Origin: an uncultured bacterium
GTDB lineage: Bacteria; Patescibacteriota; Minisyncoccia; Phycocordibacterales; UBA9973
DNA length: 37,472 bases
Assembly: GCA_903892035.1 (NCBI GenBank)
Contig: CAITGV010000003.1
Span: 1 to 37,472 of the forward strand
Direction: 5' to 3'
Shown in pieces: positions 1 through 37,472 of this stretch. The notes beneath the pieces are model-generated. The model saw nothing but the letters and a program-made list of their open reading frames with translations. It was not told the origin of the DNA and searched no databases. The position numbers and the translations under genes were made by a program. Every line of letters begins with the position of its first letter. Within the stretch, counting starts at the first letter, position 1.

Positions 1-18
1 TCTCGTCCGCTTTGTATT

Positions 19-141
19 TAGCGTTTCCCCGCACTTTCCATTTTGGAAAGCTCTGTGCTTCGCACAGAGGCGCGTAGCGCGCGGGGAACGCTAGTGATTA
101 CGATTTTGAAAAAATGTTCGAGCTTGGTACAATAGGGACAC
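19..141 (-). repeat. Partial arm of the long structured inverted-repeat family (right-hand end of an element extending off the window start)
   Basis: 19-93 matches 9337-9411 (gcgtttccccgcac...ctctgtgcttcgcacagaggcgc...gcgcgcggggaacgct). The minus strand reads gtgt-N14-gctcgaac (141->116), like the other arms. Confidence 0.85.
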
Positions 142-171
142 ACGAGAGCAAGACAACTGCTTGTCTTGCGT

Positions 172-283
172 GTGGGATTCGAAAGGCGCAGGCATAATTT
201 TTTCAGCAGAAAAAATTGCCGAGCCAGGGTCGTGAAAATTTTTTTGTGACGACAAAAAAATTATTCCTGACAGACTCCCACCT
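172..283. repeat. Structured intergenic repeat (gtggga...tcccac ends, two internal A/T-stem hairpins)
   Basis: Hairpins aattttttc-agca-gaaaaaatt and aatttttttgt-gacg-acaaaaaaatt. The module gccgag..gggtcg..[hairpin]..tgacag recurs at ~37285-37332 and inverted at ~33590-33638. Confidence 0.65.
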
Positions 284-330
284 CGAATCATTGAATTTTA
301 ATGATATTTATGTACAATGATGTAGTTAAT

Positions 331-414
331 GCCGGGATGGCGAAATTGGCAGACGCACTTGCCTTAGGAGCAAGCGAGAGCAATCTCATGGAGGTTCAAG
401 TCCTCTTCCCGGCA
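331..414 (+). tRNA. tRNA-Leu (anticodon TAG)
   Basis: Cloverleaf with gccggga/tcccggc acceptor stem, anticodon arm cttgc-ctTAGga-gcaag, long variable arm and ggttcaagtcc T-arm. CCA is not encoded. Confidence 0.97.
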
Positions 415-469
415 CAAAAAAGCTATAATACAGCTTTTTAAGACTTTAAAACCAAGTCTAATTTACATT

Positions 470-542
470 CCGCCCTTAGCTCAGCTGGTAGAGCAGATCC
501 CTCTTAAGGATAAGGTCGTAGGTTCGATCCCTACAGGGCGGA
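470..542 (+). tRNA. tRNA-Lys (anticodon CTT)
   Basis: ccgccct/agggcgg acceptor stem, gctcagctggtagagc D-arm, ctCTTaa anticodon loop, ggttcgatccc T-arm. Confidence 0.95.
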
Positions 543-593
543 CAAAATAAGAAAATCCCCGATTTTAATCGGGGATTTTCTTATTTTGTCCGC
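538..593. terminator. Bidirectional terminator-like 27-bp perfect inverted repeat between convergent tRNA-Lys and the pilin gene
   Basis: 538-564 is the exact reverse complement of 567-593. Confidence 0.8.
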
Positions 594-886
594 TAGTGTG
601 TAAACGGTACAACCGTTCCACTTTCAGGATTGATTTGCGTGACACCTAAAGTATTAAGTATCAAGTGCATTATTCCAAAAACTGCAACCATTATAAATAT
701 ACCTATTATTCCCCAAAGCATATGTTGTTTCCCTGCGGACCTTTTTTCTTCGTTTTCAGAATTTGAAAGAAAAGTCACAACACCAAAAAGAAAATAAGCA
801 ATAGCTACAGCAAACATAGCAATAATCAACGGATTGAGAATCAATTTATCAATTTTACTAATTAGTATTACTGTTTTACTAGGCAT
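593..886 (-). CDS. VirB2/TrbC-like (T4SS_pilin-type) pilin, two hydrophobic helices
   Basis: Hydrophobic helix, then the SENEEKRSAGKQHMLWGIIG loop, then a second hydrophobic helix; typical of CPR pilin-like proteins. Confidence 0.75.
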   Translation of the reverse strand: MPSKTVILISKIDKLILNPLIIAMFAVAIAYFLFGVVTFLSNSENEEKRSAGKQHMLWGIIGIFIMVAVFGIMHLILNTLGVTQINPESGTVVPFTH

Positions 887-901
887 AGATATTTTCTAGA
901 A

Positions 902-1273
902 TTAAAGAGTTGGTGGTGGAAGTGTATTAACTCCTCCAGTACCTAGTGTGCCTTGAATCAAACGAATAAATCCCCAGAATGAGAAAATAACAACTAGACC
1001 GATAATACCTGAAATCATTGTTTCGCGAGCTTTCTTTTTTGATTCTTCATCATTTGCTGTGATGAATTTGATGATTCCCCAAATGAACCAAATGACACCG
1101 ATGATGATCAATGCTGGAATCAAAACATTGTTTGCAAGATCCATCAATTTACATATCAATGCTTCTACTGTACCTGCATTTTGTGTACAAGAGTACGATG
1201 CAGCCGACGCGACAAAAGGCAAAAATGCCATAAGACCCAAAAACGTATAAACTTTTATTCCAAATTTTTTCAT
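902..1273 (-). CDS. VirB2/TrbC-like pilin with signal peptide
   Basis: Signal peptide ending in ASA, a Cys pair, TM helix, ANDEESKKKARETMISGIIG loop, TM helix. Confidence 0.8.
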   Translation of the reverse strand: MKKFGIKVYTFLGLMAFLPFVASAASYSCTQNAGTVEALICKLMDLANNVLIPALIIIGVIWFIWGIIKFITANDEESKKKARETMISGIIGLVVIFSFWGFIRLIQGTLGTGGVNTLPPPTL

Positions 1274-1395
1274 TTATTTTTAATAATCCAGCAGTAGAAT
1301 AAATTCACTACGGGACAAGCTAATAATAATTTATAAACGACCTTAATAATAATTTACTCCTTTAATTATAGCACAGTAAAAACAAAAACAAACAC

Positions 1396-1980
1396 TTATG
1401 GATTCTTTGGCTCTGCAAGTCTTGGAATTGCATTATCTACTCCAAATGATTTACCAAGCATAGCAACAAAACCCCAAATTGAAACCATAACCGTAATTGC
1501 AATTATACCCCAAATCATAAATGTCTTACCTTTTTTTCTTTTCTCTTCATTGTCACCATTGCCAATAAATTGAACCACACCCCAAATGAATATTAAAATT
1601 GCTATTCCAAAAACCAGAGGAATTATCGATCGGATAATCATACAAGTTACAAAATCAAACAAATCTTTAAGTTTTGGGCTACCACCCAGCGCTCCAGTAA
1701 AATTTGTACACAGAGTTGCATCTACTTGCCCCTGCCCTGCTTGACCATTTGTAGAAAAATTTCCATTTGATTGAGGAGGACCAATTGGACCATTGTTTGG
1801 GTCAGTAGAAGTGTCACCAAGAGTACTAGTTCCCCCACCACCAACTCCATTTAAACTAGAATCTACAGGTGGAATAGAACTATTACTTCCCCCTCCAACT
1901 GGAAATGTTTGTGCATTTACAGAAAATGGTAAAACAAAATTTATTATTATAAGAAAACTAATTAAAAATTTTTTATACAT
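1396..1980 (-). CDS. VirB2/TrbC-like pilin with Gly/Ser/Thr/Asn-rich N-terminal extension
   Basis: Start moved to ATG 1980 (MYKKFL..., signal peptide ending in VNA), which avoids overlap with the upstream gene. C-terminal TM-GDNEEKRKKGKTFMIWGII-TM. Confidence 0.8.
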   Translation of the reverse strand: MYKKFLISFLIIINFVLPFSVNAQTFPVGGGSNSSIPPVDSSLNGVGGGGTSTLGDTSTDPNNGPIGPPQSNGNFSTNGQAGQGQVDATLCTNFTGALGGSPKLKDLFDFVTCMIIRSIIPLVFGIAILIFIWGVVQFIGNGDNEEKRKKGKTFMIWGIIAITVMVSIWGFVAMLGKSFGVDNAIPRLAEPKNP

Positions 1981-1982
1981 AT

Positions 1983-2285
1983 TTAAAGTTGATTTATTGT
2001 ATCGCCCAAGGCATTTGCTAATACCCAAGCGCCTAATAATATTGCTCCACCGATGACAGTCCAAAGGAAACCGGTTTTCGCTTTACTAAGTTTCTCTGTA
2101 TTTCCAGAAGCTGTAACAAAAAGAAAACCACAATAAATAATTGCGACAGCAACAATTGGCACACCTATAATTACTACGGCATGTAAAATTTGCCCAATAA
2201 ATTCAGGCAAAGTATTTGCTGATGAAAGCGGATTTTTTATTGGGACATTTACTGTTAGATCTCCTGTAGCTGCGTAAGCATTCAT
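1983..2285 (-). CDS. VirB2/TrbC-like pilin
   Basis: IKNPL motif, TM helix, GFLFVTASGNTEKLSKAKTGFLWTVIG loop, TM helix. ATG 2285 lies 6 nt after a TATAAT; the alternative start is TTG 2303. Confidence 0.8.
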   Translation of the reverse strand: MNAYAATGDLTVNVPIKNPLSSANTLPEFIGQILHAVVIIGVPIVAVAIIYCGFLFVTASGNTEKLSKAKTGFLWTVIGGAILLGAWVLANALGDTINQL

Positions 2286-2303
2286 AAAAATATTATATAA
2301 CAA

Positions 2304-2699
2304 TTAACTTTTAATACCAAGGAATAATAATGCATCGTTTGCTCCAAGCATATACAAAATAAATTTAACTATTACCCATGATGCCAAAGCAATAATAAAA
2401 CCAGTGACAACACTAATAAGGACGTGTTTAGCTTTTGTTTTTGCTTCAGATGATCCCCCACTAGAAATCAAAAGAAAACCTCCATAAGCAAAAGCAATTG
2501 CAGCAAGAGGTACAGCCATATCTTTCAATAGAAAATCAATAACATTGTTTATGAGTGTCATCAAACTGTCAAAGTTGCAGTGTCCAGGATTTTCTACTGT
2601 CTCACACGGTATGATAGTTCTTGCACTTGCAAAAAACGGCGCAAATATGCCAAAAATTAAAAATAGAGTAGAAATATATTTTTTATATAATTTTTTCAT
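2304..2699 (-). CDS. VirB2/TrbC-like pilin with signal peptide
   Basis: Signal peptide ending in ASA, IIPC...C motif, TM helix, GGFLLISSGGSSEAKTKAK loop, TM helix. Confidence 0.8.
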   Translation of the reverse strand: MKKLYKKYISTLFLIFGIFAPFFASARTIIPCETVENPGHCNFDSLMTLINNVIDFLLKDMAVPLAAIAFAYGGFLLISSGGSSEAKTKAKHVLISVVTGFIIALASWVIVKFILYMLGANDALLFLGIKS

Positions 2700-4015
2700 T
2701 ATTGTGCTGGGGCTTGTGGAGCTACTGAATGCTGTGCGACGATCTGACCTAAAACATTGTTGGCATTTCCTAATACGGTATTCAAACTATCTCCCCTGTT
2801 TATACCATCAATTATATCACGAAAAACTGCATTAGAAGCACCACGGTCAGGATCAAGCCAAGATTCTGATATCAAAGCAGAATTGTTAAACACTGGACCA
2901 TAGCTTGATATTGCTTTTACTGCAAGTAGATCACGCCTTGGTGATGGAAGTGATAGAGTATTTGCTAAATTTCCAGAAAAATCTGCGCCAGCTAAAATAG
3001 TCGTAGCTGTATACGCTGTTGTGAGATTTTTTGAACTCTTTAGCAATGCTATACCGTACATTCTTCCAAAAGTCAGGCTTTTATTTGTACCTGTAAGTTG
3101 TGGCATTTTAGCAACATCAAAATCAAGATTTGGATTTTGAGCTCTAATGCCAAAAAGTTCACTTGCATAGCCAAAATAAATTGCGAGCTGACTTGATGTA
3201 AAAGCGTCGCGAGAATTTGGTAATGATGCATTCCAAGAATATAAATTATTTAGAGGATTTGAAAATTGAGAATAAAAATTCATCGATGCTTGTGTATTAC
3301 CGATTGAACTGTCACTAATATTGGAAATATAACCTCCATTTTTTTGTGAAATTATTGGATTGCCGGATTGAAGCATAAGCATTGCCATTAAATCTTTTGC
3401 GTGATTTACATTATTGTAGGATCCAAAAGGAATACCAGCGACATTTATATTTGAAGCATTGTCTTTTTGGGTAAGTTTTGGAACCAATGATACAACATCG
3501 TCCCAAGTACGAGGAGGTAATGAAATTCCAGCTTCATTGAACATACTTTTATTGTAATACATAACCATCGGATCGATCGTAATTGGTAATGCAAGAATTC
3601 CTTGATCTGTTAAATATAATGAAGCTTCATCTATAAATGTTGATTGAAAAGTCCCTTGTGGAATACTTGTATATGGAATTGGATATATTTTATCGCGATG
3701 TTTAATAATTAAATTATCTGGCAAAAAAATCATATCTGGACCTTTTCCTGAAGCAAGTGCCTCAATTAAACTTTGGTCTAAATCTGCATCTGTCTTTTCA
3801 ACATACGTCAGAGTGAAAGCTTTATTATTTCTTGCAAAATCATCAAGGAGTTTTGAAATGCTGGATTGTTTTACCGTGCCCCACATCACCACATTACCTG
3901 TGGCTGTTGATGGTCCAGTACTGCTACCGATTGGAATGATGCCAGCAAAAATCATCACGGCAACAATACCGAAAACTAGAAAAAAAGCTACGATAGCAAT
4001 TTTGAAACTAGACAT
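2699..4015 (-). CDS. Extracellular solute-binding protein (family 1, sugar-type), N-terminal membrane anchor
   Basis: LASGKGPDMIF, ALPITIDPMVMYYNKSMFNEAGI..PPRTWDD and FDVAKMPQ motifs of the MalE/UgpB-like fold. Confidence 0.9.
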   Translation of the reverse strand: MSSFKIAIVAFFLVFGIVAVMIFAGIIPIGSSTGPSTATGNVVMWGTVKQSSISKLLDDFARNNKAFTLTYVEKTDADLDQSLIEALASGKGPDMIFLPDNLIIKHRDKIYPIPYTSIPQGTFQSTFIDEASLYLTDQGILALPITIDPMVMYYNKSMFNEAGISLPPRTWDDVVSLVPKLTQKDNASNINVAGIPFGSYNNVNHAKDLMAMLMLQSGNPIISQKNGGYISNISDSSIGNTQASMNFYSQFSNPLNNLYSWNASLPNSRDAFTSSQLAIYFGYASELFGIRAQNPNLDFDVAKMPQLTGTNKSLTFGRMYGIALLKSSKNLTTAYTATTILAGADFSGNLANTLSLPSPRRDLLAVKAISSYGPVFNNSALISESWLDPDRGASNAVFRDIIDGINRGDSLNTVLGNANNVLGQIVAQHSVAPQAPAQ

Positions 4016-4535
4016 ACTTGTAAATTATACCATAATGGTGGTCCCCTGCCACAATTTCACGTTCAAAAGTAAAACCATTATTCTCAAAATATGAACGCGC
4101 ACGATCTTTTGAAACCACATGTACAGGTTTTGGACCAATACCACCAAAAGATTCAAGCCAATCGACAACTAAAACTTGACCTTCAGGTTTCAATATTCTT
4201 TTTAATTCTTTTAAAAATACTGCCTTATCTTCAATTTGGAAAAGTAAATTTGAAACAATAGCTTTGTGTGCAGTATTTTCTGCTAGTTTTGTACCGAGGT
4301 GTTTTTCCACATCTCCCCAAAGTATTTCCAAATTTTTCATTTCAGCATCAATGGCTTCTTTTTTTGTACGAGCAATCAAATCTCGATTTATATCAATAGC
4401 ATAAACTTTTCCATGATGTCCTACTAAAGACACAGCAAGTAAGCTATACACACCAGTACCACTACCTAAATCCACGACAATATCACCTTCCCTTATTCCA
4501 AATTGTTTTATATTTTTTTTAGGATCTGAAAACAT
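4008..4535 (-). CDS. Class I SAM-dependent methyltransferase
   Basis: Motif I VVDLGSGTG, then VYAIDIN and ELKRILKPEGQVLVVDW. Confidence 0.9.
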   Translation of the reverse strand: MFSDPKKNIKQFGIREGDIVVDLGSGTGVYSLLAVSLVGHHGKVYAIDINRDLIARTKKEAIDAEMKNLEILWGDVEKHLGTKLAENTAHKAIVSNLLFQIEDKAVFLKELKRILKPEGQVLVVDWLESFGGIGPKPVHVVSKDRARSYFENNGFTFEREIVAGDHHYGIIYKYV

Positions 4536-4589
4536 ATATCAATATTAACACAAATATCAATTATTCCTCATAAATTATCCCCAATTAAT

Positions 4590-4682
4590 AATACAACCCC
4601 ACCCTAGCCCTCCCCTTATCAAGGGAGGGAAAAATGCTATATATTTTATGCCCCCCTGATAAGGGGGTACGGGGGTTGTATT
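4590..4682. repeat. REP/MITE-like palindromic element
   Basis: Terminal inverted repeats aatacaacccc/ggggttgtatt; internal hairpins ccctcccc-ttatcaa-gggaggg and ccccc-tgataa-ggggg. Confidence 0.8.
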
Positions 4683-4704
4683 TTTCCCCTTTTTCTGGTA
4701 TTAT
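4676..4704 (+). promoter_or_regulatory. Probable sigma70 promoter of rpsB-tsf
   Basis: TTGTAT, 17-nt spacer, TATTAT with a TG extension. Confidence 0.55.
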
Positions 4705-4709
4705 AAGCT

Positions 4710-4838
4710 TGTTCCGTGGTCGGCCATTTATATGTGGTTTGACTGTAAAAAACCCCGATTTTTATCGGGGTGAGCTGTAAATGCTTAAAAACGGAGCGTC
4801 TCGGTCGAACGAGAGTTATAATTAATAGGTAAATTATC
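4710..4838 (+). promoter_or_regulatory. Structured rpsB 5' leader (candidate S2 autoregulatory element)
   Basis: About 130-nt leader with the hairpin accccgat-tttt-atcggggt (4751-4770). rpsB leaders are autoregulatory in other bacteria. Confidence 0.45.
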
Positions 4839-5525
4839 ATGAAAGATTTAAACGTAGAGAGAGAAGATATTAAGGCAATGTTCACGGCAGGTGCACATTT
4901 TGGTTATTCAAAGACTCGCCGTCACCCTTCTGCAAAGAAGTTCATATTTGGTCAGAAAAATAAGGTAGATATCATCGACCTTGAAAAAACTGCAGATATG
5001 CTAGCTAGTGCAAAAGAATTTATTAAAGGTTTAGCAATGGGAGGAAAAGTAGTACTTTTTGTTGGTACAAAACCAGAAGCAAAAGCTTCAGTACTTATGG
5101 CAGCAGAATCAATCGGTATGCCATCTGTCACAGAACGCTGGGTTGGGGGTATTATCACAAACTTCCCTGAAATTAAAAAGCGTGTAGCTCGCCTTATCGA
5201 TCTCACAGCTAAAAAAGAAGCAGGCGAACTCGATAAATACACAAAAAAAGAACGTCTACTTATCGATATTGAAGTTGCAAAAATGGAGAAAAATTTCTCT
5301 GGTATTATCGCAATGAAAAAGATTCCTGATGCTTTGGTTGTTATCGATTCTAAAAAAGAACACATCGCCGTCACAGAAGCTCGCAAATCTGGAATTCCAG
5401 TTATAGCACTCGTAAACACAGACTGTGATATGGGCGACATCGACTACCCTATCATTGCAAACGATGCATCTACTTCAAGTGTAAGTTATTTCATAAATGA
5501 ATTAAAAGGAGCTTATAAAATATAA
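4839..5525 (+). CDS. rpsB: 30S ribosomal protein S2
   Basis: AGAHFG, IIDLEKT, VLFVGTK, ERWVGGIITNF and PVIALVNTDCD motifs. Confidence 0.99.
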   Translation: MKDLNVEREDIKAMFTAGAHFGYSKTRRHPSAKKFIFGQKNKVDIIDLEKTADMLASAKEFIKGLAMGGKVVLFVGTKPEAKASVLMAAESIGMPSVTERWVGGIITNFPEIKKRVARLIDLTAKKEAGELDKYTKKERLLIDIEVAKMEKNFSGIIAMKKIPDALVVIDSKKEHIAVTEARKSGIPVIALVNTDCDMGDIDYPIIANDASTSSVSYFINELKGAYKI

Positions 5526-5549
5526 TTAATAGCTAAATAATAAAAATTT

Positions 5550-6326
5550 ATGGCAATCACAACAGAACAAATAAAAGAATTAAGAGACAATACTGGAGTT
5601 GCAGTAATGCAATGCAAAAAAGCTTTAGAAGAAGCTGAAGGCAATATGGAAAAAGCTTTAATGATTTTGAAAAAGAAATCAGGTGACATAGCTGCAAAAA
5701 AAGCTGAACGTGAAGCAAAAGACGGTATTATCGTAATTCAAAAAAATGGGAAAAAAGCTGTTGTTGCTATCGTAAATTGTGAGACAGATTTCGTTGCAAA
5801 AAATAGTGACTTCGTAGCCTTAGCAAATACAATAACAGCAAAAGCTCTCGCCGACGGTATTGATGCCACTGTAGCAGGTGTCGCAGATATGATAAATCCG
5901 GTGGTGCAGAAAATTGGTGAAAATATTCAACTTGGAAAAATCGAAATGATTGAAGGAGAGAATATCGGTACTTATGTTCACAATGGCAAAGCTGGAGTCG
6001 CTGTAGCACTCTCAGGAGGCGGTGAAGAGCTTGCACGAGACATTGCAATGCACATCGCAGCAATGAAGCCTGAATATATTTCACGTGATCAAGTATCAAC
6101 TGAAAAGGTGGCGATGGCTGAAGAACTTTATGGAAAAGAAGTAAATGCTTCAGACAAACCAGAAGAAATTAAAAAGAAAATGTTGCAAGGAAAAATTGAT
6201 ACATACTTTAAAGAAGTTACACTTCTAGACCAGGCATTCATCAAAAATCCCGAAATGACAATCGCAACACTTTTGAAAAATGCTGGGGATATAAAAGTCA
6301 CATCGATGGTTCGAGAAGTTATTTAA
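5550..6326 (+). CDS. tsf: Elongation factor Ts
   Basis: IKELRDNTG..MQCKKAL, NCETDFVAKN and IAMHIAA motifs; follows rpsB. Confidence 0.99.
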   Translation: MAITTEQIKELRDNTGVAVMQCKKALEEAEGNMEKALMILKKKSGDIAAKKAEREAKDGIIVIQKNGKKAVVAIVNCETDFVAKNSDFVALANTITAKALADGIDATVAGVADMINPVVQKIGENIQLGKIEMIEGENIGTYVHNGKAGVAVALSGGGEELARDIAMHIAAMKPEYISRDQVSTEKVAMAEELYGKEVNASDKPEEIKKKMLQGKIDTYFKEVTLLDQAFIKNPEMTIATLLKNAGDIKVTSMVREVI

Positions 6327-6330
6327 TAAA

Positions 6331-6729
6331 ATGGCAATTATACTTATATTATTTTGTATTTCTTTAATCGGGCTCTCGAGCATGATTTCGTATCGTGCCT
6401 GGGAGCTTCGAACGGGGAAAATTGATTTAGCTAATATAGAAAGTTTACCTGCAATTCCTCATTTAAAACTAAATATTAAACAAATTAAAAAAGCTACTCC
6501 GGTTGTCACAAAATATATAATTCACTCCATACTTTTATTTTTTGCAAAAAATTACTTACAACTTAAAAAATTTATAAATAGAGTTCTAAGTGAAAGATTT
6601 CCAAGACTATTTGCAAATAATGAATTAAATGGTAGAACAGCAAAACCGACTTCCTTTTTTCTTCGAACTATGGCAGAGTATAAAGTGAAATTGCGAAAAA
6701 TGAAGGAAAGAATGGCCGACGAAGATTAG
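6331..6729 (+). CDS. Hypothetical membrane-anchored basic protein
   Basis: 132 aa ORF starting 4 nt after tsf, with an N-terminal hydrophobic helix. Confidence 0.7.
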   Translation: MAIILILFCISLIGLSSMISYRAWELRTGKIDLANIESLPAIPHLKLNIKQIKKATPVVTKYIIHSILLFFAKNYLQLKKFINRVLSERFPRLFANNELNGRTAKPTSFFLRTMAEYKVKLRKMKERMADED

Positions 6730-6733
6730 GGGT

Positions 6734-6802
6734 AAATGTCTAATGACTAATTTCTAAAATCTATTTTTGATTTATTAGATATTAGATATTGTGATTTAGT
6801 TA
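6734..6802. repeat. Inverted arrays of degenerate heptamers
   Basis: aaatgtc/taatgac/taatttc/taaaatc followed by ttagata/ttagata/ttgtgat/ttagtta. Confidence 0.5.
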
Positions 6803-6815
6803 TTGTATTATTATT

Positions 6816-6891
6816 GCCGCTTTAGCTCAGTTGGTAGAGCAACGCTTTTGTAAAGCGAAGGTCCTCGGTTCGAGTCCGAGAAGCGGCTCCA
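6816..6891 (+). tRNA. tRNA-Thr (anticodon TGT)
   Basis: gccgctt/aagcggc acceptor stem, ttTGTaa anticodon loop, ggttcgagtcc T-arm, encoded CCA. Confidence 0.97.
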
Positions 6892-6932
6892 GTGTAAAAC
6901 TAAAAAGGTTCTGTCAACGCATAACTAAAACA

Positions 6933-6965
6933 AAGGTCCTCGGTTCGAGTCCGAGAAGCGGCTCC
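6933..6965 (+). repeat. 33-bp direct repeat of the tRNA-Thr 3' end (att-like)
   Basis: Identical to 6858-6890 (aaggtcctcggttcgagtccgagaagcggctcc). Confidence 0.95.
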
Positions 6966-6997
6966 TTAACCCGACTTTTTGGTTGGGAATCAAGAAA

Positions 6998-7293
6998 GGA
7001 GTGTCTTTACGATTCCGCTCGAACTTACTTTATCAAAAATTTGTGAGAATATCCACAAGCGTTCCCCGCGCGCTGAAGCGCCACCACGCGAAGCGTGGTG
7101 CTTCTGCTGAAGCAGAAGTGCGGGAAACGCCCTGCACTCCGCCACAATGTTTTGGGGGCAAAGGAGGCGAAGTGCAGAAATGCGGAACGCGAGCGAAATT
7201 TTGCGAAATGCTGGGGGTTTGGGGGAAAGTATTTCGCAAAATTCGCTTCGCGTACTTCCTGATTTTTTGGCGGGATTTTGGCGGGGCGGGCTA
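6998..7293 (+). repeat. Left long inverted repeat of island 1
   Basis: Reverse-complement match to 9174-9471. The inner 108 bp (7186-7293) is identical to the reverse complement of 9174-9281. Confidence 0.95.
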
Positions 7294-7331
7294 AAAAAAT
7301 TAAATTGTTCTTTTTAACAAAAGTAGTTTAT

Positions 7332-7934
7332 TTATGTTTGACAATTCTCAATAATTTTTTGCATTTTAATCCTACACTTATCTAAAATTTTTGATTCCCA
7401 TTCAGAATTTTTTAGCTCTCCAACATATAGATTTAATTCCTTATGTAACTCATATAAAAATTTAGTCGCGTTTATTGTCTTATTTTCTAAAAGAGATCCT
7501 CCTCTTTTTATTCGCCATCCGCCAGTTGTCTCACCTTGGTGTAAAATACCACAACGAATATGTTTGTAAAAATCTTTTTTAGAAAACTCTTTTAATGTAA
7601 TAGTCTTATTAAAAAAATCGTTAAATATTTTATCACCCCCTTTCGGGGTTTTATCCCACCCATTCTTAAATGATTGAAGTGCTTCTATACAAAGACAACA
7701 GTTCGCCATTATTGCAAATCCGCTTTTATATTCTTTCTTAAAAATATTATTCTCAAAAGTAAATGGTTTAAGATACCTACCATACAATCTACAAAAAATC
7801 ATTTTGGCTATGGCTGATTTATTTTTTTCGTTAACAAATTGCTCATAATTTTTAATCGTTACATCTTTACCATTTTCAAGTGTTGCTAAAATAATATCAT
7901 CGGTATTCGATTTATATTTTTTAGTTTTTATCAT
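7332..7934 (-). CDS. Hypothetical protein, possible HEPN-like (RxxxxH) domain
   Basis: 200 aa, helical, with IEALQSF and FYKHIRCGILHQ (R-x4-H). Confidence 0.6.
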   Translation of the reverse strand: MIKTKKYKSNTDDIILATLENGKDVTIKNYEQFVNEKNKSAIAKMIFCRLYGRYLKPFTFENNIFKKEYKSGFAIMANCCLCIEALQSFKNGWDKTPKGGDKIFNDFFNKTITLKEFSKKDFYKHIRCGILHQGETTGGWRIKRGGSLLENKTINATKFLYELHKELNLYVGELKNSEWESKILDKCRIKMQKIIENCQT

Positions 7935-7938
7935 TTTT

Positions 7939-9078
7939 TTATTTAGGCACTACCTTGAGAAAATCTGTTGCGAGTAGTATCGGAGTAGTATTACCTTGAT
8001 AGCCACCGTCTGTGTAAATATTGGAATAACTATATATACCAACAGTATAATCTCCCTCTTTAAGCGGTTTCCAAATTTTATTAAAATATATACCCGACGA
8101 AGATCCTATTGGGCAAAATTCTACTCCACCTCCATGGTCAGTGCCGTCATAATAAATAGATTCCTGTGTTGTCGGTAATGTCAATCTACCTTCCCATATT
8201 CGTACTGATATGCCACCATAGCCGTGAGTATTTGAATAAGTTCCATAAATTGCTGTAGATTCAGATGTTGATACCAGCGAACTTTTATCAATTGTTGCAG
8301 TCGTAGCAACCCCCTCCTTATAAGAAGTATTGGGGAGGTTTGTGCAGTCATTTTTGAATTGTTCAAGTGTATATGAGGACGGCGATTGTGAAATATATTT
8401 TGGGACATTCGTATTGGTATTTTGTGTTGGAACAAAAGAATTTATATCATTCACCGAAGAATTATCAGAATATAGATTATTTTGATTTTGTTGAATATCT
8501 GGTGTTGAATTAGAATTTCTTGACAATGTTACAACAAGAGTAATTATTGAAATAATTAAAAATGCAATTGCCCAATTTACTTTTTGTTGTTCTTTATCAT
8601 TTTCCTTTTTAATAACTGAAAAAATATGTGCAATAATTTTTGATATTACCAGTCCTCCTAATAACTGTCCTAGCAAACGAGGAAAAGAAACCCCGCCAGA
8701 GCTAAAGGAAGAAATAATTTCAATCAATAATCCAATGCTAATTAAAACCCAGAAAAGTTGTGATTTATTTATTGAAAAATTTGTACTGTCGTTGTTTATT
8801 GGCTTATTAGAATTTTGAGAACTTGTTTTATTTTTATTATCCTCATTTTCTTTTTGTTTATTTGATTCCTGGCGTGGTTTATAGTTAAGATCATATTGTG
8901 CCTTGTTTTTATCGTTAGAAAGAATACGGTATGCCTCGTTGATTTCTTTGAATCTCTTCTCCTTGCCTTGATTTTTATCAGGGTGAAATTGGTGCGCGAG
9001 AATATGATACGCTTGCTTTATATCCTCTTTTGAGGCATTTTGCGTAATTCCTAGAATATCGTAATAATCTTTTTGCAT
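7939..9078 (-). CDS. J-domain (DnaJ-type) membrane protein with C-terminal extracytoplasmic domain
   Basis: KDYYDILG...FHPDKN...FKEINEAYRILS, then three hydrophobic segments and a Ser/Thr/Asn-rich region. Start placed at ATG 9078, just after the promoter. Confidence 0.88.
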   Translation of the reverse strand: MQKDYYDILGITQNASKEDIKQAYHILAHQFHPDKNQGKEKRFKEINEAYRILSNDKNKAQYDLNYKPRQESNKQKENEDNKNKTSSQNSNKPINNDSTNFSINKSQLFWVLISIGLLIEIISSFSSGGVSFPRLLGQLLGGLVISKIIAHIFSVIKKENDKEQQKVNWAIAFLIISIITLVVTLSRNSNSTPDIQQNQNNLYSDNSSVNDINSFVPTQNTNTNVPKYISQSPSSYTLEQFKNDCTNLPNTSYKEGVATTATIDKSSLVSTSESTAIYGTYSNTHGYGGISVRIWEGRLTLPTTQESIYYDGTDHGGGVEFCPIGSSSGIYFNKIWKPLKEGDYTVGIYSYSNIYTDGGYQGNTTPILLATDFLKVVPK

Positions 9079-9087
9079 ATAGCCTTT

Positions 9088-9116
9088 ATTATACAAAAAT
9101 AAGCTTAAAAAGCCAA
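9088..9116 (-). promoter_or_regulatory. Sigma70 promoter of the J-domain gene (near-leaderless)
   Basis: TTGGCT, 17-nt spacer, TATAAT, 9 nt before the ATG. Confidence 0.6.
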
Positions 9117-9173
9117 TTTATTTAGATACCATAAAATTATGAAAATTTTATGGTATCAATTTTTTCTTTTCCA

Positions 9174-9471
9174 TAGCCCGCCCCGCCAAAATCCCGCCAA
9201 AAAATCAGGAAGTACGCGAAGCGAATTTTGCGAAATACTTTCCCCCAAACCCCCAGCATTTCGCAAAATTTCGCTCGCGTTTCGCATTTGCATTTCTGCA
9301 TACCACATCCTTTTTAAAAGATTGTGTGGTGTGCAGAGCGTTTCCCCGCACTTCTGCTTCAGCAGAAGCTCTGTGCTTCGCACAGAGGCGCTTCAGCGCG
9401 CGGGGAACGCTTGTGGATATTCTCACGAATTTTTGATAAAGTAAGTTCGAGCGGAATCGTAAAACCACTCC
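9174..9471 (-). repeat. Right long inverted repeat of island 1
   Basis: Reverse-complement match to 6998-7293. Confidence 0.95.
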
Positions 9472-9480
9472 AATAAAAAA

Positions 9481-10167
9481 CTACTTTGTTATTGTATTAG
9501 TCTGCGAAGGAATAGGTTTTGGAAGTAAATCTTTAAGAGCAGGCATTGCCTTCTCGATGTCATCTAGACTTGTAAAACCACTAAATATCTCTTTATTGAT
9601 GATGAGCGCAGGAAGTGTATTTGGTACTTTATAGGTTGAAATTAATGCTTTAATTGCAGAAAGATCTAGATTATAGTCAAAAGAGTAAACTCTAAGTCCA
9701 GGATATTTCTCACGAAGCGCAGTGAGTACATAACCCTGATTTACACAATCAGTACAATCAGTTTTTGTTGAATAGAAATATAGTACGAATACAGATTTAA
9801 AACCACAACGCTGACTAATTTTCTCCATCAAAAGATAATCTTTAATTTCTAGAAGTGAATAATATTTTTTCAAATATGTAACATCAGAATTATTTCCAAG
9901 ATTTTGATCACTATATTCAATTTTTTCTCCAAGGGAATTCAACTGATCAGAAAGGAAAGATTTATCTACATCCTTACAAGACAAATCTTCAAGTAAAGAA
10001 AACTGCGTTTCAGATGAAAGAATATCGAGAGAAATATTGTCCTGAATGCTTTTCAATTGTTGAATTTTTTTACTACCAAAATAGTTGCTTACATAACCAG
10101 CAGTTACAAAAAGCAAAGCTGAAATTATAAAAACAAGAAGATATTTTTTCCAATCAGGAGTTTGCAT
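9481..10167 (-). CDS. Membrane-anchored hypothetical protein with thioredoxin-like C-terminal domain
   Basis: N-terminal TM helix; VLYFYS..DCTDC (CxxC) and a downstream LPALIIN cis-Pro-like strand. Confidence 0.7.
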   Translation of the reverse strand: MQTPDWKKYLLVFIISALLFVTAGYVSNYFGSKKIQQLKSIQDNISLDILSSETQFSLLEDLSCKDVDKSFLSDQLNSLGEKIEYSDQNLGNNSDVTYLKKYYSLLEIKDYLLMEKISQRCGFKSVFVLYFYSTKTDCTDCVNQGYVLTALREKYPGLRVYSFDYNLDLSAIKALISTYKVPNTLPALIINKEIFSGFTSLDDIEKAMPALKDLLPKPIPSQTNTITK

Positions 10168-10170
10168 AAA

Positions 10171-11436
10171 TTACAAAAGGTTTCTTTCCGCTGCCCAATT
10201 CCCTGCACCGCGTGAAAAAATTACATTATATAAAGCTTTTCCGAGCCAAAAGGGTGCAACTGTAAATGATAAAATATAAAAATAAACAATACTCATATTT
10301 GGTCGCATTTTACCTTCAGCCATATTTTGCCCAATTAAAAGTGAAGTAATAAGCGTTACTGCAAGCAAAACTGCCACAATATTTATCAAACTTGTATTTA
10401 TATAAAACAAACTAAAATTTCCCATGTGAAAAAAATTATGAAAACCGATAATTTTAAATTCAGTTATCTTATGAATTGTAAAAGTAATTATCTGATATAC
10501 AAACATTAACGATATATATATTACTGAGATAATTGAAATTATTCCGGCAGGCAAAGCAAAAAAACCAATATTGCCATATTTTTTCTTAAACAATAATTCT
10601 TTATAATCTTGAACGTTTTTCAAAAAACCATATATCCAACGCACACGTTGACGGTAAAGTTTAGCCACTGTGTTTGGAGTCACAGTATAGACATAAGCAT
10701 CTGGACAATGCTCAATTTTATAATGATTTTTTTGCATTCTTAAAGCAATTTCTTGATCTTCTGTATTGTGTGCTTTTCGAAATGGACCAATATTTTCAAA
10801 TACTTCTTTTCTATATATTGAAAAAGGCCCAGGTGTAACATACACTGCGCCAATAAAACTTTGAACTTTTTTCATGAAAATACCAAAATTATAGTCTGCT
10901 CGCTGGGCTTTTTGAATTAAATTTTTTGGTTCATAGGCAATCACAGCAGGACAAACAGCCATCGCACTTGAATCCTTTTGAAAATAAGTCATCATACGAT
11001 TCAGGGCTTCTGGGTGCACAAAAGAGTCAGCATCAAGCCCACCAATAAATTGACCACGAGCTTTTGAAATACCAAAATTCATTGCAGTATGTTTACCTCC
11101 ATTTTCTTTTTTATATACATCAATATTTGGAAAATTTTTAAAACTCTCTAATACCAAAAAAGTATTATCTCTTGAGCCATCGTCGATGAGCATTATTTGC
11201 AATTTGTCTTGCGGATAATGTAAAGCAAGCAATGATTCAACGGTTCTCTTTACTGTTTTTTCTTCATTATAGCAAGGCACAATAATAGAGACCTGAGGAT
11301 AATACGGCAATGTAATATTGTCTTTTCGAATTTCAATATTTTTTCTTTTTTCTAAAAATGTAACGATCAAAAACACCTGTATATATACGGCAAAAAAGGT
11401 TAAAATATAGAAAATTACATCTGGAATATGTGACAT
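10171..11436 (-). CDS. Processive GT2 glycosyltransferase (PgaC/IcaA/cellulose-synthase-like)
   Basis: IVPCYNEE, DDGS, DAD, TED and QRVRW motifs, flanked by TM helices. Confidence 0.92.
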   Translation of the reverse strand: MSHIPDVIFYILTFFAVYIQVFLIVTFLEKRKNIEIRKDNITLPYYPQVSIIVPCYNEEKTVKRTVESLLALHYPQDKLQIMLIDDGSRDNTFLVLESFKNFPNIDVYKKENGGKHTAMNFGISKARGQFIGGLDADSFVHPEALNRMMTYFQKDSSAMAVCPAVIAYEPKNLIQKAQRADYNFGIFMKKVQSFIGAVYVTPGPFSIYRKEVFENIGPFRKAHNTEDQEIALRMQKNHYKIEHCPDAYVYTVTPNTVAKLYRQRVRWIYGFLKNVQDYKELLFKKKYGNIGFFALPAGIISIISVIYISLMFVYQIITFTIHKITEFKIIGFHNFFHMGNFSLFYINTSLINIVAVLLAVTLITSLLIGQNMAEGKMRPNMSIVYFYILSFTVAPFWLGKALYNVIFSRGAGNWAAERNLL

Positions 11437-11475
11437 AAAAACAGCCCTAATTATAGCATTTTAGGGCTGTTTTTA
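11436..11475. terminator. 15-bp inverted repeat, probable terminator overlapping the GT2 promoter
   Basis: taaaaacagccctaa, 10-nt loop, ttagggctgttttta. The loop region carries TGcTATAAT on the minus strand. Confidence 0.6.
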
Positions 11476-11491
11476 CAAATTCCTTGAAATT

Positions 11492-11527
11492 CCCTCTCTC
11501 CTTTACAGGGAGAGAGTTGGAGAAAGG
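11492..11527. repeat. REP-like half element
   Basis: ctctctcc-tttaca-gggagagag-ttggagaaagg, similar to 24322-24357. Confidence 0.6.
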
Positions 11528-11531
11528 TGCA

Positions 11532-11813
11532 TTACATTGCCTTTGGAGCCTCAGGCATGACACCCATACACTTTTTACAGTGGCAACCTCCGAAAGCCTT
11601 CATGGCAGCACATAGACCCACCACAACGTAAACGATAGATTCTACAGTACCTGAAAAACTAAAAATTGTATGTACTAGATTAAATTCTGATCCAAAAAGA
11701 GCACTAACTCCTACTATTCCCCAATTCAAACCTCCGACGATTAGAAGCCATTTTGCAATAATTGCAGTTGTACACTTTGAACCACATTTTCCTCCTTCGC
11801 ATGTTCCTGTCAT
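11532..11813 (-). CDS. DUF378-family small membrane protein with Cys-rich termini
   Basis: LLIVGGLNWGIVG...FNLVHTIF...IVYVVVGL signature. Confidence 0.85.
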   Translation of the reverse strand: MTGTCEGGKCGSKCTTAIIAKWLLIVGGLNWGIVGVSALFGSEFNLVHTIFSFSGTVESIVYVVVGLCAAMKAFGGCHCKKCMGVMPEAPKAM

Positions 11814-11942
11814 ATAATTTTTGCGTGTTTGTTTTAAAAAATAAAACGCCCACGAGTTAATATAATAAATTGACCTGTATGTCTATTATACCAAGTAAAT
11901 AATTTGGGGCAAGTTTGTTGATAAAGTAAACTTTCTGATATA

Positions 11943-12755
11943 ATGCATAAACATTATAAATTAAAGAAAATACATATGGATGATGAACAAATAGTAATAG
12001 TAGAAAATATTTCACCCGTGGTAGAAAACAAAACGAATGGGTTGTCTGTACCTACTGCAATTATTATTGCAGGACTTATGATTGCAATATCAATATTTGC
12101 AACATTTGGACATTTTGGTGGAAATGATGGAGTAAAAACAATAGCTCAAAGAGCTGGTTTAAATATTTCAAAATTTAATACCTGTCTTGCAAGTAATAAA
12201 TATGATGCAAAAATTACTGCAATGCATAAAGAAGGTGAAGCAATCGGCATCGATGGCACTCCGTTTTCTGTAATTATTGCCAAAGATGGAACAAAAGTTC
12301 CAGTTGTTGGCGCGCAAGAGTACAATACATTTAAGGGAATTATCGATGGACTTCCAAAAGTTCCAACACTTGACCCAAGACTTGCAGCATATCATTTAGA
12401 TAAAGTAAGCCCAGTGGATCCAACAGAACACATATTTGGAAATCCAAACGCTGATATAAAAATAGTTGAATATTCTGATACTGAATGTCCATTTTGTAAG
12501 CGTATAGAACCAACACTCAAAAAACTTGTTGCTGATTACGATGGAAAAGTTGCTTGGGTATATCGCCACTTCCCGCTTGATTGTAATGACAGTGTGGACC
12601 CAAGTTGCCAAACTCTTCACGCAAAATCCCGCCACGAAGCAGTAGCGACAGAATGCGCAGGTGAGCAAAAAGGTAATGATGGTTTTTGGAAATATATCGA
12701 CGCACTATACACCGCCACTCCATCAAACGACGGCTTCGACGCGCAAATGCTGTAG
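11943..12755 (+). CDS. DsbA-family thiol-disulfide oxidoreductase, circularly permuted, membrane anchored
   Basis: The EYSDTECPFC active site is at aa 182-185, but the GIDGTP cis-Pro loop is upstream at aa 102-107. The start could be the Met at 11976. Confidence 0.88.
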   Translation: MHKHYKLKKIHMDDEQIVIVENISPVVENKTNGLSVPTAIIIAGLMIAISIFATFGHFGGNDGVKTIAQRAGLNISKFNTCLASNKYDAKITAMHKEGEAIGIDGTPFSVIIAKDGTKVPVVGAQEYNTFKGIIDGLPKVPTLDPRLAAYHLDKVSPVDPTEHIFGNPNADIKIVEYSDTECPFCKRIEPTLKKLVADYDGKVAWVYRHFPLDCNDSVDPSCQTLHAKSRHEAVATECAGEQKGNDGFWKYIDALYTATPSNDGFDAQML

Positions 12756-12780
12756 GCAGATTGTAAAAAAATATAGATTT

Positions 12781-13272
12781 TTACTCTACTAAAATTTTTA
12801 TAACTGGCAAGTTTGATTCTTCAATTTCTTTTTCCAGAAAATTTTGTATCGTTTTTGCATCATCAAATGAAATATCTTTTCTGAGGTTTATTCTTTCTTT
12901 CAGCAATTCGTCGTTAATTAAAAGATATACAACAAGCTCAGTGCCCACCGCAATACTAGTACCAAAAGCAGGTTGACCAGCTTCTACATATGCTCTCTTG
13001 GCGCGTAGCTCAAGTCTTTTTTTGCGATTTTCCGGAGTAAGCGGCGCATTGTAATAAAAAGATTTTTCTTCTTCAGTTAATTCCGGGGCTAAATCAGATA
13101 TCTCTATTCCTTGCGATATATTCTTGAGCAGAGTTGTTTTTCCGGTGCAGGCAGTACCGACAACTGAAATACGTTTATCCTTGTTTTCCTCCAAAACTAA
13201 TCTAAGTTTTTCCAAAGTTTTATTGCGATTTTCAAGTTGATTTCCTGTCTCCGGTTCTTTATTAAAATTCAT
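12781..13272 (-). CDS. Small P-loop NTPase/nucleotide-kinase-like protein
   Basis: ISVVGTACTGKTT Walker A; VVYLLINDELLKERINLR lid-like motif. Confidence 0.7.
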   Translation of the reverse strand: MNFNKEPETGNQLENRNKTLEKLRLVLEENKDKRISVVGTACTGKTTLLKNISQGIEISDLAPELTEEEKSFYYNAPLTPENRKKRLELRAKRAYVEAGQPAFGTSIAVGTELVVYLLINDELLKERINLRKDISFDDAKTIQNFLEKEIEESNLPVIKILVE

Positions 13273-13509
13273 AGATTCTCATAGTATACACAATTGTAAT
13301 ATAAAAAACACATTCCACTATCTTTACGCTATAGCGTAGTGATAGTGAAGTGTCTTTTTATTGATTATTCTAGACCTAGTTGTTTTTATTTTTATATTCG
13401 ACTAGATCTTGCCTAGTCACTTTCCCCCTGTCAACCTGCCAGGTTGACATATTGGTACCAATTTCCGCATATGCGAATTTTAGTACCACTAGTAAGTACT
13501 CCCCCATTA

Positions 13510-14022
13510 CTACTGATTTGCTAGTAAGGGATTCGGGTAATTGAAAAAATCTTCCGCACGCTGACGAACACTCCCAAGAAACATCTCTGGTTTTTCATCC
13601 AACGCTTTTAAAAGTTCTTCTTCAGAAAACCATTTAATAGCTTCTACTTCGTCGTCTTGTTTTACTAGAGGATAGTCGCTTTTTATAAAGGCGACATATG
13701 ATTGAACAAAATAAGCATGACTAGTTGTGCGGCGTGATTTTTGCCACGGAATAAGTTCTGCTCCCTTAAGTCCAATTTCTTCTTCTGCTTCTTTTACCGC
13801 ATTTGAATCATAGGTTTCCCCTTCTTCAACACTACCAGCAGCAGCGGGACCCCACACACCTGGACTGTCTTTTTTAGTGAACGCACGTTGTGCGAGCAAG
13901 ACTTCTCCTTTTTCGTTACCAACCCAAAGACTGGTAATACGAGTTATGCTTCCAGGAATTCTATCTTTTCGGTCTTCATAACCTATTATCTCATCTGACT
14001 CATTTACGATAGGAATTCTCAT
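13510..14022 (-). CDS. NUDIX hydrolase (IPP-isomerase-like subfamily)
   Basis: VLLAQRAFTKKDSPGVW; Nudix box GSVEEGETYDSNAVKEAEEEIG. Confidence 0.88.
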   Translation of the reverse strand: MRIPIVNESDEIIGYEDRKDRIPGSITRITSLWVGNEKGEVLLAQRAFTKKDSPGVWGPAAAGSVEEGETYDSNAVKEAEEEIGLKGAELIPWQKSRRTTSHAYFVQSYVAFIKSDYPLVKQDDEVEAIKWFSEEELLKALDEKPEMFLGSVRQRAEDFFNYPNPLLANQ

Positions 14023-14027
14023 AAATT

Positions 14028-15320
14028 TTAATCAAAATAATTTTTTAGTCTTGTGATTTTGTCATGGGTGCGGAGTTTTTCGTGAACTTTGGCTTCGATT
14101 TGGCGGATACGTTCGCGAGTGACGCCAAATTCTGCACCGACTTCTTCGAGGGTGTGTTGAACAGAGTCTACGAGGCCGTAACGCATTTCAAGGATTTTGC
14201 GTTCTTTTGGAGAAAGCTCATCGAGTACTTCTTTTATTTGATCAGAAAGAATGCGACGAGAAGAATCTTGGTCAGGGCGAAGGATTTTGTCATCGGCGAT
14301 GAATTCACCGCGAGTAGATTTTTCATCATCGTCCCCTATTGGTTGCTCAAGAGAAATTGTATCTTGATTGATATTTTCAATGATATGAATTTTTTCCACT
14401 TCCACGCCCATCTCTGTAGCAATTTCTTCTGCAAGTGGTTCACGACCGAGGTCTTGAGAAAGACGGCGAACTACCTGTTTGTATTTTGAAATAGTTTCAA
14501 CCATGTGCACTGGAATACGAATTGTACGACTCTGGTCGGCTAGAGCACGAGTTATAGATTGGCGAATCCACCATGTAGCATAAGTTGAAAATTTGTAGCC
14601 TTTTGTCCAATCAAATTTTTCAACTGCTTTAAACAAACCGAGATTTCCTTCTTGAATAAGGTCTAGAAGTGTAAGATCACTCGAGCGCCCAACATATTTT
14701 TTTGCAATTGAAACCACGAGACGAAGGTTTGCGCGAGCAAGTAAATTCTTTGCCTCTAAATCCCCTTTTTCAATTCTGCGAGCCAATTCTTTTTCTTCAG
14801 CTGCGTGAATAAGCGGGTATTGTCCAATTTCTTTCAAATAAATTTGAATAGAATCATAAGCAGGTTGGTCTTTACCAGTACGAGTCATATCACTATCTGC
14901 CTTCACAGCGTCTAGGTCAAGCAAGTTTCCACCCTCCAAAACATCTACTCCAGCGATAGAAAATTTCTCATACAATTCATCTAAAAATAAGATATTATTT
15001 TCAATTTCAGGAAAAACTTTAAGAATTTCATCGTAAGTGACAAAACCACGTTTCTTTCCCTTTTCAATAATCATATCTGCCTTTTCTGCCAATGACATTA
15101 ATGGTTCACCTTTTTTACCTTTTGTATTTTTCTTTACTTCTACTTTTGTTTTTTTTGTAATTATTTTTTTAACCGCCTTTTTAACTATTATTTTCTTTTT
15201 CGCAACTTTTACAATCTTTTTAACTTTTTTTGGTGCAACTTTTTTCATAGTCCTTTTTACAACTTTTTTTACTTTCTTAACTATTTTCTTTTTTGTTTTT
15301 TCTTTTTTGTTTTTTTTCAT
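14028..15320 (-). CDS. rpoD: Primary RNA polymerase sigma factor (sigma70/SigA)
   Basis: [35 protein letters not shown] and [19 protein letters not shown] motifs; follows dnaG. Confidence 0.97.
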
Positions 15321-15355
15321 ATATAAATAATTTAATTAATAATTTTTAATAAAAA

Positions 15356-17122
15356 TCAACCGGACAAAAATCTTTTTGATTTAATTTCCGAAATTCTTTT
15401 TGAAATACCATTACACTCTGCCAAAATTATCATAGCATGATCAGCTTGACCTTCGGCTTCGGCTTTCTTTAAATCCATCATATATTTTTGCAATTTCTCA
15501 TCTAAAATATCTTTTTCCAAATTATCTAAAAGCTCATCTGCATCAAAATTTACATTTTTATGTCCTTCGTAGTATGCTTCCGCTTTGAATACTAAATTTC
15601 CTTTTATTGCATCAGTATAATTTTCCAATAATTCTGCCATATTTTGTTTTGTTATATCTTTATATCTTTTTTCCACAATACTAAAATCAAGCTCTGGGTT
15701 TTCCCTACCCTTTTGCCAAAGATATAATCCGGCAAAAGAATCAACTACCGCCTTACGCATATTTGGAATTTCACTTACTTTAGTATCTATTTGTTTAAAT
15801 ATTACATTTTCACTTTTTTTAATCTTCTCTTCTTCAGTAAGTATTCGTGCATTTATACTTTCCTCTGATAAAAACAATTTTTCTGCTACCATTTTTGCAT
15901 AAAATGCCTGATTTATTTTATTTGGCATTTGTGCAATTTTAGGTATTACAATTTTATCCACATTATTTTTCAATTCTTCTTTATCTTTTGATTTTTCACC
16001 GAAATAATCTAAAAGGAAACCAATAATATTTTTTGCTTCTGATAAGGATTTCAACCATTCTGTTTTATCTTTAAGTATTAGGTCAGCTGGATCAAGACCA
16101 TCAGGAATTTTTACAACTTTCACTTGCATTTCATTGGCAATTGCCAAATCTACTCCCCTGTTTCCAGCTTTAAGTCCTGCAGGGTCAGCATCAAAAGAAA
16201 GTATGAGGTTTTCTGTAAAGCGTTTAATTAAGCCAAGGTGTTCAACTGTGAGTGCAGTGCCAGATACTGCTACAGCATTCTCTGTGCCTGCTTGGTGGGC
16301 CATAATGAGGTCCATTTGACCTTCTACAAGCACACAAAGGTTCTCTGACATAATTGCACGCTTCGCTTTATCGTAACCAAAAAGAATTCGTGATTTATTG
16401 TAAAGCTCAGTTTCAGGACTATTTATGTATTTTGCAATCTCCTTTTCATTTTGAGTATAACCAAATATTCTTCCGGTAAAAGCAACAACTCTCCCTTGAC
16501 TATCAGAAATTGGAAACATTATTCTAGAACGAAAACGATCATAATATTGTTCTTCAATATTATTAGAAGGTTTTGTTTGACTACGACTTTCAATCACAAG
16601 TCCTGCTCTGTCAATGGCTTCGAGAGAATATCCGAGACGTAATAAGTATGATACTGTATTTCTCCAACCATCTGGCGCAAAACCAATTTGCCATTTATTT
16701 ACAGATTCGATAGATAAACCTCTGTGTTTTAAATAATTTAATGCTTCAACATTTTTTGCCAAATTTTCTCTATAAAACTTTACTGTTGCTTCCATCACTC
16801 CATACACAGGAGAGCGTTCACTTTTTTGATTTACATTTCCGCGATCAAGTGTGACTCCTGCACGTTCTGCAAGAATTTTTAATGCATTTGCAAAATCAAT
16901 ACCTTCAATATCTTCGACAAAAGTAAATATATCTCCGCCTTTACTGCAACCAAAACAATGAAAATTTCCTCTCGCAGGCGAGATAAAAAACGATGGTGTT
17001 TTTTCATTATGAAATGGACAGCGGGCGCGATAGTTTGCACCCGCTTTTTCCACTTTCACATACGATGAAATCACATCCACAATATTCAGCCGTTCTTTGA
17101 TCTGTTCTACGGGTGAGTTCAT
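15356..17122 (-). CDS. dnaG: DNA primase
   Basis: CPFHNEKTPSF zinc finger, DRFRSRIMFPI, KYINSPET, and TOPRIM motifs EGQMD and FDAD. Confidence 0.98.
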   Translation of the reverse strand: MNSPVEQIKERLNIVDVISSYVKVEKAGANYRARCPFHNEKTPSFFISPARGNFHCFGCSKGGDIFTFVEDIEGIDFANALKILAERAGVTLDRGNVNQKSERSPVYGVMEATVKFYRENLAKNVEALNYLKHRGLSIESVNKWQIGFAPDGWRNTVSYLLRLGYSLEAIDRAGLVIESRSQTKPSNNIEEQYYDRFRSRIMFPISDSQGRVVAFTGRIFGYTQNEKEIAKYINSPETELYNKSRILFGYDKAKRAIMSENLCVLVEGQMDLIMAHQAGTENAVAVSGTALTVEHLGLIKRFTENLILSFDADPAGLKAGNRGVDLAIANEMQVKVVKIPDGLDPADLILKDKTEWLKSLSEAKNIIGFLLDYFGEKSKDKEELKNNVDKIVIPKIAQMPNKINQAFYAKMVAEKLFLSEESINARILTEEEKIKKSENVIFKQIDTKVSEIPNMRKAVVDSFAGLYLWQKGRENPELDFSIVEKRYKDITKQNMAELLENYTDAIKGNLVFKAEAYYEGHKNVNFDADELLDNLEKDILDEKLQKYMMDLKKAEAEGQADHAMIILAECNGISKRISEIKSKRFLSG

Positions 17123-17157
17123 ATTTTTTATTGTTTACGCAATAGCTTGCGCGGAAA

Positions 17158-20100
17158 TTATTCTTCTACTGCTTCTTTTTTTATTTCTTTTTTGTTTCGA
17201 AAACCAGTTCCTGCTGGAATCAATCTTCCAATAATGACATTTTCTTTTAGTCCTCGTAGGCGATCAATTCCTCCTCTCATAGCATTTGTGATAAGCACTC
17301 TGTTTGTATTTTGGAATGAAGCAGCAGATAGCCAACTTTTTGTAGTAAGAGATGTTTCTGTAATTCCAAGTACTGCGCGCTCGCCTTTTGCTTCACGATT
17401 GCCTTCTGCAAGAACTTTTTCATTCTCTTCTTTAAGTTCAATATTTTCTACCAATTCACCTGGTGAGAATGATGTATCTCCAGCATCTTTGATTCTCATA
17501 CGTCCAAACATTTGGCGGATGATAATCTCGATGTGTTTGCGAGAAATTGAAGCTCCCTGCAATTCATACACTTTATTGATTTCACGAACGATGTATTCTT
17601 CTGCAAGTTCTTTACTTCCGTATTTGAATATTTCAGCAATGTCTGCAGAACCATCTGTAAGTAATTCACCTTTTTTAACTTTATCACCAGGTTTTACTGT
17701 AATCAAACGTCGAGCAGATACTTCGTATTCTATTTGATTAGATTTTCCATCAACTTTTGTATCAGACAAAACTGTTATAACTTTTTCTCCTGCAGGACCC
17801 TTGATACTAAGTACATCACCGTCAGTGTGTGACACAATAGCTGGACTTTTTGGCATTCTTCTTTCAAAAATTTCTTCAACACGAGGTAGACCCATAGTAA
17901 TATCTGTTCCTGCGACTCCTCCGGCGTGGAAAGTTCGAAGTGTAAGCTGTGTTCCAGGTTCACCGATAGCTTGTGCAGCGACAATACCAACTGCTTCTCC
18001 AAGGTCCACAAGACGATTGCGTCCAAGATCAAGACCGTAACAATTTCGACAAATTCCGTGCATAACTTTACATGTGAGTGGTGATCGAACAAAAGCTTCC
18101 TTAACTCCCAAGTTTTCAATAACCTGAGCTTCTTCTTTTGTTACCAAAAATCCACGTTTGTAAATTGTATTTCCTTTCTCATCTTTCAAATCTGCTGCAA
18201 GTACACGTCCACGAAGATTCTTTGAAAATGGAATAATAACACCAGAAATATTTTCACCAGAAACCAATTTACCTTCTTTTGTTCCACAGTCTTCTTCGGT
18301 AATTACGACATCTTGAGCGACGTCTACGAGACGACGTGTGAGGTAACCAGCTTTTGCTGTATTGAGCGCTGTGTCGGCCAAACCTTTACGTGATCCGTGT
18401 GTAGTAATGAAGTATTCAATAGGTGAAAGACCTTCTTTGTATGATGGAATGATTGGAAAATCAATTGTGCGTCCTGAAGTGTTGATGATGAGACCTTTCA
18501 TACCAGCCATCTGAATAAGGTTGCTGATTGATCCGCGGGCACCAGAATAAATCATATCGTGCACAGAACCTTTTGAATCAAAAGTACTTGGCAAAAGTTT
18601 TTCTATTTCTTTTCTTGCCAATTCCCAGATTTCAATTACTTGTCTGTATTTTTCATCTTCTGAAAGCAAACCGTCATTGTATTGAGAAACGATTGTTTCT
18701 TCTTTTGCACGTGCTGTTTTTACAATTGCCTCTTTTCCTTCTGGAACACGGACATTGTCTATTCCCCATGTCACACCAGATTTTGTAGCATATGTATAAC
18801 CAAAGTGTTTTATCTTGTCGAGAATTGGTGGAGTAGCGTCGATACCGTAGTGCATTATAAGTTCATCTACGAGAGCTGAGACACGCTTTTGTGTAATTTC
18901 TTCGTTTAAGTAAGGGAAGTTTTCTGGCAAAATACTATTGAACAAAAGTCTTCCAACTGTAGTTTCAAAAATTTTACCATCAAAAACATTGTATTTTGTT
19001 TTTTCACTTGGCATAACTTTTATTTTTGATCGGAAAGAAACTTCACCGAAGTCATACGCAGTGATAGCTTGGTTTGGAGTTGCAAAAATTTTGCCTTCTC
19101 CTTTTTCACCATCAATTGATTTTGTCATCCAGTAACAACCAAGAACCATATCCATTCTAGGGTTCACGATTGGCTCACCATTTTGAGGTTTAAGCAAATT
19201 TTTATTTGCTGCCATAAGTTCGCGAGCTTCAGCTTGAGCATCATCTGAAAGTGGTAAATACACACCCATCTGGTCTCCATCGAAGTCAGCGTTGAAAGCC
19301 TGACAAACAAGAGGATGGAGTTGTATAGCATTTCCTTCGATAAGCACAGGATTGAAAGCTTGAATACCAAGACGGTGAAGTGTAGGCGCACGGTTTAGAA
19401 GTACAAATTTTCCTTGAATTGCATCTTCAAGCATTGCCCAAACTTCTGGAACTCCTTCTTCAATAAGACGATTTGCTCCACGGATATTGTAAGCCAATTC
19501 TCCTGCAAGAATTTTTGAAATAACAAAAGGTTTGAAAAGTTCAAGAGCCATGTGTTTTGGCAAACCACATTGATTCAATTTCAATTGAGGACCGACGACG
19601 ATAACAGAACGTCCTGAATAGTCCACACGTTTACCCAAAAGATTTTGACGGAACAAACCTTGTTTTGATTTCAAATTGTCTGACAAAGATTTCAAAGCTC
19701 GCTTTTGAGATTGAGAAACAGCTTGTGAATCATTTTGTTTTGCAATTGAGTTGTCGATAAGAGCATCTACTGCTTCTTGAAGAATTCTTTTTTCATTACG
19801 CAAGATAACATCTGGCGCACCAATTTCCATCAATTTCTTCAAACGATTATTTCTATTTATCACACGTCGGTAAAGATCGTTTAGGTCAGAAGTTGCGTGA
19901 CGTCCACCATCAAGAGCAACCATAGGGCGAAGTGCTGGTGGAATAACTGGAATCACAGAAAGGAACATCCATTCTGGGCGAATATTTGAATGAATCATTG
20001 AACGCAAAAGTGCTAGACGCTTTTGCAATTTTTCTTTTTCGACTGCACTTGCTTTTTCAAGCATTTTTTCAGTTTTCTCTTTCAATTTGTTTAGATCAAG

Positions 20101-20772
20101 ATTTTTGAAAATTGTGTATATAGCTTCTGCACCGATGTTCGCTTCAAAACAAGAACTGTATTTTAGAGAGTAATGGTGATATGAAAGTTCGTTCAAAACT
20201 TTTCCTTCAAAAATTTCACCAATTTCTTTTTTCGCATTCGTCAAAAGCTCTTTCAATTTCTCGCGATCCTTTTCGTCTTGAACGTTTTTGATTTTTGACT
20301 TGTATTCATTTTCAATACTTTGCAAAAGTTCAACTTTCTCATCTTCATGAACTTTCGTGATGATGTATCCAGCAAAGTAAATTACTTTTTCCAATTCATT
20401 GATTGGAATCATAAGCAAAATACTCATGCGTGATGGCACACCGCGCAAAAACCAAATGTGTGCTACTGGACTTGCCAATTCGATGTGACCACTTCGGTCG
20501 CGACGCACTATTGAGCGAGTAACTTCAACTCCACATTTTTCACAAATAATATCTTTATAACGAATTCGGCGGTATTTTCCACAGTAACATTCATAATCTT
20601 TTTCTGGGCCGAAAATTCTTTCGTCGAAAAGTCCACCTCGCTCTGAGCGACCTGTACGGTAGTTTATTGTCTCGGGCTTTGTCACTTCACCATATGACCA
20701 CTCGCGAATACGATCTGGACTTGCGAGCTTGAGAACGATGCTATTGAAATCTGTTGTATCAATTGTTTTCAT
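17158..20772 (-). CDS. rpoC: RNA polymerase beta' subunit
   Basis: Catalytic NADFDGD, N-terminal Cys zinc finger, GEPGTQLTLRTFH. Confidence 0.99.
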   Translation of the reverse strand: MKTIDTTDFNSIVLKLASPDRIREWSYGEVTKPETINYRTGRSERGGLFDERIFGPEKDYECYCGKYRRIRYKDIICEKCGVEVTRSIVRRDRSGHIELASPVAHIWFLRGVPSRMSILLMIPINELEKVIYFAGYIITKVHEDEKVELLQSIENEYKSKIKNVQDEKDREKLKELLTNAKKEIGEIFEGKVLNELSYHHYSLKYSSCFEANIGAEAIYTIFKNLDLNKLKEKTEKMLEKASAVEKEKLQKRLALLRSMIHSNIRPEWMFLSVIPVIPPALRPMVALDGGRHATSDLNDLYRRVINRNNRLKKLMEIGAPDVILRNEKRILQEAVDALIDNSIAKQNDSQAVSQSQKRALKSLSDNLKSKQGLFRQNLLGKRVDYSGRSVIVVGPQLKLNQCGLPKHMALELFKPFVISKILAGELAYNIRGANRLIEEGVPEVWAMLEDAIQGKFVLLNRAPTLHRLGIQAFNPVLIEGNAIQLHPLVCQAFNADFDGDQMGVYLPLSDDAQAEARELMAANKNLLKPQNGEPIVNPRMDMVLGCYWMTKSIDGEKGEGKIFATPNQAITAYDFGEVSFRSKIKVMPSEKTKYNVFDGKIFETTVGRLLFNSILPENFPYLNEEITQKRVSALVDELIMHYGIDATPPILDKIKHFGYTYATKSGVTWGIDNVRVPEGKEAIVKTARAKEETIVSQYNDGLLSEDEKYRQVIEIWELARKEIEKLLPSTFDSKGSVHDMIYSGARGSISNLIQMAGMKGLIINTSGRTIDFPIIPSYKEGLSPIEYFITTHGSRKGLADTALNTAKAGYLTRRLVDVAQDVVITEEDCGTKEGKLVSGENISGVIIPFSKNLRGRVLAADLKDEKGNTIYKRGFLVTKEEAQVIENLGVKEAFVRSPLTCKVMHGICRNCYGLDLGRNRLVDLGEAVGIVAAQAIGEPGTQLTLRTFHAGGVAGTDITMGLPRVEEIFERRMPKSPAIVSHTDGDVLSIKGPAGEKVITVLSDTKVDGKSNQIEYEVSARRLITVKPGDKVKKGELLTDGSADIAEIFKYGSKELAEEYIVREINKVYELQGASISRKHIEIIIRQMFGRMRIKDAGDTSFSPGELVENIELKEENEKVLAEGNREAKGERAVLGITETSLTTKSWLSAASFQNTNRVLITNAMRGGIDRLRGLKENVIIGRLIPAGTGFRNKKEIKKEAVEE

Positions 20773-20791
20773 AGTTTTATATAGTTAATGA

Positions 20792-23700
20792 TTAAAGTGA
20801 CTTATCATCAATTTGTTTTTTCAAATCGACATCGAGAGCCAAACCACGAAGATAATTCAACATCACAGAAAATGATGCGGGTGAATTTGGTTCGCGTAGT
20901 TTCTCGCCTTTGATAATAGCGTCAAATGTCGCCGACCGTCCGACAATATCGTCTGATTTAATTGTTATCATTTCACGAAGTACGTGAGCAGCACCATAAC
21001 CTTCGAGTGCCCAGACTTCCATTTCTCCAAATCTCTGACCTCCACCTTGAGCTTTACCTCCGAGTGGTTGTTGTGTGATGAGAGAGTAAGGACCGACTGA
21101 ACGCATGTGAATCTTGTCTTCAACCATGTGGTGCAATTTCAAGATATACATATATCCAACTGCAACATCTTGATCAAAAGCTTCGCCTGTGCGTCCGTCA
21201 AAAAGTTTTACAAGACCAGTTTCTGGAAGACCAGCTTTTACTAATTCTTGTTTGACTTCAACATCGCGTGCTCCAGAGAAAATAGGAACGATTGCTTGGT
21301 AGTTTAGAGTGTGAGCAGCAAGACCCAAGTGCATTTCCAAAATCTGACCGAGGTTCATACGTGATGGCACACCGAGTGGAGTAAGAATAACATCCACAGG
21401 AGTTCCGTCTGCCATAAATGGCATTTCTTCTTCTGGAAGTATTGTTGAAATAACACCTTTGTTTCCGTGGCGTCCTGCAAGTTTGTCTCCAACTGAAATA
21501 TTTCGTACTTGAGCAACTTCAATAACAACTTTCTTTATGATTCCAGATTCCAAATTGTGTCCAGCTTCACGTGAGAAAATTTTCACATTGATGACACGTC
21601 CGCGTGCACCGTGCTCCATACGTAGAGATGTATCTTTCACATCACGAGCTTTTTCAGCAAAAATCGAACGGAGCAATCTTTCTTCTGGTGTAAGTTCTGT
21701 CTCACCTTTTGGAGTAATTTTTCCAACCAAAATATCATTTTCTCCGACTTCAGCTCCGACACGAACGATTCCATCTTCATCGAGGTCTTTCAATTTTGCT
21801 TCACCGACGTTTGGAATATCACGAGTTGTAATTTCAGGTCCAAGTTTTGTATCACGAACGAGAGAAATAAATTCTTCAACGTAAATACTTGTAAATTTAC
21901 TTTCTTTAACAAGACGCTCTGAAAGAATAATCGCATCTTCATAGTTGTGACCACTCCATGACATAAATGCAACGAGAGCATTTTGACCAAGAGCAATTTG
22001 TCCTTGATCTGTACTTGAAGCATCTGCCAATACATCATCTTTTTTAACTTTCTGACCAAGGTTTACACTTGGACGTTGATGAAATGATGAGAAGTTATTT
22101 GTACGAGAGAAATTTATCAAATGGTATTCGTGGTCTTTTCCTTTTTCGTCTTCAACAACAATTCTTTTTGCATCAACATATTTTACAGTTCCTGCTGTGC
22201 GAGAAATGATAAGGCGTCCTGAATCGCGAGCTGCTGATTCTTCAACACCTGTAGCAACAAGTGGAGCTTCTGGCACAATACAAGGCACAGCTTGTTTTTG
22301 CATATTACTTCCCATGAGTGCGCGGTTTGCATCATTGTGTTCAAGGAAAGGCACCATACCTGTAGCAATAGAAAATGCTTGGTTTGTAGCGACGTCGATA
22401 TAATCAACTTTTTCGCGCTCAATAAAACCAGGACTCGTTTGTACGCGAGCTTCTACTTTTGCATCGAGAAGATTTCCCTTTTCATCATAACGCACATTGA
22501 AGTGAGCGATATTAAATTTTTCTTCTTCAAGAGCATTTAGATAAACAACTTCGCCAGTGATGCGAGCTTTATCTACTTTTACATATGGAGTTTCAATAAT
22601 TCCAAATTCATTTATGCGAGCGTAAGTAGCCAAGTGCAAGATAAGACCGATGTTTGGACCTTCTGGAGTGTGAATTGGACAAACGCGACCGTAGTGAGAT
22701 GTGTGCACGTCACGAACTTCAAGACCTGCGCGTTCACGAGTAAGTCCGCCGGGACCAAGTGCTGAAAGAGTACGCAAATGTTCGAGCTCAGCAAGAATAT
22801 TTTCTTGGTTCATGAATTGCGAAAGCTGGTTTGTTGTGAAAAATTCTTTTATGCGAGCTTGAAGTGGACGTTGGTTAATGATTTGAATTGGCATTGCTGT
22901 AGCCACATCGATTGTCGACATACGGTCTTGAATATTTCTTTTGATCTGAGTCATACCGACGCGGATTTTTTGTTGAAGAAGTTCTCCAACATAACGCACA
23001 CGGCGTTGACCCAAGTGATCGATATCGTCAGCTTTTGCATTTGGAGTAGTATTTAACAATACGATGTTTTTTACGATTTCTACCAAATCAATTTTTGAAA
23101 TTGTACGGCGAGCAAGTTCTGTTTCGTCCATTCCCAAATTAAAACGCTTATTGAAACGGAAACGTCCAACAGGAGAAAGGTCATAACGCTCAGGACTAAA
23201 TAAAGAATTTATAAATTCTTTCGCATTGTCTGGAGTTGCGAAATCGCCATCGCGAATACGCTTGTAGATTTCGATATATGCATCGTGGAGACTTTTCTCT
23301 CCATCTTTTGACATACAAAGTTTTACACATTCGAGTGCAGCTTCATTGTCTTTAAATGCTGCGAGTATTGATTCATCTGTAGCCAAACCTAAAATACGAA
23401 GGAGGGAAATAACTGAAAACTTTCTCTTTTTGTCCACGCGCACAAAAAGCATTCCGTCTACATCGGATTCGATTTCAATCCATACTCCGCGAGCTGGAAT
23501 TATTTTTGCACCGAAAAGTCTTTTACCTTTTACTTCAGTGTCTGGAAAAAATACTCCGAAACTTCTTGCAAGCTGTGGCACGATGACACGCTCTACTCCA
23601 TTTATAATAAAAGTACCGTGCGCTGTCATCATAGGCACGTCAGCCATAAATATTTCTTGTTCTTTTGTACTTCCCAAAGCTTTGTTTACGAGCTTTACGC

Positions 23701-23974
23701 GAGCTTTGAGCTGAGATTCATATGAAAGCTTGTTGATCTTTGCGTGCTGTTCATCACACTTCGGATCACCAAGTGAGAAAGATGTAAATTCTAAATTAAA
23801 TTTTTTGTCTGAATAATCAGCAATTGGAGAAAACTCCTTGAAAACTTCTTTTAAACCGGATTCCACTAGCCATGCGTACGACCTTACTTGATTCTCTATC
23901 AGATTTGGAAACGGGGTGAGCGGAGTCTTGTATTTCGAAAAATACTTTTTTTCCCTCTTTTGCGCAGTTTTCAT
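20792..23974 (-). CDS. rpoB: RNA polymerase beta subunit
   Basis: TPEGPNIGL, GDKLAGRHGNKG and GGQRFGEMEVWALE motifs. Start placed at ATG 23974 (MKTAQ). Confidence 0.99.
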   Translation of the reverse strand: MKTAQKREKKYFSKYKTPLTPFPNLIENQVRSYAWLVESGLKEVFKEFSPIADYSDKKFNLEFTSFSLGDPKCDEQHAKINKLSYESQLKARVKLVNKALGSTKEQEIFMADVPMMTAHGTFIINGVERVIVPQLARSFGVFFPDTEVKGKRLFGAKIIPARGVWIEIESDVDGMLFVRVDKKRKFSVISLLRILGLATDESILAAFKDNEAALECVKLCMSKDGEKSLHDAYIEIYKRIRDGDFATPDNAKEFINSLFSPERYDLSPVGRFRFNKRFNLGMDETELARRTISKIDLVEIVKNIVLLNTTPNAKADDIDHLGQRRVRYVGELLQQKIRVGMTQIKRNIQDRMSTIDVATAMPIQIINQRPLQARIKEFFTTNQLSQFMNQENILAELEHLRTLSALGPGGLTRERAGLEVRDVHTSHYGRVCPIHTPEGPNIGLILHLATYARINEFGIIETPYVKVDKARITGEVVYLNALEEEKFNIAHFNVRYDEKGNLLDAKVEARVQTSPGFIEREKVDYIDVATNQAFSIATGMVPFLEHNDANRALMGSNMQKQAVPCIVPEAPLVATGVEESAARDSGRLIISRTAGTVKYVDAKRIVVEDEKGKDHEYHLINFSRTNNFSSFHQRPSVNLGQKVKKDDVLADASSTDQGQIALGQNALVAFMSWSGHNYEDAIILSERLVKESKFTSIYVEEFISLVRDTKLGPEITTRDIPNVGEAKLKDLDEDGIVRVGAEVGENDILVGKITPKGETELTPEERLLRSIFAEKARDVKDTSLRMEHGARGRVINVKIFSREAGHNLESGIIKKVVIEVAQVRNISVGDKLAGRHGNKGVISTILPEEEMPFMADGTPVDVILTPLGVPSRMNLGQILEMHLGLAAHTLNYQAIVPIFSGARDVEVKQELVKAGLPETGLVKLFDGRTGEAFDQDVAVGYMYILKLHHMVEDKIHMRSVGPYSLITQQPLGGKAQGGGQRFGEMEVWALEGYGAAHVLREMITIKSDDIVGRSATFDAIIKGEKLREPNSPASFSVMLNYLRGLALDVDLKKQIDDKSL

Positions 23975-24166
23975 ATAAACGACGATTTCCACTAAAAAAC
24001 CCAAACGAGCCAAAAAGGCAAAAGACAACAAGCAAGAATATTTCTTATCTTGAAATCTTTTAAGCCAAATCTCCAGCTTGTATTGTTTTTTCTAGCAAAA
24101 TAAAGTTATATTGCTAATAATATTCAGCCAATCATCAGTAACTCAATCGTTCATTTCGTGTTTCCT

Positions 24167-24195
24167 ATCCTACTCCTTTTTAAAACCAAAGTCAA
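24167..24195 (-). promoter_or_regulatory. Probable rpoBC promoter
   Basis: TTGACT, 17-nt spacer, TAGGAT, about 190 nt upstream of the rpoB ATG. Confidence 0.6.
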
Positions 24196-24248
24196 GAGAT
24201 TTGAAAGTGTGTATAACTTTACAATCGTGAGGCAAGGCCTAACGATGA

Positions 24249-24404
24249 AATACAACCCATCCCTAACCCTTCCCTTATCAAGGAAGGGAAACTGCTAAGC
24301 ATTTTCTGTATTTGCATTTCTCCCCTCTCCTTTACAAGGAGAGGGGTTGGGGTGAGGTTCTTACCTTCCTTGATAAGGGAAGGTGCCCGAAGGGCGGATG
24401 GGTT
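24249..24404. repeat. Composite REP/MITE-like element
   Basis: 24249-24296 is the exact reverse complement of 25633-25680. Further hairpins: cccctctcc/ggagagggg and ccttcc-ttgataa-gggaagg. Confidence 0.85.
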
Positions 24405-24424
24405 TTCTTTCCGCTAGGTCTTGC

Positions 24425-25102
24425 CTAGCGGGTTTTCCAAGCTTCGATTTTTTTATGATCTCCCGAAAGGAGGATTTTTGGGACACGGTATTTTTTGGCT
24501 TTGTGGACTAGGATTTCTGGGCGTGTGTAAACTTCACTTGAAGATACGCGCTCTTCTTCGAGGGATTCAAATTTACCTAGGATGCCGGGGATTTGGCGAG
24601 AAATTGAATCTATCAAAACCATAGCTGGCAATTCCCCGCCAGTGAGAACGTAGTCGCCGATTGAAGTCTGGTCTGGTTTTAGTATTTTTGAAACTCGTGC
24701 ATCGATGCCTTCATAACGGCCAGAAATCATAATTATATCTGTATATTTTTTTGCAGAATTTTTTGCATATTCTGTTGTAAATTTTTTTCCAGACGGAGAA
24801 AATAAAATAATTTTTATCTTGGCTTTTGAATTTTTCTTTATCTTTTTTATTACACTTTCCACTGCTTTTAAAATCGGTTCTGCACGCATCACCATCCCCG
24901 GTCCTCCACCATACGGTCGGTCGTCCACGGCGGCGGAAATGTTGCCGTCAGGCCAAACTTTTTTATATTTTCCTGTAACAAATTTTCTGGGATTCACAAA
25001 AGAAACCTTTATCTTTTTTTCTTTAATTCCCCGTGCCAAAATAGAATCACCCAAATATGATTCAAACATTCCTGGGAAAATTGTAATTATATGAAAATGC
25101 AT
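24425..25102 (-). CDS. trmD: tRNA (guanine-N1)-methyltransferase
   Basis: VDDRPYGGGPGMVM, SGRYEGIDAR, SIGDYVLTGGE and YTRP motifs. Confidence 0.97.
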   Translation of the reverse strand: MHFHIITIFPGMFESYLGDSILARGIKEKKIKVSFVNPRKFVTGKYKKVWPDGNISAAVDDRPYGGGPGMVMRAEPILKAVESVIKKIKKNSKAKIKIILFSPSGKKFTTEYAKNSAKKYTDIIMISGRYEGIDARVSKILKPDQTSIGDYVLTGGELPAMVLIDSISRQIPGILGKFESLEEERVSSSEVYTRPEILVHKAKKYRVPKILLSGDHKKIEAWKTR

Positions 25103-25117
25103 ATATTGCACTATAAC

Positions 25118-25154
25118 ACAAAACCCCTACGACACAAGGTCGGAGGGGTTTTGT
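25118..25154 (-). terminator. Probable intrinsic terminator after khpA
   Basis: acaaaacccct...aggggttttgt stem, followed by T-rich sequence on the minus strand. Confidence 0.6.
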
Positions 25155-25174
25155 AAAAAAAACATTGTGAACAA

Positions 25175-25501
25175 TTATAGGTCCTTCAAATCTTCCATTG
25201 CTTGATCTACTGTCTTTGTAGAAGTAGAGGTCGCCATTGGGGCTGATTTCATTCCGCCTTCTGGTTCATTGATCTTTAGATTAACGCGAGCGTTATTCTT
25301 CATACCGATGACACGTAGAAGTGTGCGGATAGCTTTCGCTGTATTACCCATGCGTCCGATAATCTTGCCCATGTCGCCTGGATTTACAGTGAGTGTAATG
25401 AGAACTCCCATTTCATCTACCGTACGATCTAGCTTTACATCTGCTGGATTGTCGACGAGCGCCTTTACTACATACTCTAAAAATTCTTTGTCGTCAGTCA
25501 T
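25175..25501 (-). CDS. khpA: KH-domain RNA-binding protein
   Basis: DMGKIIGRMGNTAKAIRTLL; lies between rpsP and trmD. Confidence 0.92.
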   Translation of the reverse strand: MTDDKEFLEYVVKALVDNPADVKLDRTVDEMGVLITLTVNPGDMGKIIGRMGNTAKAIRTLLRVIGMKNNARVNLKINEPEGGMKSAPMATSTSTKTVDQAMEDLKDL

Positions 25502-25587
25502 ATTGTATCGTATACGTTTGTAATTTTTCGTGCAGTGTTCGACCTAGAATTACTGCTTGTCTACATTATACATTTTTTCATAATAAA

Positions 25588-25680
25588 AATACAACCCCCT
25601 TAATCCCCCTTATCAGGGGGAAATAAATGCTAAGCAGTTTCCCTTCCTTGATAAGGGAAGGGTTAGGGATGGGTTGTATT
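25588..25680. repeat. REP/MITE-like palindromic element
   Basis: Terminal repeats aatacaaccc/gggttgtatt; inverted relative of 4590-4682. 25629-25680 is identical to 29134-29185. Confidence 0.88.
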
Positions 25681-25691
25681 GGAGTGGTGGT

Positions 25692-26000
25692 CTATTTTCC
25701 AGCTTTTACGTCTTTGCGCTTTTTTGTAGGAGATTTCTTTGAGAGTACGTTTTTCTTTTTAGCAGTGATGATTTTTTCTTTAACCAAGAAATTGTGCATT
25801 GTATCTGAAACCTGTGCACCTTTACTCATCCAGTAAGTGATGCGGTCGCCCTTAAGTGCGATGACACCAGCCTTTGCATTGTAAGTGCCCAAAATTTCCA
25901 AGAACTTTCCGCTCTTTGTACTATTTTTTGAGTCAGTCAAAACAGCCCGAAATGCTGGGTCGTTCTTTCTACCTATACGTTGTAATCGAATCATTAACAT
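25692..26000 (-). CDS. rpsP: 30S ribosomal protein S16
   Basis: MLMIRLQRIGRKNDP, EILGTYN and YWMSKGAQVSDT motifs. Confidence 0.97.
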   Translation of the reverse strand: MLMIRLQRIGRKNDPAFRAVLTDSKNSTKSGKFLEILGTYNAKAGVIALKGDRITYWMSKGAQVSDTMHNFLVKEKIITAKKKNVLSKKSPTKKRKDVKAGK

Positions 26001-26053
26001 GTCCCCCATCTTAACAAATAGGGGCAAAATGTCAAATATGCTATGCTACCTGT

Positions 26054-28018
26054 ATGAAAAAGCCGTATAAAAAAGACAAAAATACAAATATTAAAAAAGG
26101 GCCAAAAAACCCTCAAAATAAAACCCTCCGTGGAAATATAAGCATAAATAGCCGTGGTATTGGCTATGTCCGCACAAAAGAATATAAAGACGATATTGAA
26201 GTTGATCATGCAAATCTCGCCACAGCACTACATGGAGACATTGTTACAATATCACTATCTGGAAATGGCCGTGAACACAAAGGTAAAGTCGTAGAAATAA
26301 TTCACCGTGCAAAAGCAGGCTTTGCCGGAGTTCTAGAATTAAAAAATAATATTTACTATTTGAAAGCTGACGATACACGACTATATACAAATATTATAAT
26401 TCCAAAAAATTCTCTTGGTGAAGCAAAGGTTGGGGAAAAAGTTTTTGTTATTATCGAAAATTGGAAAAGTTCCAAAGATGAACCTGTTGGAAAAATAGAA
26501 AAAATTCTAGGTAAACAATACGATCACAATGCTGAAATGGAAGGCATCGCTCTTGAGCGTGGTTTCGATGAATCATTTCCGCGTGACGTTGTTGCAGAAT
26601 CAAAAAGTTTGCACGAAATTGGAATTCCTGCCGACGAATTTAAAAACCGTCGTGATATGCGAAAAATTCCAACTTTCACAATTGACCCAGAAGATGCAAA
26701 AGATTTCGATGATGCTCTTTCTGTAAACGTATTGCCAGATGGAAACTTTGAAATTGGTATTCACATCGCTGATGTGTCGCACTATGTACGAGTAGGAACA
26801 GCACTTGATCGTGAAGCATTTCGCCGGGGCACCTCTGTATACATGGTTGACCGTACTATTCCAATGCTTCCCGAAGTTCTTTCAAATGATCTTTGTAGTT
26901 TAAAACCTGATGTAGATCGCCTGACTATGAGCGCAATTTTTATAATTGATAAAAATGCAGAAATAAAAAGTGAATGGTTTGGCCGAACAATAATTCACTC
27001 TGCAAAACGCTTCACATATGAAAATGCACAAAAAGTTTTAGATGATAAAAATGGACCAAATTTAGCTGAACTAGAAATCCTTCAAAATTTAGGTAGAAAA
27101 TTAAAAAAGAAAAGAGACAATGAAGGCGCATTGGAATTTGACCAGGATGAAGTAAAATTTGTTCTTGATGCAAATGGTGTTCCGCTCCGTGTTATGAAAA
27201 AAGTTCGCATTGAAACTATGAAGCTCATTGAGGAATGGATGCTTCTTGCAAATCGTCGCGTGGCCGAATACATCACTCGTGATGTGAAAAACAAAGACCG
27301 TATTTTCTTATATCGAATTCACGATTTACCAAATAGAGAAAAAATAGAAAATCTTGCCCAATTTGTAAAAACACTTGGTTACGATTTACATTTAGAAAAT
27401 GGCAAAATCTCGTCAAAAGAACTTTCAAAACTTCTAGAAACTCTCGAAGGTAAACCAGAAAAAGGATTGATTCAAACTAGCATCATCCGCTCAATGGCCA
27501 AAGCAATTTATTCAACAAAAAATATTGGTCACTACGGTTTGGCTTTCACATTTTATACTCATTTCACTTCACCTATTCGTCGCTACCCCGACATTGCCGT
27601 ACACCGCCTGCTCGCTGATTATCTCGCTGGAAAAACAATTTCAAAAGAAAGAGCACACGATTTTTCACACATTGCGGAATATGCTTCAGATCGTGAAAAA
27701 GGTGCCTCTGATGCTGAACGTGCATCTATCAAATACAAACAAGTAGAATACATGGCAAAACGCCTCGGGGAAACTATAAATGCTGTGATTACAGGGGTGA
27801 CCGAATGGGGCATGTATGCAGAGGAAATTGATACAAAATGTGAAGGTATGATCCCCTTGCGTTCAATAAAAGGCGACTTTTATAAACTCGATAAAAAAAC
27901 ACTTTCACTTGTAGGAGAAAAAACAAAAAAGCGTTTTCGTGTCGGTGACCCTGTAACTGTGAAAGTAATGAGTTCAGATATTGTCAGAAAAACTATTGAT
28001 TACGAATTAGTTTCATAA
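26054..28018 (+). CDS. rnr: Ribonuclease R
   Basis: Cold-shock domains, FTIDPEDAKDFDDA, YTHFTSPIRRYPD, C-terminal S1 domain. Confidence 0.96.
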   Translation: MKKPYKKDKNTNIKKGPKNPQNKTLRGNISINSRGIGYVRTKEYKDDIEVDHANLATALHGDIVTISLSGNGREHKGKVVEIIHRAKAGFAGVLELKNNIYYLKADDTRLYTNIIIPKNSLGEAKVGEKVFVIIENWKSSKDEPVGKIEKILGKQYDHNAEMEGIALERGFDESFPRDVVAESKSLHEIGIPADEFKNRRDMRKIPTFTIDPEDAKDFDDALSVNVLPDGNFEIGIHIADVSHYVRVGTALDREAFRRGTSVYMVDRTIPMLPEVLSNDLCSLKPDVDRLTMSAIFIIDKNAEIKSEWFGRTIIHSAKRFTYENAQKVLDDKNGPNLAELEILQNLGRKLKKKRDNEGALEFDQDEVKFVLDANGVPLRVMKKVRIETMKLIEEWMLLANRRVAEYITRDVKNKDRIFLYRIHDLPNREKIENLAQFVKTLGYDLHLENGKISSKELSKLLETLEGKPEKGLIQTSIIRSMAKAIYSTKNIGHYGLAFTFYTHFTSPIRRYPDIAVHRLLADYLAGKTISKERAHDFSHIAEYASDREKGASDAERASIKYKQVEYMAKRLGETINAVITGVTEWGMYAEEIDTKCEGMIPLRSIKGDFYKLDKKTLSLVGEKTKKRFRVGDPVTVKVMSSDIVRKTIDYELVS

Positions 28019-28024
28019 ATTTAA

Positions 28025-29074
28025 ATGACGAAGAAGCACGCTTTCTATTTATTGTTAATGATGATAATTGGTGTCGGTTTTGGTTCATTTTTGTGGACTG
28101 GTATTTCGCATGGAGCAATATTTTTAGATAGAATGAAAAACAATGAAGTTATTAGCTCAGAAATTCCTGTAGAAAATATTTTACCCAAAAAAGATGAAAA
28201 TAAAGAAACTACATTAACATTTGTCGGTGACATAATGCTCGACCGCGGTGTAGCATATTCTGTAAAAAATAATTTTGGAGGTGATTATTCACAGCTTTTT
28301 GCAAACATTTCTCCCCTCGCAAAAAGTGACATACTTTTTGCCAATCTCGAAGGACCAGCTTCCGACGTTGGAGTCGACGCTCACAATTTATATTCATTTC
28401 GAATGACACCCGAAGCACCACAAATTTTAAAAAATGCAGGTTTTAACATTGTTTCTTTTGCCAACAATCACGTCGGTGACTGGGGACGACCGGCATTTGA
28501 AGATACAATGGCACGAATGAAAACTGCAGGACTCCTTTTCACAGGAGCTGGTATGAATAAAAGTGAAGCAGAAACTCCGACGATAATTATTCACAATGGA
28601 GTAAAATTTGGTTTTCTTGGTTTTACAGATATTGATCCGAGCAACTTTGGTGCTACGGACACTTCTTCGGGAATTCTACTTGCAAGTGATCCAGACTATT
28701 CAAATATAATTTCAAATGCATCAAAACAAGTAGATGTGCTCATCGTATCAATGCACTGGGGTGAAGAATATAAAGAGCATACAGAAAGACAGACGATGCT
28801 TGGGCATATGGCGATAGATGCTGGAGCAAAGCTCGTAATTGGTATGCATCCACACGTGATACAGCAAACAGAAGAATATAAAAATGGCTATATTGCATAT
28901 AGCCTTGGAAACTTTATTTTTGATTTAAATTTTTCAAAAGAAACAATGCACGGTCTAGCACTCACTGTCACAATGAATGGAACCAACATCGACCACGTAG
29001 AAAAATCCCTCGTCACTTCAAATAAATACTTCCAACCGGAAACCATCGAACCCTATACAAATACAACCCACTAA
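28025..29074 (+). CDS. CapA/PgsA-family metallophosphoesterase-fold protein
   Basis: FVGDIMLDRGV, ANLEGP, SFANNH, SMHWGEEY, GMHPHV and YSLGNFIFD motifs. Confidence 0.92.
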   Translation: MTKKHAFYLLLMMIIGVGFGSFLWTGISHGAIFLDRMKNNEVISSEIPVENILPKKDENKETTLTFVGDIMLDRGVAYSVKNNFGGDYSQLFANISPLAKSDILFANLEGPASDVGVDAHNLYSFRMTPEAPQILKNAGFNIVSFANNHVGDWGRPAFEDTMARMKTAGLLFTGAGMNKSEAETPTIIIHNGVKFGFLGFTDIDPSNFGATDTSSGILLASDPDYSNIISNASKQVDVLIVSMHWGEEYKEHTERQTMLGHMAIDAGAKLVIGMHPHVIQQTEEYKNGYIAYSLGNFIFDLNFSKETMHGLALTVTMNGTNIDHVEKSLVTSNKYFQPETIEPYTNTTH

Positions 29075-29185
29075 ATAACCTATCGTTCATGATAGGCACC
29101 TGTAGACGGCCCCCCATCAAGGGGACTTTAAAAGCTAAGCAGTTTCCCTTCCTTGATAAGGGAAGGGTTAGGGATGGGTTGTATT
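29060..29185. repeat. REP/MITE-like element between convergent genes
   Basis: Terminal repeats aatacaaccca (inside the capA 3' end) and tgggttgtatt (touching the smc stop codon). Confidence 0.8.
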
Positions 29186-31452
29186 TATTTCGCAATCTGC
29201 ACCGCCTCATCAAGCTTGATTGACAGAAGTTTGGACCCTCCATCGGCACCGATGGTGATACCGTAGAGGATGTTTGCGCGTGACATAGTCTCACGGTTGT
29301 GGGTGACGACGATGAGCTGAGAATATTTTGAAAGGTTTTCAAGCATATCGCCATATTTGCGAGAGTTTGATTCGTCGAGCGCAGCGTCGGTCTCATCGAG
29401 CACGAGAAATGGCGGAGGGTTTACCTGTGAGATAGCAAACAGTAGCGCTATGGAGGTAAGCGAACGCTCACCACCGGAAAGCATATGTAAATCTTTTACC
29501 TTTTTATGAGGAAGCGAAACGTTGATTTCAATTCCCCTTTCAAATTGCAATTCTGCATCTTCGTCGACTTCAGAGTCTTCGTCTTCCGTCATATTTGGAC
29601 GCTTGTGTTCAACGACGACAGAAAGAAAAGCACTTCCCCCGCCAAACATAAGAGAGAAAAATTCTTGAAATTGTTTATTAATTTTTTCTACTCCAGTTTT
29701 GAAATCCATATCAAGATTTGATTTCAATTCACGAATTAAAATTTGAAGTGACGAAATGCTTGCTTTTATGTCTTCTACTTCATGCGCAAGAAAAGCATCG
29801 CGCGCAACTGCTTCATCGTGCTCTTTTATGAGCTCTCCTCCGCTTCCTCCTAAGTCTTCAAGTTTAATTTTTATTCTTTCAATTTTTCTTCGCAAATCTT
29901 GTTGAATTATTTCTACATTTACTCCCTCTGCATCAGAAAAATTTTCCACAAATACGCATGACTCTGGGCCTGAGAGCACACTCGCCTCTTTGAGTTCATT
30001 GTCGAAGTCAAAACGTGCCTTATTTATTGCTTCATCTTCTAGTGAAAGAATTTGAAGTTTTGATGAAAGCTCATTTTTCTTGGCTTTCACTTCATACAAA
30101 GCTCTCTCTGCATCACGCATTTTATATGCTTGTTCGTCAGCTTGCGCACGAATTTTTTCTATTTCTTCACGAGTTTTATTTTCATCTTCTTCAATTTTTA
30201 CAAGTTCGGCAGTCAATGCATCTTTTGCAGAAATATATTCTTGCATTTTTTCCTGATTATTATTTGTATCATTATTTTCTACAATTCTTTCACTGCGATT
30301 TTTCTTTGCTGATACAAAAGTATCAAGATTCTCTTTCATTGAATTTAAAGAATAGTGAATTACTGCCACATTGTCTTCCATAAGAGCACTTTCAATTAAC
30401 ACTGTAAGTTCTTCGAAAAGAACTTCCACTTCTTCAAATGGTACAGCTTGTGACTTAATTTCTGCTGGTGCACTTTCTTTTTGATTTGAAAGAGCTTCGA
30501 GCATTCCTTCTAGGCGACCAATTTTTCTCCCTATTTCATCTTTTACAGAACGCAAAGAGTAAAGTGTTCGCTCGTGATTTGCAATCTCATTATTGAAAGA
30601 ATTTTTTAATGCTTGGGAATTGTCATCTTGATATTCATTTAATTTTTGCTCAATCTCAAGGAGTGCATCTTGGATAGTTTTTTTCTGCTGAGAAAGTTCC
30701 AAACTTTTTGTTTTTATGCGTGTAGCTTCACGAGAAAAATATTCACGATAATAGTCTTTGAGTTCAAGGCGCATGCCACGAGCTTTTTCAAATTTTTCTA
30801 CCTGCTTTTTCAAAAAAGTAATATGCGGAGCAATTTCTCGACGAAGTGATTCTACTTCTTTTAAATTTGCTGTAGTTTTTTCCAATTTTCTTTCACTTTC
30901 TTTTATTTTATATTGATAAACTTTAAGTCCCAAAGCGTCTTCTATCATCACACGACGGTCTTTTACTGAAGCATTCAATACTCGGTCTGCTTCACCTTGT
31001 GAAATGATATGGTGACTCGAACTACCAATATTTACTGACGCCAGAAGTTCCATAATGTCTTTCAATCGAACTTCTGTGCCATTTATCTGATACACATTTT
31101 TTCCATCACTATATACTTCGCGAGAAATTGTAATTTCATCATAATCTAAATGTACATCTTTTAGTCCTCCAGAAAAAGAAAAAACTTTTTTGCTATTGTC
31201 GAAAGACATTGATACTGATGCACGCGAAAGAGCACTCAAATGTTTTGAGCCTTTAAAGATGAGGTCTACTCCGCCTTTTCCGCGAAGTGATTTCATCGAC
31301 TGCTCTCCGAGCACAAATCGTATTGATTCAACAATATTTGATTTACCAGAACCATTTGGACCCACTACAGAAGTGATAGGGCTATTGAAAACCAAAGGTG
31401 TTTTCTTTGCGAATGATTTAAAACCGTTTAATGTAAGACTTTTTAAATACAT
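29185..31452 (-). CDS. smc: Short SMC-family ATPase
   Basis: Walker A GPNGSGKSN, Q-loop IISQG, LSGGERS signature, Walker B FLVLDETDAALD; downstream of rnc. Confidence 0.88.
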   Translation of the reverse strand: MYLKSLTLNGFKSFAKKTPLVFNSPITSVVGPNGSGKSNIVESIRFVLGEQSMKSLRGKGGVDLIFKGSKHLSALSRASVSMSFDNSKKVFSFSGGLKDVHLDYDEITISREVYSDGKNVYQINGTEVRLKDIMELLASVNIGSSSHHIISQGEADRVLNASVKDRRVMIEDALGLKVYQYKIKESERKLEKTTANLKEVESLRREIAPHITFLKKQVEKFEKARGMRLELKDYYREYFSREATRIKTKSLELSQQKKTIQDALLEIEQKLNEYQDDNSQALKNSFNNEIANHERTLYSLRSVKDEIGRKIGRLEGMLEALSNQKESAPAEIKSQAVPFEEVEVLFEELTVLIESALMEDNVAVIHYSLNSMKENLDTFVSAKKNRSERIVENNDTNNNQEKMQEYISAKDALTAELVKIEEDENKTREEIEKIRAQADEQAYKMRDAERALYEVKAKKNELSSKLQILSLEDEAINKARFDFDNELKEASVLSGPESCVFVENFSDAEGVNVEIIQQDLRRKIERIKIKLEDLGGSGGELIKEHDEAVARDAFLAHEVEDIKASISSLQILIRELKSNLDMDFKTGVEKINKQFQEFFSLMFGGGSAFLSVVVEHKRPNMTEDEDSEVDEDAELQFERGIEINVSLPHKKVKDLHMLSGGERSLTSIALLFAISQVNPPPFLVLDETDAALDESNSRKYGDMLENLSKYSQLIVVTHNRETMSRANILYGITIGADGGSKLLSIKLDEAVQIAK

Positions 31453-31453
31453 A

Positions 31454-32149
31454 TTATTCTAGCCAATTTTTTTTCTTAATCGCAGAAGCTGCTGCACTTT
31501 GTTCGGCTTCTTGTTTGCTTTTGCCTTTACCTTCACCCGCAAGCTCTCCACCAAAATAAATTCCTACTGTGAAATGTTTGTCGTGGTCAGGACCAGTTTC
31601 TGAAATAACTTTATATGCTGGAGTAATACTCAAATATTCTTGGGCTTTTTCTTGCACAAAACTTTTCGCATCGCGCCACAATTTATTTTTTACAATTTCA
31701 TCGATTTTTCCAAAAAGAGTCGAAGCTACAAATTTCTCTGCAATTTTGTAACCCTGATCGAGGTAAACTGCCCCAAGAAATGCTTCGTAAGTATTTGCAA
31801 GTATGTATTGGCGGGCTTTGCCCATATCCTTGGCTTCACCTTTTGAAAGTAGTAGAAATTCATTCATTCCGAGAGTACTTGCGACTTCAGCAATTGTCAC
31901 AGCATTTACAAGAGCTGCGCGAAATGAAGTCAGGTCACCTTCTGTGCGATCTGGATATTTATTGTATAAATAATCTGTGATAACGAGTTCTAAAACGGCG
32001 TCACCCAAAAATTCTAAACGTTCATTGTGACCAGACCCTAGTTTTGGATTTTCATTTATATATGAACGATGAGTAAAAGCTTGCTCAAGTAAAAGCTTTT
32101 CTTTAAATACTATCTTTGTTTGTTTTTCGAATTTTGAAAAGTCTATCAT
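31454..32149 (-). CDS. rnc: Ribonuclease III
   Basis: HNERLEFLGDAVL signature and C-terminal dsRNA-binding domain. Confidence 0.98.
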   Translation of the reverse strand: MIDFSKFEKQTKIVFKEKLLLEQAFTHRSYINENPKLGSGHNERLEFLGDAVLELVITDYLYNKYPDRTEGDLTSFRAALVNAVTIAEVASTLGMNEFLLLSKGEAKDMGKARQYILANTYEAFLGAVYLDQGYKIAEKFVASTLFGKIDEIVKNKLWRDAKSFVQEKAQEYLSITPAYKVISETGPDHDKHFTVGIYFGGELAGEGKGKSKQEAEQSAAASAIKKKNWLE

Positions 32150-32156
32150 TTCGAGA

Positions 32157-33053
32157 TTATTTACTAATTATTTCTATAGCTTTTGTAATAAGTGAAAGCA
32201 CATCGTCGTAAATTTTCAATTCTGCAACTTCTGCAAGTGTAAACCAGCGGGCATCGTCGAGTCCGCCAGAAACTTCCAATTGAAGTGGTTCGTACTTTGC
32301 TTCAGCCAAGAAAAAAGTAACTTGTTTACGAATTTTCCCATCTGTTGGGTGCTTGGCAATGTATTCGCTTTCACCAAGTTTTTCTTTAATCACAATATCA
32401 ATACCAATTTCTTTTTTTAATTCTCGTACTGCACCCATCTCGGCATCTTCACCTTCCTCAATTCCCCCTTTTGAAAGCGTCCAGTAGCCAAAAACATCAT
32501 GCACAAATGCTAGATAAATTTCTCCTTCGTGCTTCGCATATACTACTGCACCTGCCTTTTTTTCAATAGGTAATGATTCTAAATCAAGAGGTTCGTCGGC
32601 CATTTGTCTTTTACTTTTTTCATCTTTGCCCGGCTCGCCAAGCTCTTTGTAAACTGCACCGAGAACCCCATTTACAAATTTACCACTTGTCTCACCGCCA
32701 AAACTTTTTGCCAATTCGATAGCTTCATTGATTGCAACTTTTGGAGGAACTTGTGTGCGATCACCAAAAAGTAATTCAGCCAAACCCATGCGCAAAATAT
32801 TCCTGTCTACAACAGAAATTTTTTCAACAGGCCATTCTGGCGCTGCTTTTGTGATAATTTCATCTACAATATTTATTTTTGTGACCACTAGATGCGCCAA
32901 CTCTTTAATAAAGATTTCATCATCAAGACCAGGACCAAATTCACTTTGGTTGCGGTCGATTATCTCATCGATAATGCCGTCTATCTTGCCACGGAAATCC
33001 CACTCAAAGAGCGATTGCAATGCTATTGACCTGGAAAGGTGCCGATTTGCCAT
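32157..33053 (-). CDS. nusB: NusB fused to a C-terminal NUDIX domain
   Basis: N-terminal RHLSR..ALQSLF, VDRNILR, INEAIELAKSFG and KFVNGVL; C-terminal WTLSKGGIEEGE..GAVRELKKEIG. Confidence 0.93.
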   Translation of the reverse strand: MANRHLSRSIALQSLFEWDFRGKIDGIIDEIIDRNQSEFGPGLDDEIFIKELAHLVVTKINIVDEIITKAAPEWPVEKISVVDRNILRMGLAELLFGDRTQVPPKVAINEAIELAKSFGGETSGKFVNGVLGAVYKELGEPGKDEKSKRQMADEPLDLESLPIEKKAGAVVYAKHEGEIYLAFVHDVFGYWTLSKGGIEEGEDAEMGAVRELKKEIGIDIVIKEKLGESEYIAKHPTDGKIRKQVTFFLAEAKYEPLQLEVSGGLDDARWFTLAEVAELKIYDDVLSLITKAIEIISK

Positions 33054-33092
33054 AATGTCTTTTAAAGCCCAAATTTTTTGAGCTGTTAACTA

Positions 33093-33341
33093 TTATTTAG
33101 ACTCCTCTTTTTTGCCTTCTTTCTTTGCAGTCTTTGCTTTGATTTTACTCTGTTTCTTTTCTACTTTCTTAACCAAATCAATGACTTTTCTTCCACGGTA
33201 CATGCCACATTTCTCACACACTGTATGTGAAATATGCATCTCTCCGCAGTTACTGCACTTCGAAAGATTCTTTGCCTTTAGGGCGTGATGAGAACGTCTA
33301 TTTGCCGTATGAGAACGGGTATGTCGCATTCGTATAACCAT
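33093..33341 (-). CDS. rpmF: 50S ribosomal protein L32
   Basis: RRSHHAL, CSNCGE..SHTVCEKCGMYRGR. Confidence 0.96.
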   Translation of the reverse strand: MVIRMRHTRSHTANRRSHHALKAKNLSKCSNCGEMHISHTVCEKCGMYRGRKVIDLVKKVEKKQSKIKAKTAKKEGKKEESK

Positions 33342-33391
33342 AGACAATAGTATAGCTATTTTTCACAAAAAAGCAAATGGTGGATAAAAAT

Positions 33392-33685
33392 GAGTCCCTC
33401 TTAAACAAGGCTCGAACTTACTTTAGCAAAAATTCGTAAGAGTACAAACTCTAGCTAAGTGGTACGCTCCACGACCGTCGTTCATCCGAGTTCATACTAC
33501 GCTCGCACTCTGTGCCAAATCTGTCGCCCGCTTCCGATTGAGTACAATCGCCTACTGGGTCAATCGGGAGTACCCTCACGATGTCCGCCCTGTCACGGAT
33601 ATTTTTCTGCTGAAAAATTCCGCGACCCCGACTCGGCTCGTCAGCCTCCGTCTCTAAAACGCTCCGAGCACTCGCGTTTTAGCCC
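33392..33685 (+). repeat. Left long inverted repeat of island 2
   Basis: 33423-33685 matches the reverse complement of 37237-37472. Begins gagt-N14-gctcgaacttacttta, like the island 1 arms. Confidence 0.93.
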
Positions 33686-33905
33686 TCGCCATCCCCACTC
33701 CACGTTTTGCATATGAGAGTAAGTGGTGTCGCTTTCGCTTCTGTACTTCAGTGACTTCGACAACGTCGGCGCTCATCCGTTCGCCATGGACGCTCCTAGC
33801 GGAAATGTCCGAGGCGGAGATGCGAATGCTTGCCCCAGTCTCCGCTTGAGTACAAGCGGAGACTCCCACCCGTGCGCGCAGGCAGGTGCCTCCCTTATTT
33901 TAAAA

Positions 33906-34379
33906 CTAGATTTTAGAATACGAAACCCCTTCTCCAGTCTTTGAATTCTGTTTGATTTTGTTTTCCTTTTTTAGTATCTCTAAATATCGAGTTGCGGTTG
34001 CATCAGATGCATGCAAAAGTTTCTCGACTTCGTCGTTTGTGATACTTGTTCGCTTCGCGAACAAGGTCATGAGTAAATCAAGTTTCTTTTGTTTCCGAGA
34101 CTGGATAGCACTTCTCGCTTTTGCGAGAAGTGAGCGGGCAAGATCGCGGGGAGAGATACTTGAAGACTGCGGAGGCTTCGCCTCCGCAGTTGGTTGAGGT
34201 TGAGATACTGGTTCGCCTAACGGCTCACTGACTGGAGCAAACGGCTCATTTACGCCCACTTGAGCCGTTTCGGTTGTAGGAGTTGGAATGGATTCAGGAG
34301 GAGAAATTGGGTCGGAGACTGCGCCTGACGGCACAGTTGAGGGAGAGGTTTGTGGGGCTTGGGATTGGTCTGGGGGCAT
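33906..34379 (-). CDS. Pro-rich protein with C-terminal winged helix-turn-helix
   Basis: ITNDEVEKLLHASDATATRYLEILKKENKI is a DeoR-like HTH; the N-terminus is low-complexity. Confidence 0.75.
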   Translation of the reverse strand: MPPDQSQAPQTSPSTVPSGAVSDPISPPESIPTPTTETAQVGVNEPFAPVSEPLGEPVSQPQPTAEAKPPQSSSISPRDLARSLLAKARSAIQSRKQKKLDLLMTLFAKRTSITNDEVEKLLHASDATATRYLEILKKENKIKQNSKTGEGVSYSKI

Positions 34380-34471
34380 AGGTAGAGTATATCAAAGTTA
34401 ATATATTAGAAAAAGAAAAAGCTCGAACATTTCTGTCCGAGCTTAATTTTTTGATTAAAGATTTATGTTTA

Positions 34472-35380
34472 TTAAATCTTTTTGTTTACCCACCACTTCA
34501 CTGTAGCTAGTGAAGCTTTTCTTCGATTAATCATTGTAGGTATGCCGAATCGAATTAATATAAACGAGACGACAACTTCAAGAATAGTATAAATCCATAT
34601 GCCCAAAGGTGAGCGAAAACCCGATATCCCATTTCTGTCTCTTAAACATAATCCATATGGCGTTTTCCAAACATCGAATTCATTATTGGATAAATAACCA
34701 TTATCTAAATCAATCGTTTGATCAACTCTCTCAACAAATAAATCTTGTTTAAGATTATTCCTTGAAAATAGTGACACGATAAAGTCATTACCCGTTAGAC
34801 TTTTTACAGTATCAAATCCATTAGATACTTTACTTATTTCACCTCTACTACCTGAGAAAAAGTTTAAATTGTTAATATAGAGAAAACTCAAAGGTAACAA
34901 GCACAACATGATTCCAATCAGTCTAACTGGAATGGTTGAGTTTCTTGCTTTAAAGATTCCGTCATTAAACAATTGTTTTCCTCTGTTGAATAAAAGAAAG
35001 CTAAAGTACCAAACCGTACCGACTGATAATGCTAGTAGTCCGTAAGATTTACTACTCAAGTACATTTCTCGCATATCAACGCCTTTTATTTTGGCAATGA
35101 TAAACAGAGTTGCAATACCAAGACTTGCCATACCGATAAAAATACCAGTGAGGCTACACATCAGGAATGCGGAATTTCTTCCAATTCCTTTTTCCATTTT
35201 TACAATTTCATTATTGACTACATCTGCCATAAGAGCAGAGCCAATAGCAAAAGTGATTACAAGACCGCATGCAGCGATATTGCTTAGTAAGTTTGACAGG
35301 GCAATGTTTCCTACTACGAAGGAAGAAATGCCAACGATCATTGTGATCGCGAATACGATGAGAACAATTTTACTTTTCAT
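34472..35380 (-). CDS. Hypothetical multi-pass membrane protein
   Basis: 302 aa with about six hydrophobic segments. Confidence 0.75.
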   Translation of the reverse strand: MKSKIVLIVFAITMIVGISSFVVGNIALSNLLSNIAACGLVITFAIGSALMADVVNNEIVKMEKGIGRNSAFLMCSLTGIFIGMASLGIATLFIIAKIKGVDMREMYLSSKSYGLLALSVGTVWYFSFLLFNRGKQLFNDGIFKARNSTIPVRLIGIMLCLLPLSFLYINNLNFFSGSRGEISKVSNGFDTVKSLTGNDFIVSLFSRNNLKQDLFVERVDQTIDLDNGYLSNNEFDVWKTPYGLCLRDRNGISGFRSPLGIWIYTILEVVVSFILIRFGIPTMINRRKASLATVKWWVNKKI

Positions 35381-35510
35381 TTTTTTTTACTTATTTAATT
35401 ATTATTAGTTTATTTAATTACGTTACTTTATGCTCCGCTTGGAAGGACAAAGTAACGTAATTAACTACCAATAAAAACAGTATTTTCAAAGAACCCTTAT
35501 ACTTACTTAT

Positions 35511-35540
35511 ATTATAGCATATATAAGGCATAAAAGTCAA
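35511..35540 (-). promoter_or_regulatory. Sigma70 promoter of the 302 aa membrane protein gene
   Basis: TTGACT, 18-nt spacer, TATAAT with a TG extension. Confidence 0.65.
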
Positions 35541-35544
35541 TAGT

Positions 35545-35584
35545 AAAGCAAAAGTACCTTGTATTTACAAGGTACTTTTGCTTT
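35545..35584. terminator. Intrinsic terminator after the coiled-coil gene
   Basis: 19-bp perfect inverted repeat aaagcaaaagtaccttgta/tacaaggtacttttgcttt. Confidence 0.8.
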
Positions 35585-35633
35585 CTAAGTGACTTGGAGC
35601 TGTGCTTAGTACTACTAATATGTAATTTTAAGA

Positions 35634-37109
35634 TTATTTCTTCTTTGAAACCTCGATAATCACTTTTTGTGCTTCTTCAAATTTTTTCTTTGCTTTATTG
35701 TATATATCAAGTATTTCTTGCTTTTCTTTTGAAAACTCTCTTGTTTTAACTTGTTCTATATAAGTCTCTAATTTTTGTACCAACTCGCCAATCGTTATGT
35801 CATTTTGAACTCCGCCAATTTTCTCAAACTTTTTAGTTAAAAGATTTTCTTCATAGCCTGGAATTTCCCTTATCAACTTTTCAACACCTGACAAGTCTTT
35901 GGAAAGACTTTCTTTCTCTTTATAGAACTTCTCAGCATTTTCCTTATCTTCAAAACGAGCAATTTGTCCTTCTAAATATTCCTTACGACTGTTCCATTTT
36001 TTCTTTCCAAATATACCACCTAGTGTACCAGGCTCATTTTTTAGATGTTCTTCAAGTTCTTTGCTAACTTCAGTCCATTTTTTTCTATCTTCCGTTGACA
36101 AAAAATTTCGTGAAGTTTCTCCCCAACTTTTTTGAGCCTTTTCATATGCTTCATGCTGAGACATTGGCATAATTTCGTAATCATTTGTCCACAGCTTTTC
36201 TTCGCTATCTTTTATTCCTTTTTTGAAGTCAGGCAGATTTAAGGACAAATAAATTATATCCTTTTTCTCTTTTTCAATAGAATTCTTTTCGGTTTCAAGC
36301 GCGCCGAGTGCATTGTAGTTACCAACAGTGTCGCCAAACGTATTACGAGTATTTGCCAGTATAACAGTCATTTCTATTTGTGGTTCAACAAAATTACGCA
36401 GAAGTTTTTTTGTTTCTTCATTAAGTCCGCGAGGATCCTTATCTATGATTTTCAACACAGACTCTTTAAGAAGCTCTGTTATTTCTTCAGGGGAATTTTG
36501 CTGCAATACTCTTTTTAACTTATCAAAATATATGTTACCGCTCTCCCATGTTCCTTTCTTGAATTTATCTACATCCACGTAACCATAGCTAACTTGTAAC
36601 AGCTCTTTCTCTATCGCTTGTCTTTTTTCTTCATGAGCCTTTTCTTTGCCCTCTTTTGTTTGCGAAAAAAGTTCGTTAACTTGCTTTTCTTTTTCAGGAA
36701 TAGAAGTTTCAAGACTTTTTATTTCTTCATTTAAATTACTTACTTCTTCTTGCAGATTTTTCCACTCTGTTTTTTCACTAGAAAAAACTTCGTCAAAACC
36801 TTCTTTGGTGTGCAAAATCTTCTCAACTTCTTCGTCTTGGCGAGCTTCTTCAACTGCTTTGTGTCCTGTTTTAATAATACCTCCTCGTTGTGATTTTATT
36901 TCAGTTAAACGTTTCAAAATTTCATCTTTGCGCGTCAATAGACCAGAAAGAGCTTGTTTTTCGGTGTTGTATTCAGCAACTCTTTGTATTTCGGCTTCTG
37001 CTTCACTCGTCTGTCTCTGATTTTTCTCATTTTGGCGCTTTTCTTGCTCCTTTTGCTTAAGGGCTTTAATCTTGGCAAGGCCTGATTCATTTTGAGTCAC
37101 ATTTTCCAT
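35634..37109 (-). CDS. Hypothetical Glu/Lys-rich coiled-coil protein
   Basis: Long ORF. Start placed at ATG 37109, downstream of TTGCAA-17-TACAAT (37148-37120). Confidence 0.8.
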   Translation of the reverse strand: MENVTQNESGLAKIKALKQKEQEKRQNEKNQRQTSEAEAEIQRVAEYNTEKQALSGLLTRKDEILKRLTEIKSQRGGIIKTGHKAVEEARQDEEVEKILHTKEGFDEVFSSEKTEWKNLQEEVSNLNEEIKSLETSIPEKEKQVNELFSQTKEGKEKAHEEKRQAIEKELLQVSYGYVDVDKFKKGTWESGNIYFDKLKRVLQQNSPEEITELLKESVLKIIDKDPRGLNEETKKLLRNFVEPQIEMTVILANTRNTFGDTVGNYNALGALETEKNSIEKEKKDIIYLSLNLPDFKKGIKDSEEKLWTNDYEIMPMSQHEAYEKAQKSWGETSRNFLSTEDRKKWTEVSKELEEHLKNEPGTLGGIFGKKKWNSRKEYLEGQIARFEDKENAEKFYKEKESLSKDLSGVEKLIREIPGYEENLLTKKFEKIGGVQNDITIGELVQKLETYIEQVKTREFSKEKQEILDIYNKAKKKFEEAQKVIIEVSKKK

Positions 37110-37236
37110 AGATGCCGAAATTGTAGCATTTTCCAAAATGTGTTGCAATTTTTTATCCACCGCCCGCCCCTCCCGCATCGCCCATACGAATCAAAAAGAA
37201 ATCCCGCCGACTCAAAGAAGAATGGAAAAGCGATGC

Positions 37237-37472
37237 GGGCTGAAATGCGAATACTTGGAGCATTTCAGAGACGGAGGCTGACGAGCCGAGTCGGGGTCGC
37301 GGAATTTTTCAGCAGAAAAATATCCGTGACAGGGCGGACATCGTGAGGGTACTCCCGATGAGAAGCGGGCGACAGAATTAGCACAGAGTGCGAGCGTAAT
37401 ATGAACTCGGATGAACGACGGTCGTGGAGCGTACCACTTAGCATTGTTTGTACTCTTACGAATTTTTGCTAA
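37237..37472 (-). repeat. Right long inverted repeat of island 2 (truncated)
   Basis: Reverse-complement match to 33423-33685. Confidence 0.93.

Follow-up and report, generated by a model that had tools for sequence, protein, structure and literature searches.

REP/BIME elements are G+C-rich palindromes repeated in the intergenic regions of a genome, and they probably work both at the DNA level, through gyrase and protein binding, and at the RNA level, as 3' stabilizers. In the Mu Gin/G segment, P1 Cin and Salmonella Hin systems, the gene for a serine invertase adjoins the segment and a promoter lies at the repeat. Integron attC sites conserve structure over sequence and are thought to fold as single strands, and known single-strand initiation signals use mini-hairpins of the GCGAAGC type for priming; in RSF1010, ssiA and ssiB lie on opposite strands. 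In the T-shaped repeats of parvoviruses and AAV, and in Streptomyces telomeres, an outer palindrome encloses small ones, orientation can flip, and inverted copies stand at the termini. Natural GCGAAGC-type mini-hairpins are recorded from the phage G4 origin, RSF1010 ssiA and the phage N4 promoters (a 2026 review, PMC13037366, in excerpt), and the same excerpt agrees with the exceptional stability as a DNA mini-hairpin that a first-pass annotation of the present sequence had ascribed to GCGAAGC.

The DNA analyzed here, which we call the window, is the whole of a 37,472-nucleotide stretch from an uncultured patescibacterial genome. It contains three copies of a 72-nt fold, a four-way junction, which is very probably a module of the inverted repeat that bounds a gene cassette. 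The first-pass annotation had recorded the three junction copies but missed the inverted repeats that enclose copies 1 and 2 (6998 to 7304 and 9163 to 9471); we found that the junction, rather than being a stand-alone element or RNA gene, is one part of an inverted-repeat arm of about 300 nt, and that such arms bound gene cassettes. The junction coordinates below are those of covariance-model hits, to which the earlier limits of 9337 to 9411 and 19 to 93 add one or two flanking bases. The features of the window, which belong to three elements (A, B and C), are as follows.

21-91, minus strand: four-way junction copy 3, in the right arm of element A (covariance model, 87.5 bits)
106-133, plus strand: outward promoter of arm A (TTGAAA, 16-nt spacer, TACAAT), 14 nt from the junction
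6915-6965, plus strand: duplicate of the 3' half of tRNA-Thr, 33 nt identical
6966-6997, plus strand: about 32 nt similar, as compared by eye, to the beginning of the inverted repeat that brackets the recombinase gene at locus L007
6998-7304, plus strand: left inverted-repeat arm of element B (repeats of 307 to 309 nt)
6998-7058: outer module of the left B arm
7044-7052, plus strand: weak inward extended -10-like motif TGAGAATAT, six bases before the junction, with a mirror copy in the right arm
7059-7130, plus strand: four-way junction copy 1, in the left arm of element B (covariance model, 93.7 bits)
7132-7177: variable hairpin of the left B arm
7188-7252: long hairpin of the left B arm
7263-7268: T run of the left B arm
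about 7270-7291: G-rich box of the left B arm
7332-9096, minus strand: element B cargo, 1.8 kb, two proteins
7332-7934, minus strand: 200-aa cargo protein of element B without family match
7939-9096, minus strand: 385-aa cargo protein of element B with an N-terminal J domain
9163-9471, minus strand: right inverted-repeat arm of element B, with the same modules as the left arm
9338-9410, minus strand: four-way junction copy 2, in the right arm of element B (covariance model, 103 bits)
33410-33685, plus strand: left arm of element C, an inverted repeat without covariance-model hit
33906-37178: element C cargo, three proteins without family match
37237-37472, minus strand: right arm of element C, truncated where the window ends

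A genome scan returned 72 hits, of which 50 were true junction copies, all in records titled as Patescibacteria except one titled as an archaeon. Each locus was covered with 2 kb of flank, and 21 of the 50 arm-bearing loci had less than that on at least one side. The covariance model counted 55 copies in the window and these 50 loci together; among the loci it added a copy at L035 1-62 and a weak one at L010 1616-1684, and a search with it found no further or divergent copies in the window beyond the three. Seven pairs of arms share a contig, 2.2 to 3 kb apart and always with their promoters pointing outward, and in an eighth pair (L035) the partner is truncated at the contig end. In all eight pairs, the arms extend from 49 to 68 nt before the junction start to 232 to 253 nt after it, with identities of 87 to 99.7%. 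An assembly artefact was rejected on finding the same layout with different cargo in records of many independent assemblies. The element appears to be undescribed: a literature search found no description of it, and blastn with the left arm gave no match in phage and plasmid collections.

Like REP/BIME (REPIN) elements, these are intergenic G+C-rich palindromes that recur between transcription units. However, the REP/BIME unit is an imperfect palindrome of about 20 to 40 nt, whereas the 290- to 320-nt arm described here holds a 72-nt nested palindrome with two or three further hairpins, a nested four-way junction and a promoter within the unit, and it occurs in inverted pairs around cargo. The partner of REP/BIME is RAYT/Y1; here the nearby enzyme is a large serine recombinase, and a Pfam search found no RAYT/Y1 HUH transposase in 128 open reading frames (ORFs) within 2 kb of arms or in the 34 ORFs of the window. 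As in serine-invertase segments, a serine recombinase gene can lie beside or inside a 1.5- to 3-kb segment bounded by inverted repeats and read from a repeat promoter. In contrast to Gin, Cin and Hin, whose crossover sites measure 26 to 34 bp and whose cargo consists of alternative halves of one gene, the repeats here are hairpin rich and 130 to 320 nt long, the cargo consists of unrelated accessory genes, the enzyme is a large serine recombinase of 490 to 600 aa, and the sample contains no two segments that share cargo and flanks but are oppositely oriented.

The elements share with CcrA/CcrB cassette chromosome elements and XisF islands a variable accessory cargo, a probably fixed chromosomal site and a distantly related recombinase, and the Resolvase, Recombinase and zinc-ribbon domains of large-serine-recombinase islands occurred together in 13 loci (two of the three in L053). 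They differ from those islands in that the sites are apparently tRNA 3' ends, in their long structured inverted repeats with outward promoters, and in that the recombinase gene has inverted repeats of its own and its 3' end is duplicated upstream in reverse. The likeness to integron attC is that of candidate cassette recombination sites in which structure rather than sequence is conserved and single-strand folding is thought likely. An attC site, however, is one imperfect hairpin per cassette with extrahelical bases, in arrays beside the tyrosine integrase IntI; we rejected membership in that family, as here there are perfect stems, four nested helices and two inverted copies per cassette, with no tyrosine recombinase or other phage-integrase-type domain in the 128 neighboring ORFs. 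With single-strand initiation signals and N4 hairpin promoters, the junction shares a GC-GAA-GC tip on a longer stem, and the opposite-strand pair of RSF1010 resembles the inverted pair. Unlike the G4, RSF1010 and N4 sites, the arms belong to a chromosome and have neither a replicon nor a primase or phage polymerase in their vicinity, and some of their loops (TGAA, TAAA and AAAA) fall outside the stable consensus tabulated in the excerpt of PMC13037366. Finally, an outer palindrome around internal ones, a flipping loop or arm and inverted copies at both ends of a unit are shared with AAV/parvovirus and Streptomyces ends, but there the palindromes terminate linear replicons that have replication proteins of their own, whereas the junction is chromosome internal, has three inner hairpins and lies beside a promoter.

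The three junction copies of the window are 71 to 73 nt long (n = 3), with copies 2 and 3 reverse-complement to copy 1. As the first-pass annotation had read them, an outer stem, GCGTTCCCCGC / GCGGG(G)AAACGC, surrounds three abutting hairpins, which in copy 1 are GCGC-TGAA-GCGC, CACCACGC-GAA-GCGTGGTG and CTTCTGC-TGAA-GCAGAAG. The middle hairpin of copies 2 and 3 is CTCTGTGC-GAA-GCACAGAG, which differs from that of copy 1 at four positions on both sides, confirming the four compensatory pair changes that had been claimed; the claimed switch of the neighboring hairpin with pairing retained was also found, with CTTCTGC/GCAGAAG in copies 1 and 2 and CTTTCCA/TGGAAAG in copy 3, from element A. Minimum-energy and centroid structures were this same four-way junction on all six strands of the three copies, at -44 to -49 kcal/mol (z, -5.4 to -7.8) with RNA parameters and -29 to -32 kcal/mol (z, -5.7 to -9.0) with DNA parameters, and in all 12 folds the native sequence outdid each of 200 shuffles. 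We also found four occurrences of the outer-stem 11-mer (at most one mismatch) in the window against 0.11 expected, and 10 of GCGAAGC against 3.0 expected, with 0 of 100 shuffles reaching either count; three of the 10 GCGAAGC are hairpin tips, and two lie inside a stem of the same arms on the opposite strand. A tRNA-like cloverleaf was rejected on the 11-bp outer stem, the abutting helices and the absence of any ARAGORN or Rfam call at this place. The junction was also rejected as an intrinsic (rho-independent) terminator: mixed sequence follows it on either strand, and a consensus terminator scan called no terminator-like site inside the arms of the window, L062 or L040.

From the outside in, an arm consists of an outer module of about 50 to 60 nt, the four-way junction, an optional hairpin, a long perfect hairpin and a G-rich hairpin, and a promoter-like site of the cargo's own lies at its inner edge. 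The long hairpin is flanked by T-rich runs on either side, with T runs (T5-6) beginning 4 to 11 nt after it. At the outer end of 32 of the 51 arms, counted from listed pattern matches judged by reading, a sigma-70-like promoter (TTG/TTCnnn, 16 to 18 nt, TAnnnT) points outward from one fixed place, and the junction lies 14 nt behind its -35 hexamer. Its -10 variants (TACAAT, TATAAT, TAAAAT, TAGAAT and TAATAT) are constant at positions 1, 2 and 6, and a promoter scan gave the outward promoters of L062 and L040 as 10 of 12 with a TG. Among 49 loci, the nearest outer ORF was co-directional with the outward promoter in 30 and head-on in 13, with no data for 6 (P = 0.014); in the window, the promoter of arm A is aimed at tRNA-Leu (331 to 415) and tRNA-Lys (470 to 543). 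The outward -10 is degenerate in 9 of 51 arms, including both B arms, and the promoter scan lists none in the B outer modules, which, if they fire, would direct transcription head-on into tRNA-Thr and into the genes at 9481 to 11436. The predicted transcripts do not cover the junction in most arms, where it is situated between the -35 hexamer and the long hairpin.

The B arms are 87% alike overall, with 91 to 95% complementarity in the segments matched by inverted-repeat search, and they are mosaic, with whole hairpins swapped: the junction middle hairpin and the variable hairpin (9290 to 9337) of the right arm differ from those of the left and are still paired. Pfam and NCBIfam searches of the B and C cargo found the J domain only, and we rejected a transposon with its own transposase for element B, whose cargo is the J-domain protein and the protein without family match. 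Relatives of the B cargo proteins were not found in the cargo of the 50 other loci; a partial match of a 157-aa protein of element C to a cargo ORF in L017 is the sole relative of window cargo elsewhere. The body of element A precedes the window start, and copy 3 forms the inward portion of its right end. The arms of element C have only their outermost 35 to 45 nt or so in common with the B arms and lack the four-way junction, which is therefore dispensable for an arm. Next to the left B arm, the stretch from 6915 to 6997 may be the scar of a lost recombinase cassette that adjoined the arm, judging from the tRNA-Thr duplicate and the resemblance to L007.

Across the loci, cassette cargo is variable (MazF-like, SET, AdoMet decarboxylase, metallophosphatase, methyltransferase and NUDIX proteins and many proteins without family), and the genes outside the arms are core genes (ParAB, RF2-FtsEX, PheS, TsaD, GlmS and L19) and very often tRNA genes. 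The proteins encoded at 9481 to 11436 are 52 to 58% identical to those flanking L071, where arm subtype and cargo differ, and thus the same site can hold different contents. The arms do not form a MITE, which is a noncoding unit of less than about 800 bp that ends in inverted repeats and duplicates its target site, as the inverted copies are 2.2 to 3 kb apart with genes between them and flanks read by eye showed no target-site duplication at the ends of the eight arm pairs.

To describe variation within the junction, we aligned the 55 copies (33 of them distinct) from the window and 50 loci. The copies are related, the alignment was fitted to the model's structure, and the search pattern fixed the outer stem, so the constancy of that stem is imposed by the search and its variation is unsampled. 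The claim that pairing is kept through sequence change was borne out: 97.3% of cells were paired, compared to 89.8 ± 0.4% in shuffles, and 13 of 30 base pairs had changes on both sides, in 74 cells compared to 18.1 ± 3.1 in shuffles, with 0 of 500 shuffles reaching either value. Further pair types, however, numbered 16, below the 19.1 of shuffles (500 of 500 at least as high), and the covarying positions amount to two to four alleles per hairpin. The middle hairpin, for example, has the CTCTGTGC allele in perfect form in 38 copies and the CACCACGC allele in 10, with few intermediates and therefore a small number of independent events, and the GC-GAA-GC tip is retained in both. The "compensatory mutations" of the first-pass annotation are thus paired base changes, as claimed, but they are alternative hairpin alleles that circulate among many genomes.

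We also found differences between the strands. The middle-hairpin loop is GAA on the outer-to-inner strand in 43 of 55 copies, and loops on that strand are purine rich, with TGAA, TAAA or AAAA in the other two hairpins. Loop flips from GAA to TTC occur in 2 of 55 copies and from TGAA to TTCA in 1 of 55, and a 17-nt hairpin loop is inverted between L070 and L058, two arms of one element. Whole-arm folds have 299 G-U pairs on the outer-to-inner strand and 74 on the other, and the summed energy of 41 distinct arms is -4376.6 kcal/mol compared to -4026.3 kcal/mol. A role confined to the duplex would not lead one to expect these biases of loops and whole-arm folds, which point to strand specificity of function.

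An RNA element would account for such a bias. In each arm of the window's subtype, TGAGAATAT would start a transcript at the first base of the junction. Extending inward through the variable hairpin as far as the long hairpin and its U run, this transcript would be a small RNA or leader of about 200 nt; alternatively, the reverse strand would be the 3' end of the cargo mRNA, shielding it from exonucleases. In 9 of 51 arms, a single subtype that includes both B arms, the junction is preceded by this motif at 6 nt, an AGGAGG-like motif and the first cargo ORF start follow about 273 nt from the junction at several loci, and the T runs behind the long hairpin, the stability of the junction fold as RNA, the purine-rich loops and the G-U bias all fit. 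However, the motif is missing from the other 42 arms and absent from the promoter-scan list, and the cargo genes would lie in the path of identical transcripts coming inward from the two arms. The G-U excess of the whole arms may only reflect the G+T-rich composition of that strand. The marks of RNA-type covariation, G-U intermediates on one strand together with conserved unpaired bases, are not what the 55-copy alignment contains: only 2 of 976 junction cells are G-U, the helices abut with 0 or 1 unpaired base, none of them conserved, and the loops vary and sometimes flip. Nor does any Rfam family match; Rfam 15 at the gathering threshold called only three tRNAs in the whole window, and E-value searches of 6780 to 9520 and 1 to 600 gave subthreshold noise over the arms, the best overlapping hit having 21 bits against a cutoff of 50. 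We consider an RNA element unlikely and favor DNA, whether single-stranded or duplex, over the noncoding RNA that the annotation had offered as its other option because G-U pairs are nearly absent, loops flip and most arms have no promoter directed at the junction. This preference is not decisive, since the loops are purine rich on one strand and the B arms carry a weak extended -10.

Large serine recombinase genes adjoin arms in 14 of the 50 loci, and none is present within the 2-kb flanks of the other 36. The proteins are distant relatives of CcrB/XisF (best E value, 1.9e-34; 119 bits against an NCBIfam cutoff of 900). In 8 of 8 loci tested, the gene lies between perfect inverted repeats of its own (74 to 243 nt) that begin within about 5 nt of the arm end. 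The repeats of the recombinase gene also have perfect G+C-rich hairpins with GAA, AAA or TTC loops, including a GCGAAGC tip in L065. The genes are read from the outward promoter of the arm, with 12 of 12 of the main type directed away from it, while the orientation of the cargo relative to the recombinase varies between elements. The 3' end of the recombinase gene overlaps a tRNA gene in six loci. One island (L004/L005) lies exactly between tRNA-Val(tac) and tRNA-Arg(tct), genes that are 62 nt apart in L072, which is not a clean empty site because an arm is present on the other side of tRNA-Arg. In L036, an arm and a tRNA 3' end meet directly at a TTAA, suggestive of a site-specific junction. 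Candidate junction motifs at the recombinase islands, read by eye only, are CACC and TTAAAC, and no tRNA direct repeats that could serve as attL/attR were found around the islands in six loci. A ccrB-like recombinase is highly expressed in Paceibacteria, according to an excerpt of PMC9938205.

This association would suit a recombination or replication substrate, in which the junction and hairpins are recognized when single-stranded or extruded, so that either the neighboring large serine recombinase or an enzyme of the host could move or invert the cassette, or the complementary strand could be primed after uptake or transfer. The recombinase cassettes at the outer end of arms, their own hairpin-bearing repeats and the arm-tRNA joint of L036 point in this direction, as do the constancy of GC-GAA-GC across both middle-hairpin stem alleles and the two signals on opposite strands that an inverted pair supplies. 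Serine recombinases, however, act on duplex sites and need no hairpins, and the arms of element C do without the junction. No HUH nuclease, primase or relaxase was found in the 128 neighboring ORFs (27 + 101), no target-site duplication was seen at the eight pairs, and the recombinase genes of the main type all run in the same direction, with no cargo found in both orientations. Although natural mini-hairpins of this type are known from the G4 origin, ssiA and the N4 promoters (PMC13037366, in excerpt), a substrate role of this kind seems to us improbable.

A bolder form of the idea, which we regard as distinctly unlikely, is that the elements are an unrecognized class of mobile, orientation-neutral CPR cassettes whose arms are read by the mobilizing machinery as folded DNA rather than linear sequence. 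Extruded or single-stranded arms would then form a Holliday-junction-like four-way junction with GCGAAGC tips, and the machinery could be the large serine recombinase next to the arm or an enzyme of the host that primes or resolves. Cassettes would be addressed by structure, as with integron attC, but in a system founded on a serine recombinase.

A selfish or neutral palindromic repeat without function of its own, its stems kept by template-switch repair of quasi-palindromes and conversion between arms so that covariation is mutational and not selected, would explain the exclusively Watson-Crick pairs, the discrete stem alleles with almost no intermediates, the loop inversions between two arms of one element, the mosaic B arms and the arms without a junction, but it is very unlikely given a four-helix layout that is the same in 55 copies from different Patescibacteria classes (by record title), a fixed distance to the -35 hexamer, a tip that is constant across stem alleles and a strongly biased loop polarity, and given that long perfect palindromes are usually unstable unless something maintains them.

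The reading that we prefer is that of a nested DNA palindrome in the boundary repeat of a recombinase-linked cassette family, acting at the DNA level, and as a whole we put its prospects at about even. The arms would be the boundary repeats of a horizontally spreading, orientation-neutral cassette family, and their stacked perfect G+C-rich palindromes, set in an A+T-rich genome, would act at the DNA level or alike on both strands. The palindrome stack may stand as a structural barrier that separates cargo from outward promoter, for instance, through hairpins or cruciforms in the negatively supercoiled DNA behind divergent promoters or when the DNA is single-stranded, while the outward promoter would restore expression of the flanking host genes or the recombinase. 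Palindromy would be maintained by selection, together with repair between the stem sides and conversion between arms. For the junction itself, we infer a role in insulation, recombination or priming; that it is a DNA-level boundary or insulator in its own right is plausible, if somewhat short of an even chance.

CPR bacteria have tiny genomes and are not yet genetically manipulable, and little is known of the ways in which they acquire and exchange accessory genes. The 72-nt nested palindrome in its 300-nt arm is a recurrent, easily searchable landmark for accessory cassettes in CPR chromosomes, one that links these cassettes to tRNA genes and a large serine recombinase. Even if it is only a boundary repeat, it still serves to flag genomic islands and the points at which CPR assemblies break into contigs. 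Were recombination or insulation confirmed as the function of the arms, a natural toolkit of promoter, insulator and recombinase would become available for CPR organisms. In terms of DNA structure, the junction would stand as one of the few natural examples of conservation acting on a branched fold of the DNA rather than on a sequence.

Three stretches of the window had been annotated on first pass as four-way junctions that differ by compensatory changes, and the sequence read from the window agreed with that description for all three. We obtained the same structure from all six strands under both RNA and DNA energy parameters, in which an outer stem of 11 pairs closes around three abutting hairpins (4, 8, and 7 pairs). 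Fold z-scores ranged from -5.4 to -9.0 across 12 folds, and 0 of 200 shuffles folded equally well in each of the 12. The compensatory differences are real and lie in the middle hairpin, where copy 1 departs from copies 2 and 3 at four pairs, and in the third hairpin, where copies 1 and 2 differ from copy 3. In the window, we counted four occurrences of the 11-mer from the outer stem, compared to 0.11 expected. We also found that the junction copies are not separate units; they are parts of inverted-repeat arms of ~300 nt that pair around a cargo of cassette genes. Copies 1 and 2 sit inside the ~307-nt arms of one element (B), and copy 3 forms the right end of a comparable element (A) that extends beyond the window start. 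The arms of a third element (C) lack the junction and have only their outermost 35 to 45 nt in common with the B arms.

21-91, minus strand: junction copy 3, in element A
6816-6891: tRNA-Thr(tgt), left of the first B arm
6915-6965: duplicate of the tRNA-Thr 3' half, 24 nt after tRNA-Thr and directly before the arm
6998-7304 and 9163-9471: inverted-repeat arms of element B
7059-7130, plus strand: junction copy 1
Between the B arms (1.8 kb), minus strand: cargo of two genes, for a 385-aa J-domain protein and a 200-aa protein
9338-9410, minus strand: junction copy 2
33410-33685 and 37237-37472: inverted pair of element C, enclosing three genes
33906-37178: element C cargo, proteins of 157, 302, and 514 aa
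4590-4632, 24248-24304, 24361-24383, 25625-25680, and 29120-29186: second intergenic repeat family, ~56 nt

The 200-aa cargo protein of element B had no family match, and the three element C proteins had no match to a Pfam or NCBIfam family. The 157-aa protein partially matches a cargo open reading frame (ORF) of L017, an arm-bearing locus from another genome record, and G+C content reaches 52% at 33501-34000 in element C, compared to ~36% for the genome. The remainder of the window is the core genome of a low-G+C organism, with rpoB, rpoC, and genes for sigma-70, primase, S2, EF-Ts, RNase III, and SMC, as well as pilin-like genes. At 593-2699, a solute-binding protein gene follows a run of five small genes whose products have type IV secretion pilin (VirB2/TrbC-like) domains, and a single ORF at 32157-33053 contains NusB and NUDIX domains. 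The ~56-nt repeats are unrelated to the arms and contain the hairpin CCCTTCCCTTATCAAGGAAGGG; two copies, 98% complementary, are inverted relative to each other on either side of trmD and a KH-domain gene.

We scanned genome contigs with a pattern that fixed the outer stem, thereby presetting its variation, and left the interior free. Of 72 matches, 50 had the three-hairpin interior, and these loci were taken with 2 kb of flank. Their record titles name Patescibacteria lineages (Nomurabacteria, Paceibacterota/Paceibacteria, Minisyncoccia, Zambryski-, Lipton-, Gottesman-, and Daviesbacteria, and "Saccharibacteria"), save one titled archaeon. The other 22 were chance matches at G+C-rich loci from which the fold is absent. 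A covariance model built from 53 copies detected 55 in the window and the 50 loci combined, and its search of the window found no junction beyond the three copies. The junction matched no Rfam family, the arm matched nothing in phage and plasmid collections, and none of the papers that our literature searches reached describes the element.

Conservation of pairing was counted in a model-fitted alignment of the 55 copies (33 distinct) and compared with 500 shuffles.

Cells paired: 97.3%; shuffles 89.8 +/- 0.4; 0/500 as high
Pairs changed on both sides: 13/30; shuffles 7.8 +/- 1.0; 0/500 as high
Cells changed on both sides: 74; shuffles 18.1 +/- 3.1; 0/500 as high
Covariation score: 0.234; shuffles 0.096; 0/500 as high
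Further pair types: 16; shuffles 19.1; 500/500 at least as high

When partners were slid, pairing fell to 28 to 62%. The covarying positions represent few stem alleles (two in the first hairpin, two main ones in the middle, and four in the third), 8 of 11 outer-stem pairs are invariant but were fixed by the search pattern, the alignment is biased toward the model's structure, and the copies are related to one another. Because of these caveats and the shortfall in further pair types, the evidence is good for conserved palindromy and weak for the number of independent compensatory events. The fold itself is real and conserved.

Alignment of the flanks revealed a discrete arm, which runs from 49 to 68 nt before the junction to 232 to 253 nt after the junction start, with an inverted-repeat identity within pairs of 87 to 99.7% (8/8 pairs for both). 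In the seven pairs on a single contig, the outer ends always point apart, at a spacing of 2.2 to 3 kb. One locus, L010 (1616-1684 and 1751-1825), carries a divergent second junction (42 bits) in direct orientation, 385 nt from its main copy. A tRNA-Thr(cgt) gene separates the two junctions, and the first arm is truncated, an arrangement that resembles a tandem of two arms around a tRNA. The cargo is accessory and unrelated between elements, including MazF-like toxins, SET and AdoMet-decarboxylase domains, metallophosphatases, methyltransferases, NUDIX, glyoxalase, and many proteins without a family. Core genes or tRNAs occupy the outer flanks. The right flank in the window (9481-11436) is syntenic with locus L071 (protein identity, 52 to 58%), where both arm subtype and cargo differ. 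Nucleotide identity of the window arms to arms in other records is 85 to 98%, which points to horizontal spread or very strong constraint.

The outer module of the arm, read on the outward strand (toward the flanking host genes), has the form TTG/TTCnnn, 16 to 18 nt, TAnnnT in 32 of 51 arms. Variants of the -10 keep positions 1, 2, and 6, the GCTCGAAC motif common to the window arms is the spacer, and 14 nt lie between the -35 hexamer and the junction start behind it. In a consensus scan, this outward promoter scored 10/12 plus TG in both loci tried (L062 and L040). The remaining 19 arms comprise five with TTTAAT-like -10s, one with a CTGGAA -35, four of the element C subtype, and nine, both B arms among them, with a degenerate outward -10 and an inward TGAnAATAT six bases before the junction. 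Of all subtypes, that of the B arms is the least promoter-like; these arms also point head-on at genes and may represent a decaying copy, or one wired differently, in this genome. Among 49 loci, the nearest outer ORF is codirectional with the outward promoter in 30 and opposed in 13, with no data for 6 (P = 0.014); two of the opposed ORFs are 77-aa frames ahead of a codirectional recombinase gene. Inward of the junction lie an optional hairpin, whose interior varies between arms with pairing retained, a perfect long hairpin flanked on each side by T-rich runs, a G-rich hairpin, and, at the inner edge, a promoter-like site for the cargo. No terminator-like site was called inside any of the arms scanned (window, L062, and L040). 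The interval from the arm A outward promoter to tRNA-Leu (136-330) has several hairpins, no notable ORF, and no Rfam match above noise; a perfect 27 + 27 nt palindrome directly after tRNA-Lys (538-593), with weak sub-threshold Rfam matches only, is probably a terminator.

Just outside the arm, 14 of the 50 loci carry a gene for a large serine recombinase (490 to 600 aa) that is distantly related to CcrB and XisF. According to one report (PMC9938205), a ccrB-like recombinase is highly expressed in Paceibacteria and Doudnabacteria. In 12 of the 14 loci the gene reads away from the arm; that of L053 is divergent and reads toward it, and that of L042 belongs to a junction copy with a flipped interior. 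In all eight loci tested, the gene is enclosed by its own inverted repeats of 74 to 243 nt, which begin within ~5 nt of the arm's outer end (L005, 2122-2266/3816-3961; L065, 2120-2285/3849-4014; L063, 2119-2361/3650-3892; and L007, L011, L040, L044, and L066). These repeats are 97 to 100% complementary, except for a second 45-nt piece in L066 (87%), and also contain perfect G+C-rich hairpins with GAA, AAA, or TTC loops. The distal copy coincides with the 3' coding end of the gene itself, so the mRNA is expected to carry complementary termini of 74 to 243 nt and, if so, could be a target for RNase III. In six loci a convergent tRNA gene and the recombinase gene overlap at their 3' ends. The entire island of L004/L005 is flanked by tRNA-Val(tac) and tRNA-Arg(tct); in L072 these tRNAs are 62 nt apart, and the outward promoter of the arm faces tRNA-Arg. 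In the window, the tRNA-Thr half duplicate matches over 51 nt at 88%, including 33 identical nt, and together with the next ~32 nt it resembles the L007 junction when compared by eye; we read it as the putative scar of a lost recombinase cassette.

Our preferred, if tentative, reading is that the junction, lying behind the outward promoter, could be an insulator or structural barrier. It could instead serve recombination or priming: a review of mini-hairpins (PMC13037366) places GCGAAGC-type tips at single-strand initiation sites and phage N4 promoters, so the single-stranded-DNA role suggested on first pass stays viable. Purine-rich loops on the outer-to-inner strand, retention of GC-GAA-GC across stem alleles, and strand-biased folds favor a strand-specific role; among 41 distinct arms, whole-arm folds of the outer-to-inner strand are ~8% more stable and contain 299 G-U pairs, compared to 74 on the other strand, differences that may have their source in G+T-rich composition. 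The junction might also be part of an RNA, yet G-U cells are scarce in its alignment (only 2 of 976), its helices abut and conserved unpaired bases are absent, its loops flip in place (GAA to TTC in 2 of 55 copies and TGAA to TTCA in 1 of 55), and most arms lack a promoter aimed at it, all favoring a DNA-level or both-strand role. In addition, between the two arms of one element (L070 and L058), a 17-nt loop is inverted in the G-rich hairpin, about 100 to 135 nt after the junction, with the same 10-bp stem.

The analysis demonstrates the arm itself, the way arms pair around cargo that varies, the motif of the outward promoter, and the association with recombinase and tRNA genes. The description that fits the junction best is a nested DNA palindrome that forms part of the boundary repeat in a family of CPR cassettes linked to recombinases and associated with tRNAs.

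Follow-up and report, generated by a model that had tools for sequence, protein, structure and literature searches.

The window, meaning the whole stretch of 37,472 nucleotides analysed here (contig C3 of an 807-kb genome), carries two islands of accessory genes, each enclosed by long inverted arms, and one arm of a third element. The G+C content of the arms is 45-57%, against about 36% in the genome.

Island 1 (D) lies downstream of tRNA-Thr(tgt) (6816-6891, forward strand). From outer to inner, its left arm (6998-7310, forward strand) comprises a site termed S (6998-7051), a four-way-junction or 'cloverleaf' hairpin cluster (7059-7130), two more hairpins and an inner end of the GGCGGGGCGGGC type, while the right arm (9157-9471, reverse strand) is 87% identical to it and has a middle hairpin with a different, fully compensated stem. 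The inverted pairing reported in a preliminary description of this DNA is confirmed by alignment of 6998-7127 with 9342-9471 (130 nt at 91%) and of 7178-7304 with 9163-9289 (127 nt at 95%); combined, the arms are 87.2% identical along 320 nt, with an E of 8e-108 in a comparison with the whole genome. Both cargo genes lie on the reverse strand and encode proteins of 200 aa (7332-7934), without a Pfam family, and 385 aa (7939-9096), with an N-terminal DnaJ (J) domain (E 1.4e-22), outside of which no confident family was found. A partial direct copy of the tRNA's 3' half (6915-6965, forward strand; 88% to 6840-6890) precedes the island and is probably what an earlier integration, or a module since lost, left behind. 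No clear target-site duplication had been noticed before, but there is a short direct match: the CTCCA closing the tRNA gene (6887-6891) is present again at the right arm's outer end (9468-9472). Relatives allow a comparison with the unoccupied locus. In three of them (G008, G003 and G016) the tRNA-Thr(tgt) gene and the gene for a 228-aa protein are 71, 166 and 167 nt apart, as opposed to 2589 nt here, and relative to them island 1 is an insertion; in a fourth (G026) the same site is occupied by a cassette with different cargo.

Island 2 (E) begins with a left arm (33392-33905, forward strand) containing S at 33392-33445, of which 33423-33685 is repeated in the right arm (37150-37472, reverse strand); the contig end removes about 45 nt from the outer end of the latter. 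Here too the described pairing holds, at 96% for 33454-33534 with 37362-37442, 94% for 33563-33685 with 37237-37359 and 100% for 33423-33449 with 37446-37472, or 85.2% over 263 nt combined (E 2e-85 against the whole genome). The extra inner modules differ between the two arms, and the inner ~215 nt of the left one (about 33681-33895) form a GC-rich module common only to the far arm of an island on another contig (island C, contig C1). Three reverse-strand cargo ORFs of 157 aa (33906-34379), 302 aa (34472-35380) and 514 aa (35634-37178) are without a Pfam family, and the last has no relative at E 1e-10 in 150 other genomes of the order. The further arm first noted at 19-141 is the right arm of a third cargo module (G; 1-141, reverse strand) cut by the contig start, with S at 94-141 and a cloverleaf at 21-91. 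It matches 9337-9452 at 80% over 116 nt.

Folding and composition of the arms

The ends that had been described as shared between the islands are real: the outer ends agree at 89% over 35 nt (7017-7051 with 33410-33444), and the common inner end can be read directly in the sequence. The arms fold far better than shuffled sequences (-125.8 kcal/mol; z -4.4 on one strand, -7.7 on the other), and the cloverleaf is kept through compensatory changes in all four helices, with nine of nine variants folding alike (z -5.3 to -8.2). One arm hairpin has its loop flipped. A search of Rfam assigned the arms to no family, the best non-tRNA match scoring 19.6 bits against a threshold of 55. Correcting the earlier picture, the arms are mosaic in make-up. 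Arms of this genome and of another genus (G023) differ by an indel of 49 nt. The right-arm body of island 1 matches a cargo arm beside a recombinase module in G023 at 94.8% over 250 nt.

Recombinase modules and site S

The copies enclosing a recombinase whose search had been suggested exist in the same genome: three further repeat-bounded islands each contain an ORF of 514-549 aa for a large serine recombinase (LSR), each abutting a tRNA 3' end and each directly followed by the arm of a cargo island like those of the window. The earlier reading 'enzyme-less' stands inside the window only, whose contig has none of the genome's six Resolvase-domain genes, and fails for the family as a whole. Neither of the genome's two tyrosine recombinase genes lies on this contig or beside any arm-bounded island. 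One of the enzymes, LSR-A, combines the domains Resolvase, Recombinase and Zn_ribbon_recom, and among solved structures the closest chains are those of SPbeta YokA (E 3.7e-12) and the A118 integrase. None of the LSRs reaches an NCBIfam equivalog, the top match for two of the three being CcrB at 116 bits against a cut-off of 900.

Among relatives the same layout recurs, consisting of a tRNA gene, an LSR gene between inverted repeats, site S and cargo between inverted arms, with complete two-module copies in G006, G015, G021 (two copies), G022 and G039. The LSR module measures about 1.7 kb; its gene points at the tRNA, in a single orientation in 23 of 23 modules, and its inverted repeats of 95-171 nt begin within the final 3-7 nt of the tRNA. 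Cargo modules carry 2-7.5 kb of accessory genes between arms of 200-500 nt with S as their outer ends. The inverted repeats are perfect in 13 of the 23 LSR modules and in four of seven LSR-adjacent cassettes. Judged by eye, S (~45 nt) directly follows the distal repeat in all 13 LSR modules of relatives, at two of which (G034 and G001) no tRNA was called. Beyond these, 11 loci in other families of the phylum were compared; nine show the arrangement of tRNA, repeat, LSR and repeat, and a model of S built from the relatives finds a match beside the distal repeat in eight of these nine. Of 401 genomes sampled across the phylum, 77 carry the LSR subfamily (E 1e-70).

The family spreads horizontally, and its arms are shared while the cargo turns over. 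In two genera the LSR-A module together with S agrees at 96.07% over 1882 nt while the sequences on either side do not align, and four pairs of elements have arms in common (93%, 96-97%, 87.5% and 94-100%) but not cargo. The family appears to be widespread, its members placing accessory genes beside tRNAs in bacteria with very small genomes.

Site S, about 45-50 nt long, is the shared outer end seen at the outset; it resembles a tRNA 3' end and is 4-5 nt longer in most modules. We detected 68 sites in 21 of 41 relatives' genomes, 20 of them being the training data of the model; nine convergent pairs, with members spaced 2.3-4.9 kb, account for 18, and another 19 are directed off the start of a contig. 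Each of the seven sites detected in the present genome is part of an arm pair or of an arm cut by a contig end. In the tRNA, 12-15 nt separate a T-loop-like anchor from the repeat boundary; in S the distance is 16-20 nt. Of 21 modules, 15 had both anchors detected and correctly placed by the script, and among these the offset is 4 nt in nine, 5 nt in five and 6 nt in one. According to PMC3783163, the zinc-ribbon motif of serine integrases is shifted by 5 bp between attB and attP, and the match of our offset to this shift suggests that S is longer in the way of an attP relative to an attB. The last 4-6 nt of the cognate tRNA are repeated at the far ends of the cargo. S is a conserved sequence in which GAA is invariant and TTCGAA is the centre of some dyad symmetry; a gapless dyad-symmetry scan was weak (10-13 of 24), and the symmetric motif expected in the LSR-side half-site occurs in only eight of 20 arms. 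Nine of the 21 S-bearing genomes are without an LSR of the subfamily (E below 1e-88).

Proposed integration by an LSR, and rival readings

Taken together, we consider it reasonably probable that the islands are cargo modules of a compact integrative element family run by an LSR and stacked at tRNA ends. The attP-type site would consist of S and the first ~25 nt of the LSR-side arm, its attB partner of the tRNA from T-loop to 3' end with the downstream DNA, although S itself could be the crossover site instead of a part of attP. Strand exchange would take place in the last bases of the tRNA, leaving it intact, and since a pseudo-tRNA end would be regenerated at each far end, further modules could be added outward. 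The data show the architecture and its recurrence, the empty sites, arms shared across cargo turnover and horizontal spread; we only infer where the crossover lies, that the enzyme acts in trans, and whatever the long inverted repeats do. Of the trans-mobilised cassette first proposed, the variable accessory cargo, the conserved structured arms and an enzyme plausibly encoded elsewhere are retained; the absence of an enzyme is not, given how regularly S follows an LSR in relatives and phylum.

Both ends of the window appear to run into LSR arrays. The last 141 nt of contig C5 equal the window's start in reverse complement, and this C5 end, the partner arm of module G, directly follows an LSR module at tRNA-Leu(taa). 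At the other end, contig C1 finishes with the same 141 nt as the right arm of island 2, and this end of C1 is the far arm of island C, part of an array of tRNA-Thr(ggt), LSR-B and C. Joining the window's end to C1 is suggested by this shared 141-mer and by synteny in only two of 13 relatives' loci, where tRNA-Thr(ggt) lies upstream of rpmF; the upstream regions of these relatives gave no match when searched against this genome. Island 2 is probably part of an array with its LSR on the other side of the contig break. The arm at 1-141 and island 2 would then be the edges of two arrays with LSR genes just beyond the contig ends (LSR-F on C5, LSR-B on C1). Island 1 would be an orphan, recombinase-less cassette, inserted in the past by an LSR of such kind beside tRNA-Thr(tgt) and with arms now diverging; the 106 nt between it and its tRNA, half-tRNA copy included, count against integration by an LSR. 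So do two general features: conservative site-specific recombination leaves unexplained both the long, often perfect inverted repeats round each module and the internal junction, an inverted copy of the presumed attP. A canonical serine integrase would not be expected to act on an inverted attP-like site together with attL or attR. Short-word contigs of a public run, which break inside the arms, showed no circle, recombination product or alternative junction, and no directionality factor was identified. Also on the negative side are the two LSR modules without a called tRNA, the weak symmetry results for S and the LSR-side half-site, and the nine S-bearing genomes without this LSR subfamily.

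In the phage P1 C segment, 0.6-kb inverted repeats carry crossover sites at their outer ends and support Gin/Cin/Hin-type inversion. That S and its inverted copy likewise serve as crossover sites, with the neighbouring LSR flipping the cargo to switch expression, would suit the inverted S at the outer arm ends, the directly adjacent serine recombinase gene, the conservation and partial symmetry of S and the concerted evolution of the arm pairs (100% within the G006 and within the G021b elements, 93% between them), such as frequent exchange between arms would give. We nevertheless hold it unlikely. The enzyme has 514-549 aa, not the ~190 aa of an invertase; the uniform orientation of the LSR modules leaves the invertible-segment system of the preliminary description unsupported; the only cassette pair with alignable cargo-side sequence (G021a and G022) shares one orientation; and the public-run contigs, of low power as they break inside arms, contain no inversion joint. 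Inversion alone accounts for neither empty sites, cargo turnover nor transfer between genera, yet it may occur alongside integration. Also unlikely is the notion of arms as self-standing structured repeats (MITE- or REP-like, structured RNA genes, a terminator or insulator) that bracket accessory genes by chance, with a secondary link to the recombinase. It would accommodate hairpin modules gained and lost, as in the 49-nt indel, the compensatory cloverleaf evolution and the flipped loop, the GC-rich inserts without cargo (about 330 nt and about 110 nt) that G024 has at tRNA-Thr genes, and three single S matches besides the pair in the complete genome G006. Against it, the copies are few and nearly all paired or contig-cut without scatter, they belong to no Rfam family, their outer end co-varies with LSR lineage and tRNA, and a non-systematic look revealed no DDE or HUH transposase beside them.

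Integron attC sites and the CTX phage attP offer analogues for arms that would fold in taken-up or transferred single-stranded DNA, the inverted junction acting as a splint to restore an attachment site in double-stranded form. The internal junction is indeed the exact reverse complement of the would-be excision joint, perfect arms are frequent, and compensated stems and a flipped loop are what hairpin-forming DNA would leave, but this idea strikes us as highly improbable: serine recombinases cut both strands of duplex sites, none is to our knowledge known to use folded single strands, and the geometry, when worked through, yields broken products. Scarcely credible, finally, is an origin of the inverted repeats in chimeric assembler joins, even if arms form contig ends in this and many related assemblies, because arm pairs that have diverged (77-95%) cannot be assembler copies. 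The layout also stands inside long contigs of many independent assemblies, a one-contig genome included, and independent public-run contigs cover pieces of arm and cargo with zero differences.

Relation to known systems

The earlier remark that the architecture is unlike IS, MITE or integron layouts is borne out. Integron cassettes likewise hold promoter-independent accessory cargo, are bounded by structured recombination sites and rely on an enzyme whose gene lies elsewhere in the array. The integrase there is of the tyrosine type, and the attC sites measure 57-141 nt and stand in direct orientation; here, neither tyrosine recombinase gene adjoins an arm-bounded island. Gin, Cin and Hin are small invertases that act with an enhancer at fixed loci in phages or flagellar operons, with segments found in both orientations. 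Their segments likewise have a serine recombinase gene adjoining an inverted-repeat-bounded stretch with dyad sites at its outer ends, but the present enzyme is large, the loci are insertion-polymorphic and only one orientation is seen.

Serine-integrase elements and prophages (A118/LI, SPbeta SprA/YokA, phiC31, Bxb1) have the same enzyme superfamily and domain set and also use a short specific site beside the gene, and the motif offset fits the 5-bp rule given in PMC3783163. Unlike them, the present elements target the very 3' end of a wide variety of tRNA genes, have inverted repeats of 95-500 nt, often perfect, and a second, inverted copy of the presumed attP inside the element, and are tiny, with no phage or conjugation genes seen. 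Tycheposons of Prochlorococcus are similarly tRNA-targeted integrative elements with cargo in streamlined genomes; as far as the account in 10.1101/2020.12.28.424599 was drawn on, 910 of 937 carry a tyrosine recombinase and the rest an LSR, tandem junctions are reported, many have replication genes, and an inverted-arm architecture is not mentioned. SCCmec/Ccr composite islands come close in being LSR-driven cassettes in tandem at one chromosomal site. SCC arrays also include cassettes without a recombinase of their own. They use rlmH and short direct repeats, whereas the modules described here, with enzymes far below the CcrB cut-off, sit at tRNA ends between long inverted arms.

Repeat-bounded islands and recombinase modules in one genome

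The window makes up an entire contig (C3) of a genome of 806,886 bases in five contigs and about 36% G+C. A repeat finder and BLAST both recover the inverted arm pairs described for its two islands: 6998-7310 against 9157-9471 at island 1 (87.2% over 320 nt), and 33423-33685 against 37237-37472 at island 2 (85.2% over 263 nt, individual sub-blocks reaching 94-100%), where the right arm is truncated by the end of the contig. A third stretch, 19-141, is similar to the outer portion of the island 1 right arm (80% over 116 nt), and the outer 35 nt of the two islands are 89% alike. The arms have 45-57% G+C and fold far more stably than shuffled controls, with z-scores of -4.4 on one strand and -7.7 on the other. 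Searched against Rfam 15, only tRNAs reach the gathering score, the best other match on the arms scoring 19.6 bits against a required 55. Stop-free frames traverse these GC-rich arms, and a 103-aa ORF covers the island 1 left arm (6983-7294, plus strand).

The cargo is accessory. Of the two proteins encoded by island 1, one (200 aa) matches no family and the other (385 aa) has a J domain; island 2 encodes three proteins, none with a family, the largest of which has no relative among 150 other genomes of the order. The window also lacks an integrase, as proposed, since it holds none of the six Resolvase-domain genes of the genome and neither of its two tyrosine recombinases, which adjoin no island elsewhere either. 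No transposase was seen among the ORFs inspected in and beside the islands.

The description of the family as enzyme-less, in contrast, did not hold. Comparison of the genome with itself revealed four further repeat-bounded islands, three of which, A (C1:138-1882), B (C1:477833-480538) and F (C5:119918-121787), carry an ORF of 514-549 aa apiece. The ORF of A contains the Resolvase, Recombinase and zinc-ribbon Pfam domains, all three above cut-off, and those of B and F are full-length relatives at 44-45% identity. All three modules abut tRNA 3' ends (Ala, Thr(ggt) and Leu(taa), respectively), with the recombinase gene directed toward the tRNA, and directly beyond each lies a cargo island of the type found in the window. 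Behind B lies island C (C1:480536-488074), with arms 94-100% identical to the island 2 arms; the arm behind F is the first 141 nt of the window in reverse complement; and the arm behind A is truncated by the start of contig C1. The best solved relatives of these proteins are SPbeta YokA and the A118 integrase, and no NCBIfam equivalog was reached; judged by their sequences, the enzymes are distant large serine recombinases (LSRs). The LSR ORFs on C1 and C5 extend across the proximal repeat and even across the antisense tRNA. Conservation of the repeat-encoded tail between LSR-F and an LSR of the relative G023 (contig C9) is about 70%, so part of the tail may be genuine coding sequence.

Two other genes were noted in the same genome. 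A fourth LSR (C1:150511-151956), next to a tRNA-Ser, was set aside as lying outside the family and having no inverted repeats. It is 34% identical to LSR-A and directed at this tRNA-Ser, called with anticodon ACT; its region (C1:148620-152165) also contains a small upstream ORF that is helix-turn-helix-like and, 1.3 kb ahead of the LSR, a gene for a tyrosine recombinase, and is probably a different kind of integrated element. Contig C4 (1678 nt) is essentially a single ORF that by eye resembles a DDE transposase of the IS5 type; arm sequence is absent from this contig, as is any link to the others.

How the pieces of the window connect can be traced through the contig ends. Its last 141 nt are also the last 141 nt of C1, and since overlaps of 141 nt resemble an assembler word length, we read the contigs as breaking within arm repeats. 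Positions 1-141 are the far arm of the cassette beyond LSR-F on C5. Island 2 very probably meets island C arm to arm, at the far arm of the latter, and the resulting array would very probably read tRNA-Thr(ggt), LSR-B, island C, island 2, rpmF. This join is proposed because the terminal 141-mer is shared and because tRNA-Thr genes occur upstream of rpmF in relatives, where tRNA-Thr(cgt) and tRNA-Thr(ggt) lie at most 1.2 kb upstream in two of 13 loci. As tblastx of the rpmF-upstream regions of two relatives (G024 and G005) against the genome gave no matches, the join of C3 to C1 is without gene-level support. Synteny at the left end, followed through a 123-aa gene of a multi-copy family (902-1273), was uninformative, with no tRNA in any of 13 loci from relatives.

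No LSR adjoins island 1, which is separated from tRNA-Thr(tgt) by 106 nt and whose arms have diverged to 87%; we read it as an orphan cassette. Decayed arms are also found in other cassettes without an LSR on their contig, in the relative G026 and at tRNA-Ser(gct) in G006, as opposed to 97.8-100% arm identity in seven of seven cassettes that adjoin an LSR. Exceptions to this trend are the arms of island 2 (85%), the repeats of LSR-B (89%) and one module of G021 (77%). Between tRNA-Thr(tgt) and island 1, 24 nt past the intact gene, the 3' half of this tRNA is repeated in direct orientation at 6915-6965 and looks like a textbook displaced attachment fragment; LSR modules elsewhere, in contrast, duplicate only 3-7 nt of the tRNA.

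A conserved site and the predicted attachment sites

Directly beyond the distal repeat, all 13 modules from relatives carry a conserved sequence of about 45-50 nt, here called S, in whose alignment a GAA within a TTCGAAC-like core is invariant. S is the shared outer end noted on the window arms in the preliminary description. A profile built from the relatives' copies also matches beside the distal repeat in eight of nine loci from across the phylum that played no part in building it. A sequence-only model of S (R1) finds 68 sites, 20 of them its training sequences, in 21 of 41 genomes of relatives. Eighteen form nine convergent pairs on the same contig, 2.3-4.9 kb apart, and a further 19 lie less than 400 nt from a contig start, directed off the contig; the complete genome G006 holds one pair and three single matches, two of them weak. 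In the genome of the window, all seven detected sites fall in arm pairs or in arms cut by a contig end. These pairing counts indicate that the arms are overwhelmingly paired, and not the scattered, mostly unpaired and randomly oriented copies that would have spoken against the cassette reading.

Read outward, S resembles the end of a tRNA: a T-loop-like TTCGAAC is followed, after about 20 nt, by the last 4-6 bases of the cognate tRNA, with CCGCA at tRNA-Ser, CTCCA at tRNA-Thr and a partial match to CACCA at tRNA-Tyr. Between the TTC anchor and the repeat boundary there are 12-15 nt in the genuine tRNA and 16-20 nt in S. In the 15 of 21 modules where both anchors were correctly placed (one was mis-anchored and five had no anchor), S is longer by 4 nt in nine, 5 nt in five and 6 nt in one. 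According to one account of serine integrases (PMC3783163), the zinc-ribbon recognition motif lies 5 bp closer to the centre in attB than in attP. The anchor shift thus fits a site pair of tRNA end and S, an offset that the modules share with LSR elements. The stretch from T-loop to tRNA end would then act as the host-type half-site and S as the element-type half-site, and the crossover, whose position we infer, would fall within the last bases of the tRNA and leave it intact. At the mirror position of the LSR-side repeat, a T[TC]NGAA word is found in eight of 20 arms, compared with zero to three of 20 in control windows, which is supportive of the site pair but not general.

Alternatively, the TTCGAA core of S could itself be the crossover. 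A gapless scan of the junctions for dyad symmetry returned scattered best centres with 10-13 of 24 matches, too weak for placing the crossover. The LSR 3' end contains the motif GGCTCGAAC, which was tried as the repeat boundary or crossover and dropped as a general rule: the boundary lies on it in seven of 13 modules and 12-30 nt beyond it in the other six.

Recurrence, transfer and cargo turnover

An LSR match is present in 24 of 41 related genomes. In all 13 inspectable modules the LSR lies between inverted repeats of 115-171 nt in the same layout, and the repeats start within the last 3-7 nt of a tRNA, which was called at 11 of the 13; a 14th module adjoins the end of another cassette. Complete two-module copies, LSR module and cargo module together, are embedded in long contigs of three relatives: one in G006, whose genome is a single contig, one in G015 and two in G021. 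Their cargo arms measure 198-203 nt and are 100% identical; further complete copies are present in G022 and G039. Of 401 genomes sampled across the phylum, 77 hold the LSR subfamily (E 1e-70), and nine of 11 loci examined show the order of tRNA, repeat, LSR and repeat, at tRNAs for Ile, Leu, Lys, Gly, Val and Glu. Tandem arrays are represented by tRNA-Thr(ggt), LSR-B and island C on C1 and by an LSR module flanked by two cargo arms on contig C6 of G021; cassettes without a recombinase are represented by island 1, the G026 cassette and an orphan in G006.

Occupied and empty target sites coexist among relatives, as in LSR elements. Around island 1 the order of GT2, the 228-aa gene and tRNA-Thr(tgt) is conserved, and the gap between the last two amounts to 2589 nt here versus 71, 166 and 167 nt in G008, G003 and G016. 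These are the empty sites, tRNA-Thr joined to the 228-aa gene, that the preliminary description had proposed to look for. G026, a member of another family, carries at the same tRNA-Thr(tgt) a cassette that has S at either end and encloses other genes, and no LSR was detected in its genome at 1e-20. Over 250 nt, the body of the island 1 right arm shares 94.8% identity with a G023 arm that lies beside an LSR module at tRNA-Arg. The LSR-A module, its S and tRNA-Ala included, has a counterpart in G023 at 96.07% identity over 1882 nt, whereas the flanks are unalignable, which marks a transfer between genera.

Arms remain similar around non-homologous cargo: 93% between G006 and one G021 cassette (G021b), 96-97% between the other (G021a) and G022, 87.5% between G023 and G026, and 94-100% between islands C and 2. 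Other cassettes carry a metal-transporting P-type ATPase or a small biosynthetic cluster, and one further cargo, judged by the order and sizes of its ORFs, resembles a type I restriction system. Island C (cargo at C1:480872-487235; locus L045:4373-10736) carries a small biosynthetic set, with a KAS III-like condensing enzyme, an AMP-dependent ligase, an NAD epimerase/dehydratase, an SRPBCC cyclase-like protein, an AurF-like di-iron oxygenase and membrane proteins.

A scan of IMG/VR with LSR-F for a free form found none, returning two contigs with an N-terminal LSR fragment only. On these (L086 and L087) the first 122-136 aa of a subfamily LSR, 66% identical, lie beside unrelated genes with no arms, S or tRNA, and look like a truncated remnant. 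An exact 27-nt arm word had no match in JGI metagenome contigs.

Hosts of this phylum have genomes of 0.5-1.3 Mb with few recognised mobile elements. A recombinase family that stacks cassettes at tRNA ends in about one fifth of the sampled genomes would be a main route of accessory-gene flux in these organisms. The arrays would also account for frequent assembly breaks by tRNA genes, 17 of 106 LSR matches lying 100-600 nt from a contig start. The enzymes are possible new serine integrases with natural tRNA landing sites, and the predicted pairs of S and a named tRNA end could yield integration tools for organisms without any.

The inverted repeats and comparison with known systems

We read the system as LSR-driven, site-specific cassette arrays in which the obligatory long inverted repeats are the mechanistic puzzle. 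The LSR elements (serine integrases) share with the family an enzyme of Resolvase, Recombinase and zinc-ribbon domains, which is absent inside the window. SCC-type arrays likewise hold tandem cassettes at one site, some of them recombinase-less, but their Ccr recombinases are not found here, with CcrB at 77-116 bits against a cut-off of 900, CcrA at 59-85 against 700 and CcrC at 39-78 against 900. Cin/Gin segments are alike in layout, yet Gin, Cin and Hin are small serine invertases of about 190 aa, unlike the 514-549-aa enzymes with Recombinase and zinc-ribbon domains. Serine-integrase elements and SCC-type arrays are alike in function, and so are tycheposons (10.1101/2020.12.28.424599). IS elements, MITEs and composite transposons feature a transposase, or short terminal repeats common to the family, and a target-site duplication, whereas here arms of 200-500 nt show only a 4-6-nt match to the tRNA end; integrons combine IntI, attI and directly oriented attC sites, whereas these arms are inverted and about 300 nt long, with no tyrosine recombinase by the islands. 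Set against SCC, small-invertase systems, IS/MITEs and integrons, the system lacks features that define each of them. Casposons were considered because of their tRNA 3'-end target and long terminal inverted repeats, both similar to the present elements; the Cas1 casposase and family B polymerase that casposons carry between these repeats are not among the cargo ORFs scanned. A full-text literature search covering main texts listed no account of the layout tRNA, LSR, S and cargo.

Known serine-integrase mechanics do not yield a rule by which all modules bear long, concertedly evolving inverted repeats. Arm pairs evolve in concert, with 100% identity inside an element but 93% from one element to another, and conservative recombination at one site does not generate inverted repeats. 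As possible roles for the repeats we considered inversion switching and a 2-micron-like flip. Invertible segments of the Gin/Cin/Hin kind would be expected in both orientations within a population or among close relatives; all 23 LSR modules share one orientation, none being flipped. In three public runs of one study that contain the locus, short-word contigs over 1-20000 break in the arms, and at island 1 they show no inversion, deletion or circle joint, at a low power given that the contigs stop in the arms. Folded single-strand substrates and insulation of transcription were considered as further possible roles. As the modules are arranged, the sequence where LSR and cargo module meet exactly matches, in reverse complement, the joint expected from excising the whole array, so the element holds a second, inverted copy of the presumed attP, and a circle joint would read identically to the internal junction. 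We consider it rather unlikely that the arrays form a phylum-wide, so far undescribed class of minimal mobile elements of ultra-small bacteria. In such a class an LSR would act on an attachment region present twice in inverted orientation, together with long structured arms that include a conserved four-way junction of DNA or RNA. Cargo could then be flipped, swapped or captured as units, in a natural form of recombinase-mediated cassette exchange, and the arms would be structured cofactors or folded-strand substrates instead of passive flanks.

Many arms contain, behind S, a four-way junction of 71-74 nt in which an outer stem encloses three abutting hairpins. Because a MAFFT alignment (A2) misplaced gaps, these cloverleaf sequences were folded one by one, without pair counts on the alignment, and all nine distinct variants fold alike, with z-scores from -5.3 to -8.2. 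Every helix occurs in two to four sequence versions with pairing kept: the middle hairpin differs at five compensated positions between the two arms of island 1, and the outer stems are wholly different in G026 and the relative G031. The two strands fold alike, so that DNA and RNA structure are indistinguishable here. The arms are also mosaic, some modules being present in one arm and missing from its partner. In an arm on contig C5 of G021 (L008:3361-3432) the loop of the middle hairpin is inverted, TTCG for GAAG, on the same stem, a flip of the type expected from hairpin-mediated template switching.

Some smaller structured sequences were observed besides the arms. In G024, GC-rich structured inserts of about 330 nt and 110 nt without cargo lie at tRNA-Thr genes (L029, contig C12, about 385-720; and L094, contig C8, upstream of rpmF) and may represent scars or else minimal representatives of the arm family. 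The L029 insert opens with an exact inverted copy of the tRNA T-arm and acceptor and closes with a direct copy of the tRNA 3' end. In the window, a perfect palindrome with 27-nt arms (538-593) directly follows tRNA-Lys(ctt) and is probably a terminator. A second, unrelated repeat family of about 45-95 nt forms hairpins with a stem of the CCCTTCC...GGAAGGG type, at 4590-4632, 24249-24304, 25625-25680 and 29120-29186 of the window, at C1:64099-64191 and C2:30479-30574, and at other positions; a strict motif count gives six copies in the genome. These repeats sit between core genes in both orientations, with 1320 nt separating the inverted pair at 24249 and 25625, and look like REP- or terminator-type elements.

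What the first reader, a model, noticed from the sequence alone, without database searches (positions are those of the whole stretch)
11943..12755. Naturally circularly permuted DsbA
Seen: after the TM anchor comes the segment normally found at the DsbA C-terminus (IAQRAGLNISKFNTCL...GIDGTPFSVII...VVGAQEYNTFKGIID, aa ~66-137). A linker follows, then the normal N-terminal half (HIFGNPNADIKIVEYSDTECPFC...YRHFPL...ECAGEQ..FWKYIDALY), which stops mid helical domain at DAQML. Established: in the thioredoxin fold, CxxC precedes the cis-Pro loop. The two pieces are complementary and non-redundant, so joining the end back to aa ~66 gives a canonical DsbA. There is also an extra Cys pair insertion (DCNDSVDPSC).
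Basis: partly seen in the sequence, partly recalled or inferred. Interest (0 to 1): 0.75.

Follow-up and report, generated by a model that had tools for sequence, protein, structure and literature searches.

The report
Naturally circularly permuted DsbA oxidoreductase
This gene encodes a membrane-anchored disulfide-bond enzyme (DsbA) whose two halves are joined in swapped order yet still appear to fold into the normal shape, and relatives in other tiny "candidate phyla" bacteria seem to have made the same swap several times independently.

Summary
ORF 11943-12755 (+, 270 aa) reads TM anchor, then the C-terminal DsbA half (helices a4-a7 with the GTP loop, aa 65-136), then a 26-aa linker, then the N-terminal half (b1-a3 with CPFC, aa 163-270). 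The halves map onto a canonical relative exactly end to end.

It is not a misassembly or a decayed gene. The same order occurs in 7 of 80 species-representative genomes and in 31 of the best 150 representatives of 50%-identity clusters. Across 38 permuted proteins GTP is kept in 38, CxxC in 36, and a second Cys pair in 38. AlphaFold2 with a deep alignment gives one confident domain (pLDDT 84.6, pTM 0.76). Foldseek matches canonical DsbAs over one half only, and matches the engineered permutant cpDsbA_Q100T99 (1un2) over 224 columns.

In one conserved slot (GT2-DUF378-[DsbA]-sigma70-DnaG), six genomes carry the permuted gene and six the canonical one. Trees and an AU test (p = 0.0006) reject a single origin. 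Tandem multi-domain DsbAs, and permutants whose two ends both carry helix a4, fit duplication followed by trimming.

No published description of a natural permuted DsbA turned up. I rate it a new variant of a known kind.

The parts
11943..12755 (+). Whole ORF (270 aa plus stop) of the circularly permuted DsbA-family oxidoreductase. An alternative start at 11976 (M12) gives the 259-aa database gene call P0002.
12042..12107 (+). N-terminal signal-anchor / TM helix (about aa 34-55, LSVPTAIIIAGLMIAISIFATF), preceded by a Lys/His-rich stretch. There is no lipobox Cys.
   Evidence: Read directly from the sequence. The AF2 model has a helix at 39-53. The segment aligns to the TM segment of canonical P0109, q30-64 to s10-44.
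12135..12350 (+). C-half, aa 65-136. It holds the helical-domain helices a4-a6, the GTP (cis-Pro type) loop, strands b4-b5 and helix a7. This segment normally forms the C-terminus of a DsbA.
12255..12263 (+). G105-T106-P107, the cis-Pro-loop motif that packs against the CxxC in thioredoxin folds.
   Evidence: Kept in 38 of 38 permuted proteins.
12351..12428 (+). Linker of 26 aa (aa 137-162) joining the old C-terminus (a7) to the old N-terminus (b1). Its second part (LDKVSPVDPTEH) matches the pre-domain segment of canonical relatives.
   Evidence: In the AF2 model it is a mostly confident loop with a short helix at 145-149.
12429..12752 (+). N-half, aa 163-270. It holds b1, b2, CPFC at the start of a1, b3, and helices a2-a3 of the helical domain. 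It ends at ...TPSNDGFDAQML, in the a3-a4 loop.
12486..12497 (+). Active-site C182-P-F-C185.
   Evidence: Across 38 permuted proteins: CPFC 32, CPYC 4, CPFS 2.
12582..12611 (+). Ten-residue insert CNDSVDPSCQ (aa 214-223; Cys214 and Cys222) in the b3-a2 loop.
   Evidence: Among the 38 permuted proteins it is present only in P0001 and P0003. A similar insert occurs in the canonical syntenic orthologue L031.
12183..12185 (+). Cys81 (in NTCL). With Cys238 (nt 12654-12656, in ECA) it forms a conserved second Cys pair. I infer a structural disulfide that ties the C-half to the N-half within the helical domain.
   Evidence: Both Cys are present in 38 of 38 permuted proteins and in the canonical relatives shown. 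The disulfide itself is inferred.

Best explanation
The gene encodes a natural circular permutant of a membrane-anchored DsbA-family thiol:disulfide oxidoreductase from a Patescibacteria (Nomurabacteria-like) genome.

The chain runs: TM anchor, helices a4-a7 with the cis-Pro loop, a 26-residue linker that closes the old termini, then b1-a3 with the CPFC active site. The new ends sit in the a3-a4 loop of the helical insertion domain. The two segments fold together into one ordinary DsbA domain. CPFC at the start of a1 faces the GTP loop supplied by the other segment, and a conserved Cys81-Cys238 pair probably staples the two segments together.

The enzyme should face the outside of the cytoplasmic membrane and oxidise or shuffle cysteines of exported proteins. 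A VKOR- or DsbB-type partner encoded outside this window would re-oxidise it.

The most likely origin is duplication of all or part of the domain followed by trimming of both ends, in place in an orthologous locus. The same swap arose at least two or three times in related lineages.

Shown: the order of the segments, their complementarity, conservation, recurrence, synteny, and a confident single-domain prediction. Inferred: the fold's fine geometry, both disulfides, the catalytic activity, the redox partner and the mutational route.
For: Order and complementarity:
- all place the C-half before the N-half.
- The halves map onto canonical P0109 at 59-169 and 172-240, with no overlap and no real gap.

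Recurrence:
- 3 of the 120 listed close homologues are permuted (P0002, P0003, P0015) and 117 are canonical.
- 7 of 80 genome loci are permuted, and each is a single ORF.
- 31 of the best 150 representatives of 50%-identity clusters are permuted.

Constraint:
- Across 38 permuted proteins GTP is kept in 38, CxxC in 36 (plus 2 CPFS), and both extra Cys in 38, at 35-69% identity to the window protein.

Fold:
- AF2 with a 110-row alignment gives mean pLDDT 84.6 and pTM 0.76. Aa 71-260 average 88-98 per ten-residue block.
- The element order is H67-70, H75-84, H88-101, E108-112, E118-122, H127-136, linker, E163-166, E172-178, H183-198, E203-209, H229-258.
- The ESM Atlas holds an independent model of this protein with pTM 0.71.
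- Foldseek matches canonical DsbAs over only about 105-120 columns: 4n30 (rmsd 2.5, 36% identity), 3f4r, 3eu3, 7unn. The engineered permutant 1un2 aligns over 224 columns with TMt 0.48.

In-place, repeated origin:
- The permuted gene in the window, L001, L002, L004, L005 and L076 shares its neighbours with the canonical gene in L030, L031, L049, L066, L069 and L079.
- The flank-gene tree and the DsbA tree both nest the L002/L004/L005/L076 permutants among the canonical L030/L049/L069, with support 98-100 and 97.1.
- Both halves of those permutants are closer to those canonical genes than to the window protein.
- Forcing all permuted proteins onto one side of a branch costs 283 lnL units, p-AU = 0.0006.
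- Parsimony needs 17-19 changes of order.

Route:
- Tandem forms with 2 to 5 domains make up 57 of the 150 representatives.
- Five permutants (P0139, P0156, P0157, P0165, P0186) keep helix a4 in the C-terminal tail while the N-terminal copy is degenerate or gone.
Against: - No coordinates were available. I could not measure the CxxC to cis-Pro distance or the Cys-Cys distances, and I could not run a permutation-aware superposition.
- The 1un2 match is weak in absolute terms (E = 0.023, rmsd 7.6).
- AF2 without an alignment failed (pLDDT 38).
- The deep alignment took each half from different canonical genomes. Only the 38 permuted rows link the two halves.
- No VKOR or DsbB gene lies in the 37-kb window, and no activity data exist.
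- The trees rest on 177 columns. The constrained and free searches used the -fast option with LG+G4, and the more careful AU runs never finished.
- In the flank tree the window and L001 are separated by canonical genomes only at support 72-89.
- Most tandem-domain units fall outside the single-domain clade, so the sampled tandem proteins are not direct ancestors.
- No CNC or NCN single-locus intermediate was seen.
Confidence: 0.85

Rival explanations
1. Assembly or binning artefact: a chimeric contig or collapsed tandem repeat placed the 3' half of a dsbA gene in front of its 5' half.
For: The window comes from an uncultured-type genome, and the reads could not be inspected. The break is suspiciously exact.
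Against: - The same order is found as single ORFs in 7 other species-representative assemblies from different projects and in 29 further cluster representatives. These diverge down to about 35% identity yet keep the motifs.
- There are no DNA repeats in or around the gene, and no composition break.
- The reading frame is continuous, and the flanking genes abut the ORF.
Confidence: 0.01
2. Decayed remnant of a tandem two-domain DsbA: what survives is the C-half of domain 1 and the N-half of domain 2. These do not assemble into a working domain, so the protein is inactive or does something else.
For: Tandem multi-domain DsbAs are common among relatives (57 of the 150 representatives). Two of 38 permutants have CPFS instead of CxxC.
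Against: - GTP is kept in 38 of 38, CxxC in 36 of 38, and both structural Cys in 38 of 38, despite deep divergence.
- The halves are exactly complementary.
- The prediction is a confident single domain.
- The permuted gene occupies the only DsbA slot of a conserved neighbourhood where sister genomes keep the canonical gene.
Confidence: 0.04
3. The halves complement each other between chains (a domain-swapped dimer or oligomer on the membrane) rather than within one chain.
For: Circular permutants and split thioredoxin folds can swap between chains (general knowledge, recalled). I made no oligomer prediction.
Against: - The linker of 19-34 residues should be long enough to close the old termini. 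A five-residue linker sufficed in the engineered E. coli permutants (recalled from Hennecke et al. 1999, which I did not read).
- The monomer model is confident across both halves and the linker.
Confidence: 0.08
4. Evolutionary rival: the permutation happened once, long ago. The apparent scatter of permuted genes among canonical ones comes from gene conversion with canonical paralogues, allele replacement across conserved flanks, or tree error on short sequences.
For: - Three lineages share the very same break (...L | P/K-I-A/S), which is odd for independent events.
- Many loci have a second thioredoxin-like gene 1-3 kb away that could serve as a conversion donor.
- The alignment has only 177 columns.
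- Characters conflict: the Cys-pair insert links the window and P0003 with canonical L031, while the permuted order links them with L001, which lacks the insert.
Against: - The AU test rejects one clade (deltaLnL 283, p = 0.0006).
- The flank-gene tree, which is independent of dsbA, gives the same nesting of permuted L002/L004/L005/L076 within canonical L030/L049/L069 (bootstrap 98-100).
- Both halves agree.
- Break sites differ among groups, in three classes.
- Even under a single origin, the canonical genes in the same slot would then be reversions, which are further permutation events.
Confidence: 0.2

Closest known systems
Canonical membrane-anchored DsbA-like proteins of Patescibacteria (Pfam Thioredoxin_4 / DSBA). 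An example is P0109, which a source names 'Periplasmic thiol:disulfide interchange protein DsbA [Parcubacteria group bacterium GW2011...]'. The syntenic orthologues in L030, L049, L066, L069 and L079 also belong here.
   Same: - Identity is 50-60% over the N-half and 43-50% over the C-half.
- Both have the same N-terminal TM anchor, CPFC, GTP loop and second Cys pair.
- Both sit in the same chromosomal slot between DUF378/GT2 and sigma70/DnaG.
   Different: - The order of the two halves is swapped.
- The old termini are closed by a 19-34-aa linker.
- The new termini lie in the helical domain.
- The TM tether now attaches to helix a4 instead of strand b1.
Engineered circularly permuted E. coli DsbA, cpDsbA_Q100T99 (PDB 1un2), from the random-permutation work of Hennecke, Sebbel and Glockshuber 1999. 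That paper is cited in PMC3281007 and PMC13552848, where I saw passages only; I did not read the paper itself.
   Same: - It is a permuted DsbA whose new termini lie inside the helical domain.
- It is one of the few PDB chains in the Foldseek list aligned over more than 200 columns (224 columns, TMt 0.48), and the only one of these with an rmsd under 10 A (7.6 A; the ScsC, BcfH and DsbC chains of similar alignment length have rmsd 15-21 A); the canonical DsbA hits with low rmsd (2.5-4.4 A) align over only about 105-120 columns.
- By my recollection residues 99/100 lie in the a3-a4 loop. By homology that is the loop broken here.
   Different: - It is man-made, soluble, and only 11% identical in the alignment.
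- Its linker is a short designed peptide.
- The natural proteins carry a TM anchor and a second Cys pair.
- That the sites are equivalent is inferred, not measured.
Solved canonical DsbAs closest in sequence or fold: Pseudomonas aeruginosa DsbA2 (4n30), Wolbachia alpha-DsbA1 (3f4r), Bacillus subtilis BdbD (3eu3) and Corynebacterium TsdA/DsbA (7unn, 4pwo).
   Same: - A thioredoxin fold with a helical insertion, CxxC, and a Thr-Pro cis-Pro loop.
- 4n30 matches the N-half at E = 2.1e-13 and rmsd 2.5 A over 111 columns.
- Alpha-DsbA1 also has a second Cys pair, judging only from the entry title 'C97A/C146A'.
   Different: All have the canonical order. Sequential alignments therefore cover only one half of the window protein.
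Tandem multi-domain DsbA proteins (NCNC up to five domains), for example P0135 (420 aa), P0149 (430 aa), P0122 (974 aa) and P0123 (1163 aa).
   Same: They contain the contiguous C-then-N arrangement internally. The profile of permuted proteins matches them over positions 70-268 in one stretch. They are the kind of intermediate the duplication model needs.
   Different: They have complete domains at both ends. Most of their units branch outside the single-domain clade, so the sampled ones are not the direct parents.

Membership tests
DsbA family (Pfam DSBA PF01323 / Thioredoxin_4 PF13462) | Significant match to the family profiles above the curated cut-off. | tested here: met
   Thioredoxin_4 scores 78.1 bits against 23.2. 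DSBA scores 62 bits against 25.6. Each has two stretches.
DsbA family | CxxC active site at the N-terminus of helix a1. | tested here: met
   C182-P-F-C185 lies at the start of predicted helix 183-198. It is conserved in 36 of 38 permuted relatives.
DsbA family | A cis-proline loop opposite the active site. | tested here: inconclusive
   The G-T-P motif at 105-107 directly precedes strand 108-112 and is kept in 38 of 38. The cis conformation and its contact with the CxxC could not be checked because no coordinates were available.
DsbA family | A thioredoxin fold with an inserted helical domain. | tested here: met
   The AF2 model has pTM 0.76 and contains all elements. Foldseek gives probability 1.0 to 4n30, 3f4r and 3eu3 over the N-half. 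This rests on a predicted model only.
DsbA family | Canonical sequential order: b1, CxxC-a1, b3, helical insertion, cis-Pro, b4-b5, a7. | tested here: not met
   The order is rotated, with a4-a7 coming before b1-a3. This is the variant feature. Homology to the family is not in doubt.
DsbA family | Thiol:disulfide oxidase activity and re-oxidation by DsbB or VKOR. | not testable with these tools
   There are no assay data, and no DsbB or VKOR gene lies in the window.
Natural circular permutants (class of sequence rearrangement) | Two segments homologous to the two parts of a reference family, in swapped order, complementary and non-overlapping, within one ORF. | tested here: met
   q152-270 matches s59-169 and q67-135 matches s172-240 of P0109. 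The gene is a single ORF.
Natural circular permutants | The arrangement is inherited and conserved in independent sequences, and is not a one-off. | tested here: met
   7 of 80 genome loci and 31 of the 150 cluster representatives are permuted, with the motifs conserved.
Natural circular permutants | The same three-dimensional fold as the unpermuted relatives. | tested here: inconclusive
   There is a confident single-domain model, and the secondary-structure order is a rotation of DsbA's. Foldseek links it to 1un2. No permutation-aware superposition was possible.

The most novel reading that the evidence does not exclude
DsbA, the textbook protein for laboratory circular permutation, has been permuted by nature repeatedly. 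In Patescibacteria the swap arose at least three times, in place, in an orthologous single-copy slot. It broke the chain at the same a3-a4/a5 region that tolerates new termini in engineered E. coli DsbA.

Living stages are still available for study: canonical genes, tandem forms, permutants whose ends overlap, and trimmed permutants. That would make this a rare natural series for reconstructing how a circular permutation evolves. It may also show how moving the membrane tether from the thioredoxin domain to the helical domain changes the way the enzyme meets its partner and substrates.
Probability: 0.55. Interest if true: 0.75.

Novelty: new variant of a known kind. Interest (0 to 1): 0.62.

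Why it matters
Natural circular permutants are known in many families, but few cases offer orthologues of both topologies in the same genomic slot together with candidate intermediates. DsbA is also the protein on which systematic laboratory permutation was first done. A natural family broken in the same region would therefore be an independent test of which chain breaks a thioredoxin fold tolerates.

On the practical side, ordinary profile annotation labels these proteins simply 'thioredoxin domain' or 'DsbA'. Sequential aligners cover only half of them, so the family is probably invisible in current catalogues.

In seven full-text searches I found no description of a natural permuted DsbA. 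The library lacks most subscription journals, and I could not see the supplements of the CIRPIN permutation survey (PMC13552848), so an earlier report cannot be excluded.

Tried and rejected
- AF2 on the single sequence gave pLDDT 38.4 and pTM 0.20, which is uninformative. I replaced it with a 110-row alignment.
- The treekit AU test of one permuted clade did not finish in four runs, under either the mixture model or LG+G4. I replaced it with my own IQ-TREE -fast free and constrained searches plus an AU test.
- IQ-TREE with 1000 ultrafast bootstraps on the 80 locus units hit the time limit. I replaced it with -fast and SH-aLRT. L045 and L080 were left out because they lack a full C-half.
I did not pursue it, so the public names of these proteins stay unchecked.
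- A search for DNA repeats that might mark the rearrangement found no direct repeats and only three short inverted pairs. The composition profile shows no break.
- A search for a redox partner in the window found no VKOR or DsbB among 33 plus 9 ORFs.
- A possible relic, 'NDG' at both new ends (q61-65 NDGVK against the tail NDGFD), is absent from P0003 and is probably chance.
- The literature searches returned only engineered DsbA permutants and the general remark that thioredoxin-like folds can be permuted (PMC3091736, passage only).
Full report
**1. What is there.**

The window holds a 270-aa ORF at 11943-12755 on the + strand. A second ATG at codon 12 gives the 259-aa form found in the protein library (P0002).

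Read directly, the protein has four parts after a basic N-terminus:
- a hydrophobic anchor (about aa 34-55);
- a segment with ...IAQRAGLNISKFNTCL...GIDGTPFSVII...VVGAQEYNTFKGIID (aa 65-136);
- a Pro-rich linker;
- HIFGNPNADIKIVEYSDTECPFCK...YRHFPL...ECAGEQ...FWKYIDALYTATPSNDGFDAQML, ending at the stop.

Pfam assigns it to Thioredoxin_4 (78.1 bits) and DSBA (62 bits), each in two stretches. The start of both profiles matches aa 160-227. The end of a related profile (Thioredoxin_5, positions 114-185 of 186) aligns to aa 62-131, but only as a weak sub-threshold hit (whole-protein E = 0.0064, 16.7 bits against a cut-off of 27, no stretch passing on its own). NCBIfam has no specific model for it.

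**2. The halves are complementary.**

BLASTP against a canonical relative (P0109, 246 aa, named DsbA by a source) gives q152-270 matching s59-169 and q67-135 matching s172-240. The TM segment aligns as well, q30-64 to s10-44. In canonical relatives the sequence reads ...TPSNDGLDPAEL|PKIAxxxGLDxxKFNTCL... The window protein ends at the bar and restarts just after it.

Solved structures show the same reversal. For 3gyk_A, q159-217 matches 11-68 and q60-111 matches 99-150, although that second stretch is weak (5.2 bits, i-E 1e+02). For 4n30_A the N-half matches 45-137.

**3. It is not an artefact.**

- Close homologues: of the 120 listed, three have the swapped order. These are P0002 itself, P0003 at 68% identity, and P0015 at 43% identity. 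The other 117 are canonical.
- Species-representative genomes: I examined the best 80 loci of 226 relatives. Seven have the C-half before the N-half (L001-L005, L054, L076), 72 are canonical, and one (L080) shows only an N-half. All seven are single ORFs of 223-288 aa with an N-terminal TM helix.
- Cluster representatives: a profile search of 1.84 billion representatives found 1450 hits at E <= 1e-30. I classified the best 150 with half-specific HMMs. The counts were 31 permuted, 59 canonical, 57 tandem or multi-domain (NCNC up to five domains and variants), and 3 other (NCC twice, N once).
- DNA: I found no direct repeats and no composition break at the gene.

**4. Conservation.**

In 38 permuted proteins (window, P0003, seven locus ORFs, 29 representatives; 35-69% identical to the window protein) the key motifs hold up:
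- The GTP loop is kept in 38.
- The active site is CPFC in 32, CPYC in 4 and CPFS in 2.
- Both Cys81 (NTCL) and Cys238 (ECA) are kept in 38.

That pair also exists in canonical relatives. In the permuted chain it would tie the first segment to the last, but the disulfide itself is inferred.

The extra CNDSVDPSCQ insert (aa 214-223) occurs only in the window protein and P0003 among the 38. A similar DCVDDKSDSC is present in the canonical syntenic orthologue L031. The insert is therefore a lineage feature, not part of the permutation.

**5. Fold.**

AF2 on the single sequence failed. With a 110-row alignment it gave mean pLDDT 84.6 and pTM 0.76, with ten-residue block means of 88-98 between aa 71 and 260. 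That alignment held 38 permuted rows plus N-half and C-half rows from different canonical genomes.

The element order was TM 39-53, helices 67-70, 75-84 and 88-101, strands 108-112 and 118-122, helix 127-136, a linker with a short helix, strands 163-166 and 172-178, helix 183-198, strand 203-209, and helix 229-258. That order is a rotation of the DsbA order (DsbA topology recalled).

The ESM Atlas holds its own model of the same sequence with pTM 0.71. Its nearest structural clusters align over 182-192 residues of q62-270, whereas clusters that align only the N-half stop at about 120 residues.

Foldseek against the PDB gave the following:
- The best match is P. aeruginosa DsbA2 (4n30): 111 columns, rmsd 2.5 A, 36% identity.
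- Other canonical DsbAs match over about 105-120 columns.
- At rank 6 is the engineered permutant cpDsbA_Q100T99 (1un2): 224 columns, TMt 0.48, rmsd 7.6 A, E = 0.023.

The last match is suggestive, not conclusive. I had no coordinates, so I could not check contacts or run a permutation-aware superposition.

**6. Context and organism.**

The window carries S2, Tsf, a DnaJ-domain protein, a GT2 glycosyltransferase, DUF378, the permuted dsbA, a small P-loop protein, NUDIX, sigma-70, DnaG, RpoC, RpoB, and four T4SS-pilin-like ORFs. It has no VKOR or DsbB.

The related loci are titled mostly Candidatus Nomurabacteria or Parcubacteria/Patescibacteria MAGs.

The neighbourhood S2-Tsf-...-o228-GT2-DUF378-[dsbA]-sigma70-DnaG-RpoC is shared by two sets of genomes:
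- the permuted genes of the window, L001, L002, L004, L005 and L076;
- the canonical genes of L030, L031, L049, L066, L069 and L079.

The two topologies are therefore positional orthologues.

**7. One origin or several.**

A tree of seven flank proteins groups (L002, L004, L005, L076; permuted) with L030 (canonical) at bootstrap 98, and with L049 and L069 (canonical) at 100. The window falls with canonical L066 and L079, and L001 with canonical L031 at 72.

The DsbA tree was built on N-half plus C-half columns put in a common order, for 80 units (L045 and L080 left out). It recovers the same first group (aLRT 97.1, with its permuted members monophyletic at 98.2). It joins window, P0003 and L001 (95.3) near canonical L074 and L066, and puts permuted L003 beside canonical L071 (85.5).

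Pairwise identities of each half separately agree.

On 38 permuted and 61 canonical proteins plus 6 tandem units, parsimony needs 17 or 19 changes of order. Forcing all permuted proteins onto one side of a branch costs 283 lnL units (p-AU = 0.0006; -fast searches under LG+G4). The slower AU runs did not finish.

I conclude there were at least two events, probably three or more. These are the window/P0003/L001 group, the L002 group, the L003 group, and perhaps L054. Gene conversion or tree error remains a lesser alternative.

**8. Break sites and route.**

There are three classes of ends.
- Class A ends at ...TPSNNGLDxxxL. This is the window's type, and it is also seen in the independently derived L002/L004/L005 and L003 groups.
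- Class B ends just after a3 (for example ...KFVDAVFAG, and L076, L054).
- Class C has a tail running on through the next helix (...LDPAEIPNIAQFAGAK), while the N-terminal copy of that helix is degenerate or missing. Its members are P0139, P0156, P0157, P0165 and P0186.

Ends that overlap by one helix are what a duplicate-then-trim route predicts. Tandem NCNC proteins show that in-frame domain duplication is common in this family. However, most sampled tandem units branch outside the single-domain clade, and I saw no CNC or NCN form.

The repeated use of exactly the same class-A break is unexplained. It may reflect a narrow structural tolerance. By my recollection, the a3-a4 loop is also where the engineered Q100/T99 permutant was cut.

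**9. How it most likely works.**

The enzyme is tethered by its N-terminal helix on the outer face of the membrane. This follows from the basic residues before the helix and the absence of a lipobox, and is inferred. CPFC oxidises or shuffles cysteines of exported proteins, and the GTP loop from the first segment completes the active site. A quinone-linked VKOR or DsbB encoded elsewhere would recycle it. All functional steps are inferred from family membership.

One real difference from the canonical enzyme is that the tether now enters at helix a4 of the helical domain, after only about nine residues in the window protein. In canonical relatives it enters at strand b1. This could change how the domain is held relative to the membrane, but that is speculation.

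**10. Literature.**

Seven full-text searches found nothing on a natural permuted DsbA. What I saw:
- PMC3281007 (passages): DsbA appears as an engineered permutation dataset, citing Hennecke et al. 1999.
- PMC13552848 (passages): this survey of natural permutations mentions DsbA only in that citation, and 'thioredoxin' does not occur in its main text. I did not see its supplements.
- PMC3091736 (one passage): thioredoxin-like folds are known to include circular permutations.
- PMC2575518 (passages): not relevant.
- Hennecke 1999 and the 1un2 paper were not read. Details about them are recalled or come from the PDB title.

**11. Verdict.**

The object is a natural circular permutant of a DsbA-family oxidoreductase and a member of a sizeable, unannotated group in Patescibacteria. 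The permutation arose more than once and in place. I rate it a new variant of a known kind, with interest 0.62.

Noticed in passing
Proteins P0122-P0267, for example P0123 (1163 aa, five domains) and P0135 (420 aa, two domains): Tandem-repeat DsbA proteins with two to five complete DsbA domains in one chain make up 57 of the best 150 cluster representatives. Multi-domain DsbA arrays of this size are unusual in themselves.
   Followed up: partly
window 11532-11813 (-); also L001 5645-5902, L002 5563-5841, L004 5484-5849, L005 5234-5527, L076 5608-5892: A small DUF378 membrane protein sits divergently next to dsbA in both permuted and canonical genomes. In the window its termini are Cys-rich (MTGTCEGGKCGSKC... 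and ...GGCHCKKCMG). It could be a substrate or partner, or the linkage may be mere synteny.
   Followed up: no
L003 5713-6579, plus one other of the 38 permuted proteins: Two permuted proteins have CPFS instead of CPFC at the active site. This could be a single-cysteine variant or a sequencing error.
   Followed up: no
L031 (canonical syntenic orthologue), around ...HFPLDCVDDKSDSCTPLH: This canonical DsbA carries a Cys-pair insert like the window's DCNDSVDPSC, whereas the permuted L001 lacks it. That conflicts with the grouping by domain order.
   Followed up: partly
window 593-2699 (-): Four consecutive small ORFs match T4SS_pilin / TrbC-VirB2 pilin. They are exported proteins and so possible DsbA clients.
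   Followed up: no
L076 6706-7383 (-): An IS200-like (Y1_Tnp) transposase ORF lies directly downstream of the permuted gene in this genome. This is also the genome whose protein is truncated further, ending ...KVFEI.
   Followed up: no
ESM Atlas structural rows 4 and 7: Clusters labelled mostly Myxococcota align to q63-270 (185 residues) or q63-206. This hints that permuted DsbA-like proteins may exist outside Patescibacteria. No sequences were available to check.
   Followed up: no
window 12781-13272 (-): A 163-aa P-loop NTPase-like ORF has only weak AAA_28/AAA_18 hits. It converges on dsbA, with 25 nt between the two stop codons. It is absent from the same slot in the other syntenic loci.
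   Followed up: no
Canonical loci L007, L009, L011, L012, L014, L016 and others: Many canonical loci have a second, weaker thioredoxin-type N-half hit (31-37% identity) 1-3 kb from the DsbA gene. This looks like a paralogous thioredoxin-fold gene nearby.
   Followed up: no
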